Source: a virus
Taxonomy: Duplodnaviria > Caudoviricetes
Reading direction: 5' to 3' (one strand)
IMG/VR virus record: IMGVR_UViG_3300017909_004705
Length of the DNA stretch: 64,000 nucleotides
This document shows, piece by piece, positions 1 through 64,000 of this stretch. The translations under genes were made by a program, and so were the position numbers. The notes beneath the pieces were generated by a model, which saw nothing but the letters and a program-made list of their open reading frames with translations, made no database searches and was not told where the DNA came from. The number at the start of each line of letters is the position of its first letter. Position 1 is the stretch's first letter.

Positions 1-162
1 CACCAAGGGTCTTCTATGGGAGAAAACCTTTCTTATACAGGCACCGAAAAGTCCCAATATCAGAGAAAACACAACATTAAACCGGGTACAGACGAGTGGT
101 TCCAGTTATGGTTCTCAAGACCAAAACTCACTGGTGAAAACCCAATGCCTAAAAACAAATAA
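1..162 (+). CDS. 3' end of conserved phage hypothetical protein (partial)
   Basis: Open frame 1 from the window edge, ...RKHNIKPGTDEWFQLWFSRPKLTGENPMPKNK*, ending at TAA 160-162. Confidence 0.6.
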   Translation, partial: HQGSSMGENLSYTGTEKSQYQRKHNIKPGTDEWFQLWFSRPKLTGENPMPKNK

Positions 163-165
163 ATA
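160..165 (+). promoter_or_regulatory. T4-like late promoter core TAAATA
   Basis: ATAAATAC lies 8 nt before ATG 174; the same box recurs before other genes of this cluster. Confidence 0.55.
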
Positions 166-173
166 CTCGCAAT

Positions 174-908
174 ATGCGAGCCATTGAATTCACAGAAACA
201 AAATGCCCTCGAACAAGAGCAAAAGAATGTTCTTGTAGCAAGGTAAAAAGCATCACAGAAGCGGAACAGACCACTGTGGCACAGTGTATGCTTGAGCATT
301 CAGACACTGTGAAAGGCACTATACTGCTCATACAGGCCCCAGGAACACCAACTCTCATAAAAGGAACCATAACAGGATTAGAACCTGGCCTACACGGCTT
401 CCACATACATGAGTTCGGTGACATGAGTGAAGGCTGTAAGTCAATGGGCGGACACTACAACCCAGATGGTGTTGACCATGGTGACATTGAAAAGGGACAT
501 GTGGGTGATCTAGGAAACGTTTTAGCAGACGAATCCGGCGTAGCGAAATTTAGTATCACAGCGAAACGTGTTGATCTACTTGGTGAACGTTCTGTGATAG
601 GAAGAGGTCTAGTAATACACGCTGACGAGGACGATCTTGGCAAAGGTGGAGATGCTGAAAGTCTTAAAACAGGCAACGCCGGTGATAGATTGGCCTGTGG
701 TGTCATTGTTGCTAGGTCTGAAGAGATAGCAGAGGCGCATGGCGGTAAGCACACAACCAGTGGAAGAAGCATGACCAAGGGTGAAATGAATAAAAGAGAG
801 AAGATTGTCAAAGGTATGAAAAAAGACAAGGCAGGTTTCAAAAAGAGATATGGCAAAGACGCAGAAGCGGTGATGTACGCCACAGCAACTAAACAGGCGA
901 TGAAATAA
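174..908 (+). CDS. sodC: Cu/Zn superoxide dismutase with N-terminal MRAIEFTE leader and C-terminal basic module
   Basis: HGFHIHE, GGHYNP, HG..HVGDLGN, HADEDDLG and GNAGDRLACG motifs are intact. C-terminal KREKIVKGMKK..RYGKDAEAVMYATATK module. Confidence 0.92.
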   Translation: MRAIEFTETKCPRTRAKECSCSKVKSITEAEQTTVAQCMLEHSDTVKGTILLIQAPGTPTLIKGTITGLEPGLHGFHIHEFGDMSEGCKSMGGHYNPDGVDHGDIEKGHVGDLGNVLADESGVAKFSITAKRVDLLGERSVIGRGLVIHADEDDLGKGGDAESLKTGNAGDRLACGVIVARSEEIAEAHGGKHTTSGRSMTKGEMNKREKIVKGMKKDKAGFKKRYGKDAEAVMYATATKQAMK

Positions 909-1816
909 TGAAATTTTTAATTTTCAATGGCAGTTTAAAACCGGACGCAGAATCAAACACATTCGCTGTTTGCAAGATGGCACAACTGGCATTTGAAAAA
1001 TTGGGACACAGTTGTGAGATAGTAACTATGCGTGAACTGGACTATGAAGGTTCAACTGATGACGTTAACGATGATCTAAAACCTTACATCATGAAAATGT
1101 TTGACATGGACGGAGTTCTGTTCGCAACTCCAATCTGGTGGGGGACACACAGTTGCCACATACAGGCAATGCTGGAAAGATTAGACTTTATTTACAGTTG
1201 GGCCAAAGACAACAAGTATCAACCTTTTTACAACAAGGTTTTTGGAACATTGGTGTCAGGCGGGGGAGATGGATTCCAACACATACACGGAGTATTGTAT
1301 TCCGCGGCAAGTAACTTTGGTTTCACGGTGCCACCACAGTGCAACATAGAATCAAAAGCACAGGGCATAGAAGAAATTAAAGACGATGAAGACACTTTGA
1401 ACCAAGTTAAGAATTGCACAATCAACATGGTGACATGGGCAAGTATACTCAAAGCGGCACAACCCAGTAAAAATGCTAGACATGGATCTGTTGATATCAA
1501 CGAAAGCCTAAACGAAGGAAAAAGGATACCACGTAAAAAAGGACAGAAGAGAAAAAGCAAAAAACATAGTGACCTATACACCGATGAAGATCCAAAGGGC
1601 ACGATACATGGATTGGGTTTCAAGGATGAAGCCACAGCAAGATCAAGCGTGGCGAAGATAAGGAAGTCAGGAAGATCACACGCACACAAGATACAGGCGG
1701 CGGTGGCAATGGAGCAGAGAGCGAGAGCGGCAGGAAAGTCAGGACCAGCGGCGATATACAGGAAATACATCAACTCCATGAAGAAAAAAACTAAAGCCAA
1801 GAACAAGAAAAAATGA
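908..1816 (+). CDS. Flavodoxin / NADPH-dependent FMN reductase fused to a basic C-terminal module
   Basis: FNGSLK, ATPIWWG and YNKVFG..VSGGGDG motifs. After INESLNE comes a Lys/Arg-rich HSDLYTDEDPKGTIHGLGFKD domain. Confidence 0.8.
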   Translation: MKFLIFNGSLKPDAESNTFAVCKMAQLAFEKLGHSCEIVTMRELDYEGSTDDVNDDLKPYIMKMFDMDGVLFATPIWWGTHSCHIQAMLERLDFIYSWAKDNKYQPFYNKVFGTLVSGGGDGFQHIHGVLYSAASNFGFTVPPQCNIESKAQGIEEIKDDEDTLNQVKNCTINMVTWASILKAAQPSKNARHGSVDINESLNEGKRIPRKKGQKRKSKKHSDLYTDEDPKGTIHGLGFKDEATARSSVAKIRKSGRSHAHKIQAAVAMEQRARAAGKSGPAAIYRKYINSMKKKTKAKNKKK

Positions 1817-2052
1817 AAATAAGAGAAATACTTGCCACAAAGTACGTACATCCTGATGTTGACAAAATACTTAAAAAATATGAAAAGAGAGCAAAGGGTA
1901 GAGCAAGAATGGGATATCATTCGATGATGGCATATCCTTACAGGGTAGAAGGTAAAAAATGGAGCAGGAAGTATAAAAAATCAATCAATTGTGCAAATCC
2001 AAAAGGCTTCTCACAAAAGGCCCACTGTGCAGGTAGGAAGAAAAAGAAATGA
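1813..2052 (+). CDS. Small basic putative internal head protein
   Basis: MKIREIL N-terminus; C-terminal WSRKYKKSINCANPKGFSQKAHCAGRKKKK; ATGA overlaps with neighbours. Confidence 0.7.
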   Translation: MKIREILATKYVHPDVDKILKKYEKRAKGRARMGYHSMMAYPYRVEGKKWSRKYKKSINCANPKGFSQKAHCAGRKKKK

Positions 2053-2744
2053 AGATAAAAGAATTTATCATAATGCCTCACACAGCTGACAAAATGGGTT
2101 TAATACACAAACCAGGTGTTGGTCCAAATAACAGATTTGGTTTCAAAAACGTTGGCAATAATAAAGCAAATGAATTAGAAGAAACCAAAGAGGCGCCACC
2201 CGGCACTTATTTTACAAAGACAGGAAACCTCGTTAAAGGCCGTCTTACCAAGGCCGCTAAGGAGAAAGGAGCCAGAGAAACTGATCCAAAGGATAAACAA
2301 AGGTCAAAGGTACCGCCAGTCACGCAGAGAAATGAAGCAAGAGGATCATGTTGGCATGGATACCAACAAAAAGGATACAAGAAAAAAGGCAACAGGATGG
2401 TTCCTAACTGTGTCAAAGAAGAAGCCGCGGGAGTTGGCATAGTTACCAAACAGAACGCTACCAAGGATGTACCAGTCGGTGGCGAATACATGAACGTCAA
2501 GAAGCTAGGTTTAGGAAAAGGCAAGCCAAAAACAATGCGAGAAGAATGGGAAGAGTTCAAGGAAAATTTCGCAGATAAGAAAGTAAAAGGAAAAAGTAGA
2601 CCAGGCCGTGTAAAACGTGCTGGTGCAAGTTGTAAAGGCTCAGTCACATCATTGAGAGCAAAGGCCAAGAAGTACGGTGGCGAGAAAGGCAAAATGTACC
2701 ACTGGTGTGCCAACATGAAGTCAGGACGCAAAAAGAAGAAATAA
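2049..2744 (+). CDS. Basic modular putative internal head protein
   Basis: MKIKEFI N-terminus; Glu-delimited modules including CWHGY..VPNCVKEE and NFADKK..GASC..HWCANMKSGRKK. Confidence 0.7.
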   Translation: MKIKEFIIMPHTADKMGLIHKPGVGPNNRFGFKNVGNNKANELEETKEAPPGTYFTKTGNLVKGRLTKAAKEKGARETDPKDKQRSKVPPVTQRNEARGSCWHGYQQKGYKKKGNRMVPNCVKEEAAGVGIVTKQNATKDVPVGGEYMNVKKLGLGKGKPKTMREEWEEFKENFADKKVKGKSRPGRVKRAGASCKGSVTSLRAKAKKYGGEKGKMYHWCANMKSGRKKKK

Positions 2745-2754
2745 TTACTTCTAT

Positions 2755-3621
2755 ATGAAGTACTTGTTAGGCATAGGATTTGCAGTCACACAGAAATATA
2801 AAAAAGATCCCATAGTAAGAGTAAGCATAGACAACAGGTTCGTAGACGAATTCACTGTCAGTGATTACCCTTATCATGATAAAGAGTGGATGCAGGATCT
2901 CGATCCATGGGTCTACAAGGCACCATTCACAGACTGGATGAATCATGCAAAACCATGGGAAAAAATATCTATAAAAATGTGGGGCACTTTTCCAAAAAAA
3001 TTTAACTTGTATGTCATCGATGAAGCACACTTAAAACATAAAAAACAACTTGTAATCGATATAGCGAATTCTGACAGCAATTACACCAACGGATTCATGA
3101 CAAAATCAACCCTTCTAGATTTCAGGGCGTTTTTGCTTCCTTTAAAATATCTTAAATTTTTTTACCATGATGGTTATAAAATAAGGAAAGATTTCAATGA
3201 AGATATTATTGATGATGCATTTGACAGTGAAAGATATTTTGATCCAGAGGGTATAGAGGATAACAATTTCAAGATAGCCAATGAAAAAAGATATTATATG
3301 GTACAAGGTGTTGTTAGCAACGGTGCCTTGGGTAAAAATATTTTAGTTAAGAAAATCGAAGGTTATCCATTTGCACATGATATTTTTTGGAACGGGAAAC
3401 CGCTTGACACTTGGGAGTTTGGTGGCAGTGGGAAGTTAACCATGAATTTGGTAACAAAAACATCAGGCACGGTGTTGTTTGATCCAAAAGATGCGGAAAT
3501 TTTAAAAATGCAGAATGAGAAAATAGTGGCACAAAGACCTGGTTTCTACATATCCCAGAAATTCTTTAGCATGGTTCACCAGAATATGTTCGATAAATAC
3601 CTTTACAATGAAAATCTTTGA
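2755..3621 (+). CDS. Hypothetical protein
   Basis: 288-aa ORF with TAATTA 7 nt upstream; no motif recognised. Confidence 0.6.
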   Translation: MKYLLGIGFAVTQKYKKDPIVRVSIDNRFVDEFTVSDYPYHDKEWMQDLDPWVYKAPFTDWMNHAKPWEKISIKMWGTFPKKFNLYVIDEAHLKHKKQLVIDIANSDSNYTNGFMTKSTLLDFRAFLLPLKYLKFFYHDGYKIRKDFNEDIIDDAFDSERYFDPEGIEDNNFKIANEKRYYMVQGVVSNGALGKNILVKKIEGYPFAHDIFWNGKPLDTWEFGGSGKLTMNLVTKTSGTVLFDPKDAEILKMQNEKIVAQRPGFYISQKFFSMVHQNMFDKYLYNENL

Positions 3622-3880
3622 GATCATATCACGCCAGATCAAAGAGCAGGCCACTGCTGGTGCCACAAGTGCAGGCAACATAGCCACAGTTACCTCGCCA
3701 CATATCGCGATAGGCAAAGATAGATTCTCCAAAGCCTACTCAGGTTCACCTGGGAAGTCAGGAACCAGGGCTCCGAGATTACCAAAAATAGTGCAACCAA
3801 AAAATCCAGATGGAACTGCCAAAGGTGCACACAACCTACCCGGCGTAAATCTCATGGGTGGTCCACTGGTCAAGAGATAA
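3608..3880 (+). CDS. Small putative internal head protein
   Basis: MKIFEIISRQIKE then ATAGATSAGNIA; TAAATA at 3594-3599. Confidence 0.65.
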   Translation: MKIFEIISRQIKEQATAGATSAGNIATVTSPHIAIGKDRFSKAYSGSPGKSGTRAPRLPKIVQPKNPDGTAKGAHNLPGVNLMGGPLVKR

Positions 3881-4041
3881 TGGATACACTAGTACTTAAA
3901 AAAGAATGGATAGTCAAATGCCTCAACTGTGGCAATGACGCACATGAAGGCATTTTATATAGGACAGAAAAGGATTTTGACGGCAGAGAGTACAAAATAG
4001 AGGTGTGCAGGCAGTCAAGGCACGAAGGCGAAACAGTATAA
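3880..4041 (+). CDS. Small putative metal-binding protein (53 aa, not in ORF track)
   Basis: MDTLVLKKEWIVKCLNCGNDAHEG...IEVCRQSRHEGETV*; coupled to the previous stop (TAATG). Confidence 0.55.
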   Translation: MDTLVLKKEWIVKCLNCGNDAHEGILYRTEKDFDGREYKIEVCRQSRHEGETV

Positions 4042-4044
4042 ATA
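4037..4044 (+). promoter_or_regulatory. T4 late promoter TATAAATA
   Basis: Exact T4 late consensus, 5 nt before ATG 4050. Confidence 0.7.
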
Positions 4045-4049
4045 TTGAT

Positions 4050-4472
4050 ATGAAGATACAGGAAATCACAGAAGGCGCTGAAATGATAGCGTACCACAAA
4101 CATCCAACACAGCAGAATCTATGGACCTTCCCAGACGCATACAAAGACGACGAGGAAGTTGAGAGCCCATACATGAGCAACGCAAGTATGAGACAGTTCC
4201 TTGACGCACTTGGATATGACAGTGATTTCGAAGACATGAGTCCAGTGCCAGCAAAAGAATTCATAGCGAGAACCACACAATGGTTGCAGAAGAACATTGG
4301 CAAACCATCGCCAGAAGAACCAGCAACAGTTGATAAATCAGGTGGTGGAGCGACAATGATAGGTGGTGGCAGACCCGAAGGTTACATGAACCAGATGGTT
4401 AAAGCACACAACGAGATAGCGAGAAAAGTTTTAGCAAAATATCCTGAAGTAACACACTTTGGATTCAATTAA
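4050..4472 (+). CDS. Putative internal head protein
   Basis: Start reassigned to MKIQEITEGAE, just after TATAAATA. Confidence 0.65.
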   Translation: MKIQEITEGAEMIAYHKHPTQQNLWTFPDAYKDDEEVESPYMSNASMRQFLDALGYDSDFEDMSPVPAKEFIARTTQWLQKNIGKPSPEEPATVDKSGGGATMIGGGRPEGYMNQMVKAHNEIARKVLAKYPEVTHFGFN

Positions 4473-4473
4473 T

Positions 4474-5937
4474 ATGAAGATAAAAGAATTTCAACACCAA
4501 CCAGTCAAGCCTGACACATACGAGGCTTCAATGGCCCTTAACCAGTTGATGAGGATTGGCAAACACGCTATCAAACTGCACAACATGATCGACGATGCCA
4601 CAGAGATGGAGTCATGGGTCGCCAAGAAGATCGACCTGGCAGGTGACTACGTGAAGAAAGTGTACAACTACACAGAAGGCGAGAAGGCCGGCCTATACGA
4701 TGACGGTGGCATGACGGAAATTAAAAAAATGCCAAAAGGCACAGGAACCATGTATGGGGAAGACGCAGGCGACATTGGAAATGAAATTGCGAAAATGTAT
4801 GACACCGCATACGAATACATCAACGACAGCAGTGACAACCCGAGCGACATCGAATCAGACTACAAGTTTGGTTACAACGACGATGACAGCATGGAGGCAG
4901 AAGACCTAGCGGCGGCATTCAGAAAAGATTTAAAAACTGGAATGGCCTTGCAAAAGCAATTACAAGCACAGAGAGAAAAAGAAGGACGTGAGGGCGACTG
5001 GGATCCATTCAATCCTGAGTCAATGTATCATAATGAATTGAAAGCATTGATGTCAAAGGCCAAAGGTGAATCAGTTTCAGAAGACGCAGGCGAGGGACAC
5101 ATGAGCAAAAGCACACTGTATCACACTGCCAAGTATGCGATTGCATTGATGGACATGATCAAACCAGGTGATGACCTAGAGGGTTGGGTGCAGAGCAAAC
5201 TGAACAAGGCCGCGGACTACCTACAGGGTGTGTACAACTACGAGGAGTACCAAAAGTTAAATCCATACAGAGAAGAACTTGATGCGTCTCTGATGCAGAA
5301 ACACGCACAGGTGGTGCAGAAAAACATAGACGAGATTCTAGCAAAGGAAACAAAACTAGACGACATCGACACCAAACCAGGCATGATGAGGATACTGGCC
5401 AAGAGAGTCAACGAAGTTGAAAAAGAGATTGCCAAGGAAACAAGGAAAAAGACAGACGAAAGCGGTATATTATATAGAGCAGGCGTAAAGAAATACGGCA
5501 AGGCGGGCATGAAGGCCATACAGAGTGCGGCAGGTAAAGGTGCCTCACACCAAGAGATCGGAAAAATAAAAGACAAGCATCTAAAAGATGCTGAGGATCT
5601 AGAAGAAGGATTAAAAGATTGGGCTAGGAATCTAGCGGCGGCTGGTGTGATTGTTGGGGCAGTTGCAGGCTTGGGCTCAATACAGAATGCCATTGACAAC
5701 ACTGTACCTGCTGTCAAAGCCATGAACACAGCCTACGAAATGGCCATAGATGCTGGCAATGATGAATTGGCCAAAAACATAAAAAATGACATATCCGCAG
5801 TCAAGGTAAGGTTAGATAGTGGTAAAGACTTAAATTTTGTCAAGGCGATGCAGGAAAAATATGCCAAATTTATACAGACCGAAGGATTGGCATACGAATC
5901 AAGACTTCAAGTGCAACTAAATCAACAACTTAAATAA
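4474..5937 (+). CDS. Modular putative head protein with a duplicated helical domain
   Basis: MKIKEF start. Two copies of E..M....L.....AI.L..MI.....E.WV..K...A.DY...VYNY. Basic module ESGILYRAGVKKYGKAGMKAIQSAAG. Confidence 0.65.
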   Translation: MKIKEFQHQPVKPDTYEASMALNQLMRIGKHAIKLHNMIDDATEMESWVAKKIDLAGDYVKKVYNYTEGEKAGLYDDGGMTEIKKMPKGTGTMYGEDAGDIGNEIAKMYDTAYEYINDSSDNPSDIESDYKFGYNDDDSMEAEDLAAAFRKDLKTGMALQKQLQAQREKEGREGDWDPFNPESMYHNELKALMSKAKGESVSEDAGEGHMSKSTLYHTAKYAIALMDMIKPGDDLEGWVQSKLNKAADYLQGVYNYEEYQKLNPYREELDASLMQKHAQVVQKNIDEILAKETKLDDIDTKPGMMRILAKRVNEVEKEIAKETRKKTDESGILYRAGVKKYGKAGMKAIQSAAGKGASHQEIGKIKDKHLKDAEDLEEGLKDWARNLAAAGVIVGAVAGLGSIQNAIDNTVPAVKAMNTAYEMAIDAGNDELAKNIKNDISAVKVRLDSGKDLNFVKAMQEKYAKFIQTEGLAYESRLQVQLNQQLK

Positions 5938-5949
5938 AACTAGAACAAA

Positions 5950-5957
5950 TATAAATA
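5950..5957 (+). promoter_or_regulatory. T4 late promoter TATAAATA
   Basis: Exact consensus, 5 nt before ATG 5963. Confidence 0.7.
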
Positions 5958-5962
5958 CTCAT

Positions 5963-6835
5963 ATGGCACAAAAAAAATCAGCAGATTCAAGTTTCAGAGA
6001 CCTAGTAGCTCGTTTGAATGCTATGAACAATGTTACTCCTGAAGAAGAAAGAGCACAACTTATGGAAGCGGCGGGCAAAGCACCAAAAGTGTTAGATGAC
6101 AAAGATATTTCATTGGCTGACATCGCAAAACTGGCAGGAATAAAAGAATACGTTGAGCCTGTAAAAGTATCGGCAAAAGCAGAAAAATTAGTTGAGTCGA
6201 TCACGGAAGAGCCAAAATCAGAATCAGTCATAACAAAAGCAATCAAAGAGTCCGACGCTGATGATTCGATTGCAACCACAATCAAAAAAGAAGTAAACGA
6301 AGAAGTAAACAGACTCGAAAAAATCGCTGAACTAGAAGCACAGTTGGCGGAACTTAAAACTGAGCAAAAAGAAGAACAGACTTATGACTCAAAATCATTC
6401 AGAGAAGTTATCACAAAAGATATCGCAGAGTATGTCAAAAACGCGGAAGATACTCAACTTGTGGAACTTTACAACACAATATCGGACAATGAAGCAGTTT
6501 ACAATGAAGAATCATCAAGCATTCTTATCAAGACTCCAGAAACTACTGAGATCATAGCAGACGCTGAAAAGGCCGAAGCACCAGCAGAAGAAGAACAAGT
6601 TGACGAAAAAGTAGTGGACGGTGTGCAAACTGATAGAAACACATCTGAGCCACACTCGAAAGAAAAAGAAGACGAAAAGGAAGCAGAGGACAAGTCCGAC
6701 GAGAAGGATGACGCCGGTGAAGTTCCAATGCTTGACAAAGAATTCGACGATGACGATGAGATGGGCGAAGATGTTGAATTGGAAGCGCCAGCCGAAGACA
6801 AGTTCACAAACGATTTAGATCCAACAGAAAAATAA
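5963..6835 (+). CDS. Highly acidic protein, possible prohead core/scaffold-like
   Basis: Glu/Asp-rich, with a coiled-coil stretch and IAKLAGIKE; late promoter upstream. Confidence 0.5.
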   Translation: MAQKKSADSSFRDLVARLNAMNNVTPEEERAQLMEAAGKAPKVLDDKDISLADIAKLAGIKEYVEPVKVSAKAEKLVESITEEPKSESVITKAIKESDADDSIATTIKKEVNEEVNRLEKIAELEAQLAELKTEQKEEQTYDSKSFREVITKDIAEYVKNAEDTQLVELYNTISDNEAVYNEESSSILIKTPETTEIIADAEKAEAPAEEEQVDEKVVDGVQTDRNTSEPHSKEKEDEKEAEDKSDEKDDAGEVPMLDKEFDDDDEMGEDVELEAPAEDKFTNDLDPTEK

Positions 6836-6859
6836 TACTAGCAGATAACTACAGTTACT

Positions 6860-6979
6860 ATGTTGACATGGTTCCTATTAGGTATTTTGATTGGTGTTTT
6901 TATAAGATGCTTATCTCAGCCTTACAAATCTGAAGAGGATAAATTCAAAGATCCTTGGAACTGGACAACTTTCGGGTAA
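6860..6979 (+). CDS. Small membrane peptide (39 aa)
   Basis: MLTWFLLGILIGVFIRCLSQPYKSEEDKFKDPWNWTTFG*; TAACTA 8 nt upstream. Confidence 0.45.
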   Translation: MLTWFLLGILIGVFIRCLSQPYKSEEDKFKDPWNWTTFG

Positions 6980-6993
6980 TAGTAAATAAGTGT

Positions 6994-7635
6994 ATGCAGT
7001 TGCACTTGACAGATAACAAATTTGACACAAATCCGCATTGGCATGAACGTATAAAAAGCATATTCGCATGTCCACCCAAAGAAGTGGTAGAGATGTTTGA
7101 CCAGAATGGATATGATCTAACAAAACTAGAACAACTGTACGCGGTGGCCAATGGTGCAACCGTCACCAAACACAGGAACTCCGAACACATCACACTGCGT
7201 CAGCCATGGTTCACTGATGACTCACCAGACTCAGGCCCACACATCAACCATGCCTACATGTTTGAGAGAAAAGGCTACACCGGTGACGCACTACAACAAC
7301 TGTCCACGTGGGCAGGCTACAGGCCACACTTCCAGAAACTGATAGCCATGCGACCAAAATGGGGACTGGATTTCTCAATAGACTACTGTGACAGGGACGG
7401 CAACGTGTTCGAACTGCTACACTGGGAATATGATGGATTCGAATATCAAGAGATAGCAGACAAAAAGGAGAAGATGGAAGGATTCTTGTTGAATCAAGAC
7501 TGGGACGAACGGGCAAAGACCATGCTGGAACGCAAGGATGAATGGCATAAACTGGGCTTTTTTGAACAGAGCGAATGGAAAACTAGGTTCTTTGGCATAG
7601 ATAAAGAACGTTTCAAGATGGTGTTGTGGAAATAA
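6994..7635 (+). CDS. Conserved phage hypothetical protein
   Basis: Start reassigned to MQLHLTD, 5 nt after TAAATA (6983-6988). Confidence 0.6.
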   Translation: MQLHLTDNKFDTNPHWHERIKSIFACPPKEVVEMFDQNGYDLTKLEQLYAVANGATVTKHRNSEHITLRQPWFTDDSPDSGPHINHAYMFERKGYTGDALQQLSTWAGYRPHFQKLIAMRPKWGLDFSIDYCDRDGNVFELLHWEYDGFEYQEIADKKEKMEGFLLNQDWDERAKTMLERKDEWHKLGFFEQSEWKTRFFGIDKERFKMVLWK

Positions 7636-7644
7636 ATACTGCAA

Positions 7645-8463
7645 ATGAGCTCGATACCCTACAACTACGGAAAATACATAGATGACAAAGTCAGCATGAC
7701 TGACCAAGGTCATGTTGACTCAGCCAAACAGATACAGTCGCCGGCAAGTGCAGGTAGCAGGGGACTAGCAAAGACAACACAATTCACAAACGACCGGACA
7801 CAGATGCAGATGGGCAATTCAACGATAGCAGAATCAATGGTAGAAATAAGAAACATACTAAACAGGATCGACGGTGTAAACGCACCGGTGCAGGAAAAAG
7901 AATTCAACCCCAACGATGAACGTGATGAAGCACCAAGAGAAGGTGATGTGGTCAATCACAAAGACCTAGGCAAAGTATCAGTGATGAAAGTCACAGGTTC
8001 AGATCAGATGGGACAGCCAGCAGAATACATAGTGCAGGCAAAATTATCATACGATGAACTAATGGGTGACGTTGAACTTGGAAAATTTGAATCCTATGAA
8101 CCATTCCCAGAAGCAGACGAATTCGACATAGAAGAAGATGAAGATTTTGAAGAAGTGTTGGGTCCATTAGGTTTCCCAGAAGACGAGACAGTATTATTTG
8201 ATGCAGAATACAGGGGCAGGAAAGTCCCACTTAACAAACCAATGCGTGGTGATGTAAAGAAATTTAAAGTTTATGTTAAAGATCCAAAAACTGGCAACGT
8301 TAAAAAAGTCAACTTTGGACACGGTGGTACAAGTGCAAAAAGAAAGACTATGAGAATTAGAAAATCTAATCCTAAGGCAAGAAAGAGTTTTAGAGCACGT
8401 CATAATTGTGCAAATCCAGGACCAAAGACAAAAGCAAGATATTGGAGTTGTAGGAAATGGTAA
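7645..8463 (+). CDS. Modular putative head protein with basic 2-Cys C-terminal domain
   Basis: Acidic middle, then AEYRGRKVPLNKP..KKVNFG..RARHNC..ARYWSCRKW; TAAATA at 7633-7638. Confidence 0.65.
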   Translation: MSSIPYNYGKYIDDKVSMTDQGHVDSAKQIQSPASAGSRGLAKTTQFTNDRTQMQMGNSTIAESMVEIRNILNRIDGVNAPVQEKEFNPNDERDEAPREGDVVNHKDLGKVSVMKVTGSDQMGQPAEYIVQAKLSYDELMGDVELGKFESYEPFPEADEFDIEEDEDFEEVLGPLGFPEDETVLFDAEYRGRKVPLNKPMRGDVKKFKVYVKDPKTGNVKKVNFGHGGTSAKRKTMRIRKSNPKARKSFRARHNCANPGPKTKARYWSCRKW

Positions 8464-8645
8464 AAATTAAAGAAGTAGAAGGCATCACTGAAGCAGAGTT
8501 TGAAATATTCGCAGAGAAGAAGGATGCCTGCTATCACAAAGTGAAAGCAAGATATAAAGTTTGGCCATCAGCCTATGCCTCTGGTGCTCTAGTGCAGTGT
8601 CGTAAAAAGGGTGCGGCCAACTGGGGTAACAAGAGCAAAAAATGA
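8457..8645 (+). CDS. Small basic 2-Cys peptide protein
   Basis: MVKIKEVEGITE..EKKDACYHKVKARYKVWPSAYASGALVQCRKKG. Confidence 0.65.
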   Translation: MVKIKEVEGITEAEFEIFAEKKDACYHKVKARYKVWPSAYASGALVQCRKKGAANWGNKSKK

Positions 8646-9520
8646 AGATAAACGAACTTAACGAATCACCAGACAGAGACTACGTCAATCTTCCCAAGGA
8701 AGATATAGAAAGACTGCTACAGAAGTTCTTACCCGACTGGGAATACAAAGATAACAGTTTACAGAAAAGATACAAGTTTGAAGACTACTTTGAGGTTATA
8801 GAATTTTTGATCAACACGATCAAGCCTCAGGAAAAATTAGATCATCATGCAGACCTAGGTGTGTTCTACGATGAGGTGCTAGTAAAGGTATACACACACA
8901 GAACAAACGACGTGACAGACTATGACTTCATGGTTGCTGTTCAGATGGACATGATAGCCAAAATGAAACATGGTGCAATCAATCCAAACTACGACCTTAA
9001 TGCATTAGTCGACGAAGGTACCAGATGTTGGAAAGGTTACATGCGTAAAGGATTCAAAACAATGTTTGGCAAAAGGGTACCTAACTGCGTTAAAAGAGAA
9101 GGCAGGTTCTTTGTAAATGACGCTTTCGGAGAACAAGTTTTCGAATCAACTACAAAGGAAGATGCTTTAGATTTTTTGAGGCAGAACTATTTAGACCTAA
9201 AAACCTGTGCTGTGCATGACAACATATCAGAATCAAATCATTCCGGCCTAAGAGCATGGTTCGGTAAAGGCAAAAAGGGTGGTGCCGGAGGCGGCGGTTG
9301 GGACAGATACAACACCAAAGGCGAACGTATAGGTAAGTGTGGTGACAGGAAAAAAGGTGAAGGCAAACCTAAATGCCTGTCCAAAGCCAGAGCGGCATCA
9401 TTGAGAGCATCAGGTGGTAAGAAAGCCATAGCGGCCGCTGTGAGGAGAAAGAGAAGAAAAGACAAAAATCCTGACAGACGTGGTAAAGCAATCAACGTGG
9501 CAAATAAGAAGAAAAAATAA
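8642..9520 (+). CDS. Pterin-4a-carbinolamine dehydratase domain fused to basic 2-Cys modules
   Basis: MKINELNE leader. LPDW..LQKRYKFEDY..EKLDHHAD..V.VYTH...VTDYDF..A..MD is PCD-like. Followed by CWKGY..VPNCVKRE and GLRAWF..GKCG..KPKC modules. Confidence 0.75.
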   Translation: MKINELNESPDRDYVNLPKEDIERLLQKFLPDWEYKDNSLQKRYKFEDYFEVIEFLINTIKPQEKLDHHADLGVFYDEVLVKVYTHRTNDVTDYDFMVAVQMDMIAKMKHGAINPNYDLNALVDEGTRCWKGYMRKGFKTMFGKRVPNCVKREGRFFVNDAFGEQVFESTTKEDALDFLRQNYLDLKTCAVHDNISESNHSGLRAWFGKGKKGGAGGGGWDRYNTKGERIGKCGDRKKGEGKPKCLSKARAASLRASGGKKAIAAAVRRKRRKDKNPDRRGKAINVANKKKK

Positions 9521-9521
9521 T

Positions 9522-9550
9522 TTGCATTTCACAAATATCTAGTATATAAT
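9522..9550 (+). promoter_or_regulatory. Sigma70-type promoter
   Basis: TTGCAT-N17-TATAAT, followed by a CAGGAG RBS and ATG 9576. Confidence 0.7.
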
Positions 9551-9575
9551 TGTTGAATAACAACAGGAGAAAAAA

Positions 9576-9833
9576 ATGGCAGTAAGAAACTTCAACGACG
9601 CAGAAAAACAAAAATTAATCCAAATCATATCTCAAGGCTCACAGGTACTTGGTGAAGTAGAGGATCTGAGAGCAGGTTTGAAAGACACTGTGAAAGCGAT
9701 AGCAGAAGAGTTAGAATTAAAACCAGCACTAATCAACAAGGCGATATCCGTAGCACACAAGGGCAACTACCAGAACATCGCTGACGAGATGGACACACTA
9801 GAAAGTATACTGAACACAGCCGGTAAACTTTAA
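9576..9833 (+). CDS. T4 DsbA/GapR-like dsDNA-binding protein
   Basis: 85-aa helical protein with LKDTVKAIAEELELKPALINKAI pattern, located upstream of the polymerase. Confidence 0.55.
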   Translation: MAVRNFNDAEKQKLIQIISQGSQVLGEVEDLRAGLKDTVKAIAEELELKPALINKAISVAHKGNYQNIADEMDTLESILNTAGKL

Positions 9834-10111
9834 TGGTCAACTTACTCAAAGAATTTTGGGTAACAAGTTACAAAACAGACAAACTTGCTTTTTATCTCGA
9901 AGTATTTTCGGTAGCGGTAACAATAGCAGGTTCATGGCTGTTGACCTTTACCTCTCCAGGCCCGGACATGAAAATGGTGTTCCCACTATATCTACTCGGA
10001 TCAAGCACACTAGCGTGGGCGTCATTCCGCAGAAGAATAATTTGGACTTGCGTATTGGCGTCATGGTTTACTATAATGAATGTGATAGGAAATTTTAGAG
10101 TATTTTTATGA
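9833..10111 (+). CDS. Small 3-TM membrane protein
   Basis: Three hydrophobic segments. Confidence 0.6.
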   Translation: MVNLLKEFWVTSYKTDKLAFYLEVFSVAVTIAGSWLLTFTSPGPDMKMVFPLYLLGSSTLAWASFRRRIIWTCVLASWFTIMNVIGNFRVFL

Positions 10112-12771
10112 GTTACATAGATGCACTATACAAAAAAGACGAGGATAAAATCTACGTTGTAGAACGTGATCCAAAGAAGGGTCGAGTGTTCGTAGAGTAC
10201 GACGCAAGATACGTTTTTTATTATCCAGACGCAAGAGGCAAACACAGGTCGATGACTGGAGAACCTTTGCAAAGGGTAATTTGTCAGACAAACAAGGAAT
10301 TCATTAAGGAGCAGAGGATTAGGTCCAACAAGCAACTTTATGAACAAGATATCAATCCGGTGTTCAGATGCTTAGAAGAAAACTATTTGGGCAAAGAGAC
10401 GCCCAAATTGAACACTATGTTTTTTGATATCGAGGTTGACTTCGATCCAGATCGAGGTTATTCCACAACAGATGATCCGTTCATGCCCATAACTGCCATA
10501 AGTTGTTACATGAGTTGGACGGATCAACTGGTGACACTTGCTGTGCCTCCAAAAACAATTAGCATGAAGGACGCACAAGAGCTCACTAGAAGATTTGAAA
10601 ATACCATGTTGTTCGAAAAAGAAAAAGACATGCTTGATGCGTTCCTACAACTTGTTGAAGATGCTGATATATTATCAGGTTGGAACTCCGAAGGGTATGA
10701 TATACCATACACTGTGGGTAGGATACAAAAAGTATTAAGTTCAGATGATACGAGACGTTTGTGTTTCTGGGGAGAAAAACCAAAGAGAAGGGTGTTCGAA
10801 AAATATGGCAGAGAACAATTGAGTTTTGATCTTGTAGGCAGGGTGCATCTCGATCTGCTAGAACTATACAGGAAGTACACATATGAAGAACGACACAGTT
10901 TCAGACTTGATGCTATAGGTGAACACGAACTAGGCGAGAAGAAAACAATTTATGAAGGATCATTAGATAATCTTTATAAAAATGACTTTGGATTGTTCAT
11001 AGAATATAACAGACAAGATACTGCACTGCTGGCCAAACTTGAAAAGAAGTTGAAGTTCATAGAACTTGCGAACGAGATTGCACACCAAAACACTGTGTTG
11101 CTACAAACAACAATGGGTGCGGTTGCTGTAACTGAGCAGGCCATTGTCAATGAAGCACACAGGCGTGGTATGATTGTTCCAGGCAGAAGATATAAAAAAG
11201 ATGGTGAAGAGAATCAACCGGCGGCGGGTGCCTATGTGGCAACTCCTATAAAAGGCATACATGATTGGGTTGGTTCAATTGACATCAACTCTCTGTATCC
11301 AAGTGTAATTAGAGCGTTAAACATGGGACCTGAAACAATAGTTGGGCAGATAAGACCTGTCATAACATCAGCAGAGATCAACAGGGCCAAACACGCAAAG
11401 AAGTCTTTCGCGGCGGCATGGGATAGCCAGTTTGGAAGTTGGGAATATCAGGCCGTTATGAACAAGGAAAAAGGAACAGAGATCATAGTGGACTGGGAGG
11501 ACAAAACCAGTGTGCGTATGAGTGCGGCACAACTTTATGATATAGTTTTTGAAGGCAACAACAAATGGATGTTGAGTGCTAACGGCACAATATTCACATA
11601 CGAGTATGAAGCAATTATTCCAGGATTACTGAAACGTTGGTATGCTGAAAGACAGGAAATGCAACGTAAGATGCATGAGTGTGGTGATAACGAAATTGAA
11701 AGAGAATACTGGGATAAGAGACAACTTGTTAAGAAAATTAATTTGAACAGTTTGTACGGTGCTATTTTAAATCCAGGTTGCAGATTTTTTGACATAAGGA
11801 TTGGACAGTCTGTGACATTGTCAGGAAGGTGCATAACGAAACACATGGCAAGTAAAGTAAATGAAATAGTTGCAGGCAAATATGACCATAAAGGTGAGAG
11901 CGTTGTTTATGGAGACACTGACTCAGTTTACTTTTCTGCATATAAAACTTTGAAAAAAGAAATTGACCAAGGTGTTATACCATGGACAAAAGACTCAGTG
12001 GTGGCCTTGTATGACAAAATATCTGACGAGGTCAATGGCTCATTCAAGGCATTTATGACAAAAGCATTCCATTGTCCAAGCACCAGAGGTGAAGTGATTG
12101 CCGCGGGTAGAGAGCTTGTAGGATCTAAAGGTCTGTTTATTACAAAGAAAAGATATGCACTGCTCTACTATGACAAAGAAGGTGAGAGGACTGACACGGC
12201 GGGCAAAGAAGGAAAAATGAAAGCAATGGGACTTGATTTGAAAAGGTCTGACACTCCTGTATTCGTACAGGACTTCTTGAGTGATCTTCTTTATATGGTA
12301 TTGACCGGTAAGAACGAAACAGAAGTGTTAGAAAAGATCAGCGAATTTCGAGCAGAATTCAAAGCAAGGCCAGGTTGGGAAAAAGGATCTCCCAAGAGAG
12401 CAAACAACATGACCAAGTACACAGCGGCCGAGGAAGCGAAAGGCAAGGCAAACATGCCGGGACATGTGAGGGCCAGCATGAACTGGAATAGGTGTAGAGA
12501 AATGTATGGAGACAAATATTCGTTGCCTATCACTGATGGTGCCAAAGTTATTGTGTGCAAGTTGAAGAACAATCCACTAGGCTATACAAGCATCGCATAT
12601 CCTGTAGACGAAATGCGTATTCCAGAATGGTTCAAAGAACTGCCATTCGACGGTGACGCTATGGAAAGCACTATCCTAGACCAAAAGATTGACAACCTCA
12701 TAGGTGTGCTAGGTTGGGACGTTCAAAGCACAGAGACCACAAACACATTTAACAAACTATTTGACTTTTAA
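10108..12771 (+). CDS. polB: Family B DNA polymerase (gp43-like)
   Basis: Exonuclease motifs FFDIEV, GWNSEGYD and YNRQD; polymerase motifs DINSLYPS, KINLNSLYG, YGDTDS and KKRY. Confidence 0.97.
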   Translation: MSYIDALYKKDEDKIYVVERDPKKGRVFVEYDARYVFYYPDARGKHRSMTGEPLQRVICQTNKEFIKEQRIRSNKQLYEQDINPVFRCLEENYLGKETPKLNTMFFDIEVDFDPDRGYSTTDDPFMPITAISCYMSWTDQLVTLAVPPKTISMKDAQELTRRFENTMLFEKEKDMLDAFLQLVEDADILSGWNSEGYDIPYTVGRIQKVLSSDDTRRLCFWGEKPKRRVFEKYGREQLSFDLVGRVHLDLLELYRKYTYEERHSFRLDAIGEHELGEKKTIYEGSLDNLYKNDFGLFIEYNRQDTALLAKLEKKLKFIELANEIAHQNTVLLQTTMGAVAVTEQAIVNEAHRRGMIVPGRRYKKDGEENQPAAGAYVATPIKGIHDWVGSIDINSLYPSVIRALNMGPETIVGQIRPVITSAEINRAKHAKKSFAAAWDSQFGSWEYQAVMNKEKGTEIIVDWEDKTSVRMSAAQLYDIVFEGNNKWMLSANGTIFTYEYEAIIPGLLKRWYAERQEMQRKMHECGDNEIEREYWDKRQLVKKINLNSLYGAILNPGCRFFDIRIGQSVTLSGRCITKHMASKVNEIVAGKYDHKGESVVYGDTDSVYFSAYKTLKKEIDQGVIPWTKDSVVALYDKISDEVNGSFKAFMTKAFHCPSTRGEVIAAGRELVGSKGLFITKKRYALLYYDKEGERTDTAGKEGKMKAMGLDLKRSDTPVFVQDFLSDLLYMVLTGKNETEVLEKISEFRAEFKARPGWEKGSPKRANNMTKYTAAEEAKGKANMPGHVRASMNWNRCREMYGDKYSLPITDGAKVIVCKLKNNPLGYTSIAYPVDEMRIPEWFKELPFDGDAMESTILDQKIDNLIGVLGWDVQSTETTNTFNKLFDF

Positions 12772-12779
12772 ATACGGAT

Positions 12780-13076
12780 ATGGATTTGAAGGAAATTTAT
12801 ATCGAAAGTCTGAAATCACACGATTGGAACTACGAGAGACACAACGATTCAAAGTTTGAAATTGGACTTAATCAGAAAGATAAAATTAGAAGTATAATCG
12901 CAGAAGCCTATGAACTAGGAAAAGATCCTGCTAGAATATTTTACAGCATTTGTCCGGAACACCTTTACAAGCAGTCAGCAGATTATGGAATCAGAACACC
13001 ATGGGAAGAATTGTTGCTAGATCAAGAGATCCAAAAAGAAGAAAATCAGAAAAAATTTAACAATGTTAAGTATTGA
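12780..13076 (+). CDS. Hypothetical protein
   Basis: 98-aa ORF, LKSHDWNYE motif, TAAATA 5 nt upstream. Confidence 0.55.
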   Translation: MDLKEIYIESLKSHDWNYERHNDSKFEIGLNQKDKIRSIIAEAYELGKDPARIFYSICPEHLYKQSADYGIRTPWEELLLDQEIQKEENQKKFNNVKY

Positions 13077-13863
13077 AGAAATTAAATTATTAATAGAAAA
13101 ACTCGAGAAGGCAAAAGAATCCGATTTCAAAGATTTGATAGATACAAATCTAAAAATACTTAAAGATATCGAAATGGCCGTAGATGCAAACAATGAGGCT
13201 GTGATAGACAGGCTAGACAAAACTCCAGAGTGGTTTACGAAAGATATTGACGCCAAAAGAATCAGACCAGTTGTGAGTCCATGGTTATTTAGATTGATTC
13301 AGACAAAGATATATCAGTTCGCACAAACCAGTGGAAATTACAATAGTTTAGAAATAGGTCCTGGCACAGGCATGTTTTCAAGAGAATTTGGAGCATGGAA
13401 TTTGAACTATTTCGTGGATGTTAACACATGGGTGGAAAAGAGTATACGGAAGAAATTCCCTAACAGGGCTCAAAAAAATTTAAAGTTTTATCTTACAGAC
13501 CGAACCAAATGTGATGACATACCTACCAATAGTTGTAATTTTGTTTTTAGTTGGGACACCTTTGTGTTTTTCACCAAGGCGCACATAGAGGAGTACTTGC
13601 AAGACATTAAGAGAGTATTAATAGACGGTGGTTATGGATTCATTCAATATGCAGACTGCGAAACAGAAATAGACCTGTCACGTGCCCAAAGAGGCTACTG
13701 GAATTACAATACCAAATCAGGCATGAAAGAAATGCTTATCACTGCCGGATTTCAAATAGTGGAAATGAATCAATTCATGGCTGGAGCCAATTTTGTAATA
13801 TTTCGTAAGCCTGGTAAACAAAATACCGTGCTGTATGAAAAAAGTGAAATAGTACTAGACTAA
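13063..13863 (+). CDS. Class I SAM-dependent methyltransferase
   Basis: LEIGPGTG motif I; FVFSWDTF; IKRVLIDGG. Confidence 0.8.
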   Translation: MLSIEEIKLLIEKLEKAKESDFKDLIDTNLKILKDIEMAVDANNEAVIDRLDKTPEWFTKDIDAKRIRPVVSPWLFRLIQTKIYQFAQTSGNYNSLEIGPGTGMFSREFGAWNLNYFVDVNTWVEKSIRKKFPNRAQKNLKFYLTDRTKCDDIPTNSCNFVFSWDTFVFFTKAHIEEYLQDIKRVLIDGGYGFIQYADCETEIDLSRAQRGYWNYNTKSGMKEMLITAGFQIVEMNQFMAGANFVIFRKPGKQNTVLYEKSEIVLD

Positions 13864-13884
13864 GATCTAAATATACTATACAAT
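13856..13884 (+). promoter_or_regulatory. Sigma70-type promoter with embedded TAAATA
   Basis: TAGACT-N17-TACAAT, with TAAATA at 13868-13873. Confidence 0.55.
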
Positions 13885-13893
13885 AAAAGCATT

Positions 13894-14631
13894 ATGATAG
13901 ACATCTTAAAAGACATCGTTAAACATACGCATGGACTGGGATTCTTGGATCTTGTTAAGATCACTGGCGACGACAAAGAGACTGTCATCGATTCAATGGC
14001 CGAAGACAGATCTGTGATCCTGCAAGGGTCTTTCCACAAACCACAAGCGGAAATGAATGGTACGTTTGGTATGCCACAGATGGGCAAACTAGACATACAC
14101 TTGAAATGTCCGGAGTACAAGGAAAAGGCAAACATAACAGTGTTGTCCGGTGAGAGAAACGGCGCAACAGTTCCAACAGGAATCCATTTTGAGAATGAAA
14201 AGGGTGACTTCAAGAACGACTACAGGTTTATGAATGCTGAGATTATCAACGAGAAACTTAAGACTGTGAAGTTCAAGGGAGTTAAGTGGGACGTTGAGAT
14301 CGAACCAACTGTGGCAAGTGTGCAGAGATTCAATTTCCAAGCAACTGCAAACACAGAACACAATTCATTCGTTGTGAGGACAGAAGACGGAAACTTGATT
14401 TTCACTTTTGGTGATCAAGCATCGCATGGTGGTGAGTTTACATTTGCAACTGACGTTAAGGGCACACTTAACAAAGGTTGGAGTTGGCCTGTAGGACAGG
14501 TGTTACAAATACTTAAACTTTCAGACTCGGCAAAGGTCATGTTGCACTTCTCTAACGAAGGTGCCATGATGGTCAGCGTTGACTCAGGCTTAGGCAAGTA
14601 TCAATACATCATACCAGCACAGGCGCAATAA
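13894..14631 (+). CDS. Probable DNA polymerase sliding clamp (gp45-like)
   Basis: 245 aa with alternating alpha/beta pattern and a YQYIIPAQ C-terminus, close to PolB. Confidence 0.55.
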   Translation: MIDILKDIVKHTHGLGFLDLVKITGDDKETVIDSMAEDRSVILQGSFHKPQAEMNGTFGMPQMGKLDIHLKCPEYKEKANITVLSGERNGATVPTGIHFENEKGDFKNDYRFMNAEIINEKLKTVKFKGVKWDVEIEPTVASVQRFNFQATANTEHNSFVVRTEDGNLIFTFGDQASHGGEFTFATDVKGTLNKGWSWPVGQVLQILKLSDSAKVMLHFSNEGAMMVSVDSGLGKYQYIIPAQAQ

Positions 14632-16079
14632 TGACGACAGATAACGGTAGGCAAGAACATCTCGGAGACTTGAGCAGAGACTTTGCTGTATTCTTGCCTG
14701 CTATATCAAATTTCTATAATACATTCATCAGCAAACAAAGGGTAACAGAAGGCAAACATATTCCTGCTGAAAGGATACCCAAGACTTTTGAAAACGGCGT
14801 AGAATCGTTAAACTTTATTAATCCAGACAAAGGTATGTTCACCTATCCAACCGCACTTTATTCGGCAGGACATGCCTGCCTTGACATGGAGAAGGTGGCA
14901 GACAGAGATCATATGTTTGTCAACAGAGATAGAAAATTTACAACGATAGTTGGTGATTCCGGTGGATATCAGATTGGCAAGGGTGTCATAAAATTTGATT
15001 GGAAAGATTTTGAAGGAAACAAAGCCAACAAAGTTAGGTCAGATATTCTTAACTGGCTTGAACTTACAAGCGACTGGGCAATGACACTAGACGTGCCAAC
15101 ATGGGCGGCTGATGATCTTAACAGTCCTAAGACAGGTCTTAAAAGTTTCCAAGACACACTGGACGGCACAATATACAACAACAAGTTCTTTCAAAAAAAC
15201 AGGCTAGGACAAACAAAATTATTAAACGTGTTACAGGGGGATGACTGGAACACAGCACAGATATGGTATGATGCTGTGAAAGACTTCGAATTCGAAGGAT
15301 GGGCAATGGGTGGTATCAACATGTGTGACATGGAAGTGATGCTAAAACGCCTAATAATTATGAGAGATGAGAAGAAACTTGACGGCAAAGACTGGATGCA
15401 CGTACTAGGAACTTCGCAGATGGATTGGGCGTGTTATCTTACACAGGTACAAAGACAGGTAAGGAAACACATAAACGAAAACTTCACAATTAGTTTTGAC
15501 AGTGCATCAGCATTTTTATCGACTGCAAATGGCCTAGTGTACACACATAACTCGTTTGCTCCTGACAGATTCTCTTTTGTCATGGACAAGGCTCCAGATG
15601 ACAAAAGATTGAAGGATTCCAACATACAGTTTCCATTTGATAGTGGAGTTGGTAGAAGATTGACAATGGGTGATGTTTGCTTCTATGGCGAGAATGATCT
15701 AAACAAAAACGGAAAGATAGGGGCGACTAGTTGGGACAGTTTCAGTTATGTCCTAATGATGGCCCACAATGTTTACAATCAGATAAGAGCCATTCAAATT
15801 GCAAATGATCTAAATGACATAGAATCTATGAAACACAGACCAGAAGTGAAGCATTGGCGTAAAACAAAAGCATCGGACAAGACAGATGAGCCAAGTATAT
15901 ATGTTCCAAGAAATATTTTGTATTTCAACACATTTGTAGAAGAAGTTTTTACCAGTGAAAAACCAATGGATGTGATTGCAAGTGCATCGAGTTACTTGGC
16001 AGACATAAGAGGTAATAGATGGGCAAGAGCGACAGGTGGCGGTAAAGGCACCAATAACTTTAGTTCTTTATTTGAATAG
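14631..16079 (+). CDS. dpdA: TGT-fold DNA-guanine transglycosylase (DpdA/DpdA2-like)
   Basis: GDSGGYQ, MTLDVP, NVLQG, GWAMGG, HVLG and SFDSAS follow the TGT motif order; folE and queE are nearby. Confidence 0.75.
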   Translation: MTTDNGRQEHLGDLSRDFAVFLPAISNFYNTFISKQRVTEGKHIPAERIPKTFENGVESLNFINPDKGMFTYPTALYSAGHACLDMEKVADRDHMFVNRDRKFTTIVGDSGGYQIGKGVIKFDWKDFEGNKANKVRSDILNWLELTSDWAMTLDVPTWAADDLNSPKTGLKSFQDTLDGTIYNNKFFQKNRLGQTKLLNVLQGDDWNTAQIWYDAVKDFEFEGWAMGGINMCDMEVMLKRLIIMRDEKKLDGKDWMHVLGTSQMDWACYLTQVQRQVRKHINENFTISFDSASAFLSTANGLVYTHNSFAPDRFSFVMDKAPDDKRLKDSNIQFPFDSGVGRRLTMGDVCFYGENDLNKNGKIGATSWDSFSYVLMMAHNVYNQIRAIQIANDLNDIESMKHRPEVKHWRKTKASDKTDEPSIYVPRNILYFNTFVEEVFTSEKPMDVIASASSYLADIRGNRWARATGGGKGTNNFSSLFE

Positions 16080-16087
16080 GAGGATAA

Positions 16088-16291
16088 ATGAGGCTGACAA
16101 AGAGAAGAAGCAAAAAACTTAAAAAACTCGAGGAAGAACACGCATACTTAGACCGTAAGGTAAAAGAACTTACCAAGGATAGGCTTAAAGACAGAAGTAC
16201 AGAGAGTAAATCAATATTGATGAGATTGAAAAAAACCAAATTAGCTTTGAAAGATGCTATAGCCAAGGCGAAGTCGACGTTGACAAAATAG
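16088..16291 (+). CDS. YdcH/DUF465-like coiled-coil protein
   Basis: LEEEHAYLDRKVKEL..LKKTKLALKDAI; AGGAGG RBS. Confidence 0.65.
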   Translation: MRLTKRRSKKLKKLEEEHAYLDRKVKELTKDRLKDRSTESKSILMRLKKTKLALKDAIAKAKSTLTK

Positions 16292-16308
16292 TGTACCCGT
16301 AATATAAT
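16280..16308 (+). promoter_or_regulatory. Perfect sigma70 promoter
   Basis: TTGACA-N17-TATAAT, 5 nt before ATG 16314. Confidence 0.8.
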
Positions 16309-16313
16309 ATAGC

Positions 16314-16850
16314 ATGGACAGAGATTACAAGACAGGTAGAAGTGACAGTGTAGGTGTATTTTCAGGTTTTGAAGTAGAACATACTCCAGCATATGGTAAA
16401 AAAACGTTGTTCCTTGCAAGGAATGATTTGCTTTTTGACCAAATTGTTGATTTGGCACAGAAGGTAAATGCAGAAGCAATATACTTTGGCGCAAATAGAA
16501 CTTTCATGCACAACATTGTTAATACATCAAATTTGATCAAAAGACTCATGGATAAAGGTTACTGGTGTACTATCGACTATCAACATAGTGTACACGCAGA
16601 TGTAAAAGAAAGGTTCTCACAAATTTGGAACGAAGAAAAGTTCATACCGTTTTGTTCAATAATATTTCCTGATTCAGAGAATGATGACAATCTTTGCATT
16701 AAAGTCGACGACGTAGATTTTAACAAGACAAACCCAGGTGTTTGGACAATGACCATGGACAACTTCAAGCAGTCAGCAGGATTCACATCATGGGAACATT
16801 ACAAACAGGACGAGCCATTGGAGGAAAATGATGTCAAAAAAGTCGTCTAA
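16314..16850 (+). CDS. Conserved hypothetical protein in the dpdA locus
   Basis: GFEVEHTPAYGKKTLF, IYFGAN and IKVDDVDFNKTNPGVW segments. Confidence 0.65.
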   Translation: MDRDYKTGRSDSVGVFSGFEVEHTPAYGKKTLFLARNDLLFDQIVDLAQKVNAEAIYFGANRTFMHNIVNTSNLIKRLMDKGYWCTIDYQHSVHADVKERFSQIWNEEKFIPFCSIIFPDSENDDNLCIKVDDVDFNKTNPGVWTMTMDNFKQSAGFTSWEHYKQDEPLEENDVKKVV

Positions 16851-17010
16851 AAAGGATGAAGGCATGGCAAATTACAAGGCTTGGCTGAAAGAAAACAAAA
16901 AACTTGAAAGAATGGGACTACACGGAACAGACTACTACGTAAGAAGAGTAGAGGAACTTGAAGCAAAAGTAAAAAAACTAGAAGAAAAATTAAAAAGGAA
17001 AGGCAAATGA
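16828..17010 (+). CDS. Small basic coiled-coil protein
   Basis: 60-aa ORF overlapping its neighbours. Confidence 0.5.
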   Translation: MMSKKSSKKDEGMANYKAWLKENKKLERMGLHGTDYYVRRVEELEAKVKKLEEKLKRKGK

Positions 17011-17453
17011 TGAACACGGAAGAACAACACGAGAGGGCATTAAAAGAACAGGCCAACAAAGGATCAAAAATGATATGGGTGACTTTTAGGAAAGAAGGCA
17101 TCCACAAGTATCCAGCGGCACTAGATAATCCAAAATTAGCGACTGGTGATAGAATGGATGTATCTTTCCTTGGATATCCGCACAGACACATATTCCATTT
17201 CAAGGTTGCGATAGAAGTTTTCCACGACGACAGGGACATAGAATTTATACAATTCAAGAGATGGATGGAGGATATGTACAGTGAAGGCACACTAAAACTG
17301 GACTTCAAATCATGTGAGATGATGAGTGATGATCTCTATGTGCAGATTGCGAAAAGATATCCTGGCAGACAGATTGAAATAGACGTATCGGAGGATGGTG
17401 AAAACGGAAGTCATGCAGTCTATGATAAGCCGGCACCAGTGAGTGCGATATAA
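17007..17453 (+). CDS. dpdL: QueD-like T-fold protein, probable CDG decarboxylase DpdL
   Basis: EGIH, LGYPHRHIF (LxxxHRHxF), RDIEFI, SCEM and VSEDGENG; no canonical QueD CxxxHGH motif. Confidence 0.6.
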   Translation: MMNTEEQHERALKEQANKGSKMIWVTFRKEGIHKYPAALDNPKLATGDRMDVSFLGYPHRHIFHFKVAIEVFHDDRDIEFIQFKRWMEDMYSEGTLKLDFKSCEMMSDDLYVQIAKRYPGRQIEIDVSEDGENGSHAVYDKPAPVSAI

Positions 17454-17782
17454 TGAAAGAGATTCATATACAACAGAATAGGGCTACAACAAGAATGGGG
17501 CATCTTCCCATAGAGGGTGGCGGCCTAAATGCTGGATATGATACTGTTGATGCGGTGGCAAACATCTGCACCACAGCAGGTAACTTGGGAATGATATATG
17601 GCAAAGATTTTATTTGGGCATACGCAGGATACGAAGAAGCGGGGGATGACCTCGAAGAGTGTATCACACTTATGGTCAAAGAAGAAAAGTATGAATCGTT
17701 CCTACAACTTGCCATACAAAACAATCATAAAATAAGGCACACAAACAAAGGAACAGTTAAATTAGTTAAGGAGAGAAAATAA
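17453..17782 (+). CDS. Hypothetical protein
   Basis: 109-aa translationally coupled ORF. Confidence 0.55.
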   Translation: MKEIHIQQNRATTRMGHLPIEGGGLNAGYDTVDAVANICTTAGNLGMIYGKDFIWAYAGYEEAGDDLEECITLMVKEEKYESFLQLAIQNNHKIRHTNKGTVKLVKERK

Positions 17783-17783
17783 A

Positions 17784-18329
17784 ATGAAAGTACCATATGC
17801 AAACTTTAAAACTAGAGAAGGCGACAACGATGCTGTGGGTGGTTGCACATTCATAGGCGGAACATGGAAAGATGTAGACACCACAGAAATTTTTGACAAT
17901 AAAAGGGTGGTCGTATTTGCACTGCCGGGGGCATTTACACCCACTTGTAGTTCACAACAACTTCCTGGTTATGAAGAAAAGTGCGACGACTTAAAAGCAC
18001 TAGGAGTAGATGAAGTTTATTGTCTAAGTGTAAACGATGCATTTGTGATGAATGCTTGGTTCAGAGATGAAAAAATTAACAAAGTAAAAGCAATCGGAGA
18101 CGGAGAAGGCGTGTTCACTCAGGGAATGGGTATGCTTGTCAACAAACCTAAACAAGGATTTGGAATGAGATCTTGGAGATACTCGATGCTTGTAGACAAT
18201 GGTGAGGTTGTAAAAGTATTTGAAGAACCTGGCAAGAACAATAGCAGTGATGATGACGATCCTTTTACAGTATCTGACGTTGACACAATGATAGAATATC
18301 TTAAAACTTTCAATGAGGGAAATACTTAA
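17784..18329 (+). CDS. Peroxiredoxin (Prx5 type)
   Basis: LPGAFTPTCS, SVNDAFVMNAW and GMRSWRYSM motifs. Confidence 0.92.
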   Translation: MKVPYANFKTREGDNDAVGGCTFIGGTWKDVDTTEIFDNKRVVVFALPGAFTPTCSSQQLPGYEEKCDDLKALGVDEVYCLSVNDAFVMNAWFRDEKINKVKAIGDGEGVFTQGMGMLVNKPKQGFGMRSWRYSMLVDNGEVVKVFEEPGKNNSSDDDDPFTVSDVDTMIEYLKTFNEGNT

Positions 18330-18340
18330 AAAAAATATTA

Positions 18341-18565
18341 ATGGCAGAGAAAAAATACGAACATGGATTTGTAGAAGCAAAAACGTCCGGTGGTGCTGTA
18401 TACGAGCTTGGAGTAAAAACATCCAAACACGATAAGGCTTTGAGACGATTGGCTCAGCCATTAATGGACAAATATTGGAAAGACACTGGACAAAGTGTCA
18501 CCACACTGCACCGAGTGTACAATGTAGCAAGATATCTTTTAAAAAGATCTCAGAGGCCTAAATGA
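18341..18565 (+). CDS. Hypothetical protein
   Basis: 74-aa ORF within the operon. Confidence 0.5.
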   Translation: MAEKKYEHGFVEAKTSGGAVYELGVKTSKHDKALRRLAQPLMDKYWKDTGQSVTTLHRVYNVARYLLKRSQRPK

Positions 18566-18735
18566 ACACTGTTTTTTTTGATTTTGAACCCGGAGACAGA
18601 GTAAGAAATCCAAAAGCACCAGATTGGGGTATAGGGCAAGTTCAGTCAATTATTAAAAACAAAGTAACCGTAAATTTTGAAAATGCAGGCAAGAAAACTG
18701 TTGATGGTGCTGTGGTAGATTTGGAGAGAATATAA
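18562..18735 (+). CDS. DUF3553-like small protein (57 aa, not in ORF track)
   Basis: FEPGDRVRNPKAPDWGIGQVQSIIKNKVTVNFENAGKK. Confidence 0.75.
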   Translation: MNTVFFDFEPGDRVRNPKAPDWGIGQVQSIIKNKVTVNFENAGKKTVDGAVVDLERI

Positions 18736-19055
18736 TGTACAAACCATTACCAGACGGATTGACAATACGAGAATCTGATGTGCAAGGTCTCGGTCTGTTT
18801 GCCACAAAAGATTTTGATGCAGATGTTGTGCTTGGAATAGTGCATATCCTAAATAAAAACTTTCCACACGGTAGCATAAGGACGGCCTTGGGGGCATTTT
18901 ACAATCATTCAGACAATCCCAACTGTAAGAATGTTGCAGGCTTTTGGCATCAATTACCAGTGAAATACCTAATTACAACTAAACCTATCAAGAAAGGGGA
19001 AGAACTAACAGCGGCATACACTTTGTACAAAGATTTTAATGACAAGTGGGAATAA
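18735..19055 (+). CDS. SET-domain lysine methyltransferase
   Basis: GLGLFATKD, YNHSDNPN and IKKGEELTAAY motifs. Confidence 0.88.
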   Translation: MYKPLPDGLTIRESDVQGLGLFATKDFDADVVLGIVHILNKNFPHGSIRTALGAFYNHSDNPNCKNVAGFWHQLPVKYLITTKPIKKGEELTAAYTLYKDFNDKWE

Positions 19056-19067
19056 ATCTGTTATACT
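19039..19067 (+). promoter_or_regulatory. Sigma70-type promoter
   Basis: ATGACA-N17-TATACT with a TG extension, 6 nt before ATG 19074. Confidence 0.45.
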
Positions 19068-19073
19068 AATACT

Positions 19074-20240
19074 ATGAAAATATTTTATATGGGACTTGAG
19101 TCGTATCAGGCACGATACACTTATCAATTGACTGACTGGACAAAAAGAGCATATGACAAACGAGGAATGAAGTATGAAATTGTTCCTGGCGACACAATAG
19201 ATGATTCAGAGGCCATTGTTACTGGGCAAGTGCTAGACGCACATGGAAGAAGTTACTTTGGCATGAGCCAAATGATGAACTTGGTCAAGATGTTGAAAGC
19301 AGGGGAGATCACTAGCAATGACGCAGTGTTCTTCGAAGACATGTTTCAACCTGGAATGGAATCACTTCCTTACATACTGCAACAGACCCCGGAGAAATAC
19401 AGGCCAACAATATATTTGCGATGCTTGGCACAGGCGATCGACCCAGATGACTTTGTTCACGTATGGGGAATGAGTAAATGGATGAGCCTATATGAACAGA
19501 TGTGCAACGAGATCCCAAATGTTGTTATTCTTGCCAGCAATGAAGAAATGGTGGCAAACATGAGGATAGCAAACTGGAAGGCACCAATATACAACATATC
19601 AGGATTGAGTTTTGGCAAGGAAGAAGTTCAAGGCAGAGTTGAGCAAAAACCTTTCATGGAGAGAAAGAACAGAGTCGTGTTTGGTGCAAGATGGGATCAA
19701 GAGAAACAACCACAGTTCTTCATGGACATGATTACTAAATTCAAGGAGAAACATCCAGAAACAGAATTTGCAATATGCCAAGGCGGACCTTTAAGATCCA
19801 ATAACAAATATTATGTTGACGAAGCAAGGCATCTTGAAAAGAAAGGTTTACTTACAATACATGAAGATCTTAAGAAGAACGAATACTATGAGATACTTGC
19901 TGATTCAAGAGTGTTATTCAATTGTGCTTTACAGGACTGGACATCAAACACTGTGTCTGAAGCAGATGCTTTAGGTTGTAATGTGTTGTTTCCAGCATAC
20001 AGGTCATTCCCGGAAGTGTTCGCAAACGATCACACAAGACTATACGTGCCATGGTCACACGAGGACGCAATGACCAAACTAGAATTACTATTAAGCAAAC
20101 CATCCCCTAGTATGGGTCAAATATCCGATTGGACCAACGGCACAATCGACAGGATGTTGGACATCATGACAGGCAAGGGCGAACAATGGAGAAGAGATGG
20201 ATCCCACTACAGGACACCAGTATCAGAGTCCAAATATTAA
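19074..20240 (+). CDS. GT-B fold glycosyltransferase
   Basis: VVFGARWDQEKQP, YYEILADSRVLFNCALQD..SNTVSEA..LGC..L.P.YRSFPE. Confidence 0.75.
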   Translation: MKIFYMGLESYQARYTYQLTDWTKRAYDKRGMKYEIVPGDTIDDSEAIVTGQVLDAHGRSYFGMSQMMNLVKMLKAGEITSNDAVFFEDMFQPGMESLPYILQQTPEKYRPTIYLRCLAQAIDPDDFVHVWGMSKWMSLYEQMCNEIPNVVILASNEEMVANMRIANWKAPIYNISGLSFGKEEVQGRVEQKPFMERKNRVVFGARWDQEKQPQFFMDMITKFKEKHPETEFAICQGGPLRSNNKYYVDEARHLEKKGLLTIHEDLKKNEYYEILADSRVLFNCALQDWTSNTVSEADALGCNVLFPAYRSFPEVFANDHTRLYVPWSHEDAMTKLELLLSKPSPSMGQISDWTNGTIDRMLDIMTGKGEQWRRDGSHYRTPVSESKY

Positions 20241-21228
20241 GAACGTAACCAAAGCAGTATTGGTAACAGGTGGCGCAGGCTACGTTGGCTCACACACTTG
20301 TAAACTACTTGCCAAGAACGGGTACCTGCCGATCACAGTAGACAGGCACTTCAGAGAAGGCTTGGTGTCATACGGACCAACGCACAACTACACTCTGCCA
20401 CAGGAAGTAGACAGACTTGATGAAATCATAAAGCGATACAACATATCCAGTTGCATACATTTTGCAGGCAGTACCAGTGTTCCAGAAAGTGTTGAAAATC
20501 CTTCACTGTACTACAAAAACAATTTTGTGGTCACCCTATCTCTTTTAGACAAATTGATAAGTTGTGGAGTGAAAACATTTGTGTATAGTTCTAGTGCGGC
20601 CACATATGGTGATCCAGGTCTAAATAAATGCAAGGAAACAGATGTTCCAAGACCGATCAGTGCCTATGGAGGTAGTAAATTAATGATGGAGATGTTGTGC
20701 AAGGATTACATGACCGCGTACGGATTGTCAAGTGTTGGACTTAGGTATTTCAATGCCGCTGGCGCTGATCCTGAAGCGGAGATAGGTGAGTTGCGTGACA
20801 AGGAAACACACATAGTACCATTGGCAATAAATGCCGCCAGACAAGGCAATACGTTCAAGATATTCGGAGACAAGTATCCAACAGAGGACGGCACGTGTGT
20901 AAGAGATTATGTCCACGTGATGGATCTGGCAGACGCACACATAAAGGCACTAAATTACGCTTCAGAAAATTTGACCTCTGAAGTTTTTAATCTCGGTTCG
21001 GGTGCTCCTGCTTCAAACAAACAGTTGGTAGAAACAATTCAAAAATACACAGGTAAAATGAACATTGAAATATGGGGAAACAGGCCAGGAGACCCAGCGT
21101 ATCTCGTGGCAGACATAGAAAAAGCCAAGAAGATATTAAAGTGGGAGCCAACACAAAGTTCAATTGACAACGTGGTGGCAACTGCTGTAAAATGGTATAA
21201 CAAGACGCACAAAAAGGAAATACAATAA
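20197..21228 (+). CDS. galE: UDP-glucose 4-epimerase
   Basis: TGGAGYVGSH, SSSAATYG, YGGSK, LRYFNAAGA and DGTCVRDYVHV motifs. Confidence 0.92.
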   Translation: MDPTTGHQYQSPNIKNVTKAVLVTGGAGYVGSHTCKLLAKNGYLPITVDRHFREGLVSYGPTHNYTLPQEVDRLDEIIKRYNISSCIHFAGSTSVPESVENPSLYYKNNFVVTLSLLDKLISCGVKTFVYSSSAATYGDPGLNKCKETDVPRPISAYGGSKLMMEMLCKDYMTAYGLSSVGLRYFNAAGADPEAEIGELRDKETHIVPLAINAARQGNTFKIFGDKYPTEDGTCVRDYVHVMDLADAHIKALNYASENLTSEVFNLGSGAPASNKQLVETIQKYTGKMNIEIWGNRPGDPAYLVADIEKAKKILKWEPTQSSIDNVVATAVKWYNKTHKKEIQ

Positions 21229-21941
21229 TGAGTGAAGATATTTTGAAAGACAGTTGGGTTCCGGAAGGTCCTATCAGTAAAACTATCAAAGAAAGAATCA
21301 AAAGAGCTGGCAAGAGATTTCATTCTAACGATAACATCTCTGAGTTCATAGAAGATGGTGAAATGGATCTACTACAAGCAGAAGTACAAGAGAAACTACA
21401 AGGTGTGTTAGACAGTCTTGTTATTGACACAGAGAACGATCACAACACGCAGGAGACTGCAAAACGTGTTGCCAAGATGTATATCAGAGAAACATTTGGT
21501 GGCAGATTTAAGCCAGCACCGAGAGTTACAAGTTTCCCCAATATGGGGTACAAGAGCATGTACACTAGTGGTCCGATATCAATTAGATCAACGTGTGCCC
21601 ACCACTTCCAGAACATCGTAGGTAAGGCATGGGTTGGCATCATACCAAATGGAGAAGTTATTGGATTAAGCAAATTTAATAGGATTGTACATCACATAGT
21701 AGAAAGACCACAGATACAAGAAGAGATGACTACACAGATCGCAGATGAATTGAAGAAATATGCTAAGACTAACAACCTCGCAGTAGTGGTCAAAGCAGAG
21801 CATCACTGCATGACGCACAGAGGTGTAAGAGAACATGAGTCTGATATGACAACAGCAATCATGCTTGGAGCATTCAAAGAAGATCCTGCAACAAGAGACG
21901 AATTTTACAAAATTTGCATGAGCATGAAAGGACACGGATAA
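21228..21941 (+). CDS. folE: GTP cyclohydrolase I
   Basis: STCAHH, IGLSKFNR, RPQIQEEMT and AEHHCMTHRGV motifs. Confidence 0.95.
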   Translation: MSEDILKDSWVPEGPISKTIKERIKRAGKRFHSNDNISEFIEDGEMDLLQAEVQEKLQGVLDSLVIDTENDHNTQETAKRVAKMYIRETFGGRFKPAPRVTSFPNMGYKSMYTSGPISIRSTCAHHFQNIVGKAWVGIIPNGEVIGLSKFNRIVHHIVERPQIQEEMTTQIADELKKYAKTNNLAVVVKAEHHCMTHRGVREHESDMTTAIMLGAFKEDPATRDEFYKICMSMKGHG

Positions 21942-22177
21942 TGACAGAGTTCACACACGGTATCCAGGGAGCAATCAAGAAATTAGTTACTGGATCTAGT
22001 GTGGGACTTGCTATAATTTACACATTAGGTCATATCGTTATCGCAATGACAGTTGTCTATTGTATGACTGGCGCAAGTTTATGGCAGGCAGGTGCTGTTG
22101 CTTTGATTGAACCATCGATAAACGGAATTTGGTTCTACGTATTGCACTCTGCTTGGAAAAAGTACAAGGGTTTATAA
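21941..22177 (+). CDS. DUF2061-like small membrane protein
   Basis: IYTLGHIVIA..TGAS...AG.VALIEP..NG.WFYVLH..W; start reassigned. Confidence 0.6.
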   Translation: MTEFTHGIQGAIKKLVTGSSVGLAIIYTLGHIVIAMTVVYCMTGASLWQAGAVALIEPSINGIWFYVLHSAWKKYKGL

Positions 22178-22449
22178 TGTCTAAAAAAAGTGAAAAACAA
22201 AAACAAGCACAGGTACAATCAGACGCCATTGAAATGGACGGATTTAGTCAAGGAGTGACGTACGGAGGGAGTTTTGAAATGGAAAACGGAATGAGTGACA
22301 TGACATACTCATTTGGTGACGTAGGGCAACTAGATTTATTTTCAGAGGAAGATCTTAGAGAAAAATATCCAGCACTGAAACAGGCATGGGAACATTATCA
22401 AAGTGTTTTAGAAGTTTGCAAAACAAAGGAAAATGAAGATGAGGATTAA
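22177..22449 (+). CDS. Hypothetical protein
   Basis: LREKYPALKQAWEHYQ; start reassigned to the coupled ATG. Confidence 0.55.
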   Translation: MSKKSEKQKQAQVQSDAIEMDGFSQGVTYGGSFEMENGMSDMTYSFGDVGQLDLFSEEDLREKYPALKQAWEHYQSVLEVCKTKENEDED

Positions 22450-23491
22450 CACCGAACCAAAATTAAATTTTGAAGACGTTTTACTACAGCCTAAACGTAG
22501 CACACTGTCAAGCAGAAGAGATGTAGACATGACTAGGAAATTTACATTTAGGAATTCAGGCAAGGTGATGGACTTCCTGCCAATATTTGCAAGTAACATG
22601 GATGGAGTTGGGACTTTTTCCATGGCCAAGGAAATGCAAAAGCACAAAATGATGACTGTAATTACAAAGACAACCACGGCAGAACAATGGAAAGCGGCCG
22701 CAGGCACAGGATTAAGAATGCAGTCAGTATCTGTGTGTACAGGAACGAACGTCATGTGGGATCCAGAAGCACCTGATTGGGCAACAATGACCAAGGTGTT
22801 AGAAATGTTTCCAGACGTGAAAATGATCACAGTAGATGTCGCGAACGCATATCATCAGAACATGGTGGATTTCATCAAAAAGGTTAGAGACAAATACGCC
22901 GACAAGGTTATAATAGCAGGGAATGTCGTCACGCCAGAAATGACCGAAGAATTGATTATAAATGGTGCTGACGTTGTCAAGATTGGCATAGGGCCAGGAT
23001 CAGTTTGCACGACAAGAACAATGACTGGTGTTGGTGTGCCGCAGTTCTCAGCGATAGTTGACTGCTCAGATGCCGCTAATGGCGTTGGTGGACACATCAT
23101 GGCAGATGGTGGTTGTGTACACCCAGGAGACATAGCCAAAGCATTTGGTGGCGGAGCCCACATGGTAATGATAGGCGGAATGCTGGCAGGACACGATGAA
23201 TCCGAACAGCCGGTGGTAGATGGCAAAATAGAATTTTATGGCATGAGCTCAGATAGAGCCAGAGAAAAGCATGGCAAACGTAAGGATGGATACAGAGGAA
23301 ATGAAGGAAGGCTAATATCTTTACCACACAGGGGACCTGTTGAACCAACTCTAGAGGACATACTGGGTGGAGTAAGAAGTGCTTGTACGTACATAGGTGC
23401 AAGAAGATTGAAAGACATGGCCAAGTGTGCAAGTTTTGTGACAACAAATAACGTAATCAACAGGGTATATGAAAAATACACCACCGGTTAG
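22433..23491 (+). CDS. guaC: GMP reductase
   Basis: KLNFEDVLLQPKRSTLSSR, DVANAY, GIGPGSVCTTR, ADGGC and FYGMSS motifs. Confidence 0.93.
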   Translation: MKMRINTEPKLNFEDVLLQPKRSTLSSRRDVDMTRKFTFRNSGKVMDFLPIFASNMDGVGTFSMAKEMQKHKMMTVITKTTTAEQWKAAAGTGLRMQSVSVCTGTNVMWDPEAPDWATMTKVLEMFPDVKMITVDVANAYHQNMVDFIKKVRDKYADKVIIAGNVVTPEMTEELIINGADVVKIGIGPGSVCTTRTMTGVGVPQFSAIVDCSDAANGVGGHIMADGGCVHPGDIAKAFGGGAHMVMIGGMLAGHDESEQPVVDGKIEFYGMSSDRAREKHGKRKDGYRGNEGRLISLPHRGPVEPTLEDILGGVRSACTYIGARRLKDMAKCASFVTTNNVINRVYEKYTTG

Positions 23492-23714
23492 AAAGCCTTA
23501 TCAAGCATTGGCATGGTTTGGCACCATAGCACTAATAGTAGGTGCGTGTATGACAGCACTGAACATATATCCGTTGAATGTGTATGTGTGTGTAATTGCA
23601 AACGGTTTATGGCTATGGTGTGGTTGGTTGTGGAGAGAACCAAGCGTGATCGGTTTGAACTTTGCAATGACGATCATCTACGTGGCAGGAACAATTAATG
23701 TATTTTTAAAATGA
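23469..23714 (+). CDS. Small 3-TM membrane protein
   Basis: Hydrophobic; NIYPLN motif. Confidence 0.6.
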   Translation: MKNTPPVRKPYQALAWFGTIALIVGACMTALNIYPLNVYVCVIANGLWLWCGWLWREPSVIGLNFAMTIIYVAGTINVFLK

Positions 23715-24175
23715 CAATGGATACTAACAAGAGTTATTTTACAACAGGTCAAATGCGTAATGCGTTGATTCAGATTGAGGACAAGATGGTACATTCAAAC
23801 TGGATGCCAAGTATCATACTGGGAATAAACAGAGGTGGATGCATACCCGGTGTGTATCTATCACACAGACTCAACACTGCACATGAAGTTTTAGATATCA
23901 GGCTGAGGGATCATAAATCAAAACCTGATCTACGTGTTTTGGAAAAAGCATTTGCGTTCCAAAAGAAAATTCTAATCATAGATGACATAAATGATTCAGG
24001 AGCGACTTTTCAATATATTTTAGATAATTTTGGTAAACACGATCAAAGAATAAAGTTTGCCGCACTTATACACAACAAACCTAGTAAAGTAAAAGTAGAT
24101 TACCATGGGTACGAGATTAACAAAGATGAAGTGCCAGCATGGATAGTATTTCCATGGGAAGAATGGGACAAATAA
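23711..24175 (+). CDS. Purine (xanthine/guanine) phosphoribosyltransferase
   Basis: INRGGCIPG, ILIIDDINDSGAT PRPP-binding motif and WIVFPWE. Confidence 0.85.
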   Translation: MTMDTNKSYFTTGQMRNALIQIEDKMVHSNWMPSIILGINRGGCIPGVYLSHRLNTAHEVLDIRLRDHKSKPDLRVLEKAFAFQKKILIIDDINDSGATFQYILDNFGKHDQRIKFAALIHNKPSKVKVDYHGYEINKDEVPAWIVFPWEEWDK

Positions 24176-24188
24176 ACTAAAGGTTGTG

Positions 24189-24217
24189 TTGACACCATAC
24201 TAAGAACCTAGTAAAAT
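24189..24217 (+). promoter_or_regulatory. Sigma70-type promoter
   Basis: TTGACA-N17-TAAAAT; AGGAGG RBS before ATG 24253. Confidence 0.7.
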
Positions 24218-24252
24218 TTACATACATTAATAAAAACCTATAGGAGGACTTA

Positions 24253-25545
24253 ATGTTAGAAAAACTATTTGGTCTAACAAAAGCCAAGACATCAGTGAAG
24301 ACTGAGATAATGGCTGGCGTGGCCACTTTCCTAACAATGGCCTATATCACGGTGGTCAATCCAGCGATACTTTCAACGGAAGGTTCCGGAATGGACTTCG
24401 GTGCTGTTTTTACAGCAACGATTATTGCCGCAGTGGTAGGAACATTGATTATGGGGTTATGGGCCAATTGGCCTGTGGCACTTGCACCAGGTATGGGACT
24501 TAATGCGTTCTTTACGTTTGGTGTAATATTTGGAATGGGATATACTTTCCAACAGGCACTTGCCGCTGTATTTGTAGCGGGTATAGTGTTTATTGGATTA
24601 TCAGTAACACCTGCTAGGAAGTATATCATCAATTCAATTCCGAGAAGTATGAAACTAGGCGTTGGGGCCGGCATAGGATTATTCCTTGCCATCATAGGCT
24701 TCAAGAACGCAGGGATCGTGGTTGATCATCCTGCCACTCTAGTCGGACTTGGAGACATCTCAAGTTGGCCTGTGTTATTAGCAGGTCTAGGTTTTGCTGT
24801 AATGGCAATCCTTGACAAGAGAAAAGTTCCGGGTGCAATTATCATCGGAATATTAGCAGTCAGCATCATCGCTTGGGTATTTGGAGTATCCGATCTTAAT
24901 GGTGTTGCGGGTGCGATACCTAGTCCGGCTCATGCTTTCAGTCTAGACTTTAGTCTGATAGCGACGGCAGGATTCATTGGTACTGCGTTTGCATTCTTGT
25001 TCGTGGACTTCATGGACACGGCAGGTACCTTGACTTCAGTTGCTAACCTTACAGGCAAGGTGAACAAGAACGGAGAAGTTGAAGGGATTGACAAGGCGTT
25101 GCTATCAGATTCTGTTGCAACATCTGTTGGTGCATTGGCAGGAACATCAAACACCACTTCATATATTGAAAGTGGTGCTGGTATCAAAGAAGGCGGAAAG
25201 ACTGGACTTACGGCAGTGACAGTGGCAGTGCTATTTTTGGCCTGTCTGTTCTTTGCTCCGTTGGCTCAGAGTATCCCGGCGTTCGCTACTGCACCGGCAT
25301 TGATATTCATCGCAACATACTTCTTGAGGAACCTCAAGGACATCGATTGGGATGATGTGAGTGAATACGCACCGGCCGTATTGGCGGCTGTTATCATGCC
25401 ACTGACATTCAGTATCGCATATGGTATAGCACTGGGTTTCATAGCCTACGTGGTTATCAAAGCGGCGAGTGGAAGACAAGCAGAACTTAACGGCGGCAGT
25501 CTGGCGATTGCGGCGGTAAGTTTACTTTACTTCGTAGCAGTATAA
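24253..25545 (+). CDS. NCS2/AzgA-family guanine/hypoxanthine permease
   Basis: EIMAGVATFLTMAYI.VVNP, APGMGLNAFF and YIESGAGIKEGGKTGLT motifs; many TM segments. Confidence 0.92.
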   Translation: MLEKLFGLTKAKTSVKTEIMAGVATFLTMAYITVVNPAILSTEGSGMDFGAVFTATIIAAVVGTLIMGLWANWPVALAPGMGLNAFFTFGVIFGMGYTFQQALAAVFVAGIVFIGLSVTPARKYIINSIPRSMKLGVGAGIGLFLAIIGFKNAGIVVDHPATLVGLGDISSWPVLLAGLGFAVMAILDKRKVPGAIIIGILAVSIIAWVFGVSDLNGVAGAIPSPAHAFSLDFSLIATAGFIGTAFAFLFVDFMDTAGTLTSVANLTGKVNKNGEVEGIDKALLSDSVATSVGALAGTSNTTSYIESGAGIKEGGKTGLTAVTVAVLFLACLFFAPLAQSIPAFATAPALIFIATYFLRNLKDIDWDDVSEYAPAVLAAVIMPLTFSIAYGIALGFIAYVVIKAASGRQAELNGGSLAIAAVSLLYFVAV

Positions 25546-25550
25546 GTTTG

Positions 25551-25573
25551 TGGGGGGAATTAATTTTCCCCCA
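25551..25573 (+). terminator. GC-rich hairpin after the permease gene
   Basis: TGGGGGGAA-TTAAT-TTTCCCCCA; the U-tract is weak and the hairpin abuts the next -35 box. Confidence 0.5.
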
Positions 25574-25602
25574 TTGACAAAACATCTAAATACATTTATA
25601 AT
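25574..25602 (+). promoter_or_regulatory. Perfect sigma70 promoter with embedded TAAATA
   Basis: TTGACA-N17-TATAAT, with TAAATA at 25587-25592. Confidence 0.8.
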
Positions 25603-25613
25603 AAGAGAACATC

Positions 25614-26012
25614 ATGGGAAACATAGCAGGAAAAATTTGGGGACAAACAGAACTAATAGAAGCAAATGGTTCTTGTGAATTCCATAGGATTGATTTTGTA
25701 AAAGGTGGCACGTGTTCAAAGCACAAACACGAATACAAATGGAATGGTTTCTACGTGATGTCAGGCGAGATGAAAATCCGTGTGTGGCAAAAGGACTACG
25801 ACCTAGTAGACGAGACCATACTTAAAGCCGGTGACTACACAGCCGTAAAGCCAGGACTATATCACTCATTTGAGGGATTGGAAGACGGTGTTGCGTTTGA
25901 ATTGTACTGGGCGGAATTCAGACACAACGATATACAAAGAGAAAGTGTTGGTCATTTACAAACAGGCAACGTGGTAAGGCTTGATAAGAAAAATGACAAA
26001 ACACGAAAATAA
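25614..26012 (+). CDS. Cupin-domain protein
   Basis: GKIWG..CSKHKHEYKWNGFYV.SG..KPGLYHSF..AFELYW. Confidence 0.8.
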   Translation: MGNIAGKIWGQTELIEANGSCEFHRIDFVKGGTCSKHKHEYKWNGFYVMSGEMKIRVWQKDYDLVDETILKAGDYTAVKPGLYHSFEGLEDGVAFELYWAEFRHNDIQRESVGHLQTGNVVRLDKKNDKTRK

Positions 26013-27024
26013 GATTCCAATAAAAGGTTACGCTACATTTGACCCGCTGAAACATTGCGTGATAGGATCAGCCTTCAAGCCAGACTGGTTCAAGCATCTG
26101 TCAATATATAAGAACGATAAGATAATGGATCCACTAAAGCGGATAGCCGAGGAAACTGAGGAAGACTTTGAGACCCTGGAAAAGATATTGAAAGACGCTG
26201 GTGTTAAGACATACAGGACTTTCCTAGACATCAACAAAGTTGGAGGACTTGATAATGTTTTTCAACCTCCCGTATGTCCGAGAGATCACTTCGCCACTAT
26301 TGGCGAAACGTTCTATGCGGTAGGGAATGGAGCGAAAGGGTATATCGACATTATCAAAAGCATAGACAAGAAGGACACCTATTATGGATTGCAATGGCAC
26401 GGCAAGTATGATAAAATGCAAGTGTCGACAGCACAGATAGTCAGGGTGGGAAAAGACCTTTGGTGGGACATTCCAAAGACAGTCCCTAAAGAAGTTTCTG
26501 ACACATTGATACAACGTTGGACAGATGAAGGTTTTAGAGTGCATACTAGTCACAGGGGATATCATAACGATGGAGTTTTCTGTGTGGTCAAGCCTGGCTG
26601 TATAATTTCACTGCATGACATACAGAATTACGATAAAGAGTTTCCAGGTTGGGACGTGCTGTATCTACCGGACAGATTGTGGCCCGAATCAAGTGCCTTT
26701 ACAAAGATGAAAAAAGAAGCAGGCGGACGATGGTGGCTGAAAGGTGAGGAACATAACGCACAATTGATTGAATTTGTAAACACTTGGCTAAAGGAATGGG
26801 TTGGATTTGTAGAAGAAACTGTGTTTGATGTAAACATGCTCTCCATAGATCAAAATACAGTGATCTGCAACAGTCATAACAAAGAAATAGCAGACTTTTT
26901 TAAAAAACATAAAGTTGAACCAATTATTTTTAATTTTAGGCACAGGTATTTTTGGGATGGCGGAATACACTGCATCACACAGGACCTGTACAGAGAAGGC
27001 ACACAGGAGGATTATTTTGGCTGA
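25993..27024 (+). CDS. Pentein-family (glycine amidinotransferase-like) protein
   Basis: FDPLKHCVIG, CPRD, HNDGVF, FDVNML and RYFWDGGIHCIT motifs. Confidence 0.8.
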   Translation: MTKHENKIPIKGYATFDPLKHCVIGSAFKPDWFKHLSIYKNDKIMDPLKRIAEETEEDFETLEKILKDAGVKTYRTFLDINKVGGLDNVFQPPVCPRDHFATIGETFYAVGNGAKGYIDIIKSIDKKDTYYGLQWHGKYDKMQVSTAQIVRVGKDLWWDIPKTVPKEVSDTLIQRWTDEGFRVHTSHRGYHNDGVFCVVKPGCIISLHDIQNYDKEFPGWDVLYLPDRLWPESSAFTKMKKEAGGRWWLKGEEHNAQLIEFVNTWLKEWVGFVEETVFDVNMLSIDQNTVICNSHNKEIADFFKKHKVEPIIFNFRHRYFWDGGIHCITQDLYREGTQEDYFG

Positions 27025-27493
27025 CATATATCACATTTGGGCTGATCATAAGCAGGGCGTTGACTCATATGACTTTGCAAACAAAATGCGAAAGTTTCTT
27101 GATGGTTTGGTTGAGATGGGCAGGATGAAAAACTATAGGCTTACCAGATCTAAACTTGGATTCAGATCCATGGACATGCCAGAATTCCACATCATGATGG
27201 AATTCAACAACATTCAACAACTAGACGACGCAATGACATCTATATTGCGAAATGAAAAGCACATAGATGAGACCCATGTGTCATTCAATCAGTTGGTAAA
27301 CAAAGACACAATCCAGCATTTTTTATACAGGGATTTTCCAGACGAGTTGACAGAAAACCAACCGCAAGTTAAAATACAAGAGCAAGTGAAAATAAAGATA
27401 GATCCGGAAATGGAAAAAAAAATGCGAGGTTCATACACAGTCGATGAAATAGTAAAATCAATGAAGGAGCAATACCCAGACATATGGAAGTAG
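27017..27493 (+). CDS. DUF6614-like protein
   Basis: TTG start after CAGGAGG; IYHIWAD..RLTRSKLGF..PEFHIMMEF...QLD.A..HFLYRDFPD. Confidence 0.6.
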   Translation: MADIYHIWADHKQGVDSYDFANKMRKFLDGLVEMGRMKNYRLTRSKLGFRSMDMPEFHIMMEFNNIQQLDDAMTSILRNEKHIDETHVSFNQLVNKDTIQHFLYRDFPDELTENQPQVKIQEQVKIKIDPEMEKKMRGSYTVDEIVKSMKEQYPDIWK

Positions 27494-28383
27494 AAAAAAA
27501 ATATTACTATAGTGAGATATTTCACAGCATACAAGGTGAGGGGCACTATACAGGAACACCAACTGCTTGGATAAGATTTTTCCTGTGTAATTTGCAGTGT
27601 AATGGATTTGGGCAGAAGGACCCAACTGACCCAAGCACGTATGAGTTGCCTTTTCAGGATTTCGATGTTGATAGTGTCAAACGTGTCGAGGACTTGCCTG
27701 TATGGGAAAAAGGTTGTGATAGTTCATACACATGGGCGAAGAAATTTAAGAAGTTGATGGGACACGAGACGCCGACTGTGTTGGCTGACAAGATTGTAAA
27801 TGTGCTGAAAACAGATACAAACATGAATGGTCTATTCCTCCATCCGAACTCAAGACAACACCAGCATCTGTGCTTTACAGGAGGTGAGCCGTTGATGATA
27901 ACAGGTCAGGCCGCAAGTGTAGGCATATACAGGGCATTAGAGAAGAAAGCAAACTTGCCTAGCTCTATGACATTTGAAACTAACGGCACACAAAAACTGA
28001 CTGAACCATTCAAGAAATGGGTAAAAGAGATTCCAGAAGAAATATTTTTCAGTGTTAGTCCAAAACTGTTCACAGTGTCTGGCGAGAAAACAGAAAAAGC
28101 GATCAAGCCAGCCAACGTAAGAGAGTATGCCGATTGTTCAGATAGAGGACAGTTGAAATTTGTGGTTGGTTCCTCAAGAAGAGAGTGGGAAGAACTTGAA
28201 AACACAGTTAGAAAATTTAGAGATGCAGGAGTGGATTGGCCTGTGTGGATAATGCCAACAGGAGCAAGAGAGGAGGAACAAACAGATACCGCTGGTAAAG
28301 TTGCAGAAGAGGCCTTTAAGAGAGGGTACAACGTTTCTGCAAGAGTACACGTGTATCTTTTTGGTAATGCAATCGGAACATAA
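27484..28383 (+). CDS. queE: 7-carboxy-7-deazaguanine synthase (radical SAM)
   Basis: YSEIFHSIQGEG, RFFLCNLQC...GCDS, TGGEP, FETNGT, SVSPKL and RVHVYLFGN motifs. Confidence 0.88.
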   Translation: MEVEKKYYYSEIFHSIQGEGHYTGTPTAWIRFFLCNLQCNGFGQKDPTDPSTYELPFQDFDVDSVKRVEDLPVWEKGCDSSYTWAKKFKKLMGHETPTVLADKIVNVLKTDTNMNGLFLHPNSRQHQHLCFTGGEPLMITGQAASVGIYRALEKKANLPSSMTFETNGTQKLTEPFKKWVKEIPEEIFFSVSPKLFTVSGEKTEKAIKPANVREYADCSDRGQLKFVVGSSRREWEELENTVRKFRDAGVDWPVWIMPTGAREEEQTDTAGKVAEEAFKRGYNVSARVHVYLFGNAIGT

Positions 28384-28386
28384 AAG

Positions 28387-28415
28387 TAGACTAATTAATA
28401 AAAATAAGGTATAAT
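28387..28415 (+). promoter_or_regulatory. Sigma70-type promoter
   Basis: TAGACT-N17-TATAAT, 6 nt before ATG 28422. Confidence 0.55.
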
Positions 28416-28421
28416 AGTAAT

Positions 28422-28751
28422 ATGAAGGTAAAGAAAACAGCAAAAAGCACACTGAAGAAGAAAACAACCAAGAAGGCATCTAAGAAAAGCGAAGAGCCCA
28501 TGGTCAAAGTACTGAACTTGAACGTGAATCCTGAGAATCCAAGAAATGGTTTCTTTGAACTTGATTGGAATGACGAATTTGTGAACATGTTACAACAGTC
28601 AGGATACCAAGGAGAGTCAGAAGAAGAGATTGTTGATAGATGGTTCCAAACACTTTGCAGAACGATCGGAAACGAGCAGGGCATAGACGTCACTGGATCT
28701 GGTTACGTACAGATCAACAGAAGAGACGACGGCAAGACCGAAGTCAGTTAA
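28422..28751 (+). CDS. Conserved phage hypothetical protein
   Basis: NPRNGFFELDWNDEFV..GYQG..EEEIVDRWF. Confidence 0.65.
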   Translation: MKVKKTAKSTLKKKTTKKASKKSEEPMVKVLNLNVNPENPRNGFFELDWNDEFVNMLQQSGYQGESEEEIVDRWFQTLCRTIGNEQGIDVTGSGYVQINRRDDGKTEVS

Positions 28752-28786
28752 TATCCTCCCAAATTTTCAACTATTAAATATTGTTG

Positions 28787-29827
28787 ATGTATAGCCTAGA
28801 TACCTTAAGTGAAATCAATTTTGAACTGAGCAGTCATTGTAATTCAAAATGCTCCCAGTGTCCAAGATACGACATGAAGGGATATGTCCGATCAGATTTA
28901 AATGTAACACACCTAGAGTTAGATATAATAGAAAATCTTCCCATTAACCAAATGAAGTCACTAAAAACAGTTTCTTTCTGTGGCAATTTTGGTGATCCTT
29001 TGATGCACCCACAACTGGATAAAATAATTGATTGTTTTCCTGAACAAAATATTTCAATAAGCACAAATGCATCTTTAAGAAATACAGAATGGTGGAGTAG
29101 TTTAGGAGCAATGAAAAATGTTACTGTGACTTTCTGCATAGATGGAATAGGAAAAGAGCATGAGATGTATCGACGCAATACCTCTTATGAAAAAATAATA
29201 AAAAACGCAGAGGCGTACATCAGATCTGGTGGCGAAGCAACATGGCAATTCATTCTTTTCAAACATAACGAACATCAGACACAGGAAGCAAAAAAAATAA
29301 GCAAGGAAATGGGATTTAAAAAAATTTCATTTTTATATTCCGATAGGTTCGACACACAAGACACATGGCAGGTATATGACGAGGGAGAATATCTTTATGA
29401 TCTAGAAAAATCTTCCCAACAAATTACCATGCGAGATGCTCTTGGGTCCGAAGTTGGTGAAAAGTACTGGAAGAATTTGTACAAAGGCAAAAAAGAAATA
29501 TCTTGCTATTGGAAACAGGAAAAAAAACTTTACATACATAGTGACGGTACAGTGTACCCTTGTTGTATGTTGGGCACTATAAATGCTGGTAAAAATATTG
29601 AAAAAGTACTTTTGAAGAAAATAGTGAAGGATTATCAAAATATTGATCTACATCACAACAGTCTGCAAGATGTATTACAATCAGACGTATTTCTCAAGGC
29701 ATTACCGGCTAGTTTCGGCGGTGATCCATTTTCCCACCCGATTTGTATAGAACACTGCAATAAGGCCACCGGTAAGTATGCGTTGGAAGGATTGAGTAGA
29801 GTCAATACAGATAGACAGTTCACATGA
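28787..29827 (+). CDS. Radical SAM / SPASM-twitch protein
   Basis: CNSKCSQC, CGNFGDP, STN and IDG motifs; C-terminal DGTVYPCC..CIEHC. Confidence 0.85.
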   Translation: MYSLDTLSEINFELSSHCNSKCSQCPRYDMKGYVRSDLNVTHLELDIIENLPINQMKSLKTVSFCGNFGDPLMHPQLDKIIDCFPEQNISISTNASLRNTEWWSSLGAMKNVTVTFCIDGIGKEHEMYRRNTSYEKIIKNAEAYIRSGGEATWQFILFKHNEHQTQEAKKISKEMGFKKISFLYSDRFDTQDTWQVYDEGEYLYDLEKSSQQITMRDALGSEVGEKYWKNLYKGKKEISCYWKQEKKLYIHSDGTVYPCCMLGTINAGKNIEKVLLKKIVKDYQNIDLHHNSLQDVLQSDVFLKALPASFGGDPFSHPICIEHCNKATGKYALEGLSRVNTDRQFT

Positions 29828-29840
29828 TTTGTGCTATAAT
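29812..29840 (+). promoter_or_regulatory. Sigma70-type promoter
   Basis: TAGACA-N17-TATAAT with a TG extension, 6 nt before ATG 29847. Confidence 0.65.
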
Positions 29841-29846
29841 GTACAC

Positions 29847-30833
29847 ATGGCCCACATATTAGTAGACACAGCAAACACATTCTTTAGAGCAAGGCACGTT
29901 ATCAGAGGAGATACGTCCGAAAAGGTGGGCATGGCCATACACATAATGATGAATTCGATTAAGAAAGCATGGCAAGATTTTGAAGGCGAACACCTTGTAT
30001 TTTGTTTGGAGGGCAGGTCTTGGCGTAAAGATCATTACGCACCATACAAAAGAAATAGAAAAGAAATGGCAGACGCAATGACCGAAAAAGAGAAAGAAGA
30101 GAACGAAGTTTTCTGGGAGTGCTATGACGATTTCTGTGATTTTATCAAAACGAAGACAAACGCAACTGTGCTTAGAAACGCAAGGACAGAAGCAGATGAC
30201 TTAATTGCAAGATGGATTGACAAACATCCTAACATGGACCATGTCATAATCAGTACAGATAAAGATCTTAATCAACTAGTGGCGAAAAATGTAAAACAGT
30301 ACAACGGTGTAACCGAAACGACTCTTACTAACGAAGGATGGTTTGACAGCAAGGGCAAACCTGTCATAGATAAAAAATTAAAAGCACCAAAACCGGCGCC
30401 GGACACAGAATGGATTGTGTTTGAAAAGGCGATGAGAGGTGATCCAAGTGATAACATTTTCAGTGCGTATCCAGGAGTAAGAACAAAAGGCACCAAAAAC
30501 AAAATAGGATTACAAGAAGCATTTGCTGATAGAAAAGAAAAAGGCTACACATGGAACAATTTAATGTTGACCAAATGGGTTGACCACGACGGAAATGAAC
30601 ACAGGGTCATGGAAGACTATGAGAGAAACAGATTGTTAGTTGATTTACATGCACAACCAGAAGCAATAATTGAGGAAATGGATCAAACTATTGCACAGGC
30701 CAAATCGGAAAACAAAAGTATAGATCAAGTCGGAATCAGATTCATGAGGTTCTGTGGCAAATATGATTTAAATAGAATTAGTGAGCAGGCACAACTTTAT
30801 GTTGAGCCATTTAATGCGAGGTTACAAGCATGA
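29847..30833 (+). CDS. rnh: T4-type RNase H / 5'-3' exonuclease
   Basis: LVDTAN, SWRK..Y..YKRNR, EADDLI, ISTDKDLNQL and GDPSDNI motifs. Confidence 0.88.
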   Translation: MAHILVDTANTFFRARHVIRGDTSEKVGMAIHIMMNSIKKAWQDFEGEHLVFCLEGRSWRKDHYAPYKRNRKEMADAMTEKEKEENEVFWECYDDFCDFIKTKTNATVLRNARTEADDLIARWIDKHPNMDHVIISTDKDLNQLVAKNVKQYNGVTETTLTNEGWFDSKGKPVIDKKLKAPKPAPDTEWIVFEKAMRGDPSDNIFSAYPGVRTKGTKNKIGLQEAFADRKEKGYTWNNLMLTKWVDHDGNEHRVMEDYERNRLLVDLHAQPEAIIEEMDQTIAQAKSENKSIDQVGIRFMRFCGKYDLNRISEQAQLYVEPFNARLQA

Positions 30834-31333
30834 CAGTACGGGCAAAGACATTAGTAAAAGATAAATTCTGGATTGTTGAGCAGGATGGTCATAAATTAGG
30901 CACCCTACAAAAACAACAGGACAATGGTTGGATCTTTCTGAGTAAAAAAGATAAGAGAGAAGTGTTTCACACTCAGGAAAGTTTGTTCACTAAATTTGGA
31001 ATAGAAATGTTTGACGCTACAAACATCAAAAAACCAGAGGAAGAAATACAAACAGACAACTTTGATGTGCATGGTTATCCTTGTAGTCAACACCCTTACA
31101 ATCCAATGTTCGATGTGCAAAAGCAACTTCCAGTTTATACTAAGACTCCAAAAAGCAAAAGCCAATTTTGTGCAGGTTATTACATAATCTGTTTTGAAAA
31201 GGGCTGGAGAAAAGCGTATTGTCCAAAAATGATCACACTTTCCAGGTACAAGTACAAAGGTCCTATGAAAACAAAAATAGAAATGCAACAGGTATTAAAC
31301 AATGCAGTCAAAGAATTCCAAGATTCAAACTAG
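30830..31333 (+). CDS. Conserved phage hypothetical protein
   Basis: KFWIVE..YTKTPKSKSQFCAGYY..CPKMITL.RY.Y.GP. Confidence 0.65.
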   Translation: MTVRAKTLVKDKFWIVEQDGHKLGTLQKQQDNGWIFLSKKDKREVFHTQESLFTKFGIEMFDATNIKKPEEEIQTDNFDVHGYPCSQHPYNPMFDVQKQLPVYTKTPKSKSQFCAGYYIICFEKGWRKAYCPKMITLSRYKYKGPMKTKIEMQQVLNNAVKEFQDSN

Positions 31334-31556
31334 GCCGATAGAAGATCTCATAGGTCGTATAAGAACATTGCGGCAGAAAGGTGAAAGACAGATAGTCTTG
31401 CAGGCCAAAGAAGCCGACCAACTTGCTGACTCCTTGACGCAAGTCATGACTAGAATGGTGACCATACAAGAAGAGATTATCGAAGCACTCAAAACCGCCA
31501 AAGAGGCCCAGACTGTAAACATAGAAATGGACGGCGGAGAGTTCAAGTCCAAATAA
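31302..31556 (+). CDS. Hypothetical protein
   Basis: Helical; C-terminal EMDGGEF. Confidence 0.55.
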   Translation: MQSKNSKIQTRPIEDLIGRIRTLRQKGERQIVLQAKEADQLADSLTQVMTRMVTIQEEIIEALKTAKEAQTVNIEMDGGEFKSK

Positions 31557-31600
31557 CACAACACAATTTTTGGTAAATATAGTTGTATAGTTTTACAATT

Positions 31601-31888
31601 ATGAGCAGACCAAAACCCACAGTGTTATTACAACACAGCAATAAAAGTACCTACAAAATGGACGAGGTCCTAGCGGCCGAGGGCATTTGGGCAGTGTTCT
31701 ACGAAGGCAAACCAATCAATTTGAAATCTTCAAGTTTGGTTGCAAACTATCCAGGACCAAAATACAAGAAAGTGTCATTCTCCAACCCAGGACACGCGGA
31801 AAATTTAGCCAAGAAATTGAACGCACAACACAACACTGACAAGTTTGGCGTGTACCTTTTGAAGACCGGCGAAAAATTCAGTAGATAA
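31601..31888 (+). CDS. Conserved phage hypothetical protein
   Basis: MSRPKPTVLL..GPKYKKVSFSNPGHA; TAAATA at 31574. Confidence 0.65.
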   Translation: MSRPKPTVLLQHSNKSTYKMDEVLAAEGIWAVFYEGKPINLKSSSLVANYPGPKYKKVSFSNPGHAENLAKKLNAQHNTDKFGVYLLKTGEKFSR

Positions 31889-31899
31889 TTAACATTACA

Positions 31900-32295
31900 A
31901 TGGATCGTAAAACAGCCTACACTCGAACCTTCATGGAACTGTTGGAGCAACCAATACATGATGAGACCATCAAGAACAACTACTACGCATGGTGGCAGAA
32001 TGTACGTGAAAGTTATCAGGCAAGATCATTACGACTTACCAAACAAGGTCTGGCCATGTTGGAAAAGATTGATCTCAAAACCTACGACATCAAGTTTCCT
32101 GCAAAAGTCATATTCACACCACAGACATACCTATGGTTGGATGAATTTGTTGACTGTCCTTACTTTGTAGACAAGCAAAAAATCATAGTGACCATGGAAA
32201 AAATGGCATTACAACTCATGTTATTTGCTGGAGATATCACAAAATACGGGTTGGCCAGGGCTATGAGCAAAATGGACGAGCAAAAAAGCCAATAA
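31900..32295 (+). CDS. Conserved phage hypothetical protein
   Basis: WWQN.R...SLRLTKQG..LD.FVDCPYF. Confidence 0.6.
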   Translation: MDRKTAYTRTFMELLEQPIHDETIKNNYYAWWQNVRESYQARSLRLTKQGLAMLEKIDLKTYDIKFPAKVIFTPQTYLWLDEFVDCPYFVDKQKIIVTMEKMALQLMLFAGDITKYGLARAMSKMDEQKSQ

Positions 32296-32325
32296 AACTG
32301 CGACTTTTTGCATAGATTTACCAGG

Positions 32326-32353
32326 TTGACGTACAACACAATTCTGCTATAAT
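32326..32353 (+). promoter_or_regulatory. Sigma70-type promoter
   Basis: TTGACG-N16-TATAAT with a TG extension; CAGGAG RBS downstream. Confidence 0.6.
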
Positions 32354-32387
32354 GGTATTATAAACATTTTAAACAGGAGTGTACAAA

Positions 32388-33491
32388 ATGCCAAGAGCAA
32401 AAAACAAAGAAGCCGCAGTAGGCTCACAAAACAGAACAGTTTCACCCAACGAGGCGAAATCCGCACTGACACATTGTATCAAATTACAAAGACCAATAAT
32501 GATGTGGGGTGCGCCAGGTATTGGTAAATCCGATATTGTTAAACAAATTGCAGACCAAGAAGGCAGAGAAGTAATTGATATTAGACTGCCTTTGTGGGAA
32601 CCAACAGATATCAAAGGTATTCCGTATTACAACTCAAAAGAAAACAACATGGTTTGGGCAAGTCCGGCAGAGTTGCCAACTGATCCAAAGTCTAATGCTA
32701 TTGTTTTCTTGGACGAGCTAAACTCGGCGGCGCCGGCAGTACAGGCGGCGGCATACCAACTTATTCTAAACAGAAGAGTAGGACAATATCACCTGCCAGA
32801 AGGCGTTTCAATTGTGGCGGCTGGTAATAGAGACAGTGACAAAGGTGTCACTTACAGGATGCCTGCTCCGTTGGCAAACAGATTTGTCCACATCGAATTG
32901 AGAGTGGACTTCGAAGACTGGCTACAGTGGGCTACAGACCAACACATACACGCAGATGTCGTTGGTTATTGCACATTCGCTAAACAAGATTTATACGATT
33001 TTGATCCTAGAGGTAGTTCTAGATCATTCGCAACTCCAAGATCATGGAGTTTCGTATCCCAACTTCTATCAGATGACCTGCCAGAAAGTACGCTCACTGA
33101 CCTCGTTGCAGGTTGCGTAGGAGAGGGCCTGGCCGTGAAGTTTATGAATCATCGTAAAATTAGCGGTCAGTTACCTAACCCATCTGATATATTGAGCGGC
33201 AAGGTGAAAGACCTTAAGAGCAAAGAGATATCGGCTATGTACTCTTTGACAGTTTCTTTGTGCTATGAATTACAACAGGCACACGAGAAGAAAGATAAAA
33301 CTTGGAATGAACAAGCGGACAGGTTCTTTAACTACATGATGGACAACTTCGAGACAGAGTTGGTTGTTATGGGTGCAAAGATTGCCTTGACAAACTACAA
33401 ACTTCCGTTCGATCCTAGCAAGTTAAAATCATTTGATAGGTTCCATAAGAAGTTTGGCAAGTATGTCATAACTGCTATGGAGTCTAAATAG
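32388..33491 (+). CDS. MoxR-like AAA+ ATPase
   Basis: Walker A GAPGIGKS, Walker B FLDELN, AAGNR and PLANRF. Confidence 0.9.
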   Translation: MPRAKNKEAAVGSQNRTVSPNEAKSALTHCIKLQRPIMMWGAPGIGKSDIVKQIADQEGREVIDIRLPLWEPTDIKGIPYYNSKENNMVWASPAELPTDPKSNAIVFLDELNSAAPAVQAAAYQLILNRRVGQYHLPEGVSIVAAGNRDSDKGVTYRMPAPLANRFVHIELRVDFEDWLQWATDQHIHADVVGYCTFAKQDLYDFDPRGSSRSFATPRSWSFVSQLLSDDLPESTLTDLVAGCVGEGLAVKFMNHRKISGQLPNPSDILSGKVKDLKSKEISAMYSLTVSLCYELQQAHEKKDKTWNEQADRFFNYMMDNFETELVVMGAKIALTNYKLPFDPSKLKSFDRFHKKFGKYVITAMESK

Positions 33492-34729
33492 TGGATTACA
33501 GAGAACAGAAAATCATAGACAAACTAGTGACGGCAAGGATTGCCTTACTATTAAAGCATCCTTTCTTTGGCAACCTTGCAACTAGATTGAAACTTGTGAA
33601 CGCAGATGACTGGTGTCCCACTGCAGGTACAGATGGCAGACATTTCTATTACAATACAAAGTTCATAGATTCTCTTACACCCAAAGAAGCAGAGTTCTTG
33701 TTTGGACATGAGGTGTTGCACAATGTATTTGAACATATGCTCGTAAGGATAGGAGACAGAGATCCACAACTTTGGAACATAGCGGCGGACTATGCCGTTA
33801 ACCAGATACTGAAAGATTCCAACATCGGCGAAATGCCCAAAGGCAAAAAAGGTGAGAACAAAGGATTCCAAGATGACAAGTACAAGGATTGGGCATCAGA
33901 AAGAATCTATGATGACTTGTTCAAAACTTCAAAGAAGAACGGCAAGAAGTTTTTGGAGAAGATGGGTGAGCTTATGGACGATCACCAAGAGTGGGGCAAA
34001 GGTGATGGTGGAGGTGAAGGCAAGAGTAAAGATAAAAAAGGTGGCAAGAGTGGCAAGCCTGTGTATACTAAAGAAGAACTTAAAAAGATCAGAGACGAAG
34101 TAAAGGAGGCAATGGTAAGTGCCGCACAATCAACAGGCGCAAGTAATTTGCCAGGTGCTTTACAAAGACTTGTAAAGGATCTGACAGAGCCTAAGATGGA
34201 CTGGAGAGAAATACTTCAGCAACAGATAATGAGCACACTGAAATCGGACTATACTTGGATGAGACCAAGCAGAAAAAGTTGGCACACATCAGCAATACTT
34301 CCAGGACAAAACAATGATGAGATGATTGATATATGTTTGGCTTTAGATGCCAGTGGTAGTATTAGTAACGATCAATGTAAAGAATTTTTGACAGAGGTAA
34401 AAAACATAATGGATCAATACAAAGATTTCAGAATACACTTATGGAGTTTTGATACCGCAGTATTCAATCCAAAAGTTTTTACTCCTGACAACGCAGATGA
34501 ACTATTAGACTACAAACTAGGATCAGGTGGTGGAACAGAATTTGAATGTAATTGGGAGTACATGAAAGAACAAGGAATAGAACCGAAAAAATTTGTAATG
34601 TTCACAGATGGTTGGCCTTTTAATTCGTGGGGAGATGAACACTACTGTGACACAATATTTTTAATCAACAATCCTTACGAGAGGGACATCGAAGCACCAT
34701 GGGGACTAACGGTACAATACAATGACTAA
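33491..34729 (+). CDS. Metallopeptidase-VWA protein (DUF2201-like), MoxR partner
   Basis: TAGTDG, HEVLH, WNIAADY, DASGSI MIDAS motif, GGGTEF and FTDG. Confidence 0.88.
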   Translation: MDYREQKIIDKLVTARIALLLKHPFFGNLATRLKLVNADDWCPTAGTDGRHFYYNTKFIDSLTPKEAEFLFGHEVLHNVFEHMLVRIGDRDPQLWNIAADYAVNQILKDSNIGEMPKGKKGENKGFQDDKYKDWASERIYDDLFKTSKKNGKKFLEKMGELMDDHQEWGKGDGGGEGKSKDKKGGKSGKPVYTKEELKKIRDEVKEAMVSAAQSTGASNLPGALQRLVKDLTEPKMDWREILQQQIMSTLKSDYTWMRPSRKSWHTSAILPGQNNDEMIDICLALDASGSISNDQCKEFLTEVKNIMDQYKDFRIHLWSFDTAVFNPKVFTPDNADELLDYKLGSGGGTEFECNWEYMKEQGIEPKKFVMFTDGWPFNSWGDEHYCDTIFLINNPYERDIEAPWGLTVQYND

Positions 34730-34808
34730 TGATACAAAAATATTATACATATCAACTGCTATATTTGTTTTAGTTATAGTTGTTGCCACTGTGAGGTATT
34801 ATGCTTAA
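34722..34808 (+). CDS. Tiny membrane peptide (28 aa)
   Basis: MTNDTKILYISTAIFVLVIVVATVRYYA*. Confidence 0.35.
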   Translation: MTNDTKILYISTAIFVLVIVVATVRYYA

Positions 34809-34911
34809 TATGATATGGGCAATGATTAAGGATTGGTTAGAGAATCCTATAACCGTAGGAATAGGAATAATGCTATTAACACTTTTGATTTTTGAGATAG
34901 GAATAGGATAA
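34801..34911 (+). CDS. Tiny membrane peptide (36 aa)
   Basis: MLNMIWAMIKDWLENPITVGIGIMLLTLLIFEIGIG*; coupled to the next ATG. Confidence 0.4.
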   Translation: MLNMIWAMIKDWLENPITVGIGIMLLTLLIFEIGIG

Positions 34912-35270
34912 TGGAAACTAGAGAAAAATGGTACTCAGGATCGATGATAAAAGTAAAGTGTTTTCGAAACTGGATGATCGACACGGCAACAGTCTTATTT
35001 GATGACAACAACAACGACCTACGAGCATTACCTAAAACCGTAAGGCTACAAATATTAGTGGTTTTAAGTTTTGTTTGGAGCACCGTGTTCACTGTTTATT
35101 TTTTCTCTATGTCTACTATGCTATGGGGTTGGGTAGGACTGGTCCTTGGACATCTTGGAATAATTTTTGCAGTCTATTACACTTTCAAACAGTTTCACAA
35201 TGCGGCTCATAAAATGGAACCTGATCCAAATGATCCACCATTGTATGACGATGTATGGTATGGCTCATGA
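34911..35270 (+). CDS. 2-TM membrane protein
   Basis: NDLRALP..VRLQILVVLSFVWS..F; GHLGIIFAVYYTF. Confidence 0.6.
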   Translation: METREKWYSGSMIKVKCFRNWMIDTATVLFDDNNNDLRALPKTVRLQILVVLSFVWSTVFTVYFFSMSTMLWGWVGLVLGHLGIIFAVYYTFKQFHNAAHKMEPDPNDPPLYDDVWYGS

Positions 35271-35455
35271 GCAAGTACGTTGTTTTTATAATGATGGTGG
35301 TAGTGTTGGCTATGTTCTGGAAAGGCATAGAAGTGCTTGGACCAAGCAACACCAACAAGGATATATTGTATGAAGGACCAAAAAAATCCGTTAAAGAAAG
35401 ATGGGACGCGGCATATGAATGGATGAAGGAGAAACGTGAAGATAAATCCAAATAA
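35267..35455 (+). CDS. Small membrane-anchored protein
   Basis: N-terminal hydrophobic helix. Confidence 0.5.
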   Translation: MSKYVVFIMMVVVLAMFWKGIEVLGPSNTNKDILYEGPKKSVKERWDAAYEWMKEKREDKSK

Positions 35456-35702
35456 TTTTTTCAAAAGAGAACTTGATATATTACCACCACACTTTGTAAA
35501 CACAGTTGTAAAGGCCCATGAGTCAGACATAGAACACATGAGAAAATGGATCTATGAAAACTGTCATGGTAGATACTCAATTACCAAAGATGTTATATAC
35601 GAAGGTGACCAATCAAGGTCAATCACAGTGATTGGTTTTGAAAATCCAGGTGACCTGACCCTTTTCGCTCTAAGTGGTAAAGCTCAGATAAATCAAATCT
35701 AA
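35436..35702 (+). CDS. Conserved phage hypothetical protein
   Basis: LPPHF..WIYENCHGRY..IGFENPGDLTLF.L. Confidence 0.6.
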   Translation: MKINPNNFFKRELDILPPHFVNTVVKAHESDIEHMRKWIYENCHGRYSITKDVIYEGDQSRSITVIGFENPGDLTLFALSGKAQINQI

Positions 35703-35705
35703 TCG

Positions 35706-35734
35706 TTGCACTCCATAATTAATTTTAGTATAAT
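35706..35734 (+). promoter_or_regulatory. Sigma70-type promoter with embedded TAATTA
   Basis: TTGCAC-N17-TATAAT; AGGAG RBS before ATG 35775. Confidence 0.6.
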
Positions 35735-35774
35735 ATACGTATATTAATACCAATTGCAATTAGGAGAAAATTAA

Positions 35775-36056
35775 ATGGCAAAAGAAGAAACAAAAAAGAC
35801 GGAAACTGTTGAAGCAACAAAGACGGCGACGGCCCAATCTACTGCTCCAGCACAACCTGATCCGATGGCATTATCGATTGGAGATTTGAAAGGTCTTGCA
35901 TCAATTATTGATGTGGCATCAACAAGAGGTGCTTTCAAAGCCGCCGAGATGGCAGGTGTTGGAACACTCTACAATAAACTTAACGCATTCCTAGTGAATG
36001 TAGAAAAAGGCCAACAAGCAGGTACTGACGCAAAGGCACCAGCGGAAGGAAAATAA
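35775..36056 (+). CDS. Conserved phage hypothetical protein
   Basis: LSIGDL....IIDVASTRGAFKA.EM..VG.LYNKL..FL. Confidence 0.65.
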   Translation: MAKEETKKTETVEATKTATAQSTAPAQPDPMALSIGDLKGLASIIDVASTRGAFKAAEMAGVGTLYNKLNAFLVNVEKGQQAGTDAKAPAEGK

Positions 36057-36057
36057 A

Positions 36058-36597
36058 ATGGCAACACTAATGAACGTAAACAACCAAGCCATGCCGATGG
36101 GTGACAACACCGGAGCGGCGGGTGATGGTCAGACTGGTCCAAAAAGACACTTCAAACACATTGGAGAGTTGGCGGACGAGTCAAAAGCCAAAGTGGTTAT
36201 CATGTATAGAACAGTGCCAGGTGAACCGAACAACTGTTTGGTTGTTGGTACCAAGTTCTTACCTGACGTGTACCACAATGGTTTGATGTCTGCTGTGGAA
36301 TCAGAAGGCGGACAACAGGCAGAAGAATTTGCCGACTATGCCGGTAGACAGACATTCGCTGACGGCACAAATATGTTGGCAATGCTTCATAATGACAATT
36401 ATATCAAAAAATTTAAAACAAATGAAATAATGGTCACTTATGGATCAGGCCCAGACGGAAGAATCTTGTTGAATAAACTTAACGAGATGATTGCAAAAGA
36501 AAAAGGCGTCAAAGTCTCGGACCTTGGACAAAAGGATCCAGACGCTAAAGACGATACTAAAAAAGCGGATGCCAAAAAGACAACCGCCAAAAAATAG
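36058..36597 (+). CDS. Conserved phage hypothetical protein
   Basis: FKHIG..YRTVPGEPNNCLVV..ES..GQQA.EFAD. Confidence 0.65.
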   Translation: MATLMNVNNQAMPMGDNTGAAGDGQTGPKRHFKHIGELADESKAKVVIMYRTVPGEPNNCLVVGTKFLPDVYHNGLMSAVESEGGQQAEEFADYAGRQTFADGTNMLAMLHNDNYIKKFKTNEIMVTYGSGPDGRILLNKLNEMIAKEKGVKVSDLGQKDPDAKDDTKKADAKKTTAKK

Positions 36598-36913
36598 CAC
36601 TTGGGTACAGCTCACACGAGATTTCGTTAGAGAGTGGCCGGAGGTTTTGGAAGGCTTACAATTCCAGAACATGCCGGTCAAGTACCTAGATTATATTAAT
36701 CTTAATCTAAAAAATAATGTCACAATTAGATATGACATTAAAAAAGAGTTGAAAACAAAAAAGCAAGGCATTATTGCTAGAGTTCTAAAAAAAACAATCG
36801 AAGATCATTACGTTAGAATAAAAAACGTTGATTTAAAATTTAATGTTCCAGCACTTAAATGTGATATGGAAAACAAGACAAGAAATATTTTATCAAAGAC
36901 TTTTCGAAAGTAG
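36569..36913 (+). CDS. Hypothetical protein (last + strand gene)
   Basis: EWPEVL...MPVKYL; start reassigned; overlaps the convergent gene. Confidence 0.55.
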   Translation: MPKRQPPKNSTWVQLTRDFVREWPEVLEGLQFQNMPVKYLDYINLNLKNNVTIRYDIKKELKTKKQGIIARVLKKTIEDHYVRIKNVDLKFNVPALKCDMENKTRNILSKTFRK

Positions 36914-37762
36914 GTCTAAATTTTTTGCCACTTCAATGGCATTGTCTACATCTGATAGGGGTTTTCTTTTTTCCCTTACACAATCAACAAATTCAATAAG
37001 TTCGTTGCGGAGAGGATTTGATTCTATGTCAAATTGTTCGATAGTTGGCTCATAATTCATTCTATCTTCGTTCCAAATGTTGGTAGTAAGTTTGATAGTT
37101 TTCTTTTCTTCGTCCCAGAATATCATTCCTTTAGTTCCAACTATTGCTGTTGTTCTAACTTTTTCTGGATAGTACCAACTAAGATTGAATTTTATTGGAG
37201 TGCCATTACAAGTGAAAGAGAACTCGTCCCTATCATTTTGGACCTTACCACTGTATTTGTGTCCGCTGTGTTTGATGTTTTGGAACTCATAAGTGCCCAA
37301 CCAATAGTGTATTATGCTGACATCATGTGGTGCTAGGCTGTGTACTGTGCTTATCTTTGTTTGGAACCTACCCCAGTTGAGCCTGTTCATTTCTATGTGT
37401 TGCACTTCTCCTATTTGTGGTAGTAGTTCTTTAATTTTATGTACCCTATCATTGTAAAGGAAGATGTGTCCTACCATCAATGTCTGTTCACGCAGAAAAC
37501 TTTTTATTATGCAACACTCTGTACAGGTCAAAGAAAGTGGTTTCTCGACATAAACGTTTTTGCCTTGTTGCAGTAGTCTAATGGTCTGTGTGTGGTGATC
37601 CCAAGCAGGCGTGGCCAGTATCACGTTGTCATACTTAATGTCCTTTAAATCCTTGCCATCTTTGATATCAATTATTTCTATCTCTTCTACTCCCGGTATT
37701 GTTTCCAATTCCGCTTTCAACTTTGATCCCCAATATCCTGCACCTACTAAACTAATTTGCAT
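36893..37762 (-). CDS. Gfo/Idh/MocA oxidoreductase (sugar-nucleotide dehydrogenase)
   Basis: VGAGYWG, ATPAWDH, VEKP, MVGH and LAPHD motifs. Confidence 0.88.
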   Translation of the reverse strand: MQISLVGAGYWGSKLKAELETIPGVEEIEIIDIKDGKDLKDIKYDNVILATPAWDHHTQTIRLLQQGKNVYVEKPLSLTCTECCIIKSFLREQTLMVGHIFLYNDRVHKIKELLPQIGEVQHIEMNRLNWGRFQTKISTVHSLAPHDVSIIHYWLGTYEFQNIKHSGHKYSGKVQNDRDEFSFTCNGTPIKFNLSWYYPEKVRTTAIVGTKGMIFWDEEKKTIKLTTNIWNEDRMNYEPTIEQFDIESNPLRNELIEFVDCVREKRKPLSDVDNAIEVAKNLDLLSKSL

Positions 37763-38846
37763 AAAAGTCCTTTATTGCTTTTATAATGTAATCCTGGTGA
37801 TGCTCGGGTAATGTATGATAGCAAGGCAAACTTAATATGTTATTGCAAATATATTCTGTTCTAGGCAAAACAGTGCCATTATCAAAAGCATTTGTTTTGT
37901 GCGTTGGAAATTTGTAGTGTATGTTAGTCTGTATTCCTTTTTGTTTTAAAAAAGATTGCAATTTATCACGTGTACCCTCAGGCGTTTCAATGACATAAAC
38001 ATAATATGAATGTTTTGACCAAGGTGCTTCCTTTGGACATTTCACAATATCATTAAGTTCTTTGGTATATTTCCTACACACAGACCTTTTCTTGTCCAAC
38101 CAACTATCTATCTTAGAAAGTTTGGCTGTAACAATCACTGCCTGTAAGTTGTCAATCCTTGCGTTGTAACCTACCTTGTCGTACTCGAACTTTGTTTTCC
38201 TTCCATGATCCCTATACATTTTAACTTTATCGATCAATTCTTTGCTACCTGTGACTGCACCTGCATCTCCCATGGCGCCTAAATTTTTTACAGGATTGAA
38301 ACTGAAACAAGTCAAGTCCACGAGACTGCCGACCTTCTTTCCTTTGTATTCGGAACCAAAACTCTGAGCGGCATCTTCTATTACTTTCAAATTAAATTTT
38401 TTTGCGAACTCATTTATCTTATCAATATCAGGCGTTTGACCATAAAGATCAACAAACATGATGGCCTTTAATGTGTCGGTAAGTTGTAGTTTATTAACGT
38501 CAAGATGATAGAAATCATCTATGTCAACAAAGACAGGTGACGCACCAACATTTACAATCGATTCTGTTGTTGAAACAAAAGTGTGACCCACCGTCATTAC
38601 CTGATGTCCAGGTCCGATGTCTAGAGCCCTCAAGGCACAAGTCAGTGCATTGGTGCCTGATCCGATACTAGCACAATCCTCAGCGCCTGTGTAATCACAG
38701 ATTGCTCTTTCAAAATTGTCCACAGTTGGCCCTGTTATAAAATCTGACCTAAGGATTATATCCTTGATCGCCATGTCTATCTCTGTTTGCAGTTCCTCGT
38801 ATTGAGGATAAAGATCAACAAACGGTATTTTGATATCGTTGCTCAT
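37752..38846 (-). CDS. DegT/DnrJ/EryC1/StrS aminotransferase
   Basis: IPFVDL, SGTNAL, IEDAAQ, FSFNPVKNLGAMGDAG and GYNARID motifs. Confidence 0.93.
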   Translation of the reverse strand: MSNDIKIPFVDLYPQYEELQTEIDMAIKDIILRSDFITGPTVDNFERAICDYTGAEDCASIGSGTNALTCALRALDIGPGHQVMTVGHTFVSTTESIVNVGASPVFVDIDDFYHLDVNKLQLTDTLKAIMFVDLYGQTPDIDKINEFAKKFNLKVIEDAAQSFGSEYKGKKVGSLVDLTCFSFNPVKNLGAMGDAGAVTGSKELIDKVKMYRDHGRKTKFEYDKVGYNARIDNLQAVIVTAKLSKIDSWLDKKRSVCRKYTKELNDIVKCPKEAPWSKHSYYVYVIETPEGTRDKLQSFLKQKGIQTNIHYKFPTHKTNAFDNGTVLPRTEYICNNILSLPCYHTLPEHHQDYIIKAIKDFYAN

Positions 38847-40131
38847 AATTCTGTTTTAGCCATTCGAAGTTGTATGAATTCATAAGTTGTTGATAATTGT
38901 CTTTGTTTTCATCATAGAACTTTTTTGCATCTGTGGCACCTTTATGTACCCAATCTGCATTGTTTCCTGAACCCATCGTGAGCCATTTCTTTAACCTATA
39001 TTTTCCTTCTACTGTTGGTTTTGCCTGTAATAATTTTATGACTTCTCTAAATGCTGTTCTCCATGCCAACCACGGTGTTTGATTAAAATGATTGATGGCA
39101 CTGAGTATTGGGACCACTTCGTGAGGTGCTGATAGGGTAAAGTCTAGACCAGGGTTTGTAGTTTTCATTACAAGGCCTTTGTTGTATAACAACACTGCTC
39201 CATGACCATACTCCAGTCCATTCACAGGATTCTTGCAGTGAAATATGTAGTGGCAAGGATTTTTCAGCCTATCTGGTTGAAAATCAAATTTAAAACTATC
39301 AACTATTTCTAATTTCGGAAACACTGCAAAAAAGTAATCTGTTTCACTCATTGACGCCGCGGCCATGTATGCCAGTGTTTGTCCTATTATGTCTTTTGCC
39401 CATTTGGCCCTAGGAAAACGTTTTTTCAATTCCTTGTATCTTTTTTCTGCACTTGGTTCATCATAAGATATAAAAATTATATCCATAGGCTTAGATTCAT
39501 ATTCTAAGTCATAATGCACTATTCTCTCTATGTCATAGAACTGTTTGATGTGCTCTTTGTGTGGTACCAACATTATGTCGTTTGTTTTACCCCAAGTGTA
39601 AAGTTTAACATCCTCCCAAAAACTTGGAAAAAAGTTTGGTATTGTTTTTGGATCTAGGTCTTTGTTGTGTAACCATGTATAATAATTAGGATCATTTTTC
39701 AAATATTCATAAGGGTCTTTCAGTTTGAAACTTTTTTTTGGTATCCAGTTTTGGAATAGGTTACTGTGTGCATGATAATTTATATCCTTAAAATCTCTTA
39801 AAAATTTTAAATTGTGTATTTGTTTTTTAAGTTCTTTAGTTGGTATTAAAAAAACATTGCCTTCTTTATTTGTCCCACCTAGGGGGTGTGTGTTGTACCA
39901 GACATGTATCTGTTTCTGTTCATGTTGTTCAGGAATATAATCTAAATCAACAGTTTTTAGATTCATAAAATTTGCAAAAAACCAGAAGTACTCTGTTTTG
40001 ACGTCATCTATTATAGACTTCAACACAGTAAGATAACTGTCCACGAATGGTACCACTCTTGTATCTGCAAATGGTGACGCAATGTGCTTTGTGTGTTTAA
40101 ATTTTACCTGTATACTTTCGAATCCAGTCAT
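38815..40131 (-). CDS. Glycosyltransferase-like protein (GT-A paralog lacking DxD)
   Basis: C-terminal half DIIFISYDEP..SETDYFF..NPVNGLEYGHG..AWRTAFRE, paralogous to 52420-53319. Confidence 0.6.
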   Translation of the reverse strand: MTGFESIQVKFKHTKHIASPFADTRVVPFVDSYLTVLKSIIDDVKTEYFWFFANFMNLKTVDLDYIPEQHEQKQIHVWYNTHPLGGTNKEGNVFLIPTKELKKQIHNLKFLRDFKDINYHAHSNLFQNWIPKKSFKLKDPYEYLKNDPNYYTWLHNKDLDPKTIPNFFPSFWEDVKLYTWGKTNDIMLVPHKEHIKQFYDIERIVHYDLEYESKPMDIIFISYDEPSAEKRYKELKKRFPRAKWAKDIIGQTLAYMAAASMSETDYFFAVFPKLEIVDSFKFDFQPDRLKNPCHYIFHCKNPVNGLEYGHGAVLLYNKGLVMKTTNPGLDFTLSAPHEVVPILSAINHFNQTPWLAWRTAFREVIKLLQAKPTVEGKYRLKKWLTMGSGNNADWVHKGATDAKKFYDENKDNYQQLMNSYNFEWLKQNYEQRYQNTVC

Positions 40132-41056
40132 AATAACTTTCTAATCCTTGTCTTAGGGTAAATTGTGGTTGATAATCTAAAAGGTCTTTAGCCCTGCTTA
40201 TATCTAAAGTGCCTCGCATGGGATATAGTTTATGCATTCCTATATCTTTGATTTCAGATTGACTGCCTGTTATATCAATAATTGTTTCTGCAAGTGTCCT
40301 TAGGCTAGTGGCATTGCCTGCCGTTATGTTGAAACTAGTGTTGGCAACTTCAGAATTTGCCGCTTTAATTATACCATAGGCGGCATCCTGCCTGTACGTA
40401 AAGTCAACTCTGTTTTCACCATTGTGCAAGTGAATTTCTTCATTTTTCATTGCTTTGTCAAAAAACTTTGACACAACTCTGTCTGGAAGGTCTCCAGGAC
40501 CAAATACTCCACTGGGCCTTACAATGACATAGTTGAGTCCATCTCTCTTGGCAAATAACTTTGTGAGCCTTTCACCTGTCAATTTGGCCTCGCCGTAGAT
40601 GTTCTGTGGTTTAGTACTTGCTTCTTCTCTTGTTCCGTCAACAAAATCACCGTACACCATGCTACTACTGATGTACACAAATTTTTTCGTATTCCATTTA
40701 GCGGCATGCCATAACAAGTTTGTTGTTGTGTCAATTACTTTTGGAATGCCATTTATAGGATCTTCGTCTACTATTTTTGCTCTTGGATATGTCGCCATAT
40801 GTATCACTGTGTCTGGATTGGTTTTGAAGGCTCTAAGGCAAACCAGTCTGTCTAACACATCACCATGGATTATCTGTACATTTTCCTTCTTCCAATTTCT
40901 AGTTCTCCATTCAATCAGTTTATCAAGTGCTGACGGAGTAATAATATCGTAAGTGTCTTTGTTATCCACACATACAACTCTGTGTCCGTCGTTGGACAGT
41001 TTCTCTATTATCTTTGTGCCTATAAATCCTAATCCACCTGTAATCAAATATTTCAT
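40097..41056 (-). CDS. NAD-dependent epimerase/dehydratase
   Basis: TGGLGFIG, ISSSMVYG and YGEAK motifs. Confidence 0.9.
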   Translation of the reverse strand: MKYLITGGLGFIGTKIIEKLSNDGHRVVCVDNKDTYDIITPSALDKLIEWRTRNWKKENVQIIHGDVLDRLVCLRAFKTNPDTVIHMATYPRAKIVDEDPINGIPKVIDTTTNLLWHAAKWNTKKFVYISSSMVYGDFVDGTREEASTKPQNIYGEAKLTGERLTKLFAKRDGLNYVIVRPSGVFGPGDLPDRVVSKFFDKAMKNEEIHLHNGENRVDFTYRQDAAYGIIKAANSEVANTSFNITAGNATSLRTLAETIIDITGSQSEIKDIGMHKLYPMRGTLDISRAKDLLDYQPQFTLRQGLESYYDWIRKYTGKI

Positions 41057-42519
41057 TATAGTACTTTCACTCCGTATTTCGCCGTCCAGTCTTTACCATC
41101 TTTGGTGTCATTTACCATAGGCATACCCTTAATGTTCAAACTGGTGTTTAATAATATTGGGCAACCTGTCTCTTTCTTCCATGCTTTTAGCAGTTCATAA
41201 AACCCTTCATTGTCGCTTTTTGACACGGTTTGCACCCTAGATGTGCCATCATAGTGCAATATGGCAGGACAGTCTTTACCATGCGTGTACGCCGCTGTAT
41301 ATTGCATATAAGGGGTGTTTTTAACGCCGGTAGGGAGGTCAAAATAGTCGTTTACGTCCTCTTCTAATATGGCCGGAGCGAACGGTCTAAACTTCTGTCT
41401 TTTCTTGATTGCGTTTACCAAATCCTTGATGTCCTCACCCCTAGGGTCTGCCAATAACGATCTATTACCAAGTGCCCGCGGGCCAAACTCTGCTCTACCA
41501 TTTGCAACTCCCACCATCTTGTTTTCTTTCAATTCTTTTATTATCGAGTCCACAGGATACTCACCTTCTATATTATGACCCAGGAATGGACTCTTCCAAT
41601 TAATAAATGATTTTTGGTGTGCGGCTATGCAACCTAGACTTGATCCTGCATCACCTGGGTTTGGAATTATCCAGATGTTGTCAAATAGTCCTAGGTTTGC
41701 AAGTACCTTGTTGGCCGCACAGTTAAGTGCTACTCCGCCGGCATACACCAAATTACGTGATCCATACCTACTTGCCCTGTGCCATAGATCTGCAAGGCAC
41801 TCTTCCGTCACTGCCTGTATACTGGCCGCAAGGTCCATTGGATCTGCTTCCGGATGCCACTCGCTTAACCCCCTGTGTAGATTTTGCTTCAACTTAAATG
41901 GAGACTGATACACAAAGTCATTGTATATGTCTTCTTTGTATTTTGGCTCACCGTATGCGGCCATGCCCATTAAAATGTATTCTTCTTCCGCAGGCTTCAG
42001 TCCACAACGATGTGTAAATGCACTGTAAAGTATTCCTATGCTGTGCGGATACTTGATTGTTTCCTTCCTTTCAATCCATATTTTTTCCGCAGTGGATATT
42101 GACACTGTATCCCATTCACCAATTGCGTCGACTGTTAGTATTGTTGCCTCTCTGAAAGGCGATGTAAAATATCCTGCCGCGGCGTGAGAGTCATGATGTT
42201 TCACGTACTCGTCGATCTTGATGTTGAAATTGTCTAGATGCCATTGTGGCAATTCTGTATGACTTAATGCATCTGACCATTGTCCTGCGTAAAGTTGCCG
42301 TGTTTTTTTCAGCCAAGGCTTTTCATAATAAACAACTTTGTCGAAAGGACCATATGTCATTGCCTCATTTACTATTTGCCAATTAAGATAGTGATCGTTT
42401 TTGACCTTTGAATAGCGTTCTGCGTGTGCGGCCCATAAAACCTCACCTATGCCAGAACTGTAATCTACCACTGACATGGCGGCATCATGATTCATACAAT
42501 TAATTCCTAGTATCTTCAT
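41056..42519 (-). CDS. Carbamoyltransferase (NodU/CmcH/TobZ family)
   Basis: HDAA, HH.SHAA, DAIGE, GGVALNC, EFGPRALGNRS, RPFAP and LLNTSLN motifs. Confidence 0.93.
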   Translation of the reverse strand: MKILGINCMNHDAAMSVVDYSSGIGEVLWAAHAERYSKVKNDHYLNWQIVNEAMTYGPFDKVVYYEKPWLKKTRQLYAGQWSDALSHTELPQWHLDNFNIKIDEYVKHHDSHAAAGYFTSPFREATILTVDAIGEWDTVSISTAEKIWIERKETIKYPHSIGILYSAFTHRCGLKPAEEEYILMGMAAYGEPKYKEDIYNDFVYQSPFKLKQNLHRGLSEWHPEADPMDLAASIQAVTEECLADLWHRASRYGSRNLVYAGGVALNCAANKVLANLGLFDNIWIIPNPGDAGSSLGCIAAHQKSFINWKSPFLGHNIEGEYPVDSIIKELKENKMVGVANGRAEFGPRALGNRSLLADPRGEDIKDLVNAIKKRQKFRPFAPAILEEDVNDYFDLPTGVKNTPYMQYTAAYTHGKDCPAILHYDGTSRVQTVSKSDNEGFYELLKAWKKETGCPILLNTSLNIKGMPMVNDTKDGKDWTAKYGVKVL

Positions 42520-42664
42520 CTTCCTCCTTGTGCCAACCCCTGTCCTCGATATTGTTGCCTTTGCATTTAGGACATGCCCAACCCTCTTCCGAGTCGTCCT
42601 GTATTAGATCCTGTGGTGCCCCACGCCACTGACAGCCATAGCAATACCAGTTCCACCAGGCCAT
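42500..42664 (-). CDS. Small Zn-ribbon protein
   Basis: CYGC...CPKC; start reassigned. Confidence 0.55.
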   Translation of the reverse strand: MAWWNWYCYGCQWRGAPQDLIQDDSEEGWACPKCKGNNIEDRGWHKEEDEDTRN

Positions 42665-42665
42665 C

Positions 42666-43607
42666 CTATTTTGTCTCTTGTCCTGCAAGATATTTCTCTG
42701 CTTCCAGGGCCGCCATGCAACCCATTCCGGCGGCTGTCACCGCCTGCCTATAAGTTTTATCTTTTACGTCACCAGCGGCATAAACTCCTTCTACGCTAGT
42801 AAGAGTTGAATCAGGTTTTGTAATTATGTAATTCTCATTGTCCATCTCTACTTGGCCTTTGAATATGCCTGTGGCTGGATCATGCCCTATTGCAATGAAT
42901 ACTCCATCTATTTTCTTTTCAGTGATAGATCCATCCACTGTGCTTTTAAGTTTCACACCAGTAACGTTATTTGGATTCTCATCTCCCACTATTTCTTCAA
43001 TCTGGCTGTTCCAAATACATTCGATCTTTTTGTGTGCAAATAACCTGTCCTGCAAAATTTTTTCTGCCCTTAATTTGTCTCTCCTATGCACAAGATAGAC
43101 TTTACTTGCCATTCCTGTGAGGTAAAGTGCTTCTTCAACTGCACTGTTTCCACCGCCAACCACTATGACCTCCTTGTCCTTAAAAAAGAATCCATCACAT
43201 GTTGCACAGGCAGAAACTCCGAATCCTGAAAATTTCTTTTCACTTTCTATTCCCAACCATCTTGCTTGGGCGCCTGTTGATATGATCACACTGTCGGCCG
43301 TGTATGTTTCTCCACTTTCCCCTACTGCGGTGAATGGTCTATTACTGAAATCAACTGATTTAATCATGTCTGTAATGATGTCTGTGCCAACACTTTTAGC
43401 CTGTTGCTCCATCTGTTGCATCAACCACGGCCCTTGTATTACATCACCAAATCCAGGATAGTTTTCCACGTCAGTTGTTATTGTCAATTGTCCTCCTGGT
43501 TGCATACCCTGTACCAACGTTGGCTTCAGCATCGCCCTTGCTGTGTATATGGCCGCGGTATAACCAGCGGGACCTGATCCAATAATTAAAACTTTTGAAT
43601 GTTTCAT
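42666..43607 (-). CDS. trxB: Thioredoxin reductase
   Basis: IIGSGPAG, GGQLTITTDVENYPG, CATCDG, GGGNSAVEEA and AAGDV motifs. Confidence 0.96.
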   Translation of the reverse strand: MKHSKVLIIGSGPAGYTAAIYTARAMLKPTLVQGMQPGGQLTITTDVENYPGFGDVIQGPWLMQQMEQQAKSVGTDIITDMIKSVDFSNRPFTAVGESGETYTADSVIISTGAQARWLGIESEKKFSGFGVSACATCDGFFFKDKEVIVVGGGNSAVEEALYLTGMASKVYLVHRRDKLRAEKILQDRLFAHKKIECIWNSQIEEIVGDENPNNVTGVKLKSTVDGSITEKKIDGVFIAIGHDPATGIFKGQVEMDNENYIITKPDSTLTSVEGVYAAGDVKDKTYRQAVTAAGMGCMAALEAEKYLAGQETK

Positions 43608-44281
43608 TTTACTTTCAAGAATCCTTTCGCTTTTACTAAAGCAGTCTCCCAATCTTCCAATGTCATGTCATATTCAAAATTTTGCGAAGTTTCGTTTACC
43701 TGTAATTCTTTAGCACCATTTTTAGTATGGAAATTCCTTGCCATTTTAGTCAACGGTGAAAGTGTAACCAATCGATTTAGATGATTTGATTTTTTGATTC
43801 TCTTGTACACTTCATTTATTATTGCACGTCCTCCGCCTTTTTTCTTTGCCCAAACTGTGTAAGCCACTGCAATCGACCCTTGCACTCCTGCCCTGTTACT
43901 GGACCTGATTGCGGAATCATAACTAAATTTTTCTAGTTCTTCAACGGTCTTTGGTACCTCATCCGTAAAAGCAAAACAAATGATGGCAGAGATGTCACCT
44001 TCGTCATCTCGCAATCCTAGTATTTTTCTACCATATGTTTGTCTGAATACTAAATCTAGTTCAGGACGGACTGGATCTTCTGTGACGTCAATATATGGAA
44101 GTTCTACAAGTGTATACTTTGATTCTTTTATTTTTTGTTTTGTGTATGCTTCTAAACTTTTATAATTTTTATTTGTGTAACTTTGTAACTTTGAAAATTT
44201 TTCCAATAGTCCGGTGACCGAAGGATGCTCTTTCCATCGTTCCAAAACCTCTTTCAGTTTTTCTTTATTAAGTATTTCCAT
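43604..44281 (-). CDS. Hypothetical protein, possibly GNAT-like fold
   Basis: EDPVRPEL, YTVWAKKKGGGR and RLVTLSP...ARNFH.KNGA segments. Confidence 0.5.
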   Translation of the reverse strand: MEILNKEKLKEVLERWKEHPSVTGLLEKFSKLQSYTNKNYKSLEAYTKQKIKESKYTLVELPYIDVTEDPVRPELDLVFRQTYGRKILGLRDDEGDISAIICFAFTDEVPKTVEELEKFSYDSAIRSSNRAGVQGSIAVAYTVWAKKKGGGRAIINEVYKRIKKSNHLNRLVTLSPLTKMARNFHTKNGAKELQVNETSQNFEYDMTLEDWETALVKAKGFLKVK

Positions 44282-44283
44282 TT

Positions 44284-44388
44284 TTATTTGTAAATGAATG
44301 GATCTTTCTTCTTAAGTTCTTTCACTCTTTTTCTATAGGCTATTTCTTGTTTGAATTTAAGCCAAAGATTTTTTATCCATTTAAACAT
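44284..44388 (-). CDS. 34-aa basic peptide (not in ORF track)
   Basis: MFKWIKNLWLKFKQEIAYRKRVKELKKKDPFIYK*; AAGGAGA RBS; paralog at 45045-45161. Confidence 0.65.
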   Translation of the reverse strand: MFKWIKNLWLKFKQEIAYRKRVKELKKKDPFIYK

Positions 44389-45058
44389 GATTTGTCTCCT
44401 TTCTAAAAACATATGTTGTTAATCCGCCGTTCCTCCAGTTCCATAATATTCCTGGATGACTGTCTACGAATTTATAATCCATAAACATCTTTTTTACATC
44501 TCTACTGTAAAAACTTAATTCGTAAGGATGTTGTTCCTGATCTATTTCTAGGGTTTGAGTAGCATAATCATTTGGCAATAACTTTTGCAACCTCTTGCCC
44601 CATGGATGATAAAGACCTATTATGAACATACCACCGTTGTGTAGCATGTTTTGTAACCTTGCTAAAGTCTGCATGTAATCAGGTATGTGATGCAACACGC
44701 CCTGGCATATGATTGTATCGAAACCATCATGTGTTTCAAACCTTGTAAGATCTTCTTTTATGAATTTAAGATTAGGCCTGTTCAGTTCTTCTTTTATTTT
44801 CACTGCATAATTTATACTATCTGCAAAATCTACTCCGGTAAAGTTTTTGGTAGGATAGGTTTGTGCAAGATAGTTCACCATGAAACCTGTGCCACAACCT
44901 GCGTCGAGGACAGTACGGCTATGCATTATACTGTTTGATATGAAAGCAATATAACGATTTTGCCCTGCATAGGTCTTAACAGACTGAGCAGTGTAAGGAC
45001 CTGGAAAAGGATGTTTATTATAAAAACCTTTTACCTGATCGCTTTTATTTGTATTCAT
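44381..45058 (-). CDS. Class I SAM methyltransferase
   Basis: VLDAGCGTG, GVDFA and CQGVLHHIP motifs. Confidence 0.85.
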   Translation of the reverse strand: MNTNKSDQVKGFYNKHPFPGPYTAQSVKTYAGQNRYIAFISNSIMHSRTVLDAGCGTGFMVNYLAQTYPTKNFTGVDFADSINYAVKIKEELNRPNLKFIKEDLTRFETHDGFDTIICQGVLHHIPDYMQTLARLQNMLHNGGMFIIGLYHPWGKRLQKLLPNDYATQTLEIDQEQHPYELSFYSRDVKKMFMDYKFVDSHPGILWNWRNGGLTTYVFRKETNHV

Positions 45059-45161
45059 AAGGATCCTTCATTTTCAATTCTTCTAGTCTTTTTTTCAATT
45101 TTCTTCTGTATGCAATTTTCTGTATCATTTTGTCAAAGAGTTGTTTTATCCATGATATCAT
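45045..45161 (-). CDS. 38-aa basic peptide (not in ORF track)
   Basis: MISWIKQLFDKMIQKIAYRRKLKKRLEELKMKDPYEYK*; CAGGAGA RBS. Confidence 0.65.
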   Translation of the reverse strand: MISWIKQLFDKMIQKIAYRRKLKKRLEELKMKDPYEYK

Positions 45162-45961
45162 AGTTTTTCTCCTGTTATTTTTTTAAACACTGGTAACATT
45201 AATTTTACAGCATCATCGTGTGATTCGTCAAGTGGATGAGTTGTACCCCTTTCGTAGTCATTTAACAATGCCCACTGGTTAAAACCCATCATCCTTTCAC
45301 CAAAACTAAACCATTTAGTAATATCAATTTCATTGTATAAGGCATTCATAAATTTGTCCTGATCTTTGTGATGTTTCATCTCATTGTAAAACAAACTGTT
45401 ATCTGCCAGTGTGAACATAAATGGTATTTTCTTTTTTTCCAAGATATTCTGTAACCAAATTATGCTCTTCCAACTTTGGTAGACTTCGTGGTATTCATTT
45501 GCCGCGTGTCTATAAATTGCCTCGGCAAAAGGTCTGACCCCTGTTTCTGCCAACAGGGATGACCTACGTTTCCAAACTTCTTGTTGCCCCTCTGATCCTA
45601 AAAGTGCTTTATGCCTTTCTTCGTTTGTCATTGTAGTGTCCCAAGGTGATATCGATACCCAACGTGTGTCCTCTAATACTTTGTGCCTTGGCATTGCCCA
45701 ATCATACCTTGATGTGAACGTCCACATAACAACCACCATATCTATATTATTATTCTGTGACACTGAATTAAACACCCTACGTGCTATGCCTGAATTGCCA
45801 GTGCCCGGCACTGCTGAACAAATAAAGTTTCCTGTTGGTTGGCAGTGCTTGAATAGTCCATAGGCCCATGTCTGCTTGGAGTCAGTTTTACCATTGTTGT
45901 CGTCTGATAACTCCGATCCGTATGTAAAACTACAACCCCCTGCTAAAAAATCTCTAATCAT
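45158..45961 (-). CDS. SGNH-like hydrolase/acyltransferase-related protein
   Basis: AGGCSFTYG, GTGNSGIARR, VVMWT..SRYD and THP motifs. Confidence 0.55.
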   Translation of the reverse strand: MIRDFLAGGCSFTYGSELSDDNNGKTDSKQTWAYGLFKHCQPTGNFICSAVPGTGNSGIARRVFNSVSQNNNIDMVVVMWTFTSRYDWAMPRHKVLEDTRWVSISPWDTTMTNEERHKALLGSEGQQEVWKRRSSLLAETGVRPFAEAIYRHAANEYHEVYQSWKSIIWLQNILEKKKIPFMFTLADNSLFYNEMKHHKDQDKFMNALYNEIDITKWFSFGERMMGFNQWALLNDYERGTTHPLDESHDDAVKLMLPVFKKITGEKL

Positions 45962-47132
45962 AAATCTGTAAAACCTTATTTAAAAGTGGAAATACTTCTC
46001 CAAAATTTTCCTTTCTATACTTGTCTGTCCGCAATATTCTAGCCTTACGCTGTTCTCTCATCTCAGGAGAATCCCTGTCCACGGCATTCATGAATCTAAT
46101 GCTAGGCTGATAGTCTGTGAGCATGTGATATCTATCCGTGACTATATCTTTGATTTGTTTTGGTAGGGTCTGAACATTGAAGATATCAGGGTCGAAACAG
46201 GTGTTTACATAAAAAAACTTGGGCTGGTACTGTGCTACCCATAACGCAATCTTGGCCCAATTGAACACATTGAATATTGATACCGTTGAACATATCTGAA
46301 ATTCCATGTTGGGTGTTTGCATCTCCTTAAACTTGACAAGGTTAGCACTAACTTGCCGCCAATTGGCTGGATGTCGCTGATACTCGAATGCTTCGCCTAT
46401 GTCATCTATACTAAATGCTATTTCCACGTGTTTGAAGTATGCCCAAAGATCAAATATTTCCTGTGGTGGCAAATGGGTGCCGTTTGTGTTGTAATGTATG
46501 TCAATATTTTTGGCATATCCTTTTTCAACACAGTGCATTAGAATTTTGAAATGATCCTTTATCATAAAAGGTTCACCGCCTGTAAATTCAAAGTGCTCCA
46601 CATGTTTTAAATCCTCTTGCAGTTCTTCAAAAAACTGTGGATTACGTTTTGGCCATCCGCCGTCTTTCAATTGCTGTCTTGCAACAGGATTATCAGAACC
46701 TATGGCCTTTTCATAGTCTATTTCTTCCTGTGCCCATTTGCTTGAACTCCACGATCCGCAGATCCTACACTTGAGGTTGCAAACGTTACCTAACTTAAAG
46801 TCTATAAACTTTAGCGTTGGCTCGCTGTTAGGTGTCCAATCTTTGAGGCTCTTGTTCATTTTGTATATTGAGTTCTGCCTTTTTGATGTTTTACCGGCAT
46901 CCTCCTCAGCCCAGCAGTTTGCACAACCTAAAGGTCTCTCTCCTTTACGGAACTGTTCTCGTAATTTTTCCATGTATTCTGTTTTCTGTATAGTTCTTAA
47001 GCTCTGTTTGTACACTTTGACCTCTGGTATGCTACCTTTGTAGAGACAGCAAGGAGACGCACCGCCGTTTACATCCACTTCCAAGTGTGTCCATGGTAAC
47101 GGACAGACAGTTGATTTTATATACTTTTCCAC
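45954..47132 (-). CDS. Twitch-domain radical SAM protein
   Basis: CPLPW..PCC..CANC; CNLKCRIC; TGGEP; NTNG. Confidence 0.88.
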   Translation of the reverse strand: MEKYIKSTVCPLPWTHLEVDVNGGASPCCLYKGSIPEVKVYKQSLRTIQKTEYMEKLREQFRKGERPLGCANCWAEEDAGKTSKRQNSIYKMNKSLKDWTPNSEPTLKFIDFKLGNVCNLKCRICGSWSSSKWAQEEIDYEKAIGSDNPVARQQLKDGGWPKRNPQFFEELQEDLKHVEHFEFTGGEPFMIKDHFKILMHCVEKGYAKNIDIHYNTNGTHLPPQEIFDLWAYFKHVEIAFSIDDIGEAFEYQRHPANWRQVSANLVKFKEMQTPNMEFQICSTVSIFNVFNWAKIALWVAQYQPKFFYVNTCFDPDIFNVQTLPKQIKDIVTDRYHMLTDYQPSIRFMNAVDRDSPEMREQRKARILRTDKYRKENFGEVFPLLNKVLQIYD

Positions 47133-48463
47133 CAGTCTAATATCCTTTTATCTCTTTTCAAAATATGTGTGATATCTTGTTTTCTTATTTTGTCAAGATA
47201 CAGTTGTCTTAATTTTCCCTTTTTTGTTGGGGTAAATGTTTCTCTTGTCTTTAAATTTTTAATCACATCGATCAATGCCCTTTGTTTGTGCGTGGCCTTT
47301 GGCTCCATGTATTCCAATGCTTCATCAATAATTGTGTGTAGTAAATCTTTTGGCAGTGACAATGGACTTAAAATTTCGTCATTGCTAAAAGTAAACATGA
47401 CTTTTGTCAAAACTTCAGTGTTCAACTCTTGACTTAGGTCAAACATATTTTGTAACTCTAATAGTCCAGGCATTGTGATAGTATAATCCAATCTCATTTG
47501 TCTAGAGTGAGTTGATACTGATAAACCTTCTTTGAAATTACGCAACCACTGTGTGTAATCTAGTCCGTCTCTGATATATTCTGCAACTTCGCCGGTGCCG
47601 TCCATAGACGCACACACCTGCCAATCATTAAAATATTTCAAAATGTCAAAAAGATTGGAGTTTCTAAAAGAGGTTCTGCTTAAATTAGTATTGTATCTAA
47701 CATACACTTCGTCAGCAAATCCAAGTTCTATTATCCTTTCCATTGCTTTCCAATGCATATCCCACATCAGTGGTTCCCCTCCACACCAATAAATTTCTCT
47801 TATTTGTTTTGTTTCGATTGAATCTACAAACTCTTGTACAATTTGCTTATCTTGAAACTTTTGTATCTGTTCTCGTAAAGGAGATGCCATCCAAGGCTGT
47901 GACTCTTTGCTCCAGGTTTTGTTCTTCCTGGATTCTGCTTCCCAACTTGAACTTAACATATCACCACACATCCTACATTTAAAATTGCATAAGTTATTGA
48001 ACCTATAATCAAAACTTATAGTTGGCATAGTAGTAGCACCCGTATCATCGGTTTTTGCAAACGCTTCATCAATCCTGTCTGCGAACAATTTATTCCAATA
48101 CGATCTATAAACATCTGTGTTCAAAAGTTTATGATCACACACTTGACATTCGGGTAATTCTTCCCCTGCCATCATACGCAGTCTAACAGATCGCATGTGA
48201 TCTGAATTCCAGTGTTCTTTTAGCGTAAGAGGTTTGTATTCTTTTGCATTATTTCCTGTATCTATGTACTGTTTGAAACTTTGGGCAGGCTCTCTTGATG
48301 CACAACACATACGCCTCTCGGTCTGTGGTGACAAGTAAGTGTGCGTCCATGGAGCCATACAAAATGTCTTGTTTCCATCCTTTGGCTTGACACGTTTTGA
48401 CACTTTAGCCACCTCTCCGTTCCTTGGCCATCTCTCATCCGCTGTTGGAAATCTATCCGGCAT
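47117..48463 (-). CDS. Twitch-domain radical SAM protein
   Basis: CMAPW..MCC..CQVC; CNFKCRMC; GGEP. Confidence 0.88.
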   Translation of the reverse strand: MPDRFPTADERWPRNGEVAKVSKRVKPKDGNKTFCMAPWTHTYLSPQTERRMCCASREPAQSFKQYIDTGNNAKEYKPLTLKEHWNSDHMRSVRLRMMAGEELPECQVCDHKLLNTDVYRSYWNKLFADRIDEAFAKTDDTGATTMPTISFDYRFNNLCNFKCRMCGDMLSSSWEAESRKNKTWSKESQPWMASPLREQIQKFQDKQIVQEFVDSIETKQIREIYWCGGEPLMWDMHWKAMERIIELGFADEVYVRYNTNLSRTSFRNSNLFDILKYFNDWQVCASMDGTGEVAEYIRDGLDYTQWLRNFKEGLSVSTHSRQMRLDYTITMPGLLELQNMFDLSQELNTEVLTKVMFTFSNDEILSPLSLPKDLLHTIIDEALEYMEPKATHKQRALIDVIKNLKTRETFTPTKKGKLRQLYLDKIRKQDITHILKRDKRILDWWKSI

Positions 48464-49733
48464 ACAACTCCTTTAATTCAGGAAACACTTCTGTAATGTT
48501 TTCATTTCTTATCACATCTAATTTTTGCATACTGTCTTTAAATTGTTGCAGGTCCTTTGAATTATCTCTCCTCATCATGTAGTCTAGTCCAGACTCGAAG
48601 CCTTTTGTTGCACGAGTTAGATGATCTTTTGGACGTAACCACTCCAAGTGTTTTTCATATTTTTCTTTTACTTTCAGTTTGTATGAATCAGGCAACAGAT
48701 CTATCCTTTGTGGATATGGATACTGCAAAAGATTAAAATTAAAATCTTGTGGTTTAAGTAGTCCTTGATCAACCCAATTCCTATGGAAGTCAGGTATATG
48801 TAAGGCATTGATTAATCCTACTGTTGAACTGATGTAGAAATCAACTTGTGGACAAACTTCCAACATCCTTTTCCTGTTTGCAACAATGTCTTCCCATACT
48901 GTACCTTTACGCATTAATTCTCCACGTTTGCCTTCAGCATCTAGGCTGGCACCTATAGATACTGAATCAAATTTATTCCATAATTCTAAAACATCAATGT
49001 CCTTGTATTTTGTCCTTGTAAAATTAGTATTGTAAATTAGTCTCACATGATACATTTTTCTTTTATCTAATTCTTTCAATATCCTGTAGTGTTCTTCCAT
49101 TATAATTGGCTCACCACCAGCAAAATAAAATTGTTCCACATGTTCAAACTGATCTAACATCTGTTCCCATATGTCATTGCTACTTCTTCCAACTTTCATT
49201 ACCTTGGCGTGATTAGGCGGAGCACCAGTGAGTTTTTTGTGATCTTCGTACCAATTCGAACTAAACCATGTGCCGCAACTTCTACATGCTAGGTTACAAA
49301 GGTTACTGAACCTTATGTCCCAATATTTGATTACAAAATCTGCTTCACCTTCTGGTGTGGTGTTGTCCACCATGCCTATGTTATGCCCAAAATGTTTGTT
49401 AGAACTCAAACGCAAACTGAAAAAACCAGATTTTTCCTGGTCATAACATTTTCCACAATGTTTGCTCGCCTTGTTTGACAGCATATTTTTTCTTATGCCT
49501 TTCATGGTATCATTGTTGAACACTTCCGCCATGCTATTTTTATTAAGGTCACCAACAGGATATTTGTCCAAAGCAAAACAACACGGATACGCCCTGCCGT
49601 CCGGAAACGCATGTATGTGCAACCAAGGCATCATGCAGAAAGTTTCACTGTCGATCAACAACTCCTTTTGGCGAGGAGTCATGTCCTTAATCTTTAACTT
49701 CTCGGGCTCCTTGGCCCCGTAATCATATGCCAC
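48453..49733 (-). CDS. Twitch-domain radical SAM protein
   Basis: CMMPW..PCC..CGKC; CNLACRSC; AGGEP. Confidence 0.88.
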   Translation of the reverse strand: MAYDYGAKEPEKLKIKDMTPRQKELLIDSETFCMMPWLHIHAFPDGRAYPCCFALDKYPVGDLNKNSMAEVFNNDTMKGIRKNMLSNKASKHCGKCYDQEKSGFFSLRLSSNKHFGHNIGMVDNTTPEGEADFVIKYWDIRFSNLCNLACRSCGTWFSSNWYEDHKKLTGAPPNHAKVMKVGRSSNDIWEQMLDQFEHVEQFYFAGGEPIIMEEHYRILKELDKRKMYHVRLIYNTNFTRTKYKDIDVLELWNKFDSVSIGASLDAEGKRGELMRKGTVWEDIVANRKRMLEVCPQVDFYISSTVGLINALHIPDFHRNWVDQGLLKPQDFNFNLLQYPYPQRIDLLPDSYKLKVKEKYEKHLEWLRPKDHLTRATKGFESGLDYMMRRDNSKDLQQFKDSMQKLDVIRNENITEVFPELKELYAG

Positions 49734-51066
49734 GGTACCATTCTCCTATGATTGGGAAAGTCTTTTCAAAGTCCTTTCCTGTTCGTTTGTCGTATTGGCT
49801 ATAAAACGCCTTGAAATCTTTTTGCAGTTTGCTTTGTTCGGCCGCTCCTGCGTGTGGTGTTTTTACAACATCAAGGTAGTCAATCAGCCTTTGTGTTTGA
49901 TTGATTTCCATGTGTTCTAAATACTTTTCGTTACTATTTAAAAACTTTACCAAGTCCAATTTAAATTTATTTCTTAGGTCGTCTGGTAGGACAAGCGGTG
50001 ATTGGAAACTAGGAAACCTCAAAATATTAAGTGTGTAATTTATTGTCGGACCGTACACCTTACTTGCATTTTTAAACCATACAATTTTCTCTAAAAACTC
50101 CGGCAATGATTCAAGGCACAATGCATTTATTGTTGCCATGTTGTGTATTTCAGATGGCACCTTATCTACCATCATATGTAAAACTTGGCTATGCCAATCA
50201 CCATAATTTAATCCATCTCTGATGTATTCAGCCTGCCCAAACGTTGCTTCACAACTAGTGTATAAGTGAAAATTTTTAAAGTTTTTTAATTTTGTTTTAA
50301 ATCTATCAATAATACTTTGCTTCGCTCCTAAATTAGAATTGATTGCGATACGCATGTTTGGATTCATTTTATCACCTTGCGTTTCAATCCAATCTAACAA
50401 TCGCCATAAGTTTGGTGACATCATTGGCTCACCACCCGTGATTCTAAGTTCATCTAAACTCTTGTGCAGGTCAGTTTCCCACCATTTGTAAAATGCTTCT
50501 ACATAAGGATTGGTTTCATCTTTCTTGTATGGTTCTGCACTCTCATGACTGTGAGTATAATGGTTTCTTCCGTCTGACGTGAGTCCTGTGTATGGTCCTT
50601 GTTGTTTTATATTGTTTGCCCATGTAGAACTAAATGCAGGATTGCAATAGGTACAGGCAAACTGACAGGTCCTGTCAAATGCTATTTCTAAAGTTTTAAG
50701 ATTCCAATCAATGTTATGGTCTGATCTGTGTGCCTCATCTAAGGCCGCATCTGAAAATATTCTTGATTTATAAACCCTATCACTGATTGCGTCCCTGCCT
50801 ATGTCTTCTATCTTCCAGCAGTATTCACAACCTGCAGGCCTTTCGCCACACTGCATTTGCCTACGTTGTTCTTTCTTTTGTTTTGTGTTGTGGATTGCAC
50901 TTGGATTTTTCTTAATTTCTTCGAGATCAATCTTATGCGGCAATGGGTGGTGGCAACTTGTGGTCATTCCTGATCCCAACCATATTGTTGCATTGAACCA
51001 TTTGGCTCCACAGAAACTGGCACTCTTTGTATCTAGTATTTTTTTCTTGTATTCTAAATCGTTCAT
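49723..51066 (-). CDS. Twitch-domain radical SAM protein
   Basis: CGAKW..SCHHP..CEYCW; CQFACTYC; TGGEP; start reassigned. Confidence 0.88.
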   Translation of the reverse strand: MNDLEYKKKILDTKSASFCGAKWFNATIWLGSGMTTSCHHPLPHKIDLEEIKKNPSAIHNTKQKKEQRRQMQCGERPAGCEYCWKIEDIGRDAISDRVYKSRIFSDAALDEAHRSDHNIDWNLKTLEIAFDRTCQFACTYCNPAFSSTWANNIKQQGPYTGLTSDGRNHYTHSHESAEPYKKDETNPYVEAFYKWWETDLHKSLDELRITGGEPMMSPNLWRLLDWIETQGDKMNPNMRIAINSNLGAKQSIIDRFKTKLKNFKNFHLYTSCEATFGQAEYIRDGLNYGDWHSQVLHMMVDKVPSEIHNMATINALCLESLPEFLEKIVWFKNASKVYGPTINYTLNILRFPSFQSPLVLPDDLRNKFKLDLVKFLNSNEKYLEHMEINQTQRLIDYLDVVKTPHAGAAEQSKLQKDFKAFYSQYDKRTGKDFEKTFPIIGEWYRGI

Positions 51067-52433
51067 GCCGATCTGCACTCCTCCCAGAATTCTTCCATCT
51101 CAGGAAATGTGTTCAAGAACCTTGTCAAACGTCTGCGGTCGTGTTCATTAAAAAAAGCGTAAAAGTTTTTTTTATTTTGCGTACTTGCGTCCGCGTTTTC
51201 GCGCCAGTATGCGAGGTTCCTCTGCATCTTCTGGATCTCAAAGTCCTTGAATATGTGTAGGCCATTCTCTTCGCCGGCGTTGTTCTGCATGTATTCTATG
51301 TTGGCCTCGTGTATTGCCTGATAACTCTCTGGTAACATCGTTATCTGTTGCCAGGCAGGTTGTCTTAGAAGTGGCACGTCGAACCATACCCTCTGGTATG
51401 TCTTGCTGTAGGCCTTCCTAAGGTCTATTATCTTCTGCAACAGTTTGTCCATGCTGGTGATACTGAGGTTGTTGTAGGTGCATATGAAGGTTATGCTGTT
51501 ACGACTAGGAATCCTGTCCAAGAACTCCTCGACATTGTCCATCATGTAGTTGAAGTCCAAACCGTCACGTATGTATTCCGCACGTTTGCCCCATGCGTCC
51601 ACACTGACAAATTGCATCATGTGTTCAACTTTCTTCTGCATACATATCTCCTGGGCCATGTTGAAGTACTTCTCTTTTAGTTTCTTGTCTGGCGGACACA
51701 TGTTGCTGGTAACATTGAGGTGAAGGTCATCCTTGGGATGGTCTATGATGTACTGGAAGACCTTGTACGTGTTCTTGTCCATCATTGGCTCTCCTCCGGT
51801 CATGCGGAAGTGTTTAAGGTTGTTGTACAGCGTGGGCCACCATTTCCAGAACGCCGTCACGTAGGGATTTTCCTCCCTGTGTGGTATGGGCCTTCTACTG
51901 CCCTGGAAGTGCTCTGGAGCGTTGTGGGGTGGAGATGTTGGATATTGGCCATACCTTTCGATCTCCTTGCCCCACGTTGTTGAGAACTGTGGAGAACAAT
52001 AACTGCACTTGAAGTTACAAGCGTTGTTGAAGTTAACCTCCACGTACCTCGGTGTCCAACTTGTCGTCATTGGATTCTGTCTAATCTGCTCGAAGTCCTG
52101 CATGGCCCATGGCTCACCGGAACGGTAGTGCCTGTCTGACATCTCTCCCGTGTCCTCCATCTTCCAGCAGTACGAACATCCATCGGGACGTTCGCCTCGT
52201 AGCATCTTGAATCTTTGGTCCAGTTTTTCAACTGTGTTGTGCAGTGCCGCTGGATTCTTCTCCAGTTGCCTTGCGTCTATTTTGTGCAATGGTGGGTGGT
52301 AGCACGAATTGGTCATCCCTGTGGGCAGGTGCAGTGAGGTCTGATTCCACTTCGCCAGGCACATCGTGGGAGACACTGTGTTCAATTTCTCCCTGGCCTT
52401 AAGTGCGTCTGCTTTGTAATCACTTGTACTCAC
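51063..52433 (-). CDS. Twitch-domain radical SAM protein
   Basis: CLAKW..SCYHP..CSYCW; CNFKCSYC; TGGEP; probable GTG start. Confidence 0.88.
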   Translation of the reverse strand: MSTSDYKADALKAREKLNTVSPTMCLAKWNQTSLHLPTGMTNSCYHPPLHKIDARQLEKNPAALHNTVEKLDQRFKMLRGERPDGCSYCWKMEDTGEMSDRHYRSGEPWAMQDFEQIRQNPMTTSWTPRYVEVNFNNACNFKCSYCSPQFSTTWGKEIERYGQYPTSPPHNAPEHFQGSRRPIPHREENPYVTAFWKWWPTLYNNLKHFRMTGGEPMMDKNTYKVFQYIIDHPKDDLHLNVTSNMCPPDKKLKEKYFNMAQEICMQKKVEHMMQFVSVDAWGKRAEYIRDGLDFNYMMDNVEEFLDRIPSRNSITFICTYNNLSITSMDKLLQKIIDLRKAYSKTYQRVWFDVPLLRQPAWQQITMLPESYQAIHEANIEYMQNNAGEENGLHIFKDFEIQKMQRNLAYWRENADASTQNKKNFYAFFNEHDRRRLTRFLNTFPEMEEFWEECRSA

Positions 52434-53319
52434 GGTCTTGCACTCCTGTGTTTTTGTGTGGTGGATAGATGTATTTGATGAACCTGCTCTGGTACTCGTC
52501 CAGTTCGGCCACGGGCAGGTCAATCCTCTGTCTTATGCTTTCTCCATACAGTCTTAGATCCTCGTCGATGTTATCTGGTTTCACTGAATTCTCATATAGG
52601 TCGATCATCTTGTCGAGATCCCTAACCTGTATCCATTCGTTGGAGTCCACTGTGGTGCTGTAGCAACCCATCCTTGCCCCCAGCATTGCATACTTGCCAT
52701 TGTCCACATCGGCTCCCACTGTCATCCATGTGCTGAGTATCCTCAAGTTAGGACCCCATATCTTTTTCATAAATTCGTCTGGTCGGATGTGTTCACCCTG
52801 GTTGAGACTCATCTTGACTCCTTCCCTATATCCTGCTATCCAGGCCTGGAAAGGTTCACTGTTGATCACACTCGTTGAATAACAGTTGTGCAAGTTTTCA
52901 TGCTTCACTGTCCAGCAAAAATCTATCTCCGCTTTTTTGTCTTTTGCATTTTCATGTGTGTGCATGTTAAGGCAAGTTTCTTTGTCCCAGCCAACCAATC
53001 CGCCATTTCCATACACCAGTCCATTGATTATGTTCTTTGCCCGCCACCTGTGTACTGCTTTCCTGTCTGTCTTTTCGAAGTCCAGTGTCTGTAAAAGGAA
53101 TCGTTCGTCGATGATGTTGTCACCATCAACACTTATGAAGAAATCGGTCTCTGAAATTTCTGCCGCGGCCTTGTGTGCAGAATCAAAACCTTTTACACCG
53201 TCAACACGTTTTGCCCATGGAACCTTGTTTTTTAGGTCAGCCCAATTTTCTTCTTTGTTGGGTTCCATGTAACTGATGTAAACAAAATCTAGGTCTGTTA
53301 CTCGGATTTTATCTGCCAT
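52420..53319 (-). CDS. GT-A fold glycosyltransferase
   Basis: ISYMEPN, RVDGVKGFDSAHKAAA, SVDGDN (DxD) and NGLVYGNGG motifs. Confidence 0.7.
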   Translation of the reverse strand: MADKIRVTDLDFVYISYMEPNKEENWADLKNKVPWAKRVDGVKGFDSAHKAAAEISETDFFISVDGDNIIDERFLLQTLDFEKTDRKAVHRWRAKNIINGLVYGNGGLVGWDKETCLNMHTHENAKDKKAEIDFCWTVKHENLHNCYSTSVINSEPFQAWIAGYREGVKMSLNQGEHIRPDEFMKKIWGPNLRILSTWMTVGADVDNGKYAMLGARMGCYSTTVDSNEWIQVRDLDKMIDLYENSVKPDNIDEDLRLYGESIRQRIDLPVAELDEYQSRFIKYIYPPHKNTGVQDREYK

Positions 53320-53600
53320 TGGTATCCTTTCTCTGCCACGTCCTCTATCCAGTATGGATCACCTTCATGGAAATGTGCTCCAACATCTGCCTTAACCAAT
53401 ACTTTGCACTTGACTTTAGTTTTTTTTCTTGGTCTGAGAACTATGTTTCCATCTTTGAGCATGAATGCTGACTCCCCAGAACGCATTATCTCCAATTTCT
53501 TTTCAAGGCTTACTTCTATGCTCTGTCCATCTACGGTGACCATGTGCCTCTTTTTCTTTGGCGGCGGCATGTCTGCAAGTGCTCTAAGAAGTGGATCCAT
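53298..53600 (-). CDS. Hypothetical protein
   Basis: 100-aa ORF within the operon. Confidence 0.5.
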   Translation of the reverse strand: MDPLLRALADMPPPKKKRHMVTVDGQSIEVSLEKKLEIMRSGESAFMLKDGNIVLRPRKKTKVKCKVLVKADVGAHFHEGDPYWIEDVAEKGYQWQIKSE

Positions 53601-54384
53601 TCAATTCTCCTACTAATTTCTTGTTGTGATAATGCACTATCCTGCTTTGCCTATAGCCTCCCATGTATAGTCTGTGTCCCACCTTGAGAGGGTAAAGGAA
53701 ATTGTCGTTGTCGAATTGCTGTCCTATGCCATTGATGTGCTGTTTGTTGTGCATGAACTTGAACCATTCATAATCAATTTTGCCATTTTGTAAAGGATCC
53801 TGTATTTTGTTTGCCAATGCATACACCACATCTGTGGTAGGCTGTTCGTCATGGCAGTTCACAAGTACTTTTTCTTTTACAGTCTTCCAATCTTTTATTA
53901 TAGTTTCACAGATGTCATAGAACTGTTTTGCCTTGACGCTCCTTCTAAAATAATGTAGACCATTGTACACATCAGGCAATCTGTTTCTCTCAAACAACTT
54001 CCTATAGAAACTGCTTACTATTACCCTGTCCTGATAGTTCCTACAATTATATGAGAACACTTGATCATGTTGCCAAAGGAAATTCCACCACCAGTCTGTG
54101 TTTTGTGTGAACAACATGTCCGCCTCAAGTTTGATTGTGTGAGTGAACGGTGTCAATGCAAACACCTTGTATTCATTGTTTAGTTTCCATTCCTGTCCTG
54201 CACTGTCATCTTCTTTGAGAACTTTGACAAAATCAAACAGTTCATCCTCCAGAGGTTTGTCAGTGATCACGCAAACCTTGTTATGCCGATTTACTTCCTT
54301 GATACTTTTGGCCAGTGTTCTGCTGAGTGCAACATAGTCCGTGGTTGAGTTGTTCAACGCAAACCAAACATATCCCCTATCCAT
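53584..54384 (-). CDS. GT-A (GT8-like) glycosyltransferase
   Basis: DYVALS..LAKSIK, TPFTHTIKLEADML, PTTDVVYALA and HYHNK motifs. Confidence 0.7.
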   Translation of the reverse strand: MDRGYVWFALNNSTTDYVALSRTLAKSIKEVNRHNKVCVITDKPLEDELFDFVKVLKEDDSAGQEWKLNNEYKVFALTPFTHTIKLEADMLFTQNTDWWWNFLWQHDQVFSYNCRNYQDRVIVSSFYRKLFERNRLPDVYNGLHYFRRSVKAKQFYDICETIIKDWKTVKEKVLVNCHDEQPTTDVVYALANKIQDPLQNGKIDYEWFKFMHNKQHINGIGQQFDNDNFLYPLKVGHRLYMGGYRQSRIVHYHNKKLVGELNGSTS

Positions 54385-55129
54385 TGCACCACTCCTTGTC
54401 CATTATGTGTACGTCCAATCCAGATGTTAAATTGACTTTGTTGCCGTGTTTGAAAATTATACCATCGTCATCACTGTCCAGAACGTCAACGCTGTCAGCC
54501 AACATGCTCATAGGCGTTGGTATCCTATCTCCCAGGTTCAACTGATGCAGTGCTATTGCGAACGCATAGTCATTCCTGTAATTCTCATAACGAATCCTGT
54601 AAAGGTTCTTGTAGTGTGTATAATACTGTTGCACGTGTTTGATCAATTCAAATATCTGTTTAGTTTTCTCTGTTTTACGGAATAGAGTCACCGTCGCCCA
54701 AACCAAAGGCAGAGTGCTTTCATCCTTGCCCTCTATCATGTTTTGCCCTGTGAGATCCTTAACACGATCATGCAACATCATGTCAAATTTAGTATTTGCA
54801 AGTTCAAGTAGAGTTGAAGAGAAAACAAAGTAGTCACAGTCCATCAGTATGGTTGTGTCGTAGGGAGAATGTTCGTATGCAAGAGCACGTTCTTTGTTGT
54901 ACCATGCAACATTTTTTCCCCTGTATGTTCTCTTATTTGTTGTCTTTGCGTCCACCAACTTATAGTTGATCATGCCCATAGGTTTGAATTTCTTAAATGT
55001 CTCTAAATTTGTTACTATCGTAATTTCTAGTTGTAGATACTTTTTGATTTGTGCCACACAACGCTCAGCCAACTTGTGATATTGTGTGTCAGGATTGTCG
55101 AAACAATATATTAGGACCCCAGTCGTCAT
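54377..55129 (-). CDS. GT-A glycosyltransferase
   Basis: SPYDTTILMDCDY, WATV..F.K and YRNDYAFAIA motifs. Confidence 0.7.
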   Translation of the reverse strand: MTTGVLIYCFDNPDTQYHKLAERCVAQIKKYLQLEITIVTNLETFKKFKPMGMINYKLVDAKTTNKRTYRGKNVAWYNKERALAYEHSPYDTTILMDCDYFVFSSTLLELANTKFDMMLHDRVKDLTGQNMIEGKDESTLPLVWATVTLFRKTEKTKQIFELIKHVQQYYTHYKNLYRIRYENYRNDYAFAIALHQLNLGDRIPTPMSMLADSVDVLDSDDDGIIFKHGNKVNLTSGLDVHIMDKEWCNG

Positions 55130-55446
55130 TATCTTCCCTTAGTTGAGAGATCTTGATGCAGTCGGTGATATGCGTTCAGTGTTTCCTGGTTCCTTTGTAT
55201 CAATCTTCGTAGGAAATCATCCGGGTCTTGTATGTGACAAGGATTGTCGTTCACGTCCAACACAAAAAAATCTTTGTTATGTTGCTTCATTGTGCTTACA
55301 AGATTTATGGTGTCAGCGTTAGCCTTAAAAAGCCTTTCGTTGTAAGCCATCAACTGTCGAGAACGCATCTTTTCCAGTGCGTTGTCCTTAGCCTGTGCGA
55401 CTTCAAAGTTAAGGTCCGAGTGTTTCTTAATATTGCCAATATCCAT
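55129..55446 (-). CDS. Hypothetical protein, first gene of the modification operon
   Basis: 105 aa; LDVNDNP motif. Confidence 0.6.
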   Translation of the reverse strand: MDIGNIKKHSDLNFEVAQAKDNALEKMRSRQLMAYNERLFKANADTINLVSTMKQHNKDFFVLDVNDNPCHIQDPDDFLRRLIQRNQETLNAYHRLHQDLSTKGR

Positions 55447-55454
55447 ATAACTGT

Positions 55455-55483
55455 ATTATACAGTTAATTATTGCTGAATGCAA
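55455..55483 (-). promoter_or_regulatory. Sigma70-type promoter with embedded TAATTA
   Basis: On the reverse strand, TTGCAT-N17-TATAAT with a TG extension, 8 nt before ATG 55446. Confidence 0.7.
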
Positions 55484-55499
55484 TATGGAAAATAATTTA

Positions 55500-56477
55500 T
55501 TATGCTGTAGTGTTGGACTCTATCGCACTTGCTGATATTGTAGCAACGGAACCTAGACCCTGGTCCGTCGTTGGGTTTACAGTGTGCAATGCCCAGTCTG
55601 TCGTACCAATGAAGTTTGCGAACTGGTCCACACCTGAAGTGTTACCATCTGTGAACTCTGAGTCTCCTGAGTCAGCGTCAATCACTGAACACTTGATTGT
55701 TACCTTTGTAGCATCGCCATAAGTGGCGTTGTCCACTTTGCCTTCTATCTTTAGATCCATGGTTGTGTAGGTTCCACTGGATTGTCTAATTACAGCAATA
55801 GTTACGTATGATGTGCCGAAGTCATCTACTCCGTTTGCGAGACCATCAGTCTGTAGTGTCTCACCTGAACCTGATCTTGTTGATACCTGTGCGCCGATGT
55901 CAAAGTTGCCCAGTGCCGTGATCAACTCGTCAACTGAAGCATCCTTTGATGTGGCGGAACCACCACCGTTGCCTGTTCTGGTCAATTTAATTCTTATCTT
56001 ACCACCTGCGTTGAAGAAATGTCTTAAGTCATTGCCGTTTGCAAAACTTACTGAATGTTCAACCACGTGTGAACCAGCGTATCTTGTTCCTGATGCCGCA
56101 CTTCTAAGTTCTGAACTTTCAGATACTGCTGTGGCATTAACACAACCACCCGCGACTGATGCCGATAGAGTTGCCAGGTCCGTGGCTACAGCGGCTTTGA
56201 TCTTTATTGGATCTCCTGCTGTTACCTGTCCCCTTGCTGTCATTGAATCGTTTGTGTGGTTGGCAATGTTGTCAATCCCTGCTAGAAGTGAATTCCAACT
56301 GGCCGCTTTGATAAGATTAGAATCTGAAGCACTTACCTGTGCTAACTCTGTTTGGCCCAGTCCTTGATTGCCTGATCCTGTGCCGGCAATGTGATTGTAA
56401 CCAAATGGAGAACTTGAACTCGCAACAAATACGTTGTATTCATCGTCTTTGATGGTTTCGCCTGCTACATATCCCAT
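55500..56477 (-). CDS. Virion structural protein (tail/baseplate-associated)
   Basis: Ser/Thr/Gly-rich; G.GQ and RHFFNAGGKIR segments; adjacent to tail proteins. Confidence 0.6.
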   Translation of the reverse strand: MGYVAGETIKDDEYNVFVASSSSPFGYNHIAGTGSGNQGLGQTELAQVSASDSNLIKAASWNSLLAGIDNIANHTNDSMTARGQVTAGDPIKIKAAVATDLATLSASVAGGCVNATAVSESSELRSAASGTRYAGSHVVEHSVSFANGNDLRHFFNAGGKIRIKLTRTGNGGGSATSKDASVDELITALGNFDIGAQVSTRSGSGETLQTDGLANGVDDFGTSYVTIAVIRQSSGTYTTMDLKIEGKVDNATYGDATKVTIKCSVIDADSGDSEFTDGNTSGVDQFANFIGTTDWALHTVNPTTDQGLGSVATISASAIESNTTA

Positions 56478-56481
56478 AATT

Positions 56482-58107
56482 CTATTTGACTCCTATCACA
56501 CACTCTGTGAGTGCTGTTTCTTCATTATATTTAGCTTTTATTAAACGCCCTATTACATTAAAATGGTTGCATTCGTCTGCCGTGGCCACACGTGCTTCGG
56601 CATTTCCTGCCGAAACTAGCCTGTCACCTGCCTTGCCAGTGCCTTTGAGCTTCACGAACACACGTCCTTTCAGTGCTACCATAGGATGTGTGTGGTTGTT
56701 TCCTGCCTGTGCATTCATCAAAAATGCTGGTGAATCTGACACTACACCAAAAACAGCGTCTGAAAGTTCAGTTTGACATTTGGTAACTTCAGCATGGCCT
56801 CCCAACTGCACTACATCACCTGCTTCTGTTTCACAGTCAGCCTCGTATCTCTCTGCCAAGTCAGCATATTGGGCCGATGTCGATGTAGCGTGAACAATGT
56901 TTGCTCTTAGATCAACCAAGGTTGGTGCTTCTAGTTCAGTGTCACCATCAGCGCCTTTGAACGCCGTCCAGGCACCACCTGCATTGCCATGAATCGTTGT
57001 GCCGTCATCCGCGAATGTTTCGTCCCACACCCAATAAAGGTTCTGTTCTGTTGCACTCGATGTTGCACCTCTGTTGACCTTCAATCCAGAATAACTTGGC
57101 ATTCCTGCGTTTGAAGAAATATTCCTATTCAATTCTATTATATTGTCTTCTACAGAAAGAGTTACTGTGTTCATTATGGTGTTTGTGCCATCAACTGTCA
57201 AATCGCCAACTCTTAGATGTTCAATCCTTCCTGTGGATCCTTTGATTCTTAACGCTTCTGTCTGTGTTCCACCGTCATTGACCGTGAAAATTATGTCTTT
57301 GTTTTCTGTAGTTTGTGCAATGGTGAAATCATCGCTTGAAAGTTGCATGGTTACATCTGAACCGGCACCTATTGTAATACCTAAATCATTCAACACACCC
57401 AAACTTCCTGATGTTGTGTCATTGGCATTGGATCTTAGGTAGTTGGCCGCGGCTACTCCACCCAATGAATCCGAGTCTGTGGAGGTACCTCTGAATTTTG
57501 CAGAAGTTACCGCTGATGAAAGTTGAATACCCTGTGCGACTGTGGAATATCCTGCCGCGATAAGAGCCGCGCCTGCCGTCTCCGAAGAGCTAGGAGTAAA
57601 TGCCAAGTTGGAAACAACTCCAACCACAGCATCATTGGCCACAAATTTTAAGATGTCTCTGTTTACACCGGTGTTGTCTTGTATGGTTTCTGGAATGGCA
57701 TTGGTCACACCTGAACCTGCAACCGTTGTTGGTCCAATCAGTGTCCAAGCAGATCCATCATATACGTAATACTGTTTGTTGGTAGTGTCAAACCATTCAT
57801 CACCAAGCACAGCATTAGTTGGTGCAGTGGTTGACGGAGTAGGTCCCAGTGGTTTAAATTTTGCTCCTGTGTACACGTTAAGTTGATTGTTAGTCTTGTC
57901 GTACCACAGTTGTCCTTGAATTTTGTTGTTTGGTGCTGATGTGTTGTTAAAATTTTCTAGAAGTTTTACAAGGTTTTCATTCAACGCCTCTCCGAAACCC
58001 GCATAACCTTTTCCGATCAGTGTGAGATCAGTTGTGGTTGTGTCTATCGTTCCATCCGCGAGGGTGACCAATAAGGTTCCGAATGTGTTGTTTATCTTGT
58101 AAGCCAT
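56482..58107 (-). CDS. Tail fibre/virion structural protein with C-terminal chaperone-like domain
   Basis: MAYKINNTFG..DGTIDT..LIGKGYAGFGE.LNENLVKLLENF; GQLWYD; C-terminal QYADLAERYEAD..VALKGRV. Confidence 0.75.
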   Translation of the reverse strand: MAYKINNTFGTLLVTLADGTIDTTTTDLTLIGKGYAGFGEALNENLVKLLENFNNTSAPNNKIQGQLWYDKTNNQLNVYTGAKFKPLGPTPSTTAPTNAVLGDEWFDTTNKQYYVYDGSAWTLIGPTTVAGSGVTNAIPETIQDNTGVNRDILKFVANDAVVGVVSNLAFTPSSSETAGAALIAAGYSTVAQGIQLSSAVTSAKFRGTSTDSDSLGGVAAANYLRSNANDTTSGSLGVLNDLGITIGAGSDVTMQLSSDDFTIAQTTENKDIIFTVNDGGTQTEALRIKGSTGRIEHLRVGDLTVDGTNTIMNTVTLSVEDNIIELNRNISSNAGMPSYSGLKVNRGATSSATEQNLYWVWDETFADDGTTIHGNAGGAWTAFKGADGDTELEAPTLVDLRANIVHATSTSAQYADLAERYEADCETEAGDVVQLGGHAEVTKCQTELSDAVFGVVSDSPAFLMNAQAGNNHTHPMVALKGRVFVKLKGTGKAGDRLVSAGNAEARVATADECNHFNVIGRLIKAKYNEETALTECVIGVK

Positions 58108-58110
58108 ACT

Positions 58111-58290
58111 TTAATTGTTTGATGCGTTGTCTCTTACGTCTACTAGAAAACTAACATCACCCACCAACTTGATTAATATAGCCGCTAATTCTGGTGTAAG
58201 CATTTGATCTATCTTTGCCTCTTCGGCATCAGTCCATGCTGTTCCGTAGTTTGCATTGATGTAATCTGCCACTTCTTGTTTTGTTGCCAT
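58111..58290 (-). CDS. Small protein (59 aa, not in ORF track)
   Basis: MATKQEVADYINANYG..IDQMLTPELAAILIKLVG..*; AAGGAG RBS and TAAATA (58311-58316) upstream. Confidence 0.6.
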   Translation of the reverse strand: MATKQEVADYINANYGTAWTDAEEAKIDQMLTPELAAILIKLVGDVSFLVDVRDNASNN

Positions 58291-58309
58291 TTAAATGTAC
58301 TCCTTATGC

Positions 58310-58774
58310 TTATTTATTACGGCTGTTGATCTGCTCATCGTCTGATATCCAAGTTAAATCCTCAGAATATGCCCCATCGAGATCACGTAAAAATGTCTTA
58401 ACATTGCTTTCCGTAAGCATCATATTGTGGTATTTTGTGTATCTTTTGTGAAGTGCCTGTTCCTTTGTGGCGGTGTATACCAACTTCAGCTCTCTTTCTT
58501 TTGCCAGTTTCATTATACTGTCTATGCACAACTTCAAAGCAGTGTGTACTTTGCGACTATCCGCCTGTTTATCAGTGACAATCCATTCCATGAATCCAAA
58601 CTGTGTGCCCTCTCCTATGTACAATCCTCCAGCACACAATGGCTTTCCGTTGTCTTCAATGATGATTCCCTCTGGTGGAAGGCACTCCTTTGGCACTTTG
58701 CCAAATTCCCAATCAGCCCACCACTTGACTAAGGTGTCATAATCTTTATCTCTGTCCCACTTCCTACTTTGCAT
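58310..58774 (-). CDS. GNAT-like acyltransferase
   Basis: DYDTLVKWW..W..PKECLP..G..PLCAGGLY...FMEWIV; alpha/beta GNAT pattern. Confidence 0.55.
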   Translation of the reverse strand: MQSRKWDRDKDYDTLVKWWADWEFGKVPKECLPPEGIIIEDNGKPLCAGGLYIGEGTQFGFMEWIVTDKQADSRKVHTALKLCIDSIMKLAKERELKLVYTATKEQALHKRYTKYHNMMLTESNVKTFLRDLDGAYSEDLTWISDDEQINSRNK

Positions 58775-59342
58775 TTTTTTGTATCACTATCTTGTTTATG
58801 TTATATCTTTTTGAAAAGCACATGTCTACGCATTCGGCCACATCTCCTGCATCCAACTTTGGGTATTCATCCCATAATCCATTGCTCATATCGGTATCTA
58901 CAGTGTCGGGACAAACATCATATATCTGTATGGGATAATCATAAAGATCTTGTTGAGCCTTCTCGATAAATTCAATCAATTCTTTTTTGTTTTTGCAATA
59001 CCAATTATATTCTTGTTGCTTTAAACTGCTATCCATGCCAGCCTGGGTGCCAGACGTGCTTGTAATTACTGCCACATGCTTCTCATCATTTTTATATAAG
59101 TCAATGATTGCTTTTAACATTTTAAGTTGACTGTCTTTTGCGTAGGCATTCAACACAATATATTTGAAGTTTGCCATTTGTTGCACAATGGCATCACAGT
59201 CTTTGTCGACATCGAGTCCTTCTGACTTTGATACTCCATAACAAAAATAATTTTTTGATTTGTACAAGTCAAATATTGCCTTTCCTATACCTCTGGTGTG
59301 GCCTGTAACAAATATCCTAGGTTTTTTGCTTTCTTGACTCAT
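58764..59342 (-). CDS. Short-chain dehydrogenase/reductase
   Basis: VTGHTRGIGKA, YCKNK (YxxxK) and CPDTVDTDM motifs. Confidence 0.8.
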   Translation of the reverse strand: MSQESKKPRIFVTGHTRGIGKAIFDLYKSKNYFCYGVSKSEGLDVDKDCDAIVQQMANFKYIVLNAYAKDSQLKMLKAIIDLYKNDEKHVAVITSTSGTQAGMDSSLKQQEYNWYCKNKKELIEFIEKAQQDLYDYPIQIYDVCPDTVDTDMSNGLWDEYPKLDAGDVAECVDMCFSKRYNINKIVIQKNAK

Positions 59343-59988
59343 ATGTATCAACTAAATTTTCCAGCCCTTCAAAACATTCTGAATAATGCTGGTAATATTT
59401 TTCAAACTTCTCTTTAGTATACTCTGATTCTTTGAAAAAGTCAATTAGCAAGGTGGTTCTCTCACCAGGATTATTGTTGAAACCGTTGTGTAACTGCCTG
59501 TCTGGCTGAAATACAAAAGCATCTCCAGTTTTCCAAGTGTACAACTCTTGCTTTTCCGTATCAATGTTCATTACGTACATACCGCTTTGATCTCCACCAC
59601 CGTCATCTAGGCACATTTGATATCTCCAACCGCCTTCGTTGTCAGTATGATTACCAATTTTCGTGTTTGGGCCAACCGTCATAATAGCAACATTAGTCTT
59701 GTAAGGAAATTTCCTTAGTATCGAATACAGTATCGGATAATCATTGAATGACTGACCTTCGTGATCTCCTGATTGTATTCCAAGTGCCCGCCACTGTCCA
59801 TGCACATAGTCACCTGACTTGTCATCAAAATCGTCAGGAAGTCCTCGCACACTGTCGGAAAAATCTTCTGGGTCTAGAAAAGTTTTGTTAGGTTGGGTGT
59901 CAAACTCGTGTTTAATGTTTTGCCAGTGTTTGTCTAACTGTCTAAAACATTCGCCTTGTTTTCCGTGGTAAAAACTTTTATCAAGCAT
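59317..59988 (-). CDS. Aspartyl/asparaginyl beta-hydroxylase-like 2OG-Fe(II) oxygenase
   Basis: W..IKHEF, PNTKIGNHTD, W..G..FVF...LH..FN...ERTTLLIDF. Confidence 0.8.
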   Translation of the reverse strand: MLDKSFYHGKQGECFRQLDKHWQNIKHEFDTQPNKTFLDPEDFSDSVRGLPDDFDDKSGDYVHGQWRALGIQSGDHEGQSFNDYPILYSILRKFPYKTNVAIMTVGPNTKIGNHTDNEGGWRYQMCLDDGGGDQSGMYVMNIDTEKQELYTWKTGDAFVFQPDRQLHNGFNNNPGERTTLLIDFFKESEYTKEKFEKYYQHYSECFEGLENLVDTYESRKQKT

Positions 59989-61402
59989 TCAGTATATTAA
60001 CATTTTTATCATGTATCTGTCTATCATGATCCTGCCAATTACTAAAAATATCTTCGCCGTGGTTGATTAGTTCTTGCTGTTCGCTTAATTCGAAGTAATC
60101 TGTGAATTCTGTTCCATTAATTATGATTCTTCTGTTTTCGTTACCGAACACATAAACAATCACTTCATCATCACCTAATGCAACACCTAGTCTACTGTCT
60201 TGAACCCGTACCCATGCACCGTCTTCTTTGACCATGTGTGTGCCAGAAACTTGTATTCCATTGTAGTCATATAAGTTGTCTATCAAGAATTTACCTGTTG
60301 CGAACACTTTGCCTCCTACTGAAACCTCATCACCTATGTCAACTTGCTCGACCGGTTTCAAAGAACCGTCTGCCATGGATATCATGGTGCCTGCTATGAA
60401 ACAACCACCGCCCGATCCTGTAGAACCTGATGCTGATCCTCCTGATGCGTTTCCAAACCCTGCTGATGTGCTTATGAAGTTTATTCCGCTGTTGAACAAT
60501 GCCTTCCAAGAACCACCAATTTTAACATATCCTGCTGTTATTCTTTTCCATACATTGTTGACTTTGAAGAAAGCGTCATTGATGCCTTTCCATGTGCCAC
60601 CAACTTTAAATTTACCTTCTACACTTGTATTGAATATCACTACTGCAAGACCGTCTGCTCCAGATCCACTAGGATTGCCGCCTACTGCAACTCCTGATTG
60701 ATAGTAGGCATTATCTGTTCCGCCTGGTGTTACTCCAGAACCGTTGCTTTCTGTGCCACCTGCCGCTGTGTTTGATCCTGATGTACCACCGGTACCACCG
60801 TTGTCACCTGAACCACCGTTACCACCAGTACCTCCGTCAGTACCCCCTCCACCGGCACCTGCACCACCTCCGTCTCCAGAGTGTCCTGCACCGTTTTCTC
60901 CCAGTGTGCCTGGTGAGTTAGATGTTGCTGAATTTGAGTTGGAACCTGATGTACCGTTCGAGGCAATACCAGCACCTGCTCCACCACCGCCTCCTCCAGC
61001 GGTTGCTATTTCGTTTCCGTCGACTAATACTACTGTGGCACCTCCGCCACCGCCGCCTGAGCCTGATGAACCACGTGGACCTGATGAACCACCAGTACCA
61101 CCCGAGTACCCTGCTATGCTTTTGCCGTTTGTTCCACCTGGGGCACCACCGCCACCACCTCCACCGGCTCCACCGCCGCCTACTGCGACAGTCATTGTCT
61201 TGCCAATGTTGGATGTCATTGAAATTGCTGTTGCAGAAACGTGATGTCCTGCGGCGCCTGTGCCTCCCGGGCCACCTCGGTCACCGCCACCACCGCCACC
61301 AGCGCCACCCCATAGGTGTACGTCAATTGATTGTGTGCCAGGTGGTATTTCGACCTGTCGAAGTGTTCCTGAGTATAAAAAAGTATTAACTATTGCCGCC
61401 AT
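59981..61402 (-). CDS. Glycine-rich virion protein with C-terminal Hint domain
   Basis: LWGGAGGGG Gly-rich region; K..G.WK repeats; GGG/CFIAGTMISMADGSLKPVEQVDIGD, VSGTH and VYVF..FTDY. Confidence 0.8.
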   Translation of the reverse strand: MAAIVNTFLYSGTLRQVEIPPGTQSIDVHLWGGAGGGGGGDRGGPGGTGAAGHHVSATAISMTSNIGKTMTVAVGGGGAGGGGGGGAPGGTNGKSIAGYSGGTGGSSGPRGSSGSGGGGGGATVVLVDGNEIATAGGGGGGAGAGIASNGTSGSNSNSATSNSPGTLGENGAGHSGDGGGAGAGGGGTDGGTGGNGGSGDNGGTGGTSGSNTAAGGTESNGSGVTPGGTDNAYYQSGVAVGGNPSGSGADGLAVVIFNTSVEGKFKVGGTWKGINDAFFKVNNVWKRITAGYVKIGGSWKALFNSGINFISTSAGFGNASGGSASGSTGSGGGCFIAGTMISMADGSLKPVEQVDIGDEVSVGGKVFATGKFLIDNLYDYNGIQVSGTHMVKEDGAWVRVQDSRLGVALGDDEVIVYVFGNENRRIIINGTEFTDYFELSEQQELINHGEDIFSNWQDHDRQIHDKNVNILNA

Positions 61403-61406
61403 GGGA

Positions 61407-62846
61407 TTAGCTCTCCCTTACGAACCAAAGATCCCCGTTTGAGCCTTGACCAGATGTAGGTGCTGAGGTCTCAACGTATCTGTTACCTGCTATGCTGTTG
61501 CTACCGTCGTCGGATATTGTAGAGCCACCCCATAATTTTAGTGATTTGGTTACCTGCCCTAGCGTTGTTACATCTGCACTTGTTGTTGACGATGAAGAAG
61601 TGATGTCAGATCCAACAGCGGCCAATGTCAATGTCGTGACTTTAAGGTTACCTGTTGACGAATCTGTTATCAGAGGTTTTGTGCCTTTGTTAGCATCACC
61701 GTCGTCTGTCGCGTCTAACAGTCTTAACACTTGCGAGTATGTTCCACCTGAACCTGCTGTCCAGTGGTTCTCAGATGCGTCCCAGAATATTCTTGCGTCA
61801 TCTGTGTCTGGAGTCTCAACTATGAATCCTGCATCAACGTCTCCACCACTGGAGTTGACCTTGATGAATGTGTCTGTGTGTTCTGATATGTTGGATGAAG
61901 TGTAACTGTATGCACCACTAACATTCAAATTTCCTGTGATTGTCACATCACCTGTGATGTCAACACCACCATCGGCACCTGTCAATGTCAAAGGTGTTTT
62001 TGTGCTACCACCATCGTTGACTGTGAATTTTAGATCCTTGTCCTGTGATGTCTGTGCAATAGTGACATCATTGCTCGAAACTGAAATTGTCAATTCTTGT
62101 GCGTCACCTACCACAACTCCTGTGTCATTGTCTACCGTCAATGACCCTGTTGTAGTGTCATTGGCATCCGCTCTCAGAAAGTTACCACCGGCTATGACCG
62201 TGGCTGAAGTGTTTGACGTGCCTGAAACATCTATGTTTGCCGCCTGTGTGTTGGTTCCTTCGAACACCGCACTCAAAGTCGAGTTCAGTGTGAAGCCTGC
62301 TTTGATCTCCGCAAATCCCGACTGTGACACACTTGGTGTGAAAGTTTCTTTGGAAAGTATCGCCACCCTAGTGTTGCCCACGTACATCGAAGATACGACC
62401 TTGTCTCCACCTGCACTAGCCAGTGTCTCGATCTTCCAACCTGACAGTGTCTGCCCTGCTGTGTATACTGGGCCAACCAGCACGAATGCTGATCCTGTGT
62501 ACACATACAGTTGGTCATCTGTTGAATTGTGCCAAAGATCTCCTGCTGATGCTGAAGTTGGTGCTGATGCCTGGGACTTCGCCGCACCCGTTGGTTTGAA
62601 TGCTGATCCGTCGTAAACTTTCAACTGTGCTGTGTTGGTGTCGAACCAAAGTTCACCCCTCAGAGGTGAAGTTGGAGCCGACGTGCTGGCCGCGTTTTCC
62701 AATAATTTTACTAAATTTTCGTTAAGGCCTTCACCAAAACCCGAGAAGCTCTTTCCAAACAACTGCAACGAAGTGGTGTTATCGACCGTTCCGTCCGTGA
62801 TTGTTGTTACTACTGTTCCGTCTGTTTTGTTAATTGTGTACGCCAT
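61407..62846 (-). CDS. Tail fibre/virion structural protein
   Basis: MAYTINKTDG..DGTVDNTT..GFGEGLNENLVKLLEN; GELWFD; GDLW; paralog of 56482-58107; TAAATA 6 nt upstream. Confidence 0.75.
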   Translation of the reverse strand: MAYTINKTDGTVVTTITDGTVDNTTSLQLFGKSFSGFGEGLNENLVKLLENAASTSAPTSPLRGELWFDTNTAQLKVYDGSAFKPTGAAKSQASAPTSASAGDLWHNSTDDQLYVYTGSAFVLVGPVYTAGQTLSGWKIETLASAGGDKVVSSMYVGNTRVAILSKETFTPSVSQSGFAEIKAGFTLNSTLSAVFEGTNTQAANIDVSGTSNTSATVIAGGNFLRADANDTTTGSLTVDNDTGVVVGDAQELTISVSSNDVTIAQTSQDKDLKFTVNDGGSTKTPLTLTGADGGVDITGDVTITGNLNVSGAYSYTSSNISEHTDTFIKVNSSGGDVDAGFIVETPDTDDARIFWDASENHWTAGSGGTYSQVLRLLDATDDGDANKGTKPLITDSSTGNLKVTTLTLAAVGSDITSSSSTTSADVTTLGQVTKSLKLWGGSTISDDGSNSIAGNRYVETSAPTSGQGSNGDLWFVRES

Positions 62847-62870
62847 TTCTTATATTTACCTCATCTTTTT

Positions 62871-64000
62871 TTAATTTAGAACCGTCTGACTTGTAAAATA
62901 AGTTTGTGTTTCAAAACTGAAAATTACAAACATGTGTTTGCCGTTAGTAGTTGAACCATCACCGACTGTAACAGTGGACTGGGTTACCCCATCTACCTGA
63001 AATACTATTTCCCTAATCGTTGCTGTCTGTGTAACTACTGTTAAGAATTTTATTGTTCCGTTTTGAATATTTGTAAAATTCAAGGTAACGTCAGCGTTTA
63101 CAAACACTTCGGCGTATCTTGAATTAGACATGTCTATAGTTTGATTAGTTGTAACTCCAGCACTAATTGTTCCTTTAGACTGAACTTCACCAATTATGCT
63201 GTCTGCTGTGAAATTTCCTTGAACTTGTAAATCATCGTTAATCGTCACAGCACTTGAATCTGTTGCACTTAATGACGTGCCTGTTATAGATAATCCGTCA
63301 AGCACAACCGCACCTGTTCCTGAACCTTTTAGCACAAGGTTGTCATTTGATCTACTTGCTACTATCTCATTATCATTTATCGTTACACCTTGGCTTTTAA
63401 TCTCTGTTGCATCTAATGTGTCAAAGAACGCTGTTGCGAATCTATTTCCGTCTGTACCTAAATTGTGTGTTGAATCTGCACTTGGCAATATGGCTTCTGA
63501 GTTTAATGTTCCTGTAAGAGTACCTCCAGTTAATAAAAGGTTGAGACTTGCTGAGCCTGTCACTGTCCCTGTAACATCTCCTGTTACGTCACCTGTTACA
63601 TCTCCTACCACGTTTCCTGTTATAGGTCCTGTGAATGCTGTTGCGTTTACTGTGCCTGACACATCCAGTTTTGTGGTCGGCGTTAATGTGCCTATCCCTA
63701 TCCTGGCCACCGATCCGTCCATTGTCATCAGCGTGGTTGTTGTACCGCCTGTGTTGACTTTGAAGGTGATATCTGAATCTGATATGATGTTTTGCATCAC
63801 TACACCACTGCTGTCAACAGTCAGTGAGAGATCGTTGTCAACTCCGACCTTGAGTCCGTTATCATTGAGAATTCCTAAAGTTCCTGTTGTGGTATCATTG
63901 GCGTTTGATCTGAGATAATTGGCCGCCGCAACTCCACCTAATGCATCTGCGTCTGTTGACGTGCCTGCAAATTTAAGATCTGATATTGACGTTGATAATG
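62871..64000 (-). CDS. Tail fibre/virion structural protein (5'-truncated by window edge)
   Basis: Frame stays open to the window end: KFAGTSTDADALGGVAAANYLRSNANDTTTG, which matches 56482-58107. Confidence 0.75.
   Translation of the reverse strand, partial: LSTSISDLKFAGTSTDADALGGVAAANYLRSNANDTTTGTLGILNDNGLKVGVDNDLSLTVDSSGVVMQNIISDSDITFKVNTGGTTTTLMTMDGSVARIGIGTLTPTTKLDVSGTVNATAFTGPITGNVVGDVTGDVTGDVTGTVTGSASLNLLLTGGTLTGTLNSEAILPSADSTHNLGTDGNRFATAFFDTLDATEIKSQGVTINDNEIVASRSNDNLVLKGSGTGAVVLDGLSITGTSLSATDSSAVTINDDLQVQGNFTADSIIGEVQSKGTISAGVTTNQTIDMSNSRYAEVFVNADVTLNFTNIQNGTIKFLTVVTQTATIREIVFQVDGVTQSTVTVGDGSTTNGKHMFVIFSFETQTYFTSQTVLN
63557..63620 (-). repeat. 12-nt coding tandem repeat (G-D/N/T-V-T)
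   Basis: Encodes GNVVGDVTGDVTGDVTGTVTG. Confidence 0.6.

What the first reader, a model, noticed from the sequence alone, without database searches (positions are those of the whole stretch)
1..64000. Apparent strict avoidance of GCWGC forces rare Ala-Ala codon pairs
Seen: lone Ala codons are mostly GCA or GCT, yet every Ala-Ala pair I inspected (several dozen, both strands) reads GCGGC or GCCGC. Examples: TCGGCGGCGCCG and CAGGCGGCGGCA near 32724-32753, AAAGCGGCCGCA near 22691, TTCGCGGCGGCA near 11406. I noticed no GCAGC or GCTGC by eye, although this was not an exhaustive count. Known: GCWGC is the TseI/ApeKI-type restriction site. Inference: long-term selection from a host GCWGC-specific system that the phage's guanine modification does not block. 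This would be a usable host fingerprint.
Basis: partly seen in the sequence, partly recalled or inferred. Interest (0 to 1): 0.7.

Follow-up and report, generated by a model that had tools for sequence, protein, structure and literature searches.

The report
GCWGC-free marine giant phage genome
This uncultured marine giant phage and its whole clade have removed the five-letter restriction-enzyme target GCWGC from their DNA by silent codon swaps, a very clean but not new kind of phage defence trick, and neither the enzyme that drives it nor the host has been identified.

Summary
GCAGC/GCTGC occurs 0 times in 64 kb. Markov models expect 59-77 and synonymous codon shuffles expect 80 +/- 6.5. It is the only absent pentamer. 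All three reading frames avoid it by synonymous choice: all 90 Ala-Ala pairs start GCG or GCC, and there is no loss of Ala-Ala at protein level.

The purge covers the clade. Across 1.83 Mb of related environmental contigs (75-90% nucleotide identity) there are 4 sites against about 1730 expected, so selection is still acting. Cultured relatives (Phosso, Atu_ph07, a Vibrio phage) show observed/expected near 1. One sister lineage keeps GCWGC but has no CATG.

AGCT and GCGC are also depleted, variably. Their survivors are almost all G-flanked (GAGCT, GGCGC), which matches the known DpdA target contexts GA and GGC. A protein with a predicted TGT/DpdA-like fold is encoded at 14631-16079. G-flanked GCWGC is not spared.

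Best reading (about 0.6): restriction-site avoidance driven by a host GCWGC-cutting enzyme that the putative guanine modification does not block. A phage-borne nuclease or a GCNGC-specific enzyme is not excluded. No host could be assigned.

This scan has already reported the same purge in other marine giant phages (33 findings in at least 27 genomes). It is a new member of a known kind.

The parts
1..64000 (.). Whole window free of GCAGC/GCTGC on both strands. The 108 GCSGC copies include the 90 recoded Ala-Ala pairs.
   Evidence: 0 observed against 59-80 expected; GCSGC 104 in coding sequence against 53 in synonymous shuffles.
32724..32753 (+).
   Evidence: positions; Pfam AAA_3/AAA_5.
10108..12771 (+). 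Family B DNA polymerase gene, used as the marker to collect relatives and as the test bed for ongoing selection.
   Evidence: PF00136, PF03104; in 80 orthologues, Ala before GCN is GCG 350, GCC 54, GCA 1, while 39 of 41 control Ala columns mix A/T-ending and G/C-ending codons.
13894..14631 (+). Probable sliding clamp, assigned by synteny only.
   Evidence: the syntenic gene after PolB in Sinorhizobium phage Phosso is annotated as a sliding clamp. No Pfam hit here.
14631..16079 (+). 482-aa protein with a predicted tRNA-guanine-transglycosylase (DpdA-like) fold. It is the candidate enzyme for context-specific guanine exchange in phage DNA. Its C-terminal tail resembles that of the DNA polymerase.
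   Evidence: AF2, pLDDT 69, pTM 0.77. (top 50 Foldseek PDB hits all TGT, E about 2e-9, TM by target 0.50-0.56). (tails TNNFSSLFE vs TNTFNKLFDF; GDSGGYQ at 108-114, SFDSAS at 288-293). No Pfam, PDB-sequence or NCBIfam hit.
21228..21941 (+). GTP cyclohydrolase I (FolE), the first step of 7-deazaguanine synthesis.
   Evidence: PF01227, E 3e-47.
27484..28383 (+). Weak QueE-like radical SAM protein. Only the N-terminal motif matches and the scores are far below the curated cut-offs.
   Evidence: TIGR03963/TIGR04322, E 2e-10 to 2e-9, 37-41 bits against cut-offs of 200-260.

Best explanation
This is restriction-site avoidance. The phage belongs to an abundant, uncultured marine jumbo-phage clade with a genome of roughly 350 kb that is distantly related to Atu_ph07 and Phosso. 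Its hosts probably carry a restriction activity that cuts GCWGC, either TseI/ApeKI-type or the type IIS BbvI-type (GCAGC). Any phage that gains a site is cut on entry, so every new GCAGC or GCTGC is removed by purifying selection. Because each of the three reading frames has a synonymous way out (GCR/GCY choice for Ala-Ala, CAA for Gln, other Leu/Ser/Cys codons), the purge is complete and costs no amino-acid change. It inflates GCSGC as a side effect. Shown: the absence, its statistical strength, the silent recoding, persistence across diverged relatives, and its lineage boundary. Inferred: that the agent is a restriction enzyme, and that it belongs to the host. Also inferred: the phage partly shields other sites (AGCT, GCGC) by modifying G in GA/GGC contexts through a DpdA-like enzyme, and the GCWGC-cutting activity is insensitive to that shield, which would explain why GCWGC alone is purged whatever its flanks.
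For: Absence and statistics. All frames recoded silently. Clade-wide: 80 PolB-centred loci have 2 sites against 535 expected. Whole contigs of 139 kb and 100 kb have 0 against 128 and 0 against 116, although they are only 75-77% nucleotide-identical to the window. A second genome region (912 kb) has 1 against 887. The total is 4 against about 1730 in 1.83 Mb. Ongoing selection: Ala-Ala columns only toggle between GCG and GCC, while neighbouring Ala columns mix all four codons, and 1389 window positions are one substitution from a site. Restriction-type pattern: 4- and 6-bp palindromes are more depleted than non-palindromes (p 0.005 to 1e-6). AGCT, GCGC, CTGCAG and GTGCAC are also depleted. Lineage-specific repertoires: a sister lineage has GCWGC 48 against 54 but CATG 0 against 49, Atu_ph07 lacks CCWGG, and AGCT observed/expected ranges from 0.0 to 0.85 between sublineages. 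Method controls near 1: Phosso 104 against 118, Atu_ph07 51 against 47, Vibrio phage 93 against 85. GCWGC is a known type II site with m5C methylases (PMC3643589, PMC8557920), and complete elimination of orthodox type II sites is documented for about a tenth of phage genomes (PMC6286503). No DNA methylase or restriction-like gene was found in about 150 kb of the phage. Shield contrast.
Against: The host is unknown, so no cognate R-M system has been seen. The purge is uniform over a cosmopolitan clade (PolB down to about 68-70% identity, GC 35-45%). R-M systems are usually strain-variable, and AGCT/GCGC avoidance in the same phages does vary. That uniformity would also fit an agent carried by the phage itself. 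Only about 40% of one related genome could be screened, and type II nucleases are hard to recognise by sequence. SMRT-based marine and freshwater methylome surveys found GCWGC methylation only in Chloroflexi (m4C, orphan; PMC6329791, PMC8919816). From my own knowledge, m5C-type systems are detected poorly by that method. Every GCSGC contains GGC on one strand, so a GCNGC-specific enzyme plus a GGC shield would give the same sequence pattern.
Confidence: 0.6

Rival explanations
1. Self-avoidance of a phage-borne nuclease. The clade carries its own GCWGC-cutting endonuclease without a methylase, uses it to shred host or competitor DNA for nucleotides, and stays immune by having no sites.
For: The purge is uniform and complete across the whole clade, while AGCT/GCGC avoidance varies. 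That is what a core phage gene would produce. No phage DNA methylase was found, as this model requires. One sister lineage has lost the purge entirely, as loss of a gene would predict. Earlier scan notes propose the same logic for AGCT and CCGG in other viruses (unchecked leads).
Against: No restriction-like protein was detected among 81 window ORFs or 66 ORFs of the related contig with PADLOC, or among the roughly 50 larger window ORFs scanned with Pfam. The sister lineage has instead purged CATG, which looks like a change of host R-M regime. I know of no published case of a tailed phage protecting itself from its own nuclease by site loss alone.
Confidence: 0.15
2. The host enzyme recognises GCNGC (Fnu4HI/Bsp6I type). 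GCSGC copies are intrinsically protected because they always contain GGC on one strand, which the phage's DpdA-like enzyme would modify. Only the GCWGC half of the sites therefore has to be removed.
For: CAjan DpdA modifies G in GA and GGC, and enzymes whose sites contain these are blocked (PMC7544227). A protein with a predicted TGT-like fold is encoded here. AGCT and GCGC survive only as GAGCT and GGCGC. GCSGC is used freely, at 108 copies.
Against: GGCWGC also contains GGC yet is never spared: 37.6 are expected in the window and 0 are seen. The shield would therefore have to work only from inside the site. No modification has been measured.
Confidence: 0.12
3. Modification-dependent restriction. 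The phage DNA carries modified cytosines, and a BisI-family type IV enzyme that prefers G(m5C)WGC selects against the site.
For: Some BisI homologues cut modified GCWGC better than GCSGC (PMC4926085).
Against: Most of the family cut GCNGC, and GCSGC is enriched here, not avoided. No cytosine-modifying enzyme was seen in the window.
Confidence: 0.03
4. Not selection on DNA cutting at all, but an assembly or base-calling artefact, a mutational bias, or a translational codon-pair bias.
For: None found.
Against: The same absence is seen in over 160 independently assembled contigs from many samples, while other phages and a sister lineage from similar data have normal counts. All three frames and both strands are affected, which codon-pair bias cannot do. 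Neighbouring one-off words are abundant.
Confidence: 0.02

Closest known systems
Restriction-site (short palindrome) avoidance in non-temperate dsDNA phages (survey: Rusinov et al. 2018, PMC6286503)
   Same: A known type II recognition sequence is eliminated from a lytic-type dsDNA phage genome by silent substitutions. Other palindromes are depleted, and related phages purge different sites.
   Different: The host and its R-M system are unknown. The purge is complete over a roughly 350-kb genome type and uniform over a whole cosmopolitan clade. In the same genomes it is flank-independent for GCWGC but flank-conditional for AGCT and GCGC.
TseI / ApeKI (G^CWGC, type IIP) and, from my own knowledge, BbvI (GCAGC, type IIS) restriction systems with m5C methylases (PMC3643589, PMC8557920)
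   Same: Their recognition set is exactly the word pair that is missing.
   Different: The characterised examples come from thermophiles and Bacillus relatives, not marine plankton. No homologue was sought or found in a candidate host.
DpdA-mediated 7-deazaguanine DNA modification with GA and GGC target motifs (phage CAjan, PMC7544227; phage iggy, GA only, PMC10484667)
   Same: A protein with a predicted TGT fold plus FolE and a QueE-like gene are present. Surviving AGCT/GCGC sites lie in GA/GGC contexts, the contexts that protect CAjan DNA from restriction.
   Different: No sequence-level match to TGT/DpdA models. QueC and QueD were not found. The modification has not been measured. GGCWGC is not protected.
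Agrobacterium phage Atu_ph07 and Sinorhizobium phage Phosso (cultured jumbo phages)
   Same: Closest cultured relatives by PolB (46-50% identity). In Phosso the replication and FolE/QueE-like block lies in the same gene order.
   Different: They do not avoid GCWGC (51 against 47 and 104 against 118).

Membership tests
Restriction-site avoidance | The site is far below expectation under composition-, Markov- and codon-preserving models. | tested here: met
   0 against 59-77 and against 79.6 +/- 6.5.
Restriction-site avoidance | The avoided word is a recognition sequence of known type II enzymes. | tested here: met
   TseI and ApeKI recognise GCWGC (PMC3643589; PMC8557920).
Restriction-site avoidance | Avoidance acts on DNA, not on protein or translation (all frames, both strands, silent). 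| tested here: met
Restriction-site avoidance | The host encodes the cognate restriction enzyme. | not testable with these tools
   Host unknown.
Restriction-site avoidance | Related phages under other regimes purge other sites. | tested here: met
   L101/L105 lineage: GCWGC 48 against 54, CATG 0 against 49. Atu_ph07 CCWGG 1 against 36. HTVC008M and P-SSM2 purge other sets.
Phage-borne methylase-less restriction nuclease | A restriction-type nuclease gene in the phage, without a cognate methylase. | tested here: inconclusive
   No REase or DNA MTase hit in 81 + 66 ORFs with PADLOC, nor PF00145/PF01555 in five contigs. Only about 40% of a genome was covered, and such nucleases are often unrecognisable by sequence.
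TGT/DpdA guanine transglycosylase (protein 14631-16079) | TGT-type fold. | tested here: met
   Top 50 Foldseek PDB hits are all TGT, E about 2e-9, probability 1.00. The model is of moderate quality (pLDDT 69, pTM 0.77).
TGT/DpdA guanine transglycosylase (protein 14631-16079) | Match to the family's sequence models. | tested here: not met
   No Pfam hit. PF01702 is absent from five related contigs. No NCBIfam hit and no PDB sequence or profile hit.
TGT/DpdA guanine transglycosylase (protein 14631-16079) | Catalytic aspartates in conserved motifs. | tested here: inconclusive
   Invariant GDSGGYQ and FDS motifs resemble the TGT DSGG(F/Y)Q and FDC motifs as I recall them. No residue-level structural alignment was made.
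TGT/DpdA guanine transglycosylase (protein 14631-16079) | Accompanying preQ0 pathway (FolE, QueD, QueE, QueC). | tested here: inconclusive
   FolE is clear, QueE-like is weak, and QueC and QueD were not found in the window.
BisI-type modification-dependent restriction as the agent | GCNGC in general should be selected against. | tested here: not met
   GCSGC has 108 copies and is enriched.

The most novel reading that the evidence does not exclude
The GCWGC purge is imposed by one conserved agent that ignores the phage's guanine shield. That agent is either a core m5C-type GCWGC restriction system of a dominant marine host group that SMRT methylome surveys have missed, or a methylase-less GCWGC nuclease carried by the phage clade itself. 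Meanwhile the flank-conditional survival of AGCT and GCGC reads out the target motif (GA/GGC) of a highly divergent, clamp-docking DpdA-like enzyme. If so, the modification motif and the restriction repertoire met by an uncultured giant phage can both be read from sequence alone.
Probability: 0.25. Interest if true: 0.6.

Novelty: new member of a known kind. Interest (0 to 1): 0.4.

Why it matters
Site avoidance is one of the few host-interaction signals that can be read directly from an uncultured phage genome. Here it is unusually clean: 4 sites against about 1730 expected across a cosmopolitan clade. It also has a sharp phylogenetic boundary, so it can serve as a marker for sorting giant-phage lineages by the restriction regime they face, and later for matching them to hosts once 5mC-aware methylomes or single-cell data exist. 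Within one genome, GCWGC is purged unconditionally while AGCT and GCGC are purged only outside GA/GGC contexts. That contrast gives a concrete, testable prediction about a 7-deazaguanine-type DNA modification and its limits. The phenomenon itself is long known, and this scan has met the same purge repeatedly in other marine giant phages.

Tried and rejected
- The whole genome of the window is not held.
I fetched the contigs and counted in scripts instead.
- The 324-kb NCBI contig of a relative (GCA_902565185.1) is not held for whole-record work.
- A megablast of 8 kb of the window against cultured phages found nothing.
- The PolB scan of 185,579 species genomes found no relative, so no MAG or prophage link to a host.
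- The Atlas look-up of the thioredoxin reductase gave only 'Pseudomonadota/Bacteroidota', which is no use for host assignment.
- Searches for C5 methylase, N4/N6 methylase and TGT Pfam families in five related contigs were all empty.
- The single PADLOC 'MTase_II/mad2' hit (44384-45058, minus strand) is a 225-aa small-molecule-type SAM methyltransferase, not a DNA methylase.
It does not avoid GCWGC (65 against 59), and neither does Prochlorococcus phage P-SSM2 (65 against 59). Neither host group is therefore supported.
- The GCWGC-free 6.5 kb inside a non-avoiding lineage could have been a recent import from an avoider. PolB half-gene identities gave no support, so the test is inconclusive.
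- Protein-level loss of Ala-Ala, reported for another phage in the scan, does not occur here (90 against 91.6).
Full report
**What the window is**

The window is 64 kb with 40.8% G+C. Genes run on the + strand up to about 36.7 kb and on the - strand after that. It encodes:
- a family B DNA polymerase;
- Cu/Zn superoxide dismutase and an FMN reductase-like protein;
- peroxiredoxin, FolE, a GMP-reductase-like protein, a phosphoribosyltransferase and a xanthine/uracil permease;
- a MoxR-VWA pair;
- a long sugar and radical-SAM operon.

No cultured phage is close at the nucleotide level. The nearest by PolB are Sinorhizobium phage Phosso (50%) and Agrobacterium phage Atu_ph07 (46%), followed by Rak2/121Q-like jumbo phages. 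Phosso has the same gene order around PolB. Hundreds of environmental viral contigs carry PolB at 93-99% identity. CheckV rates a syntenic 139-kb contig as 39% complete, which implies a genome of roughly 350 kb.

**Checking the observation**

- GCAGC and GCTGC are both absent, while GCGGC+GCCGC number 108.
- Expectations are 59-77 from Markov orders 0 to 3, and 79.6 +/- 6.5 (minimum 61) from 1000 shuffles that keep every protein sequence and each gene's codon usage.
- It is the only absent pentamer of 512.
- GCA is half of all Ala codons, yet all 90 Ala-Ala pairs start with GCG or GCC.
- Gln between ...G and C... is always CAA (27 of 27). Leu there is never CTG (0 of 43). Ser/Cys after NGC is never AGC or TGC (0 of 34).
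- Ala-Ala dipeptides are not depleted (90 against 91.6), and 1389 positions lie one substitution from a site.
- The GCSGC excess (104 against 53) is the by-product of the recoding.

**Is it a property of the lineage?**

| Data set | GCWGC observed / expected |
|---|---|
| 80 PolB-centred loci, 608 kb | 2 / 535 |
| 139-kb contig (75-77% nt identity to the window) | 0 / 128 |
| 100-kb contig (75-77% nt identity to the window) | 0 / 116 |
| 80 loci around a gene about 75 kb beyond the window, 912 kb | 1 / 887 |
| All clade sequence, 1.83 Mb | 4 / about 1730 |

In 80 PolB genes (73 distinct, 78-90% identical to the window), 39 of 41 ordinary Ala columns mix A/T-ending and G/C-ending codons. The five Ala-Ala columns only switch between GCG and GCC, with GCA or GCT in 1 of 405 cells. 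This shows purifying selection at the DNA level that is still acting, not inheritance from one site-free ancestor.

More distant lineages also lack the site: PolB 82% (0 / 18), 73% (0 / 19), 70% (0 / 7), and one at 68% (1 / 9).

**Controls and boundary**

| Phage or lineage | GCWGC observed / expected | Other purges |
|---|---|---|
| Phosso | 104 / 118 | none seen |
| Atu_ph07 | 51 / 47 | CCWGG 1 / 36 |
| Vibrio phage 2.275.O | 93 / 85 | none seen |
| Pelagibacter phage HTVC008M | 65 / 59 | GATC, CGCG, GGCC |
| Prochlorococcus phage P-SSM2 | 65 / 59 | GCGC, CGCG, CCGG |
| Sister lineage, PolB 68% (L101/L102/L105) | 25-48 / 40-54 | CATG 0 / 49 |

**Other avoided words and the flank rule**

Observed / expected counts in the window are AGCT 22 / 99, GCGC 24 / 70, CTGCAG 2 / 13 and GTGCAC 1 / 13. 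Palindromes as a class are more depleted than non-palindromes. AGCT avoidance varies between sublineages, with observed/expected from 0.0 to 0.85, whereas GCWGC is uniformly absent.

Following leads from earlier notes of this scan, I tested the flanks of the surviving sites:
- Surviving GCGC sites are G-flanked (GGCGC or GCGCC) in 24 of 24 (window), 38 of 38 and 72 of 87 cases (the two long contigs).
- Surviving AGCT sites are G-flanked (GAGCT or AGCTC) in 18 of 22, 13 of 13 and 44 of 44 cases.
- In the second data set, 79 of 80 survivors are G-flanked in strong AGCT avoiders, against 118 of 310 in weak ones.
- GGCGC itself is at observed/expected near 1.

The rescuing contexts, GA and GGC, are the two motifs modified by the DpdA of phage CAjan, where sites containing them resist restriction (PMC7544227).

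GCWGC is different. Synonymous shuffles expect 37.6 G-flanked copies and 4.0 GGCWGCC in the window, and none exists. None of the four exceptions in the clade is GG-flanked. Earlier notes report GGCWGCC survivors in other phages, so this clade differs from them.

**Is there a guanine-modifying enzyme?**

Pfam TGT is absent from five related contigs. However, the conserved 482-aa protein next to the presumed clamp gene has a predicted TGT-type fold:
- The AlphaFold model has pLDDT 69 and pTM 0.77.
- The top 50 Foldseek hits in the PDB are all TGT, with E about 2e-9.
- It carries invariant GDSGGYQ and FDS motifs.
- It ends in a tail (TNNFSSLFE) like that of the polymerase (TNTFNKLFDF).

It has no sequence-level match to TGT or DpdA models. 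FolE is clear, a QueE-like protein is weak, and QueC and QueD were not seen. A context-specific 7-deazaguanine-type modification is therefore plausible but unmeasured.

**Who does the cutting?**

No DNA methylase or restriction-like gene was found among 81 window ORFs or 66 ORFs of the related contig with PADLOC, nor with Pfam on the larger window ORFs, nor in family scans of five related contigs. This covers only about 40% of a genome.

Several things favour host restriction, which is also the well-documented cause of such purges (PMC6286503):
- different lineages purge different sites;
- the sister lineage has switched to CATG;
- palindromes are generally depleted.

The clade-wide uniformity of the GCWGC purge is the main point in favour of an agent carried by the phage. 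A GCNGC-specific host enzyme with GCSGC shielded by GGC modification would give the same sequence pattern.

Published SMRT methylomes found GCWGC methylation only in Chloroflexi (m4C, orphan). The characterised ApeKI methylase is m5C, a mark that, from my own knowledge, SMRT sequencing detects poorly.

**Verdict**

The phenomenon is known, and this scan has already reported the same purge in other marine giant phages (33 findings in at least 27 genomes). What this case adds:
- clade-wide statistics;
- a phylogenetic boundary;
- the contrast between unconditional (GCWGC) and GA/GGC-conditional (AGCT, GCGC) purging;
- a candidate DpdA-like enzyme.

No host could be assigned.

**Limits**

Gene calls were ORF-based. 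Related loci are homologous and therefore not independent samples. The structural assignment rests on one medium-confidence model. The TGT motif comparison rests on my memory of the family.

Noticed in passing
window 14631-16079 (+): A conserved 482-aa protein with no family hit has a predicted tRNA-guanine-transglycosylase fold. It ends in a tail (TNNFSSLFE) like the DNA polymerase tail (TNTFNKLFDF) and sits next to the presumed sliding-clamp gene. It may be a clamp-docking DpdA-like DNA transglycosylase.
   Followed up: partly
window-wide; also L081-L092 and L106-L185: Surviving AGCT and GCGC sites are almost all G-flanked (GAGCT/AGCTC, GGCGC/GCGCC). GGCGC is at observed/expected near 1, while the other flanks are at 0.1-0.2. 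The rescuing contexts equal the GA and GGC motifs of CAjan DpdA.
   Followed up: yes
L101, L102, L105 (sister lineage, PolB 68% identical): This lineage keeps GCWGC at normal frequency but contains no CATG at all (0 against 45-49 expected per locus). That points to a different restriction regime, possibly a different host.
   Followed up: partly
L102:7711-14191: Inside that non-avoiding lineage, a 6.5-kb stretch has no GCWGC (about 16 expected). It runs from the 3' half of PolB through the clamp and the TGT-fold gene to small ORFs. No identity jump to the sampled avoiders was found. It may be an old import from an avoiding relative.
   Followed up: partly
window 25981-27024 (+): The C-terminal 65 residues of this 347-aa protein match L-arginine:glycine amidinotransferases (PDB E 5e-7 to 6e-6). 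It lies in the FolE/QueE-like block and might tailor a deazapurine with an amidino group.
   Followed up: no
window-wide: Two non-palindromic words are also depleted: GCAAGC/GCTTGC (2 against 17) and CATCC/GGATG (89 against 134; I recall the latter as the FokI-type site). In the related contigs GCAAGC is 6 against 36 and 10 against 27.
   Followed up: no
L099 (Atu_ph07), L104 (HTVC008M), L186 (P-SSM2): Cultured phages show their own purges. Atu_ph07: CCWGG 1 against 36 and CATG 45 against 161. HTVC008M: GATC 24 against 137, CGCG 1 against 24, GGCC 10 against 36. P-SSM2: GCGC 0 against 15.5, CGCG 0 against 8, CCGG 0 against 14.5.
   Followed up: no
window 44384-45058 (-): A 225-aa class I SAM methyltransferase in the glycan/radical-SAM operon matches the PADLOC model 'mad2' (E 5e-18). 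By Pfam it is a generic small-molecule-type methyltransferase, not a DNA methylase.
   Followed up: yes

Follow-up and report, generated by a model that had tools for sequence, protein, structure and literature searches.

Organization of the gene island

The window (the whole 64-kb stretch of DNA analysed) contains, between positions 174 and 9520, a series of genes headed by a short N-terminal leader (Table 1). The first-pass annotation had listed eight ORFs starting with M-(K/R)-(I/A)-x-E, and a six-frame scan of the window with the pattern M(V)[KR][IAVL]xE recovered exactly these eight, all on the + strand and within 9.3 kb, with starts at 174, 1813, 2049, 3608, 4050, 4474, 8457 and 8642. 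Over the other 54 kb no ORF was found to begin with the pattern, and the sole extra match in the window is an internal chance site in the DNA polymerase. Genes without the leader also lie in the island, namely the FMN reductase gene and ORFs 2755, 3880, 5963, 6994 and 7645. For ORF 2755, searches of Pfam and PHROG gave no match, and only its N-terminal ~135 residues match the gene at the same position in related loci (28-36% identity).

Table 1. Genes, modules and putative promoter elements of the island, in window coordinates.
Position	Strand	Feature	Parts and context	Match
159-165	+	ATAAATA late-promoter-like box	8 nt before ATG at 174	
174-908	+	Tagged Cu/Zn superoxide dismutase (SOD)	Leader MRAIEFTE 174-197; Cys-rich segment 198-260; SOD domain, residues 46-178	Pfam PF00080, 1e-45
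735-905	+	Basic tail module of ORF 174, AHGG..VMYATATKQAMK	After EEIAE	
908-1816	+	FMN reductase, untagged	Basic tail module 1517-1813 after SLNE	PF03358, 1.5e-15
1813-2052	+	Tagged 79-aa protein	Leader MKIREILA; module A 1837-1950 ending RVE; INC..HC cassette 1951-2049	
2049-2744	+	Tagged five-module protein, each module after Glu	N 2049-2183; TKEAPPG 2184-2336; CWHGY..PNC cassette 2337-2423; AAGVG 2424-2564; GASC..WC cassette 2565-2741	
2755-3621	+	Untagged 288-aa gene, no assigned function		
3593-3880	+	Tagged basic 90-aa protein MKIFEII (3608-3880)	ATAAATA box 3593-3599	
3880-4041	+	Untagged 53-aa protein	C-x2-C motif	
4037-4472	+	Tagged acidic 140-aa protein MKIQEITE (4050-4472)	TATAAATA box 4037-4044	
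4474-5937	+	Tagged acidic 487-aa protein MKIKEF	Internal duplication; hydrophobic stretch	
5950-6835	+	Untagged very acidic 290-aa protein (5963-6835), pI 4.3	TATAAATA box 5950-5957	
6983-7635	+	Untagged 213-aa gene	TAAATA box; true start ATG 6994	
7632-8463	+	272-aa protein (ORF 7645)	ATAAATA box; N module MSSIPYNY..STIAE 7645-7833; acidic middle; FDAE, then conserved basic domain RHNC..WSC 8209-8460	phrog_7595, 5e-14
8457-8645	+	Tagged 62-aa protein	MVKIKEVE; GITE; DACY..VQC cassette 8517-8642 after IFAE	phrog_727, 5.5e-24
8642-9520	+	Tagged pterin-4a-carbinolamine dehydratase (PCD) fusion	Leader MKINELNE; PCD 8666-9016; CWKGY..PNC cassette 9017-9100; C-x2-H module 9101-9232; GKC..PKC tail 9233-9517	PF01329, 2e-16
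9521-9550	+	Sigma-70-type promoter, TTTGCA-18 nt-TATAAT	Island end; then dsbA and DNA polymerase	

The sequence ATAAATA has five copies on the + strand of the window, all of them 5-8 nt ahead of an island start codon (ATG at 174, 3608, 4050, 5963 and 7645), and a shorter TAAATA precedes ATG 6994, the true start of the gene called at 6955. The TAAATA boxes described earlier in front of several tagged ORFs are present, but just three of the eight are boxed. The five remaining tagged ORFs abut or overlap the stop of the preceding gene, four of them sharing ATGA, and three boxed genes lack the leader. In 80 related viral loci we counted 86 ATAAATA boxes on the gene strand versus none on the opposite strand, and in 71 of the 86 an ORF starts 4-9 nt downstream. 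The island boxes would be late-type (TATAAATA-type) promoters, as is characteristic of T4-type internal protein genes.

The leader is a T4-like tag

In the same 80 loci the leader pattern matched 170 times on the gene strand and never on the opposite strand. Position 6, which was not part of the search pattern, is I, V, L or F in all 78 distinct leaders; the hydrophobic positions 3 and 6 are fixed, position 4 is free, and the synonymous codons of the leader vary as freely as those of the gene bodies. The ORF 1813 family comprises 431 homologous clusters from marine metagenomes, and among 120 representatives drawn by homology 115 carry the leader (97 at the start and 18 more within 40 residues). 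By its pattern of conservation the leader is a discrete unit selected at the amino-acid level, that is, as protein and not as RNA.

The proposed likeness to a T4 capsid-targeting leader was borne out, since the island leaders resemble the tag of T4 IPII and IPIII and the propeptide of gp24. In the T4 record, IPII and IPIII start with MKTYQEFIAE, gp24 with MAKINELLRE followed by S, and Alt with MELITE. The leader of ORF 8642, MKINELNE followed by S, is nearly the same string as that of gp24, although gp24 is a shell protein and the ORF 8642 string heads an enzyme-cassette fusion. The island tags fit the T4 type of about 6-10 residues with a hydrophobic-x-E-hydrophobic core and an (I/L/V)-x-E end, several of them (such as MKIREILA and MKIKEFII) having the first Glu only. 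The T4 tag, 10 residues long, is by itself enough for packaging; its residues 4 and 7 target the protein, whereas residues 8 and 10 direct the cutting (PMC9026906).

Enzymes and two-cysteine cassettes

The PF00080 match of ORF 174 covers profile positions 1-133 of 133, and the motifs HIHEFGD, GC, GGHYNP, DH, GHVGD, VIHADEDD and GDRLACG hold the metal-ligand His and Asp residues, the disulfide Cys pair and the active-site Arg of a Cu/Zn SOD. ORF 908 scores 57.5 bits against PF03358 (cut-off 24), as an NADPH-dependent FMN reductase, and ORF 8642 scores 60.3 bits against PF01329 (cut-off 26; profile positions 3-90 of 91), as a PCD; the NCBIfam scores of ORF 8642 lie below the equivalog cut-offs. 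All three enzyme domains look intact. The FMN reductase, the acidic 5963 protein and the 7645 protein have no leader, which we counted against a cargo role.

The seven motifs with exactly two Cys reported in the first-pass annotation are all present as written. Of the eight tagged ORFs that it described as cationic cassette mosaics, however, ORFs 4050 (pI 5.0) and 4474 (pI 5.3) are acidic, have no Cys and are not built from cassettes, and ORFs 174 and 8642 contain enzymes. Likewise, the cassettes of the suggested peptide library exist, but enzymes are also part of the putative cargo. For ORF 8457 an assignment to DUF5872 (PF19197) was rejected at 19.1 bits against a gathering cut-off of 27.5; this domain is carried by just 13% of one Atlas look-alike cluster.

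Modules are exchanged at glutamate joints

Many modules of the island occur elsewhere in other contexts. The SOD tail is absent from the SOD of loci L025 and L064 and is inserted into the ORF 4474 homologues of L024 and L034; in ORF 4474 itself a variable insert is bounded by MTE/...E/DAGEGH (slashes mark joints). The FMN reductase tail forms a gene by itself, headed by a leader, in L070 (7283-7612) and L066 (4859-5179) and is missing in L077. The INC..HC cassette alone, with a leader, forms a 45-aa gene (L070, 5579-5716), and the GASC..WC cassette that ends ORF 2049 forms a 65-aa tagged gene in L066. The TKEAPPG module of ORF 2049 recurs in the ORF 1813 homologue of L064, its N module is fused to SOD in L077, and split and re-fused forms of ORF 8642 are found in the 80 related loci. 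The CWKGY cassette, which reads LVDE/GTRCWKGY in the window, appears elsewhere as MKIIEVFE/GTRC, MRLVELQE/GTRC, EITAE/GTRC and QMTE/GTRC and as a 42-aa gene (MKTWEITE/GTRC..); one and the same cassette is thus preceded by an x-x-E inside a protein or, in a different phage, by nothing but an 8-residue leader.

The coincidence of cassette borders with conserved Glu in homologues had been named beforehand as a refutation test, and the two coincide. In the alignment of ORF 8642 homologues (A1), the Glu residues that border the cassettes are invariant. Glu flanks the inserted modules exactly at both ends in 20 of 63 distinct cases (null expectation 1.07, maximum 6 in 500 trials), and in 27 of 50 with a tolerance of two residues (null 7.0, maximum 15). 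The motif (hydrophobic)-x-E is short and frequent by chance. The comparison of the 80 contigs supports a model in which proteins are tagged and cut. The T4-like tag, together with basic domains and enzymes joined at Glu, suggests that these proteins are probably packed into the virion and cut there.

Alignment A1 also contains an invariant C-x2-H (C-x2-C in the short form) just upstream of the ISE/S joint and of a C-x11-C pair. Given this partner beside one Cys pair, zinc binding is as possible as disulfide loops for the Cys pairs, and if the four residues at ISE/S hold one zinc ion, the joint would lie inside a folded unit. Such a four-ligand site would fit another explanation, in which the proteins are packaged by the leader and lose at most this leader, remaining in the head as intact multi-domain DNA-binding proteins, with the Glu joints as flexible linkers or recombination seams. 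Most T4 internal proteins indeed lose just the N-terminal tag, and some joints (FDAE/Y, VKRE/G) have no hydrophobic P3. However, modules found as separate genes carry their own leader, which has its Glu end at the same border, the free-standing domain of small phages begins exactly at the joint, bounding by Glu at both ends is far above the null, and phages of the phiKZ type cut their head proteins at several sites. We regard removal of the leader alone as unlikely and prefer cutting at the joints as well.

Cassettes in other viruses

The RHNC..WSC domain was found in 3644 clusters at 50% identity, nearly always at the extreme C-terminus. Its fused form follows ..E/Y or ..E/F in the window, in the T4-like phages HTVC008M and Melnitz and in a Flavobacterium myophage, and it is free-standing, with no leader, in podophages, a siphophage and archaeal spindle viruses, beginning at the place of E/Y in the fused forms. 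The free protein of a podophage, a siphophage, a Roseobacter phage and an archaeal spindle virus begins MA(K/T/I)Y(K/Q/R)G.. The DACY..VQC cassette occurs in 365 phage records, mostly T4-like cyanophages, inside proteins of the Syn9 gp114 type, and for a further cassette the count is at least 8000 longer proteins. As small domains, the cassettes are widespread among marine viruses and not special to the tagged island. The cyanophage homologue S-CREM2 ORF160 is built from three of the island's cassettes, and seven of its peptides were detected in CsCl-purified virions (PMC10665884).

The occurrence of cassettes in viruses without T4-type heads would also suit late intracellular proteins that are not virion cargo, such as stress enzymes and proteins that condense DNA or remodel the nucleoid. 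The leader would then have some other use, for instance in N-terminal stability or in the efficient translation of near-leaderless mRNAs; with a box 5-8 nt before the ATG, some transcripts may indeed lack a ribosome-binding leader. Against this, five of the eight tagged genes are unboxed and internal to operons and three boxed genes have no leader, the hydrophobic positions 3 and 6 are fixed with free synonymous codons, the leader matches T4 propeptides and a homologue is in a virion. We consider a purely intracellular role very unlikely.

Bacterial Cu/Zn SODs are periplasmic and require a disulfide. This, together with Cys pairs that are kept or lost together and a beta-hairpin in the CW cassette with weak, non-significant matches to alpha-defensins, could point to cationic peptides and SOD that act outside the cytoplasm after release at lysis, on the envelope or extracellularly, the leader being an unusual signal for export or processing. 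For the defensin matches, however, E lies above 2, the leader contains neither a signal peptide nor a hydrophobic stretch and is like T4 head propeptides, and the virion homologue argues for a place in the particle; an extracellular role seems to us extremely improbable.

Comparison with known head-packaged proteins

On balance we lean towards reading the island as a variable late-gene set for head-carried proteins, the counterpart of T4 IPI-III and Alt. Both have a short N-terminal tag with a hydrophobic-x-E-hydrophobic core and a Glu end, borne by otherwise unrelated, mostly basic proteins from a locus that varies among relatives, with late-type promoters and an enzyme among the cargo (Alt in T4). 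In contrast to T4, the first Glu comes one residue earlier in the island tag (MKIxE versus MKTYQE), many proteins string together two to five modules at additional Glu joints, SOD and pterin dehydratase are among the putative cargo, and the carrier is an uncultured marine jumbo phage (about 350 kb). The mature parts have no homology to IPI, IPII, IPIII or Alt, and Pfam, PHROG and NCBIfam gave no match to an internal virion protein; the internal proteins of T4 relatives also lack mature-part homology among themselves.

Many head-internal proteins of phiKZ and SPN3US, belonging to the inner body or to the ejected set, are likewise cleaved behind Glu at several positions by a protease related to that of T4, but there the motif is S/A/G-x-E, the cuts mostly remove long propeptides and module shuffling at cut sites is not described. 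The cyanophage T4-GC119 proteins (Syn9 gp114, S-P4 gp060, S-CREM2 ORF160), which the literature calls 'hypothetical' and part of a mobile cassette, share the DACY..C, CW..NC, SLRxWF..C..C and VMYATA cassettes, joined by EEVxxE-type links, and ORF160 belongs to the virion proteome; unlike the island proteins they have no MKIxE leader and form one long protein near the terminase genes, not an island of tagged genes. Cu/Zn SOD is packaged in virions of the giant eukaryotic virus Megavirus chilensis, and vaccinia A45R is an SOD-like core protein; these viruses share the SOD fold in a particle with the island's putative cargo, but belong to another realm and use another packaging route.

Neither a head protease nor a major capsid gene was found in the window, and the same holds for ten related contig records, which reach 172 kb in length and are each estimated to be 11-47% complete (PF03420 was searched in five and PF07068 in all ten). 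Phosso, the nearest cultured relative by polymerase, HTVC008M and Melnitz encode a Peptidase_S77; the two marine proteases among these begin with MKLITEE and MKLIAEQ, and the Phosso gene directly after the protease begins with MRASELFE.

Proposed mechanism and implications

We infer packaging, cutting and ejection in the island's phage as follows. The leader of 5-8 residues, M-(K/R)-hydrophobic-x-E-hydrophobic-x-(E), would bind the core of the assembling prohead, as the T4 capsid-targeting sequence does. A head protease of the T4 gp21 type would cut at the leader as well as at the (hydrophobic)-x-E joints that link the modules, in each case behind Glu, and release the Cu/Zn SOD, the pterin dehydratase and the small basic domains, of which several have a conserved Cys pair. 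The products would remain with the DNA and probably enter the host alongside it. DNA charge neutralisation is the simplest guess for the role of the basic domains.

A broader proposal, which we advance tentatively and hold to be improbable as a whole, is that the cutting sites double as evolutionary joints, so that one tag loads a chain of effectors, independent of one another, that are swapped, split and fused at these sites. The Cys-pair mini-domains would be a common toolkit ejected by marine viruses, acting on host DNA, defence or envelope, and the particle would owe a redox protection of its own to co-packaged SOD, FMN reductase and pterin dehydratase.

Direct tests are possible in phages already in culture. 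If the reading is true, the cyanophage 'T4-GC119 hypothetical protein' would be re-read as a cargo polyprotein, very large families without a Pfam entry would gain a function, and the route by which enzymes and many small basic proteins get into virions would be explained. The T4 head-loading tag would then be no peculiarity of coliphages and would represent a general, expandable delivery system of abundant ocean phages.

Leader distribution and constraint

A six-frame scan of the window placed the pattern M(V)[KR][IAVL]xE at the start of exactly the eight ORFs to which the first-pass annotation had assigned a leader (174, 1813, 2049, 3608, 4050, 4474, 8457 and 8642, named by start position), all on the plus strand of the island at 174-9520. 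The only match outside the island is internal to the polymerase. Among 80 related viral loci (648 kb), the pattern gave 170 matches on the gene strand and none on the opposite strand. Position 6, which is absent from the search pattern, is I, V, L or F in 78/78 distinct leaders, position 8 is Glu in 30 of the 78 and position 4 is unconstrained; synonymous codon use is the same in leaders as in gene bodies. The ORF 1813 family (431 clusters, 120 representatives) was sampled by homology, without use of the pattern, and carries the leader at the start of 97 representatives and slightly inside an over-long gene call in 18 others. Judged from these sequences, the leader is a unit at the protein level. 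The reading of leaders as signal peptides was rejected because a hydrophobic core is absent, and that of spurious ORFs because there are hundreds of conserved homologues.

We also observed, in locus L077, a tagged 94-aa protein in which MKISEIISEL is followed by RRDFLK, a twin-arginine-like motif, and by a stretch rich in Ala and Gly; it oddly pairs a head-type tag with an export-type signal. Small proteins that are otherwise unrelated share a recurring motif, SP-x-S/G-x-GSRGL or SPG(S/A)RG(L/V), placed directly behind leaders or within the MSSIPYNY N-module.

Promoter boxes and gene layout

ATAAATA occurs five times on the plus strand of the whole window, every copy lying 5-8 nt upstream of an island ATG, and 86 times on the gene strand of the 80 loci (L004-L083), with no copy on the opposite strand. 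The gap leaves no room for a ribosome-binding site, and late transcripts from these genes may start nearly at the start codon. TAAATA also precedes 6994, the true start of the gene after ORF 5963, as well as a virion-structural gene on the opposite strand. Exact copies of TATAAATA in the window number 2 against 2.5 expected, so that there is no enrichment by number and position alone is informative. Island genes without a box abut or overlap the preceding stop, mostly sharing ATGA, and a sigma-70-type promoter ahead of dsbA closes the island. The layout of the window boxes is also seen at gp132 of phage HTVC008M (TATAAATA, 8 nt, ATG).

Features of the window and of related loci (window coordinates unless a locus is named)
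Feature	Position	Strand	Remark
ATAAATA box	159-165	+	ATG 174
ATAAATA box	3593-3599	+	ATG 3608
ATAAATA box	4038-4044	+	ATG 4050
ATAAATA box	5951-5957	+	ATG 5963
ATAAATA box	7632-7638	+	ATG 7645
ORF 4474	4474-5937		487 aa
SP..GSRGL-type motif	7645-7833		
SP..GSRGL-type motif	L063:2637-2798		
SP..GSRGL-type motif	L074:2272-2424		
SP..GSRGL-type motif	L069:1282-1419		
ORF 7645 C-terminal domain	8209-8460		
C-x2-H module	9101-9232		between CW cassette and GKC..PKC tail
Sigma-70-type promoter	9521-9550		
T4-type DNA polymerase	10108-12771		
Radical-SAM and associated genes	28781-29827	+	
Radical-SAM and associated genes	41056-52523	-	
Virion-structural gene	62846	opposite	TAAATA upstream
Tagged 94-aa protein	L077:1395-1676		

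The phage and its island proteins

For the window polymerase, identity is 50% to the enzyme of the Sinorhizobium jumbo phage Phosso and 42-46% to the enzymes of Atu_ph07 and Rak2-like phages. The window also codes for a tail protein, virion proteins and a DsbA-like late-transcription factor, the last a weak match (PF11126, E 5.5e-4) under the Pfam cut-off. Megablast of positions 1-10000 against 50,697 phage records returned no close DNA match. The metagenomes in which the island was found are of seawater, marine and estuary origin. A completeness rating of 47% for related IMG/VR contigs, which are up to 172 kb long, puts the genome at about 350 kb. Elsewhere in the window, a possible pathway for modifying DNA or glycans is suggested by several radical-SAM proteins together with a carbamoyltransferase, a methyltransferase and sugar-nucleotide enzymes.

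ORF 174 is a Cu/Zn SOD (1e-45) with metal-ligand, disulfide and Arg motifs present, ORF 8642 a pterin-4a-carbinolamine dehydratase (2e-16) and ORF 908 an FMN reductase with a basic tail and no leader; ORF 5963 is very acidic (pI 4.3). All seven two-Cys motifs reported earlier were found as written. The accompanying description of the tagged ORFs as mosaics of Cys-bearing cationic cassettes fails for ORFs 4050 and 4474, which are acidic and without Cys. In ORF 4474, residues ~9-75 and 199-265 form an internal duplication; the protein also contains a hypervariable insert and, around residue 400, a hydrophobic stretch of Ala, Gly and Val, and a role as core or scaffold-like protein is possible. 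Searches of phages by tblastn with ORFs 2049 and 4474 gave no match.

Module exchange at glutamate joints

The proposal that cassettes begin after a Glu was borne out by alignment A1, which covers the cassette borders of ORF 8642: the Glu is invariant before the first two cassettes and nearly so before the third, and the residues flanking it are variable. In the window the CWKGY cassette comes directly after LVDE; in other phages it comes after a bare leader (MKIIEVFE, MRLVELQE, MRAKEFHE or MKILEILE) or, within other chains, after EITAE or QMTE, and in one case leader and cassette make up a complete 42-aa gene. The DACY cassette of ORF 8457 is preceded by F(E/D)xLAE in most of the longer metagenomic proteins that contain it. 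SOD is without its tail module in two loci, and this module appears in ORF 4474 homologues as an insert between NTDE and ANE/SGILY (the slash marks the joint). The TKEAPPG module shifts between the families of ORFs 2049 and 1813, SOD in L077 carries the 45-residue N module of ORF 2049, and the FMN-reductase tail is elsewhere a separate tagged gene. For split genes with leaders, hand-checked examples replace an automatic count (70/162 versus 106/688), in which truncated ORFs and wrongly called starts act as confounders.

An indel test restricted to clean large indels found 20 of 63 distinct inserted modules bounded exactly as E/...E/, the null being 1.07, with no more than 6 in any of 500 trials. 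With a two-residue tolerance, bounding by Glu was found in 27/50 (null 7.0) and by hydrophobic-x-E in 15/50 (null 1.9). This test superseded the statistics of BLAST alignment ends, where Glu enrichment was only threefold owing to poorly defined ends.

The basic C-terminal domain of ORF 7645 comprises 3644 clusters at 50% identity and has no Pfam entry; one record names it 'HVA1 family protein'. It nearly always forms the final 85 residues of proteins of 105-972 residues with hypervariable acidic N-parts, and its structure model is of low confidence (pLDDT 54). Free-standing forms (79-90 aa) occur in podophage HTVC026P (both Cys absent), siphophage Kolga, Roseobacter phage CRP-901 and an archaeal Nitrosopumilaceae spindle virus; they start MA(K/T/I)Y(K/Q/R)G and have no leader. 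Fusion after ..E/Y or ..E/F is the arrangement in the window, in a Flavobacterium myophage and in two T4-like phages, HTVC008M and Melnitz. Since the free domain starts where the fused form has its joint, the Glu joint is a true domain start. Among the isolates compared, such joints occur only in myophages, two of them T4-like, and were absent from the small phages and the spindle virus; immuto (gp171) is the single isolate with a leader-like start, the leader evidence otherwise coming from the window's own lineage.

Cysteine pairs and structure

Cys pairs are retained or lost jointly: six cassettes have both Cys in all homologues, and the seventh has both in 7 homologues and neither in 3. Disulfides are one reading of these pairs. 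In one module, however, a C-x2-H is invariant in alignment A1, replaced by C-x2-C in a short form of the ORF 8642-type protein, and could form a four-ligand zinc site with the downstream C-x11-C pair. With this motif directly upstream of one Cys pair, zinc is as likely there as a disulfide, and the adjacent joint may lie within a folded unit. Three cassette regions, searched by sequence against PDB, had no match under E 0.7. The AlphaFold model of the ORF 8642 C-part is of low confidence (pLDDT 60) and gave no Foldseek match in PDB under E 2.6; a likeness to alpha-defensins was rejected, the hairpin matches being at chance level.

Resemblance to the T4 internal proteins

In T4 heads, a tag of ten residues is enough to load foreign proteins, residues 4 and 7 serving targeting and residues 8 and 10 cutting, and T-even relatives have other basic proteins with similar tags (PMC9026906). 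Allowing for an offset of one residue, the fixed hydrophobic leader positions 3 and 6 correspond to positions 4 and 7 of the T4 tag. In the T4 record, the starts are MKTYQEFIAE for IPII and IPIII, MELITE for Alt and MLKEQLIAE for gp22, and gp24 starts MAKINELLRE followed by S, as MKINELNE is followed by S in ORF 8642; FLTE followed by A in the N-terminal region of gp23 is consistent with the motif. The T4 gp21-type protease (Peptidase_S77) is encoded by Phosso, HTVC008M and Melnitz, those of the last two starting MKLITEE and MKLIAEQ, and the gene after the Phosso protease starts MRASELFE. Protease and capsid genes of the phage itself were looked for without success in the window and in related contig records, each rated 11-47% complete: in these records, PF03420 had no match in the five searched and PF07068 none in all ten.

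Syn9 gp114, S-P4 gp060 and S-CREM2 ORF160 are chains of cassettes also found in the island, and seven peptides of ORF160 were detected in CsCl-purified S-CREM2 virions, alongside other non-structural virion proteins (PMC10665884). Cassette proteins adjoin a cytidylyltransferase in two T4-like marine phages, HTVC008M (gp130-gp131; gp130 starts MKTLKELL) and S-CREM2 (gp154-gp160), and the S-CREM2 cytidylyltransferase is itself a virion protein. In the literature searched, no paper reports tags of this kind from marine or metagenomic phages; T4-GC119, the cyanophage gene cluster of Syn9 gp114, S-P4 gp060 and S-CREM2 ORF160, is described as a hypothetical protein, part of a mobile cassette.

These data indicate that the island is a real, sharply delimited, late-type set of tagged modular proteins. 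On balance, its proteins would probably be head cargo processed at Glu joints, and our confidence in targeting alone is higher than in this full mechanism. The island is most likely a previously undescribed version of the T4 internal-protein system.
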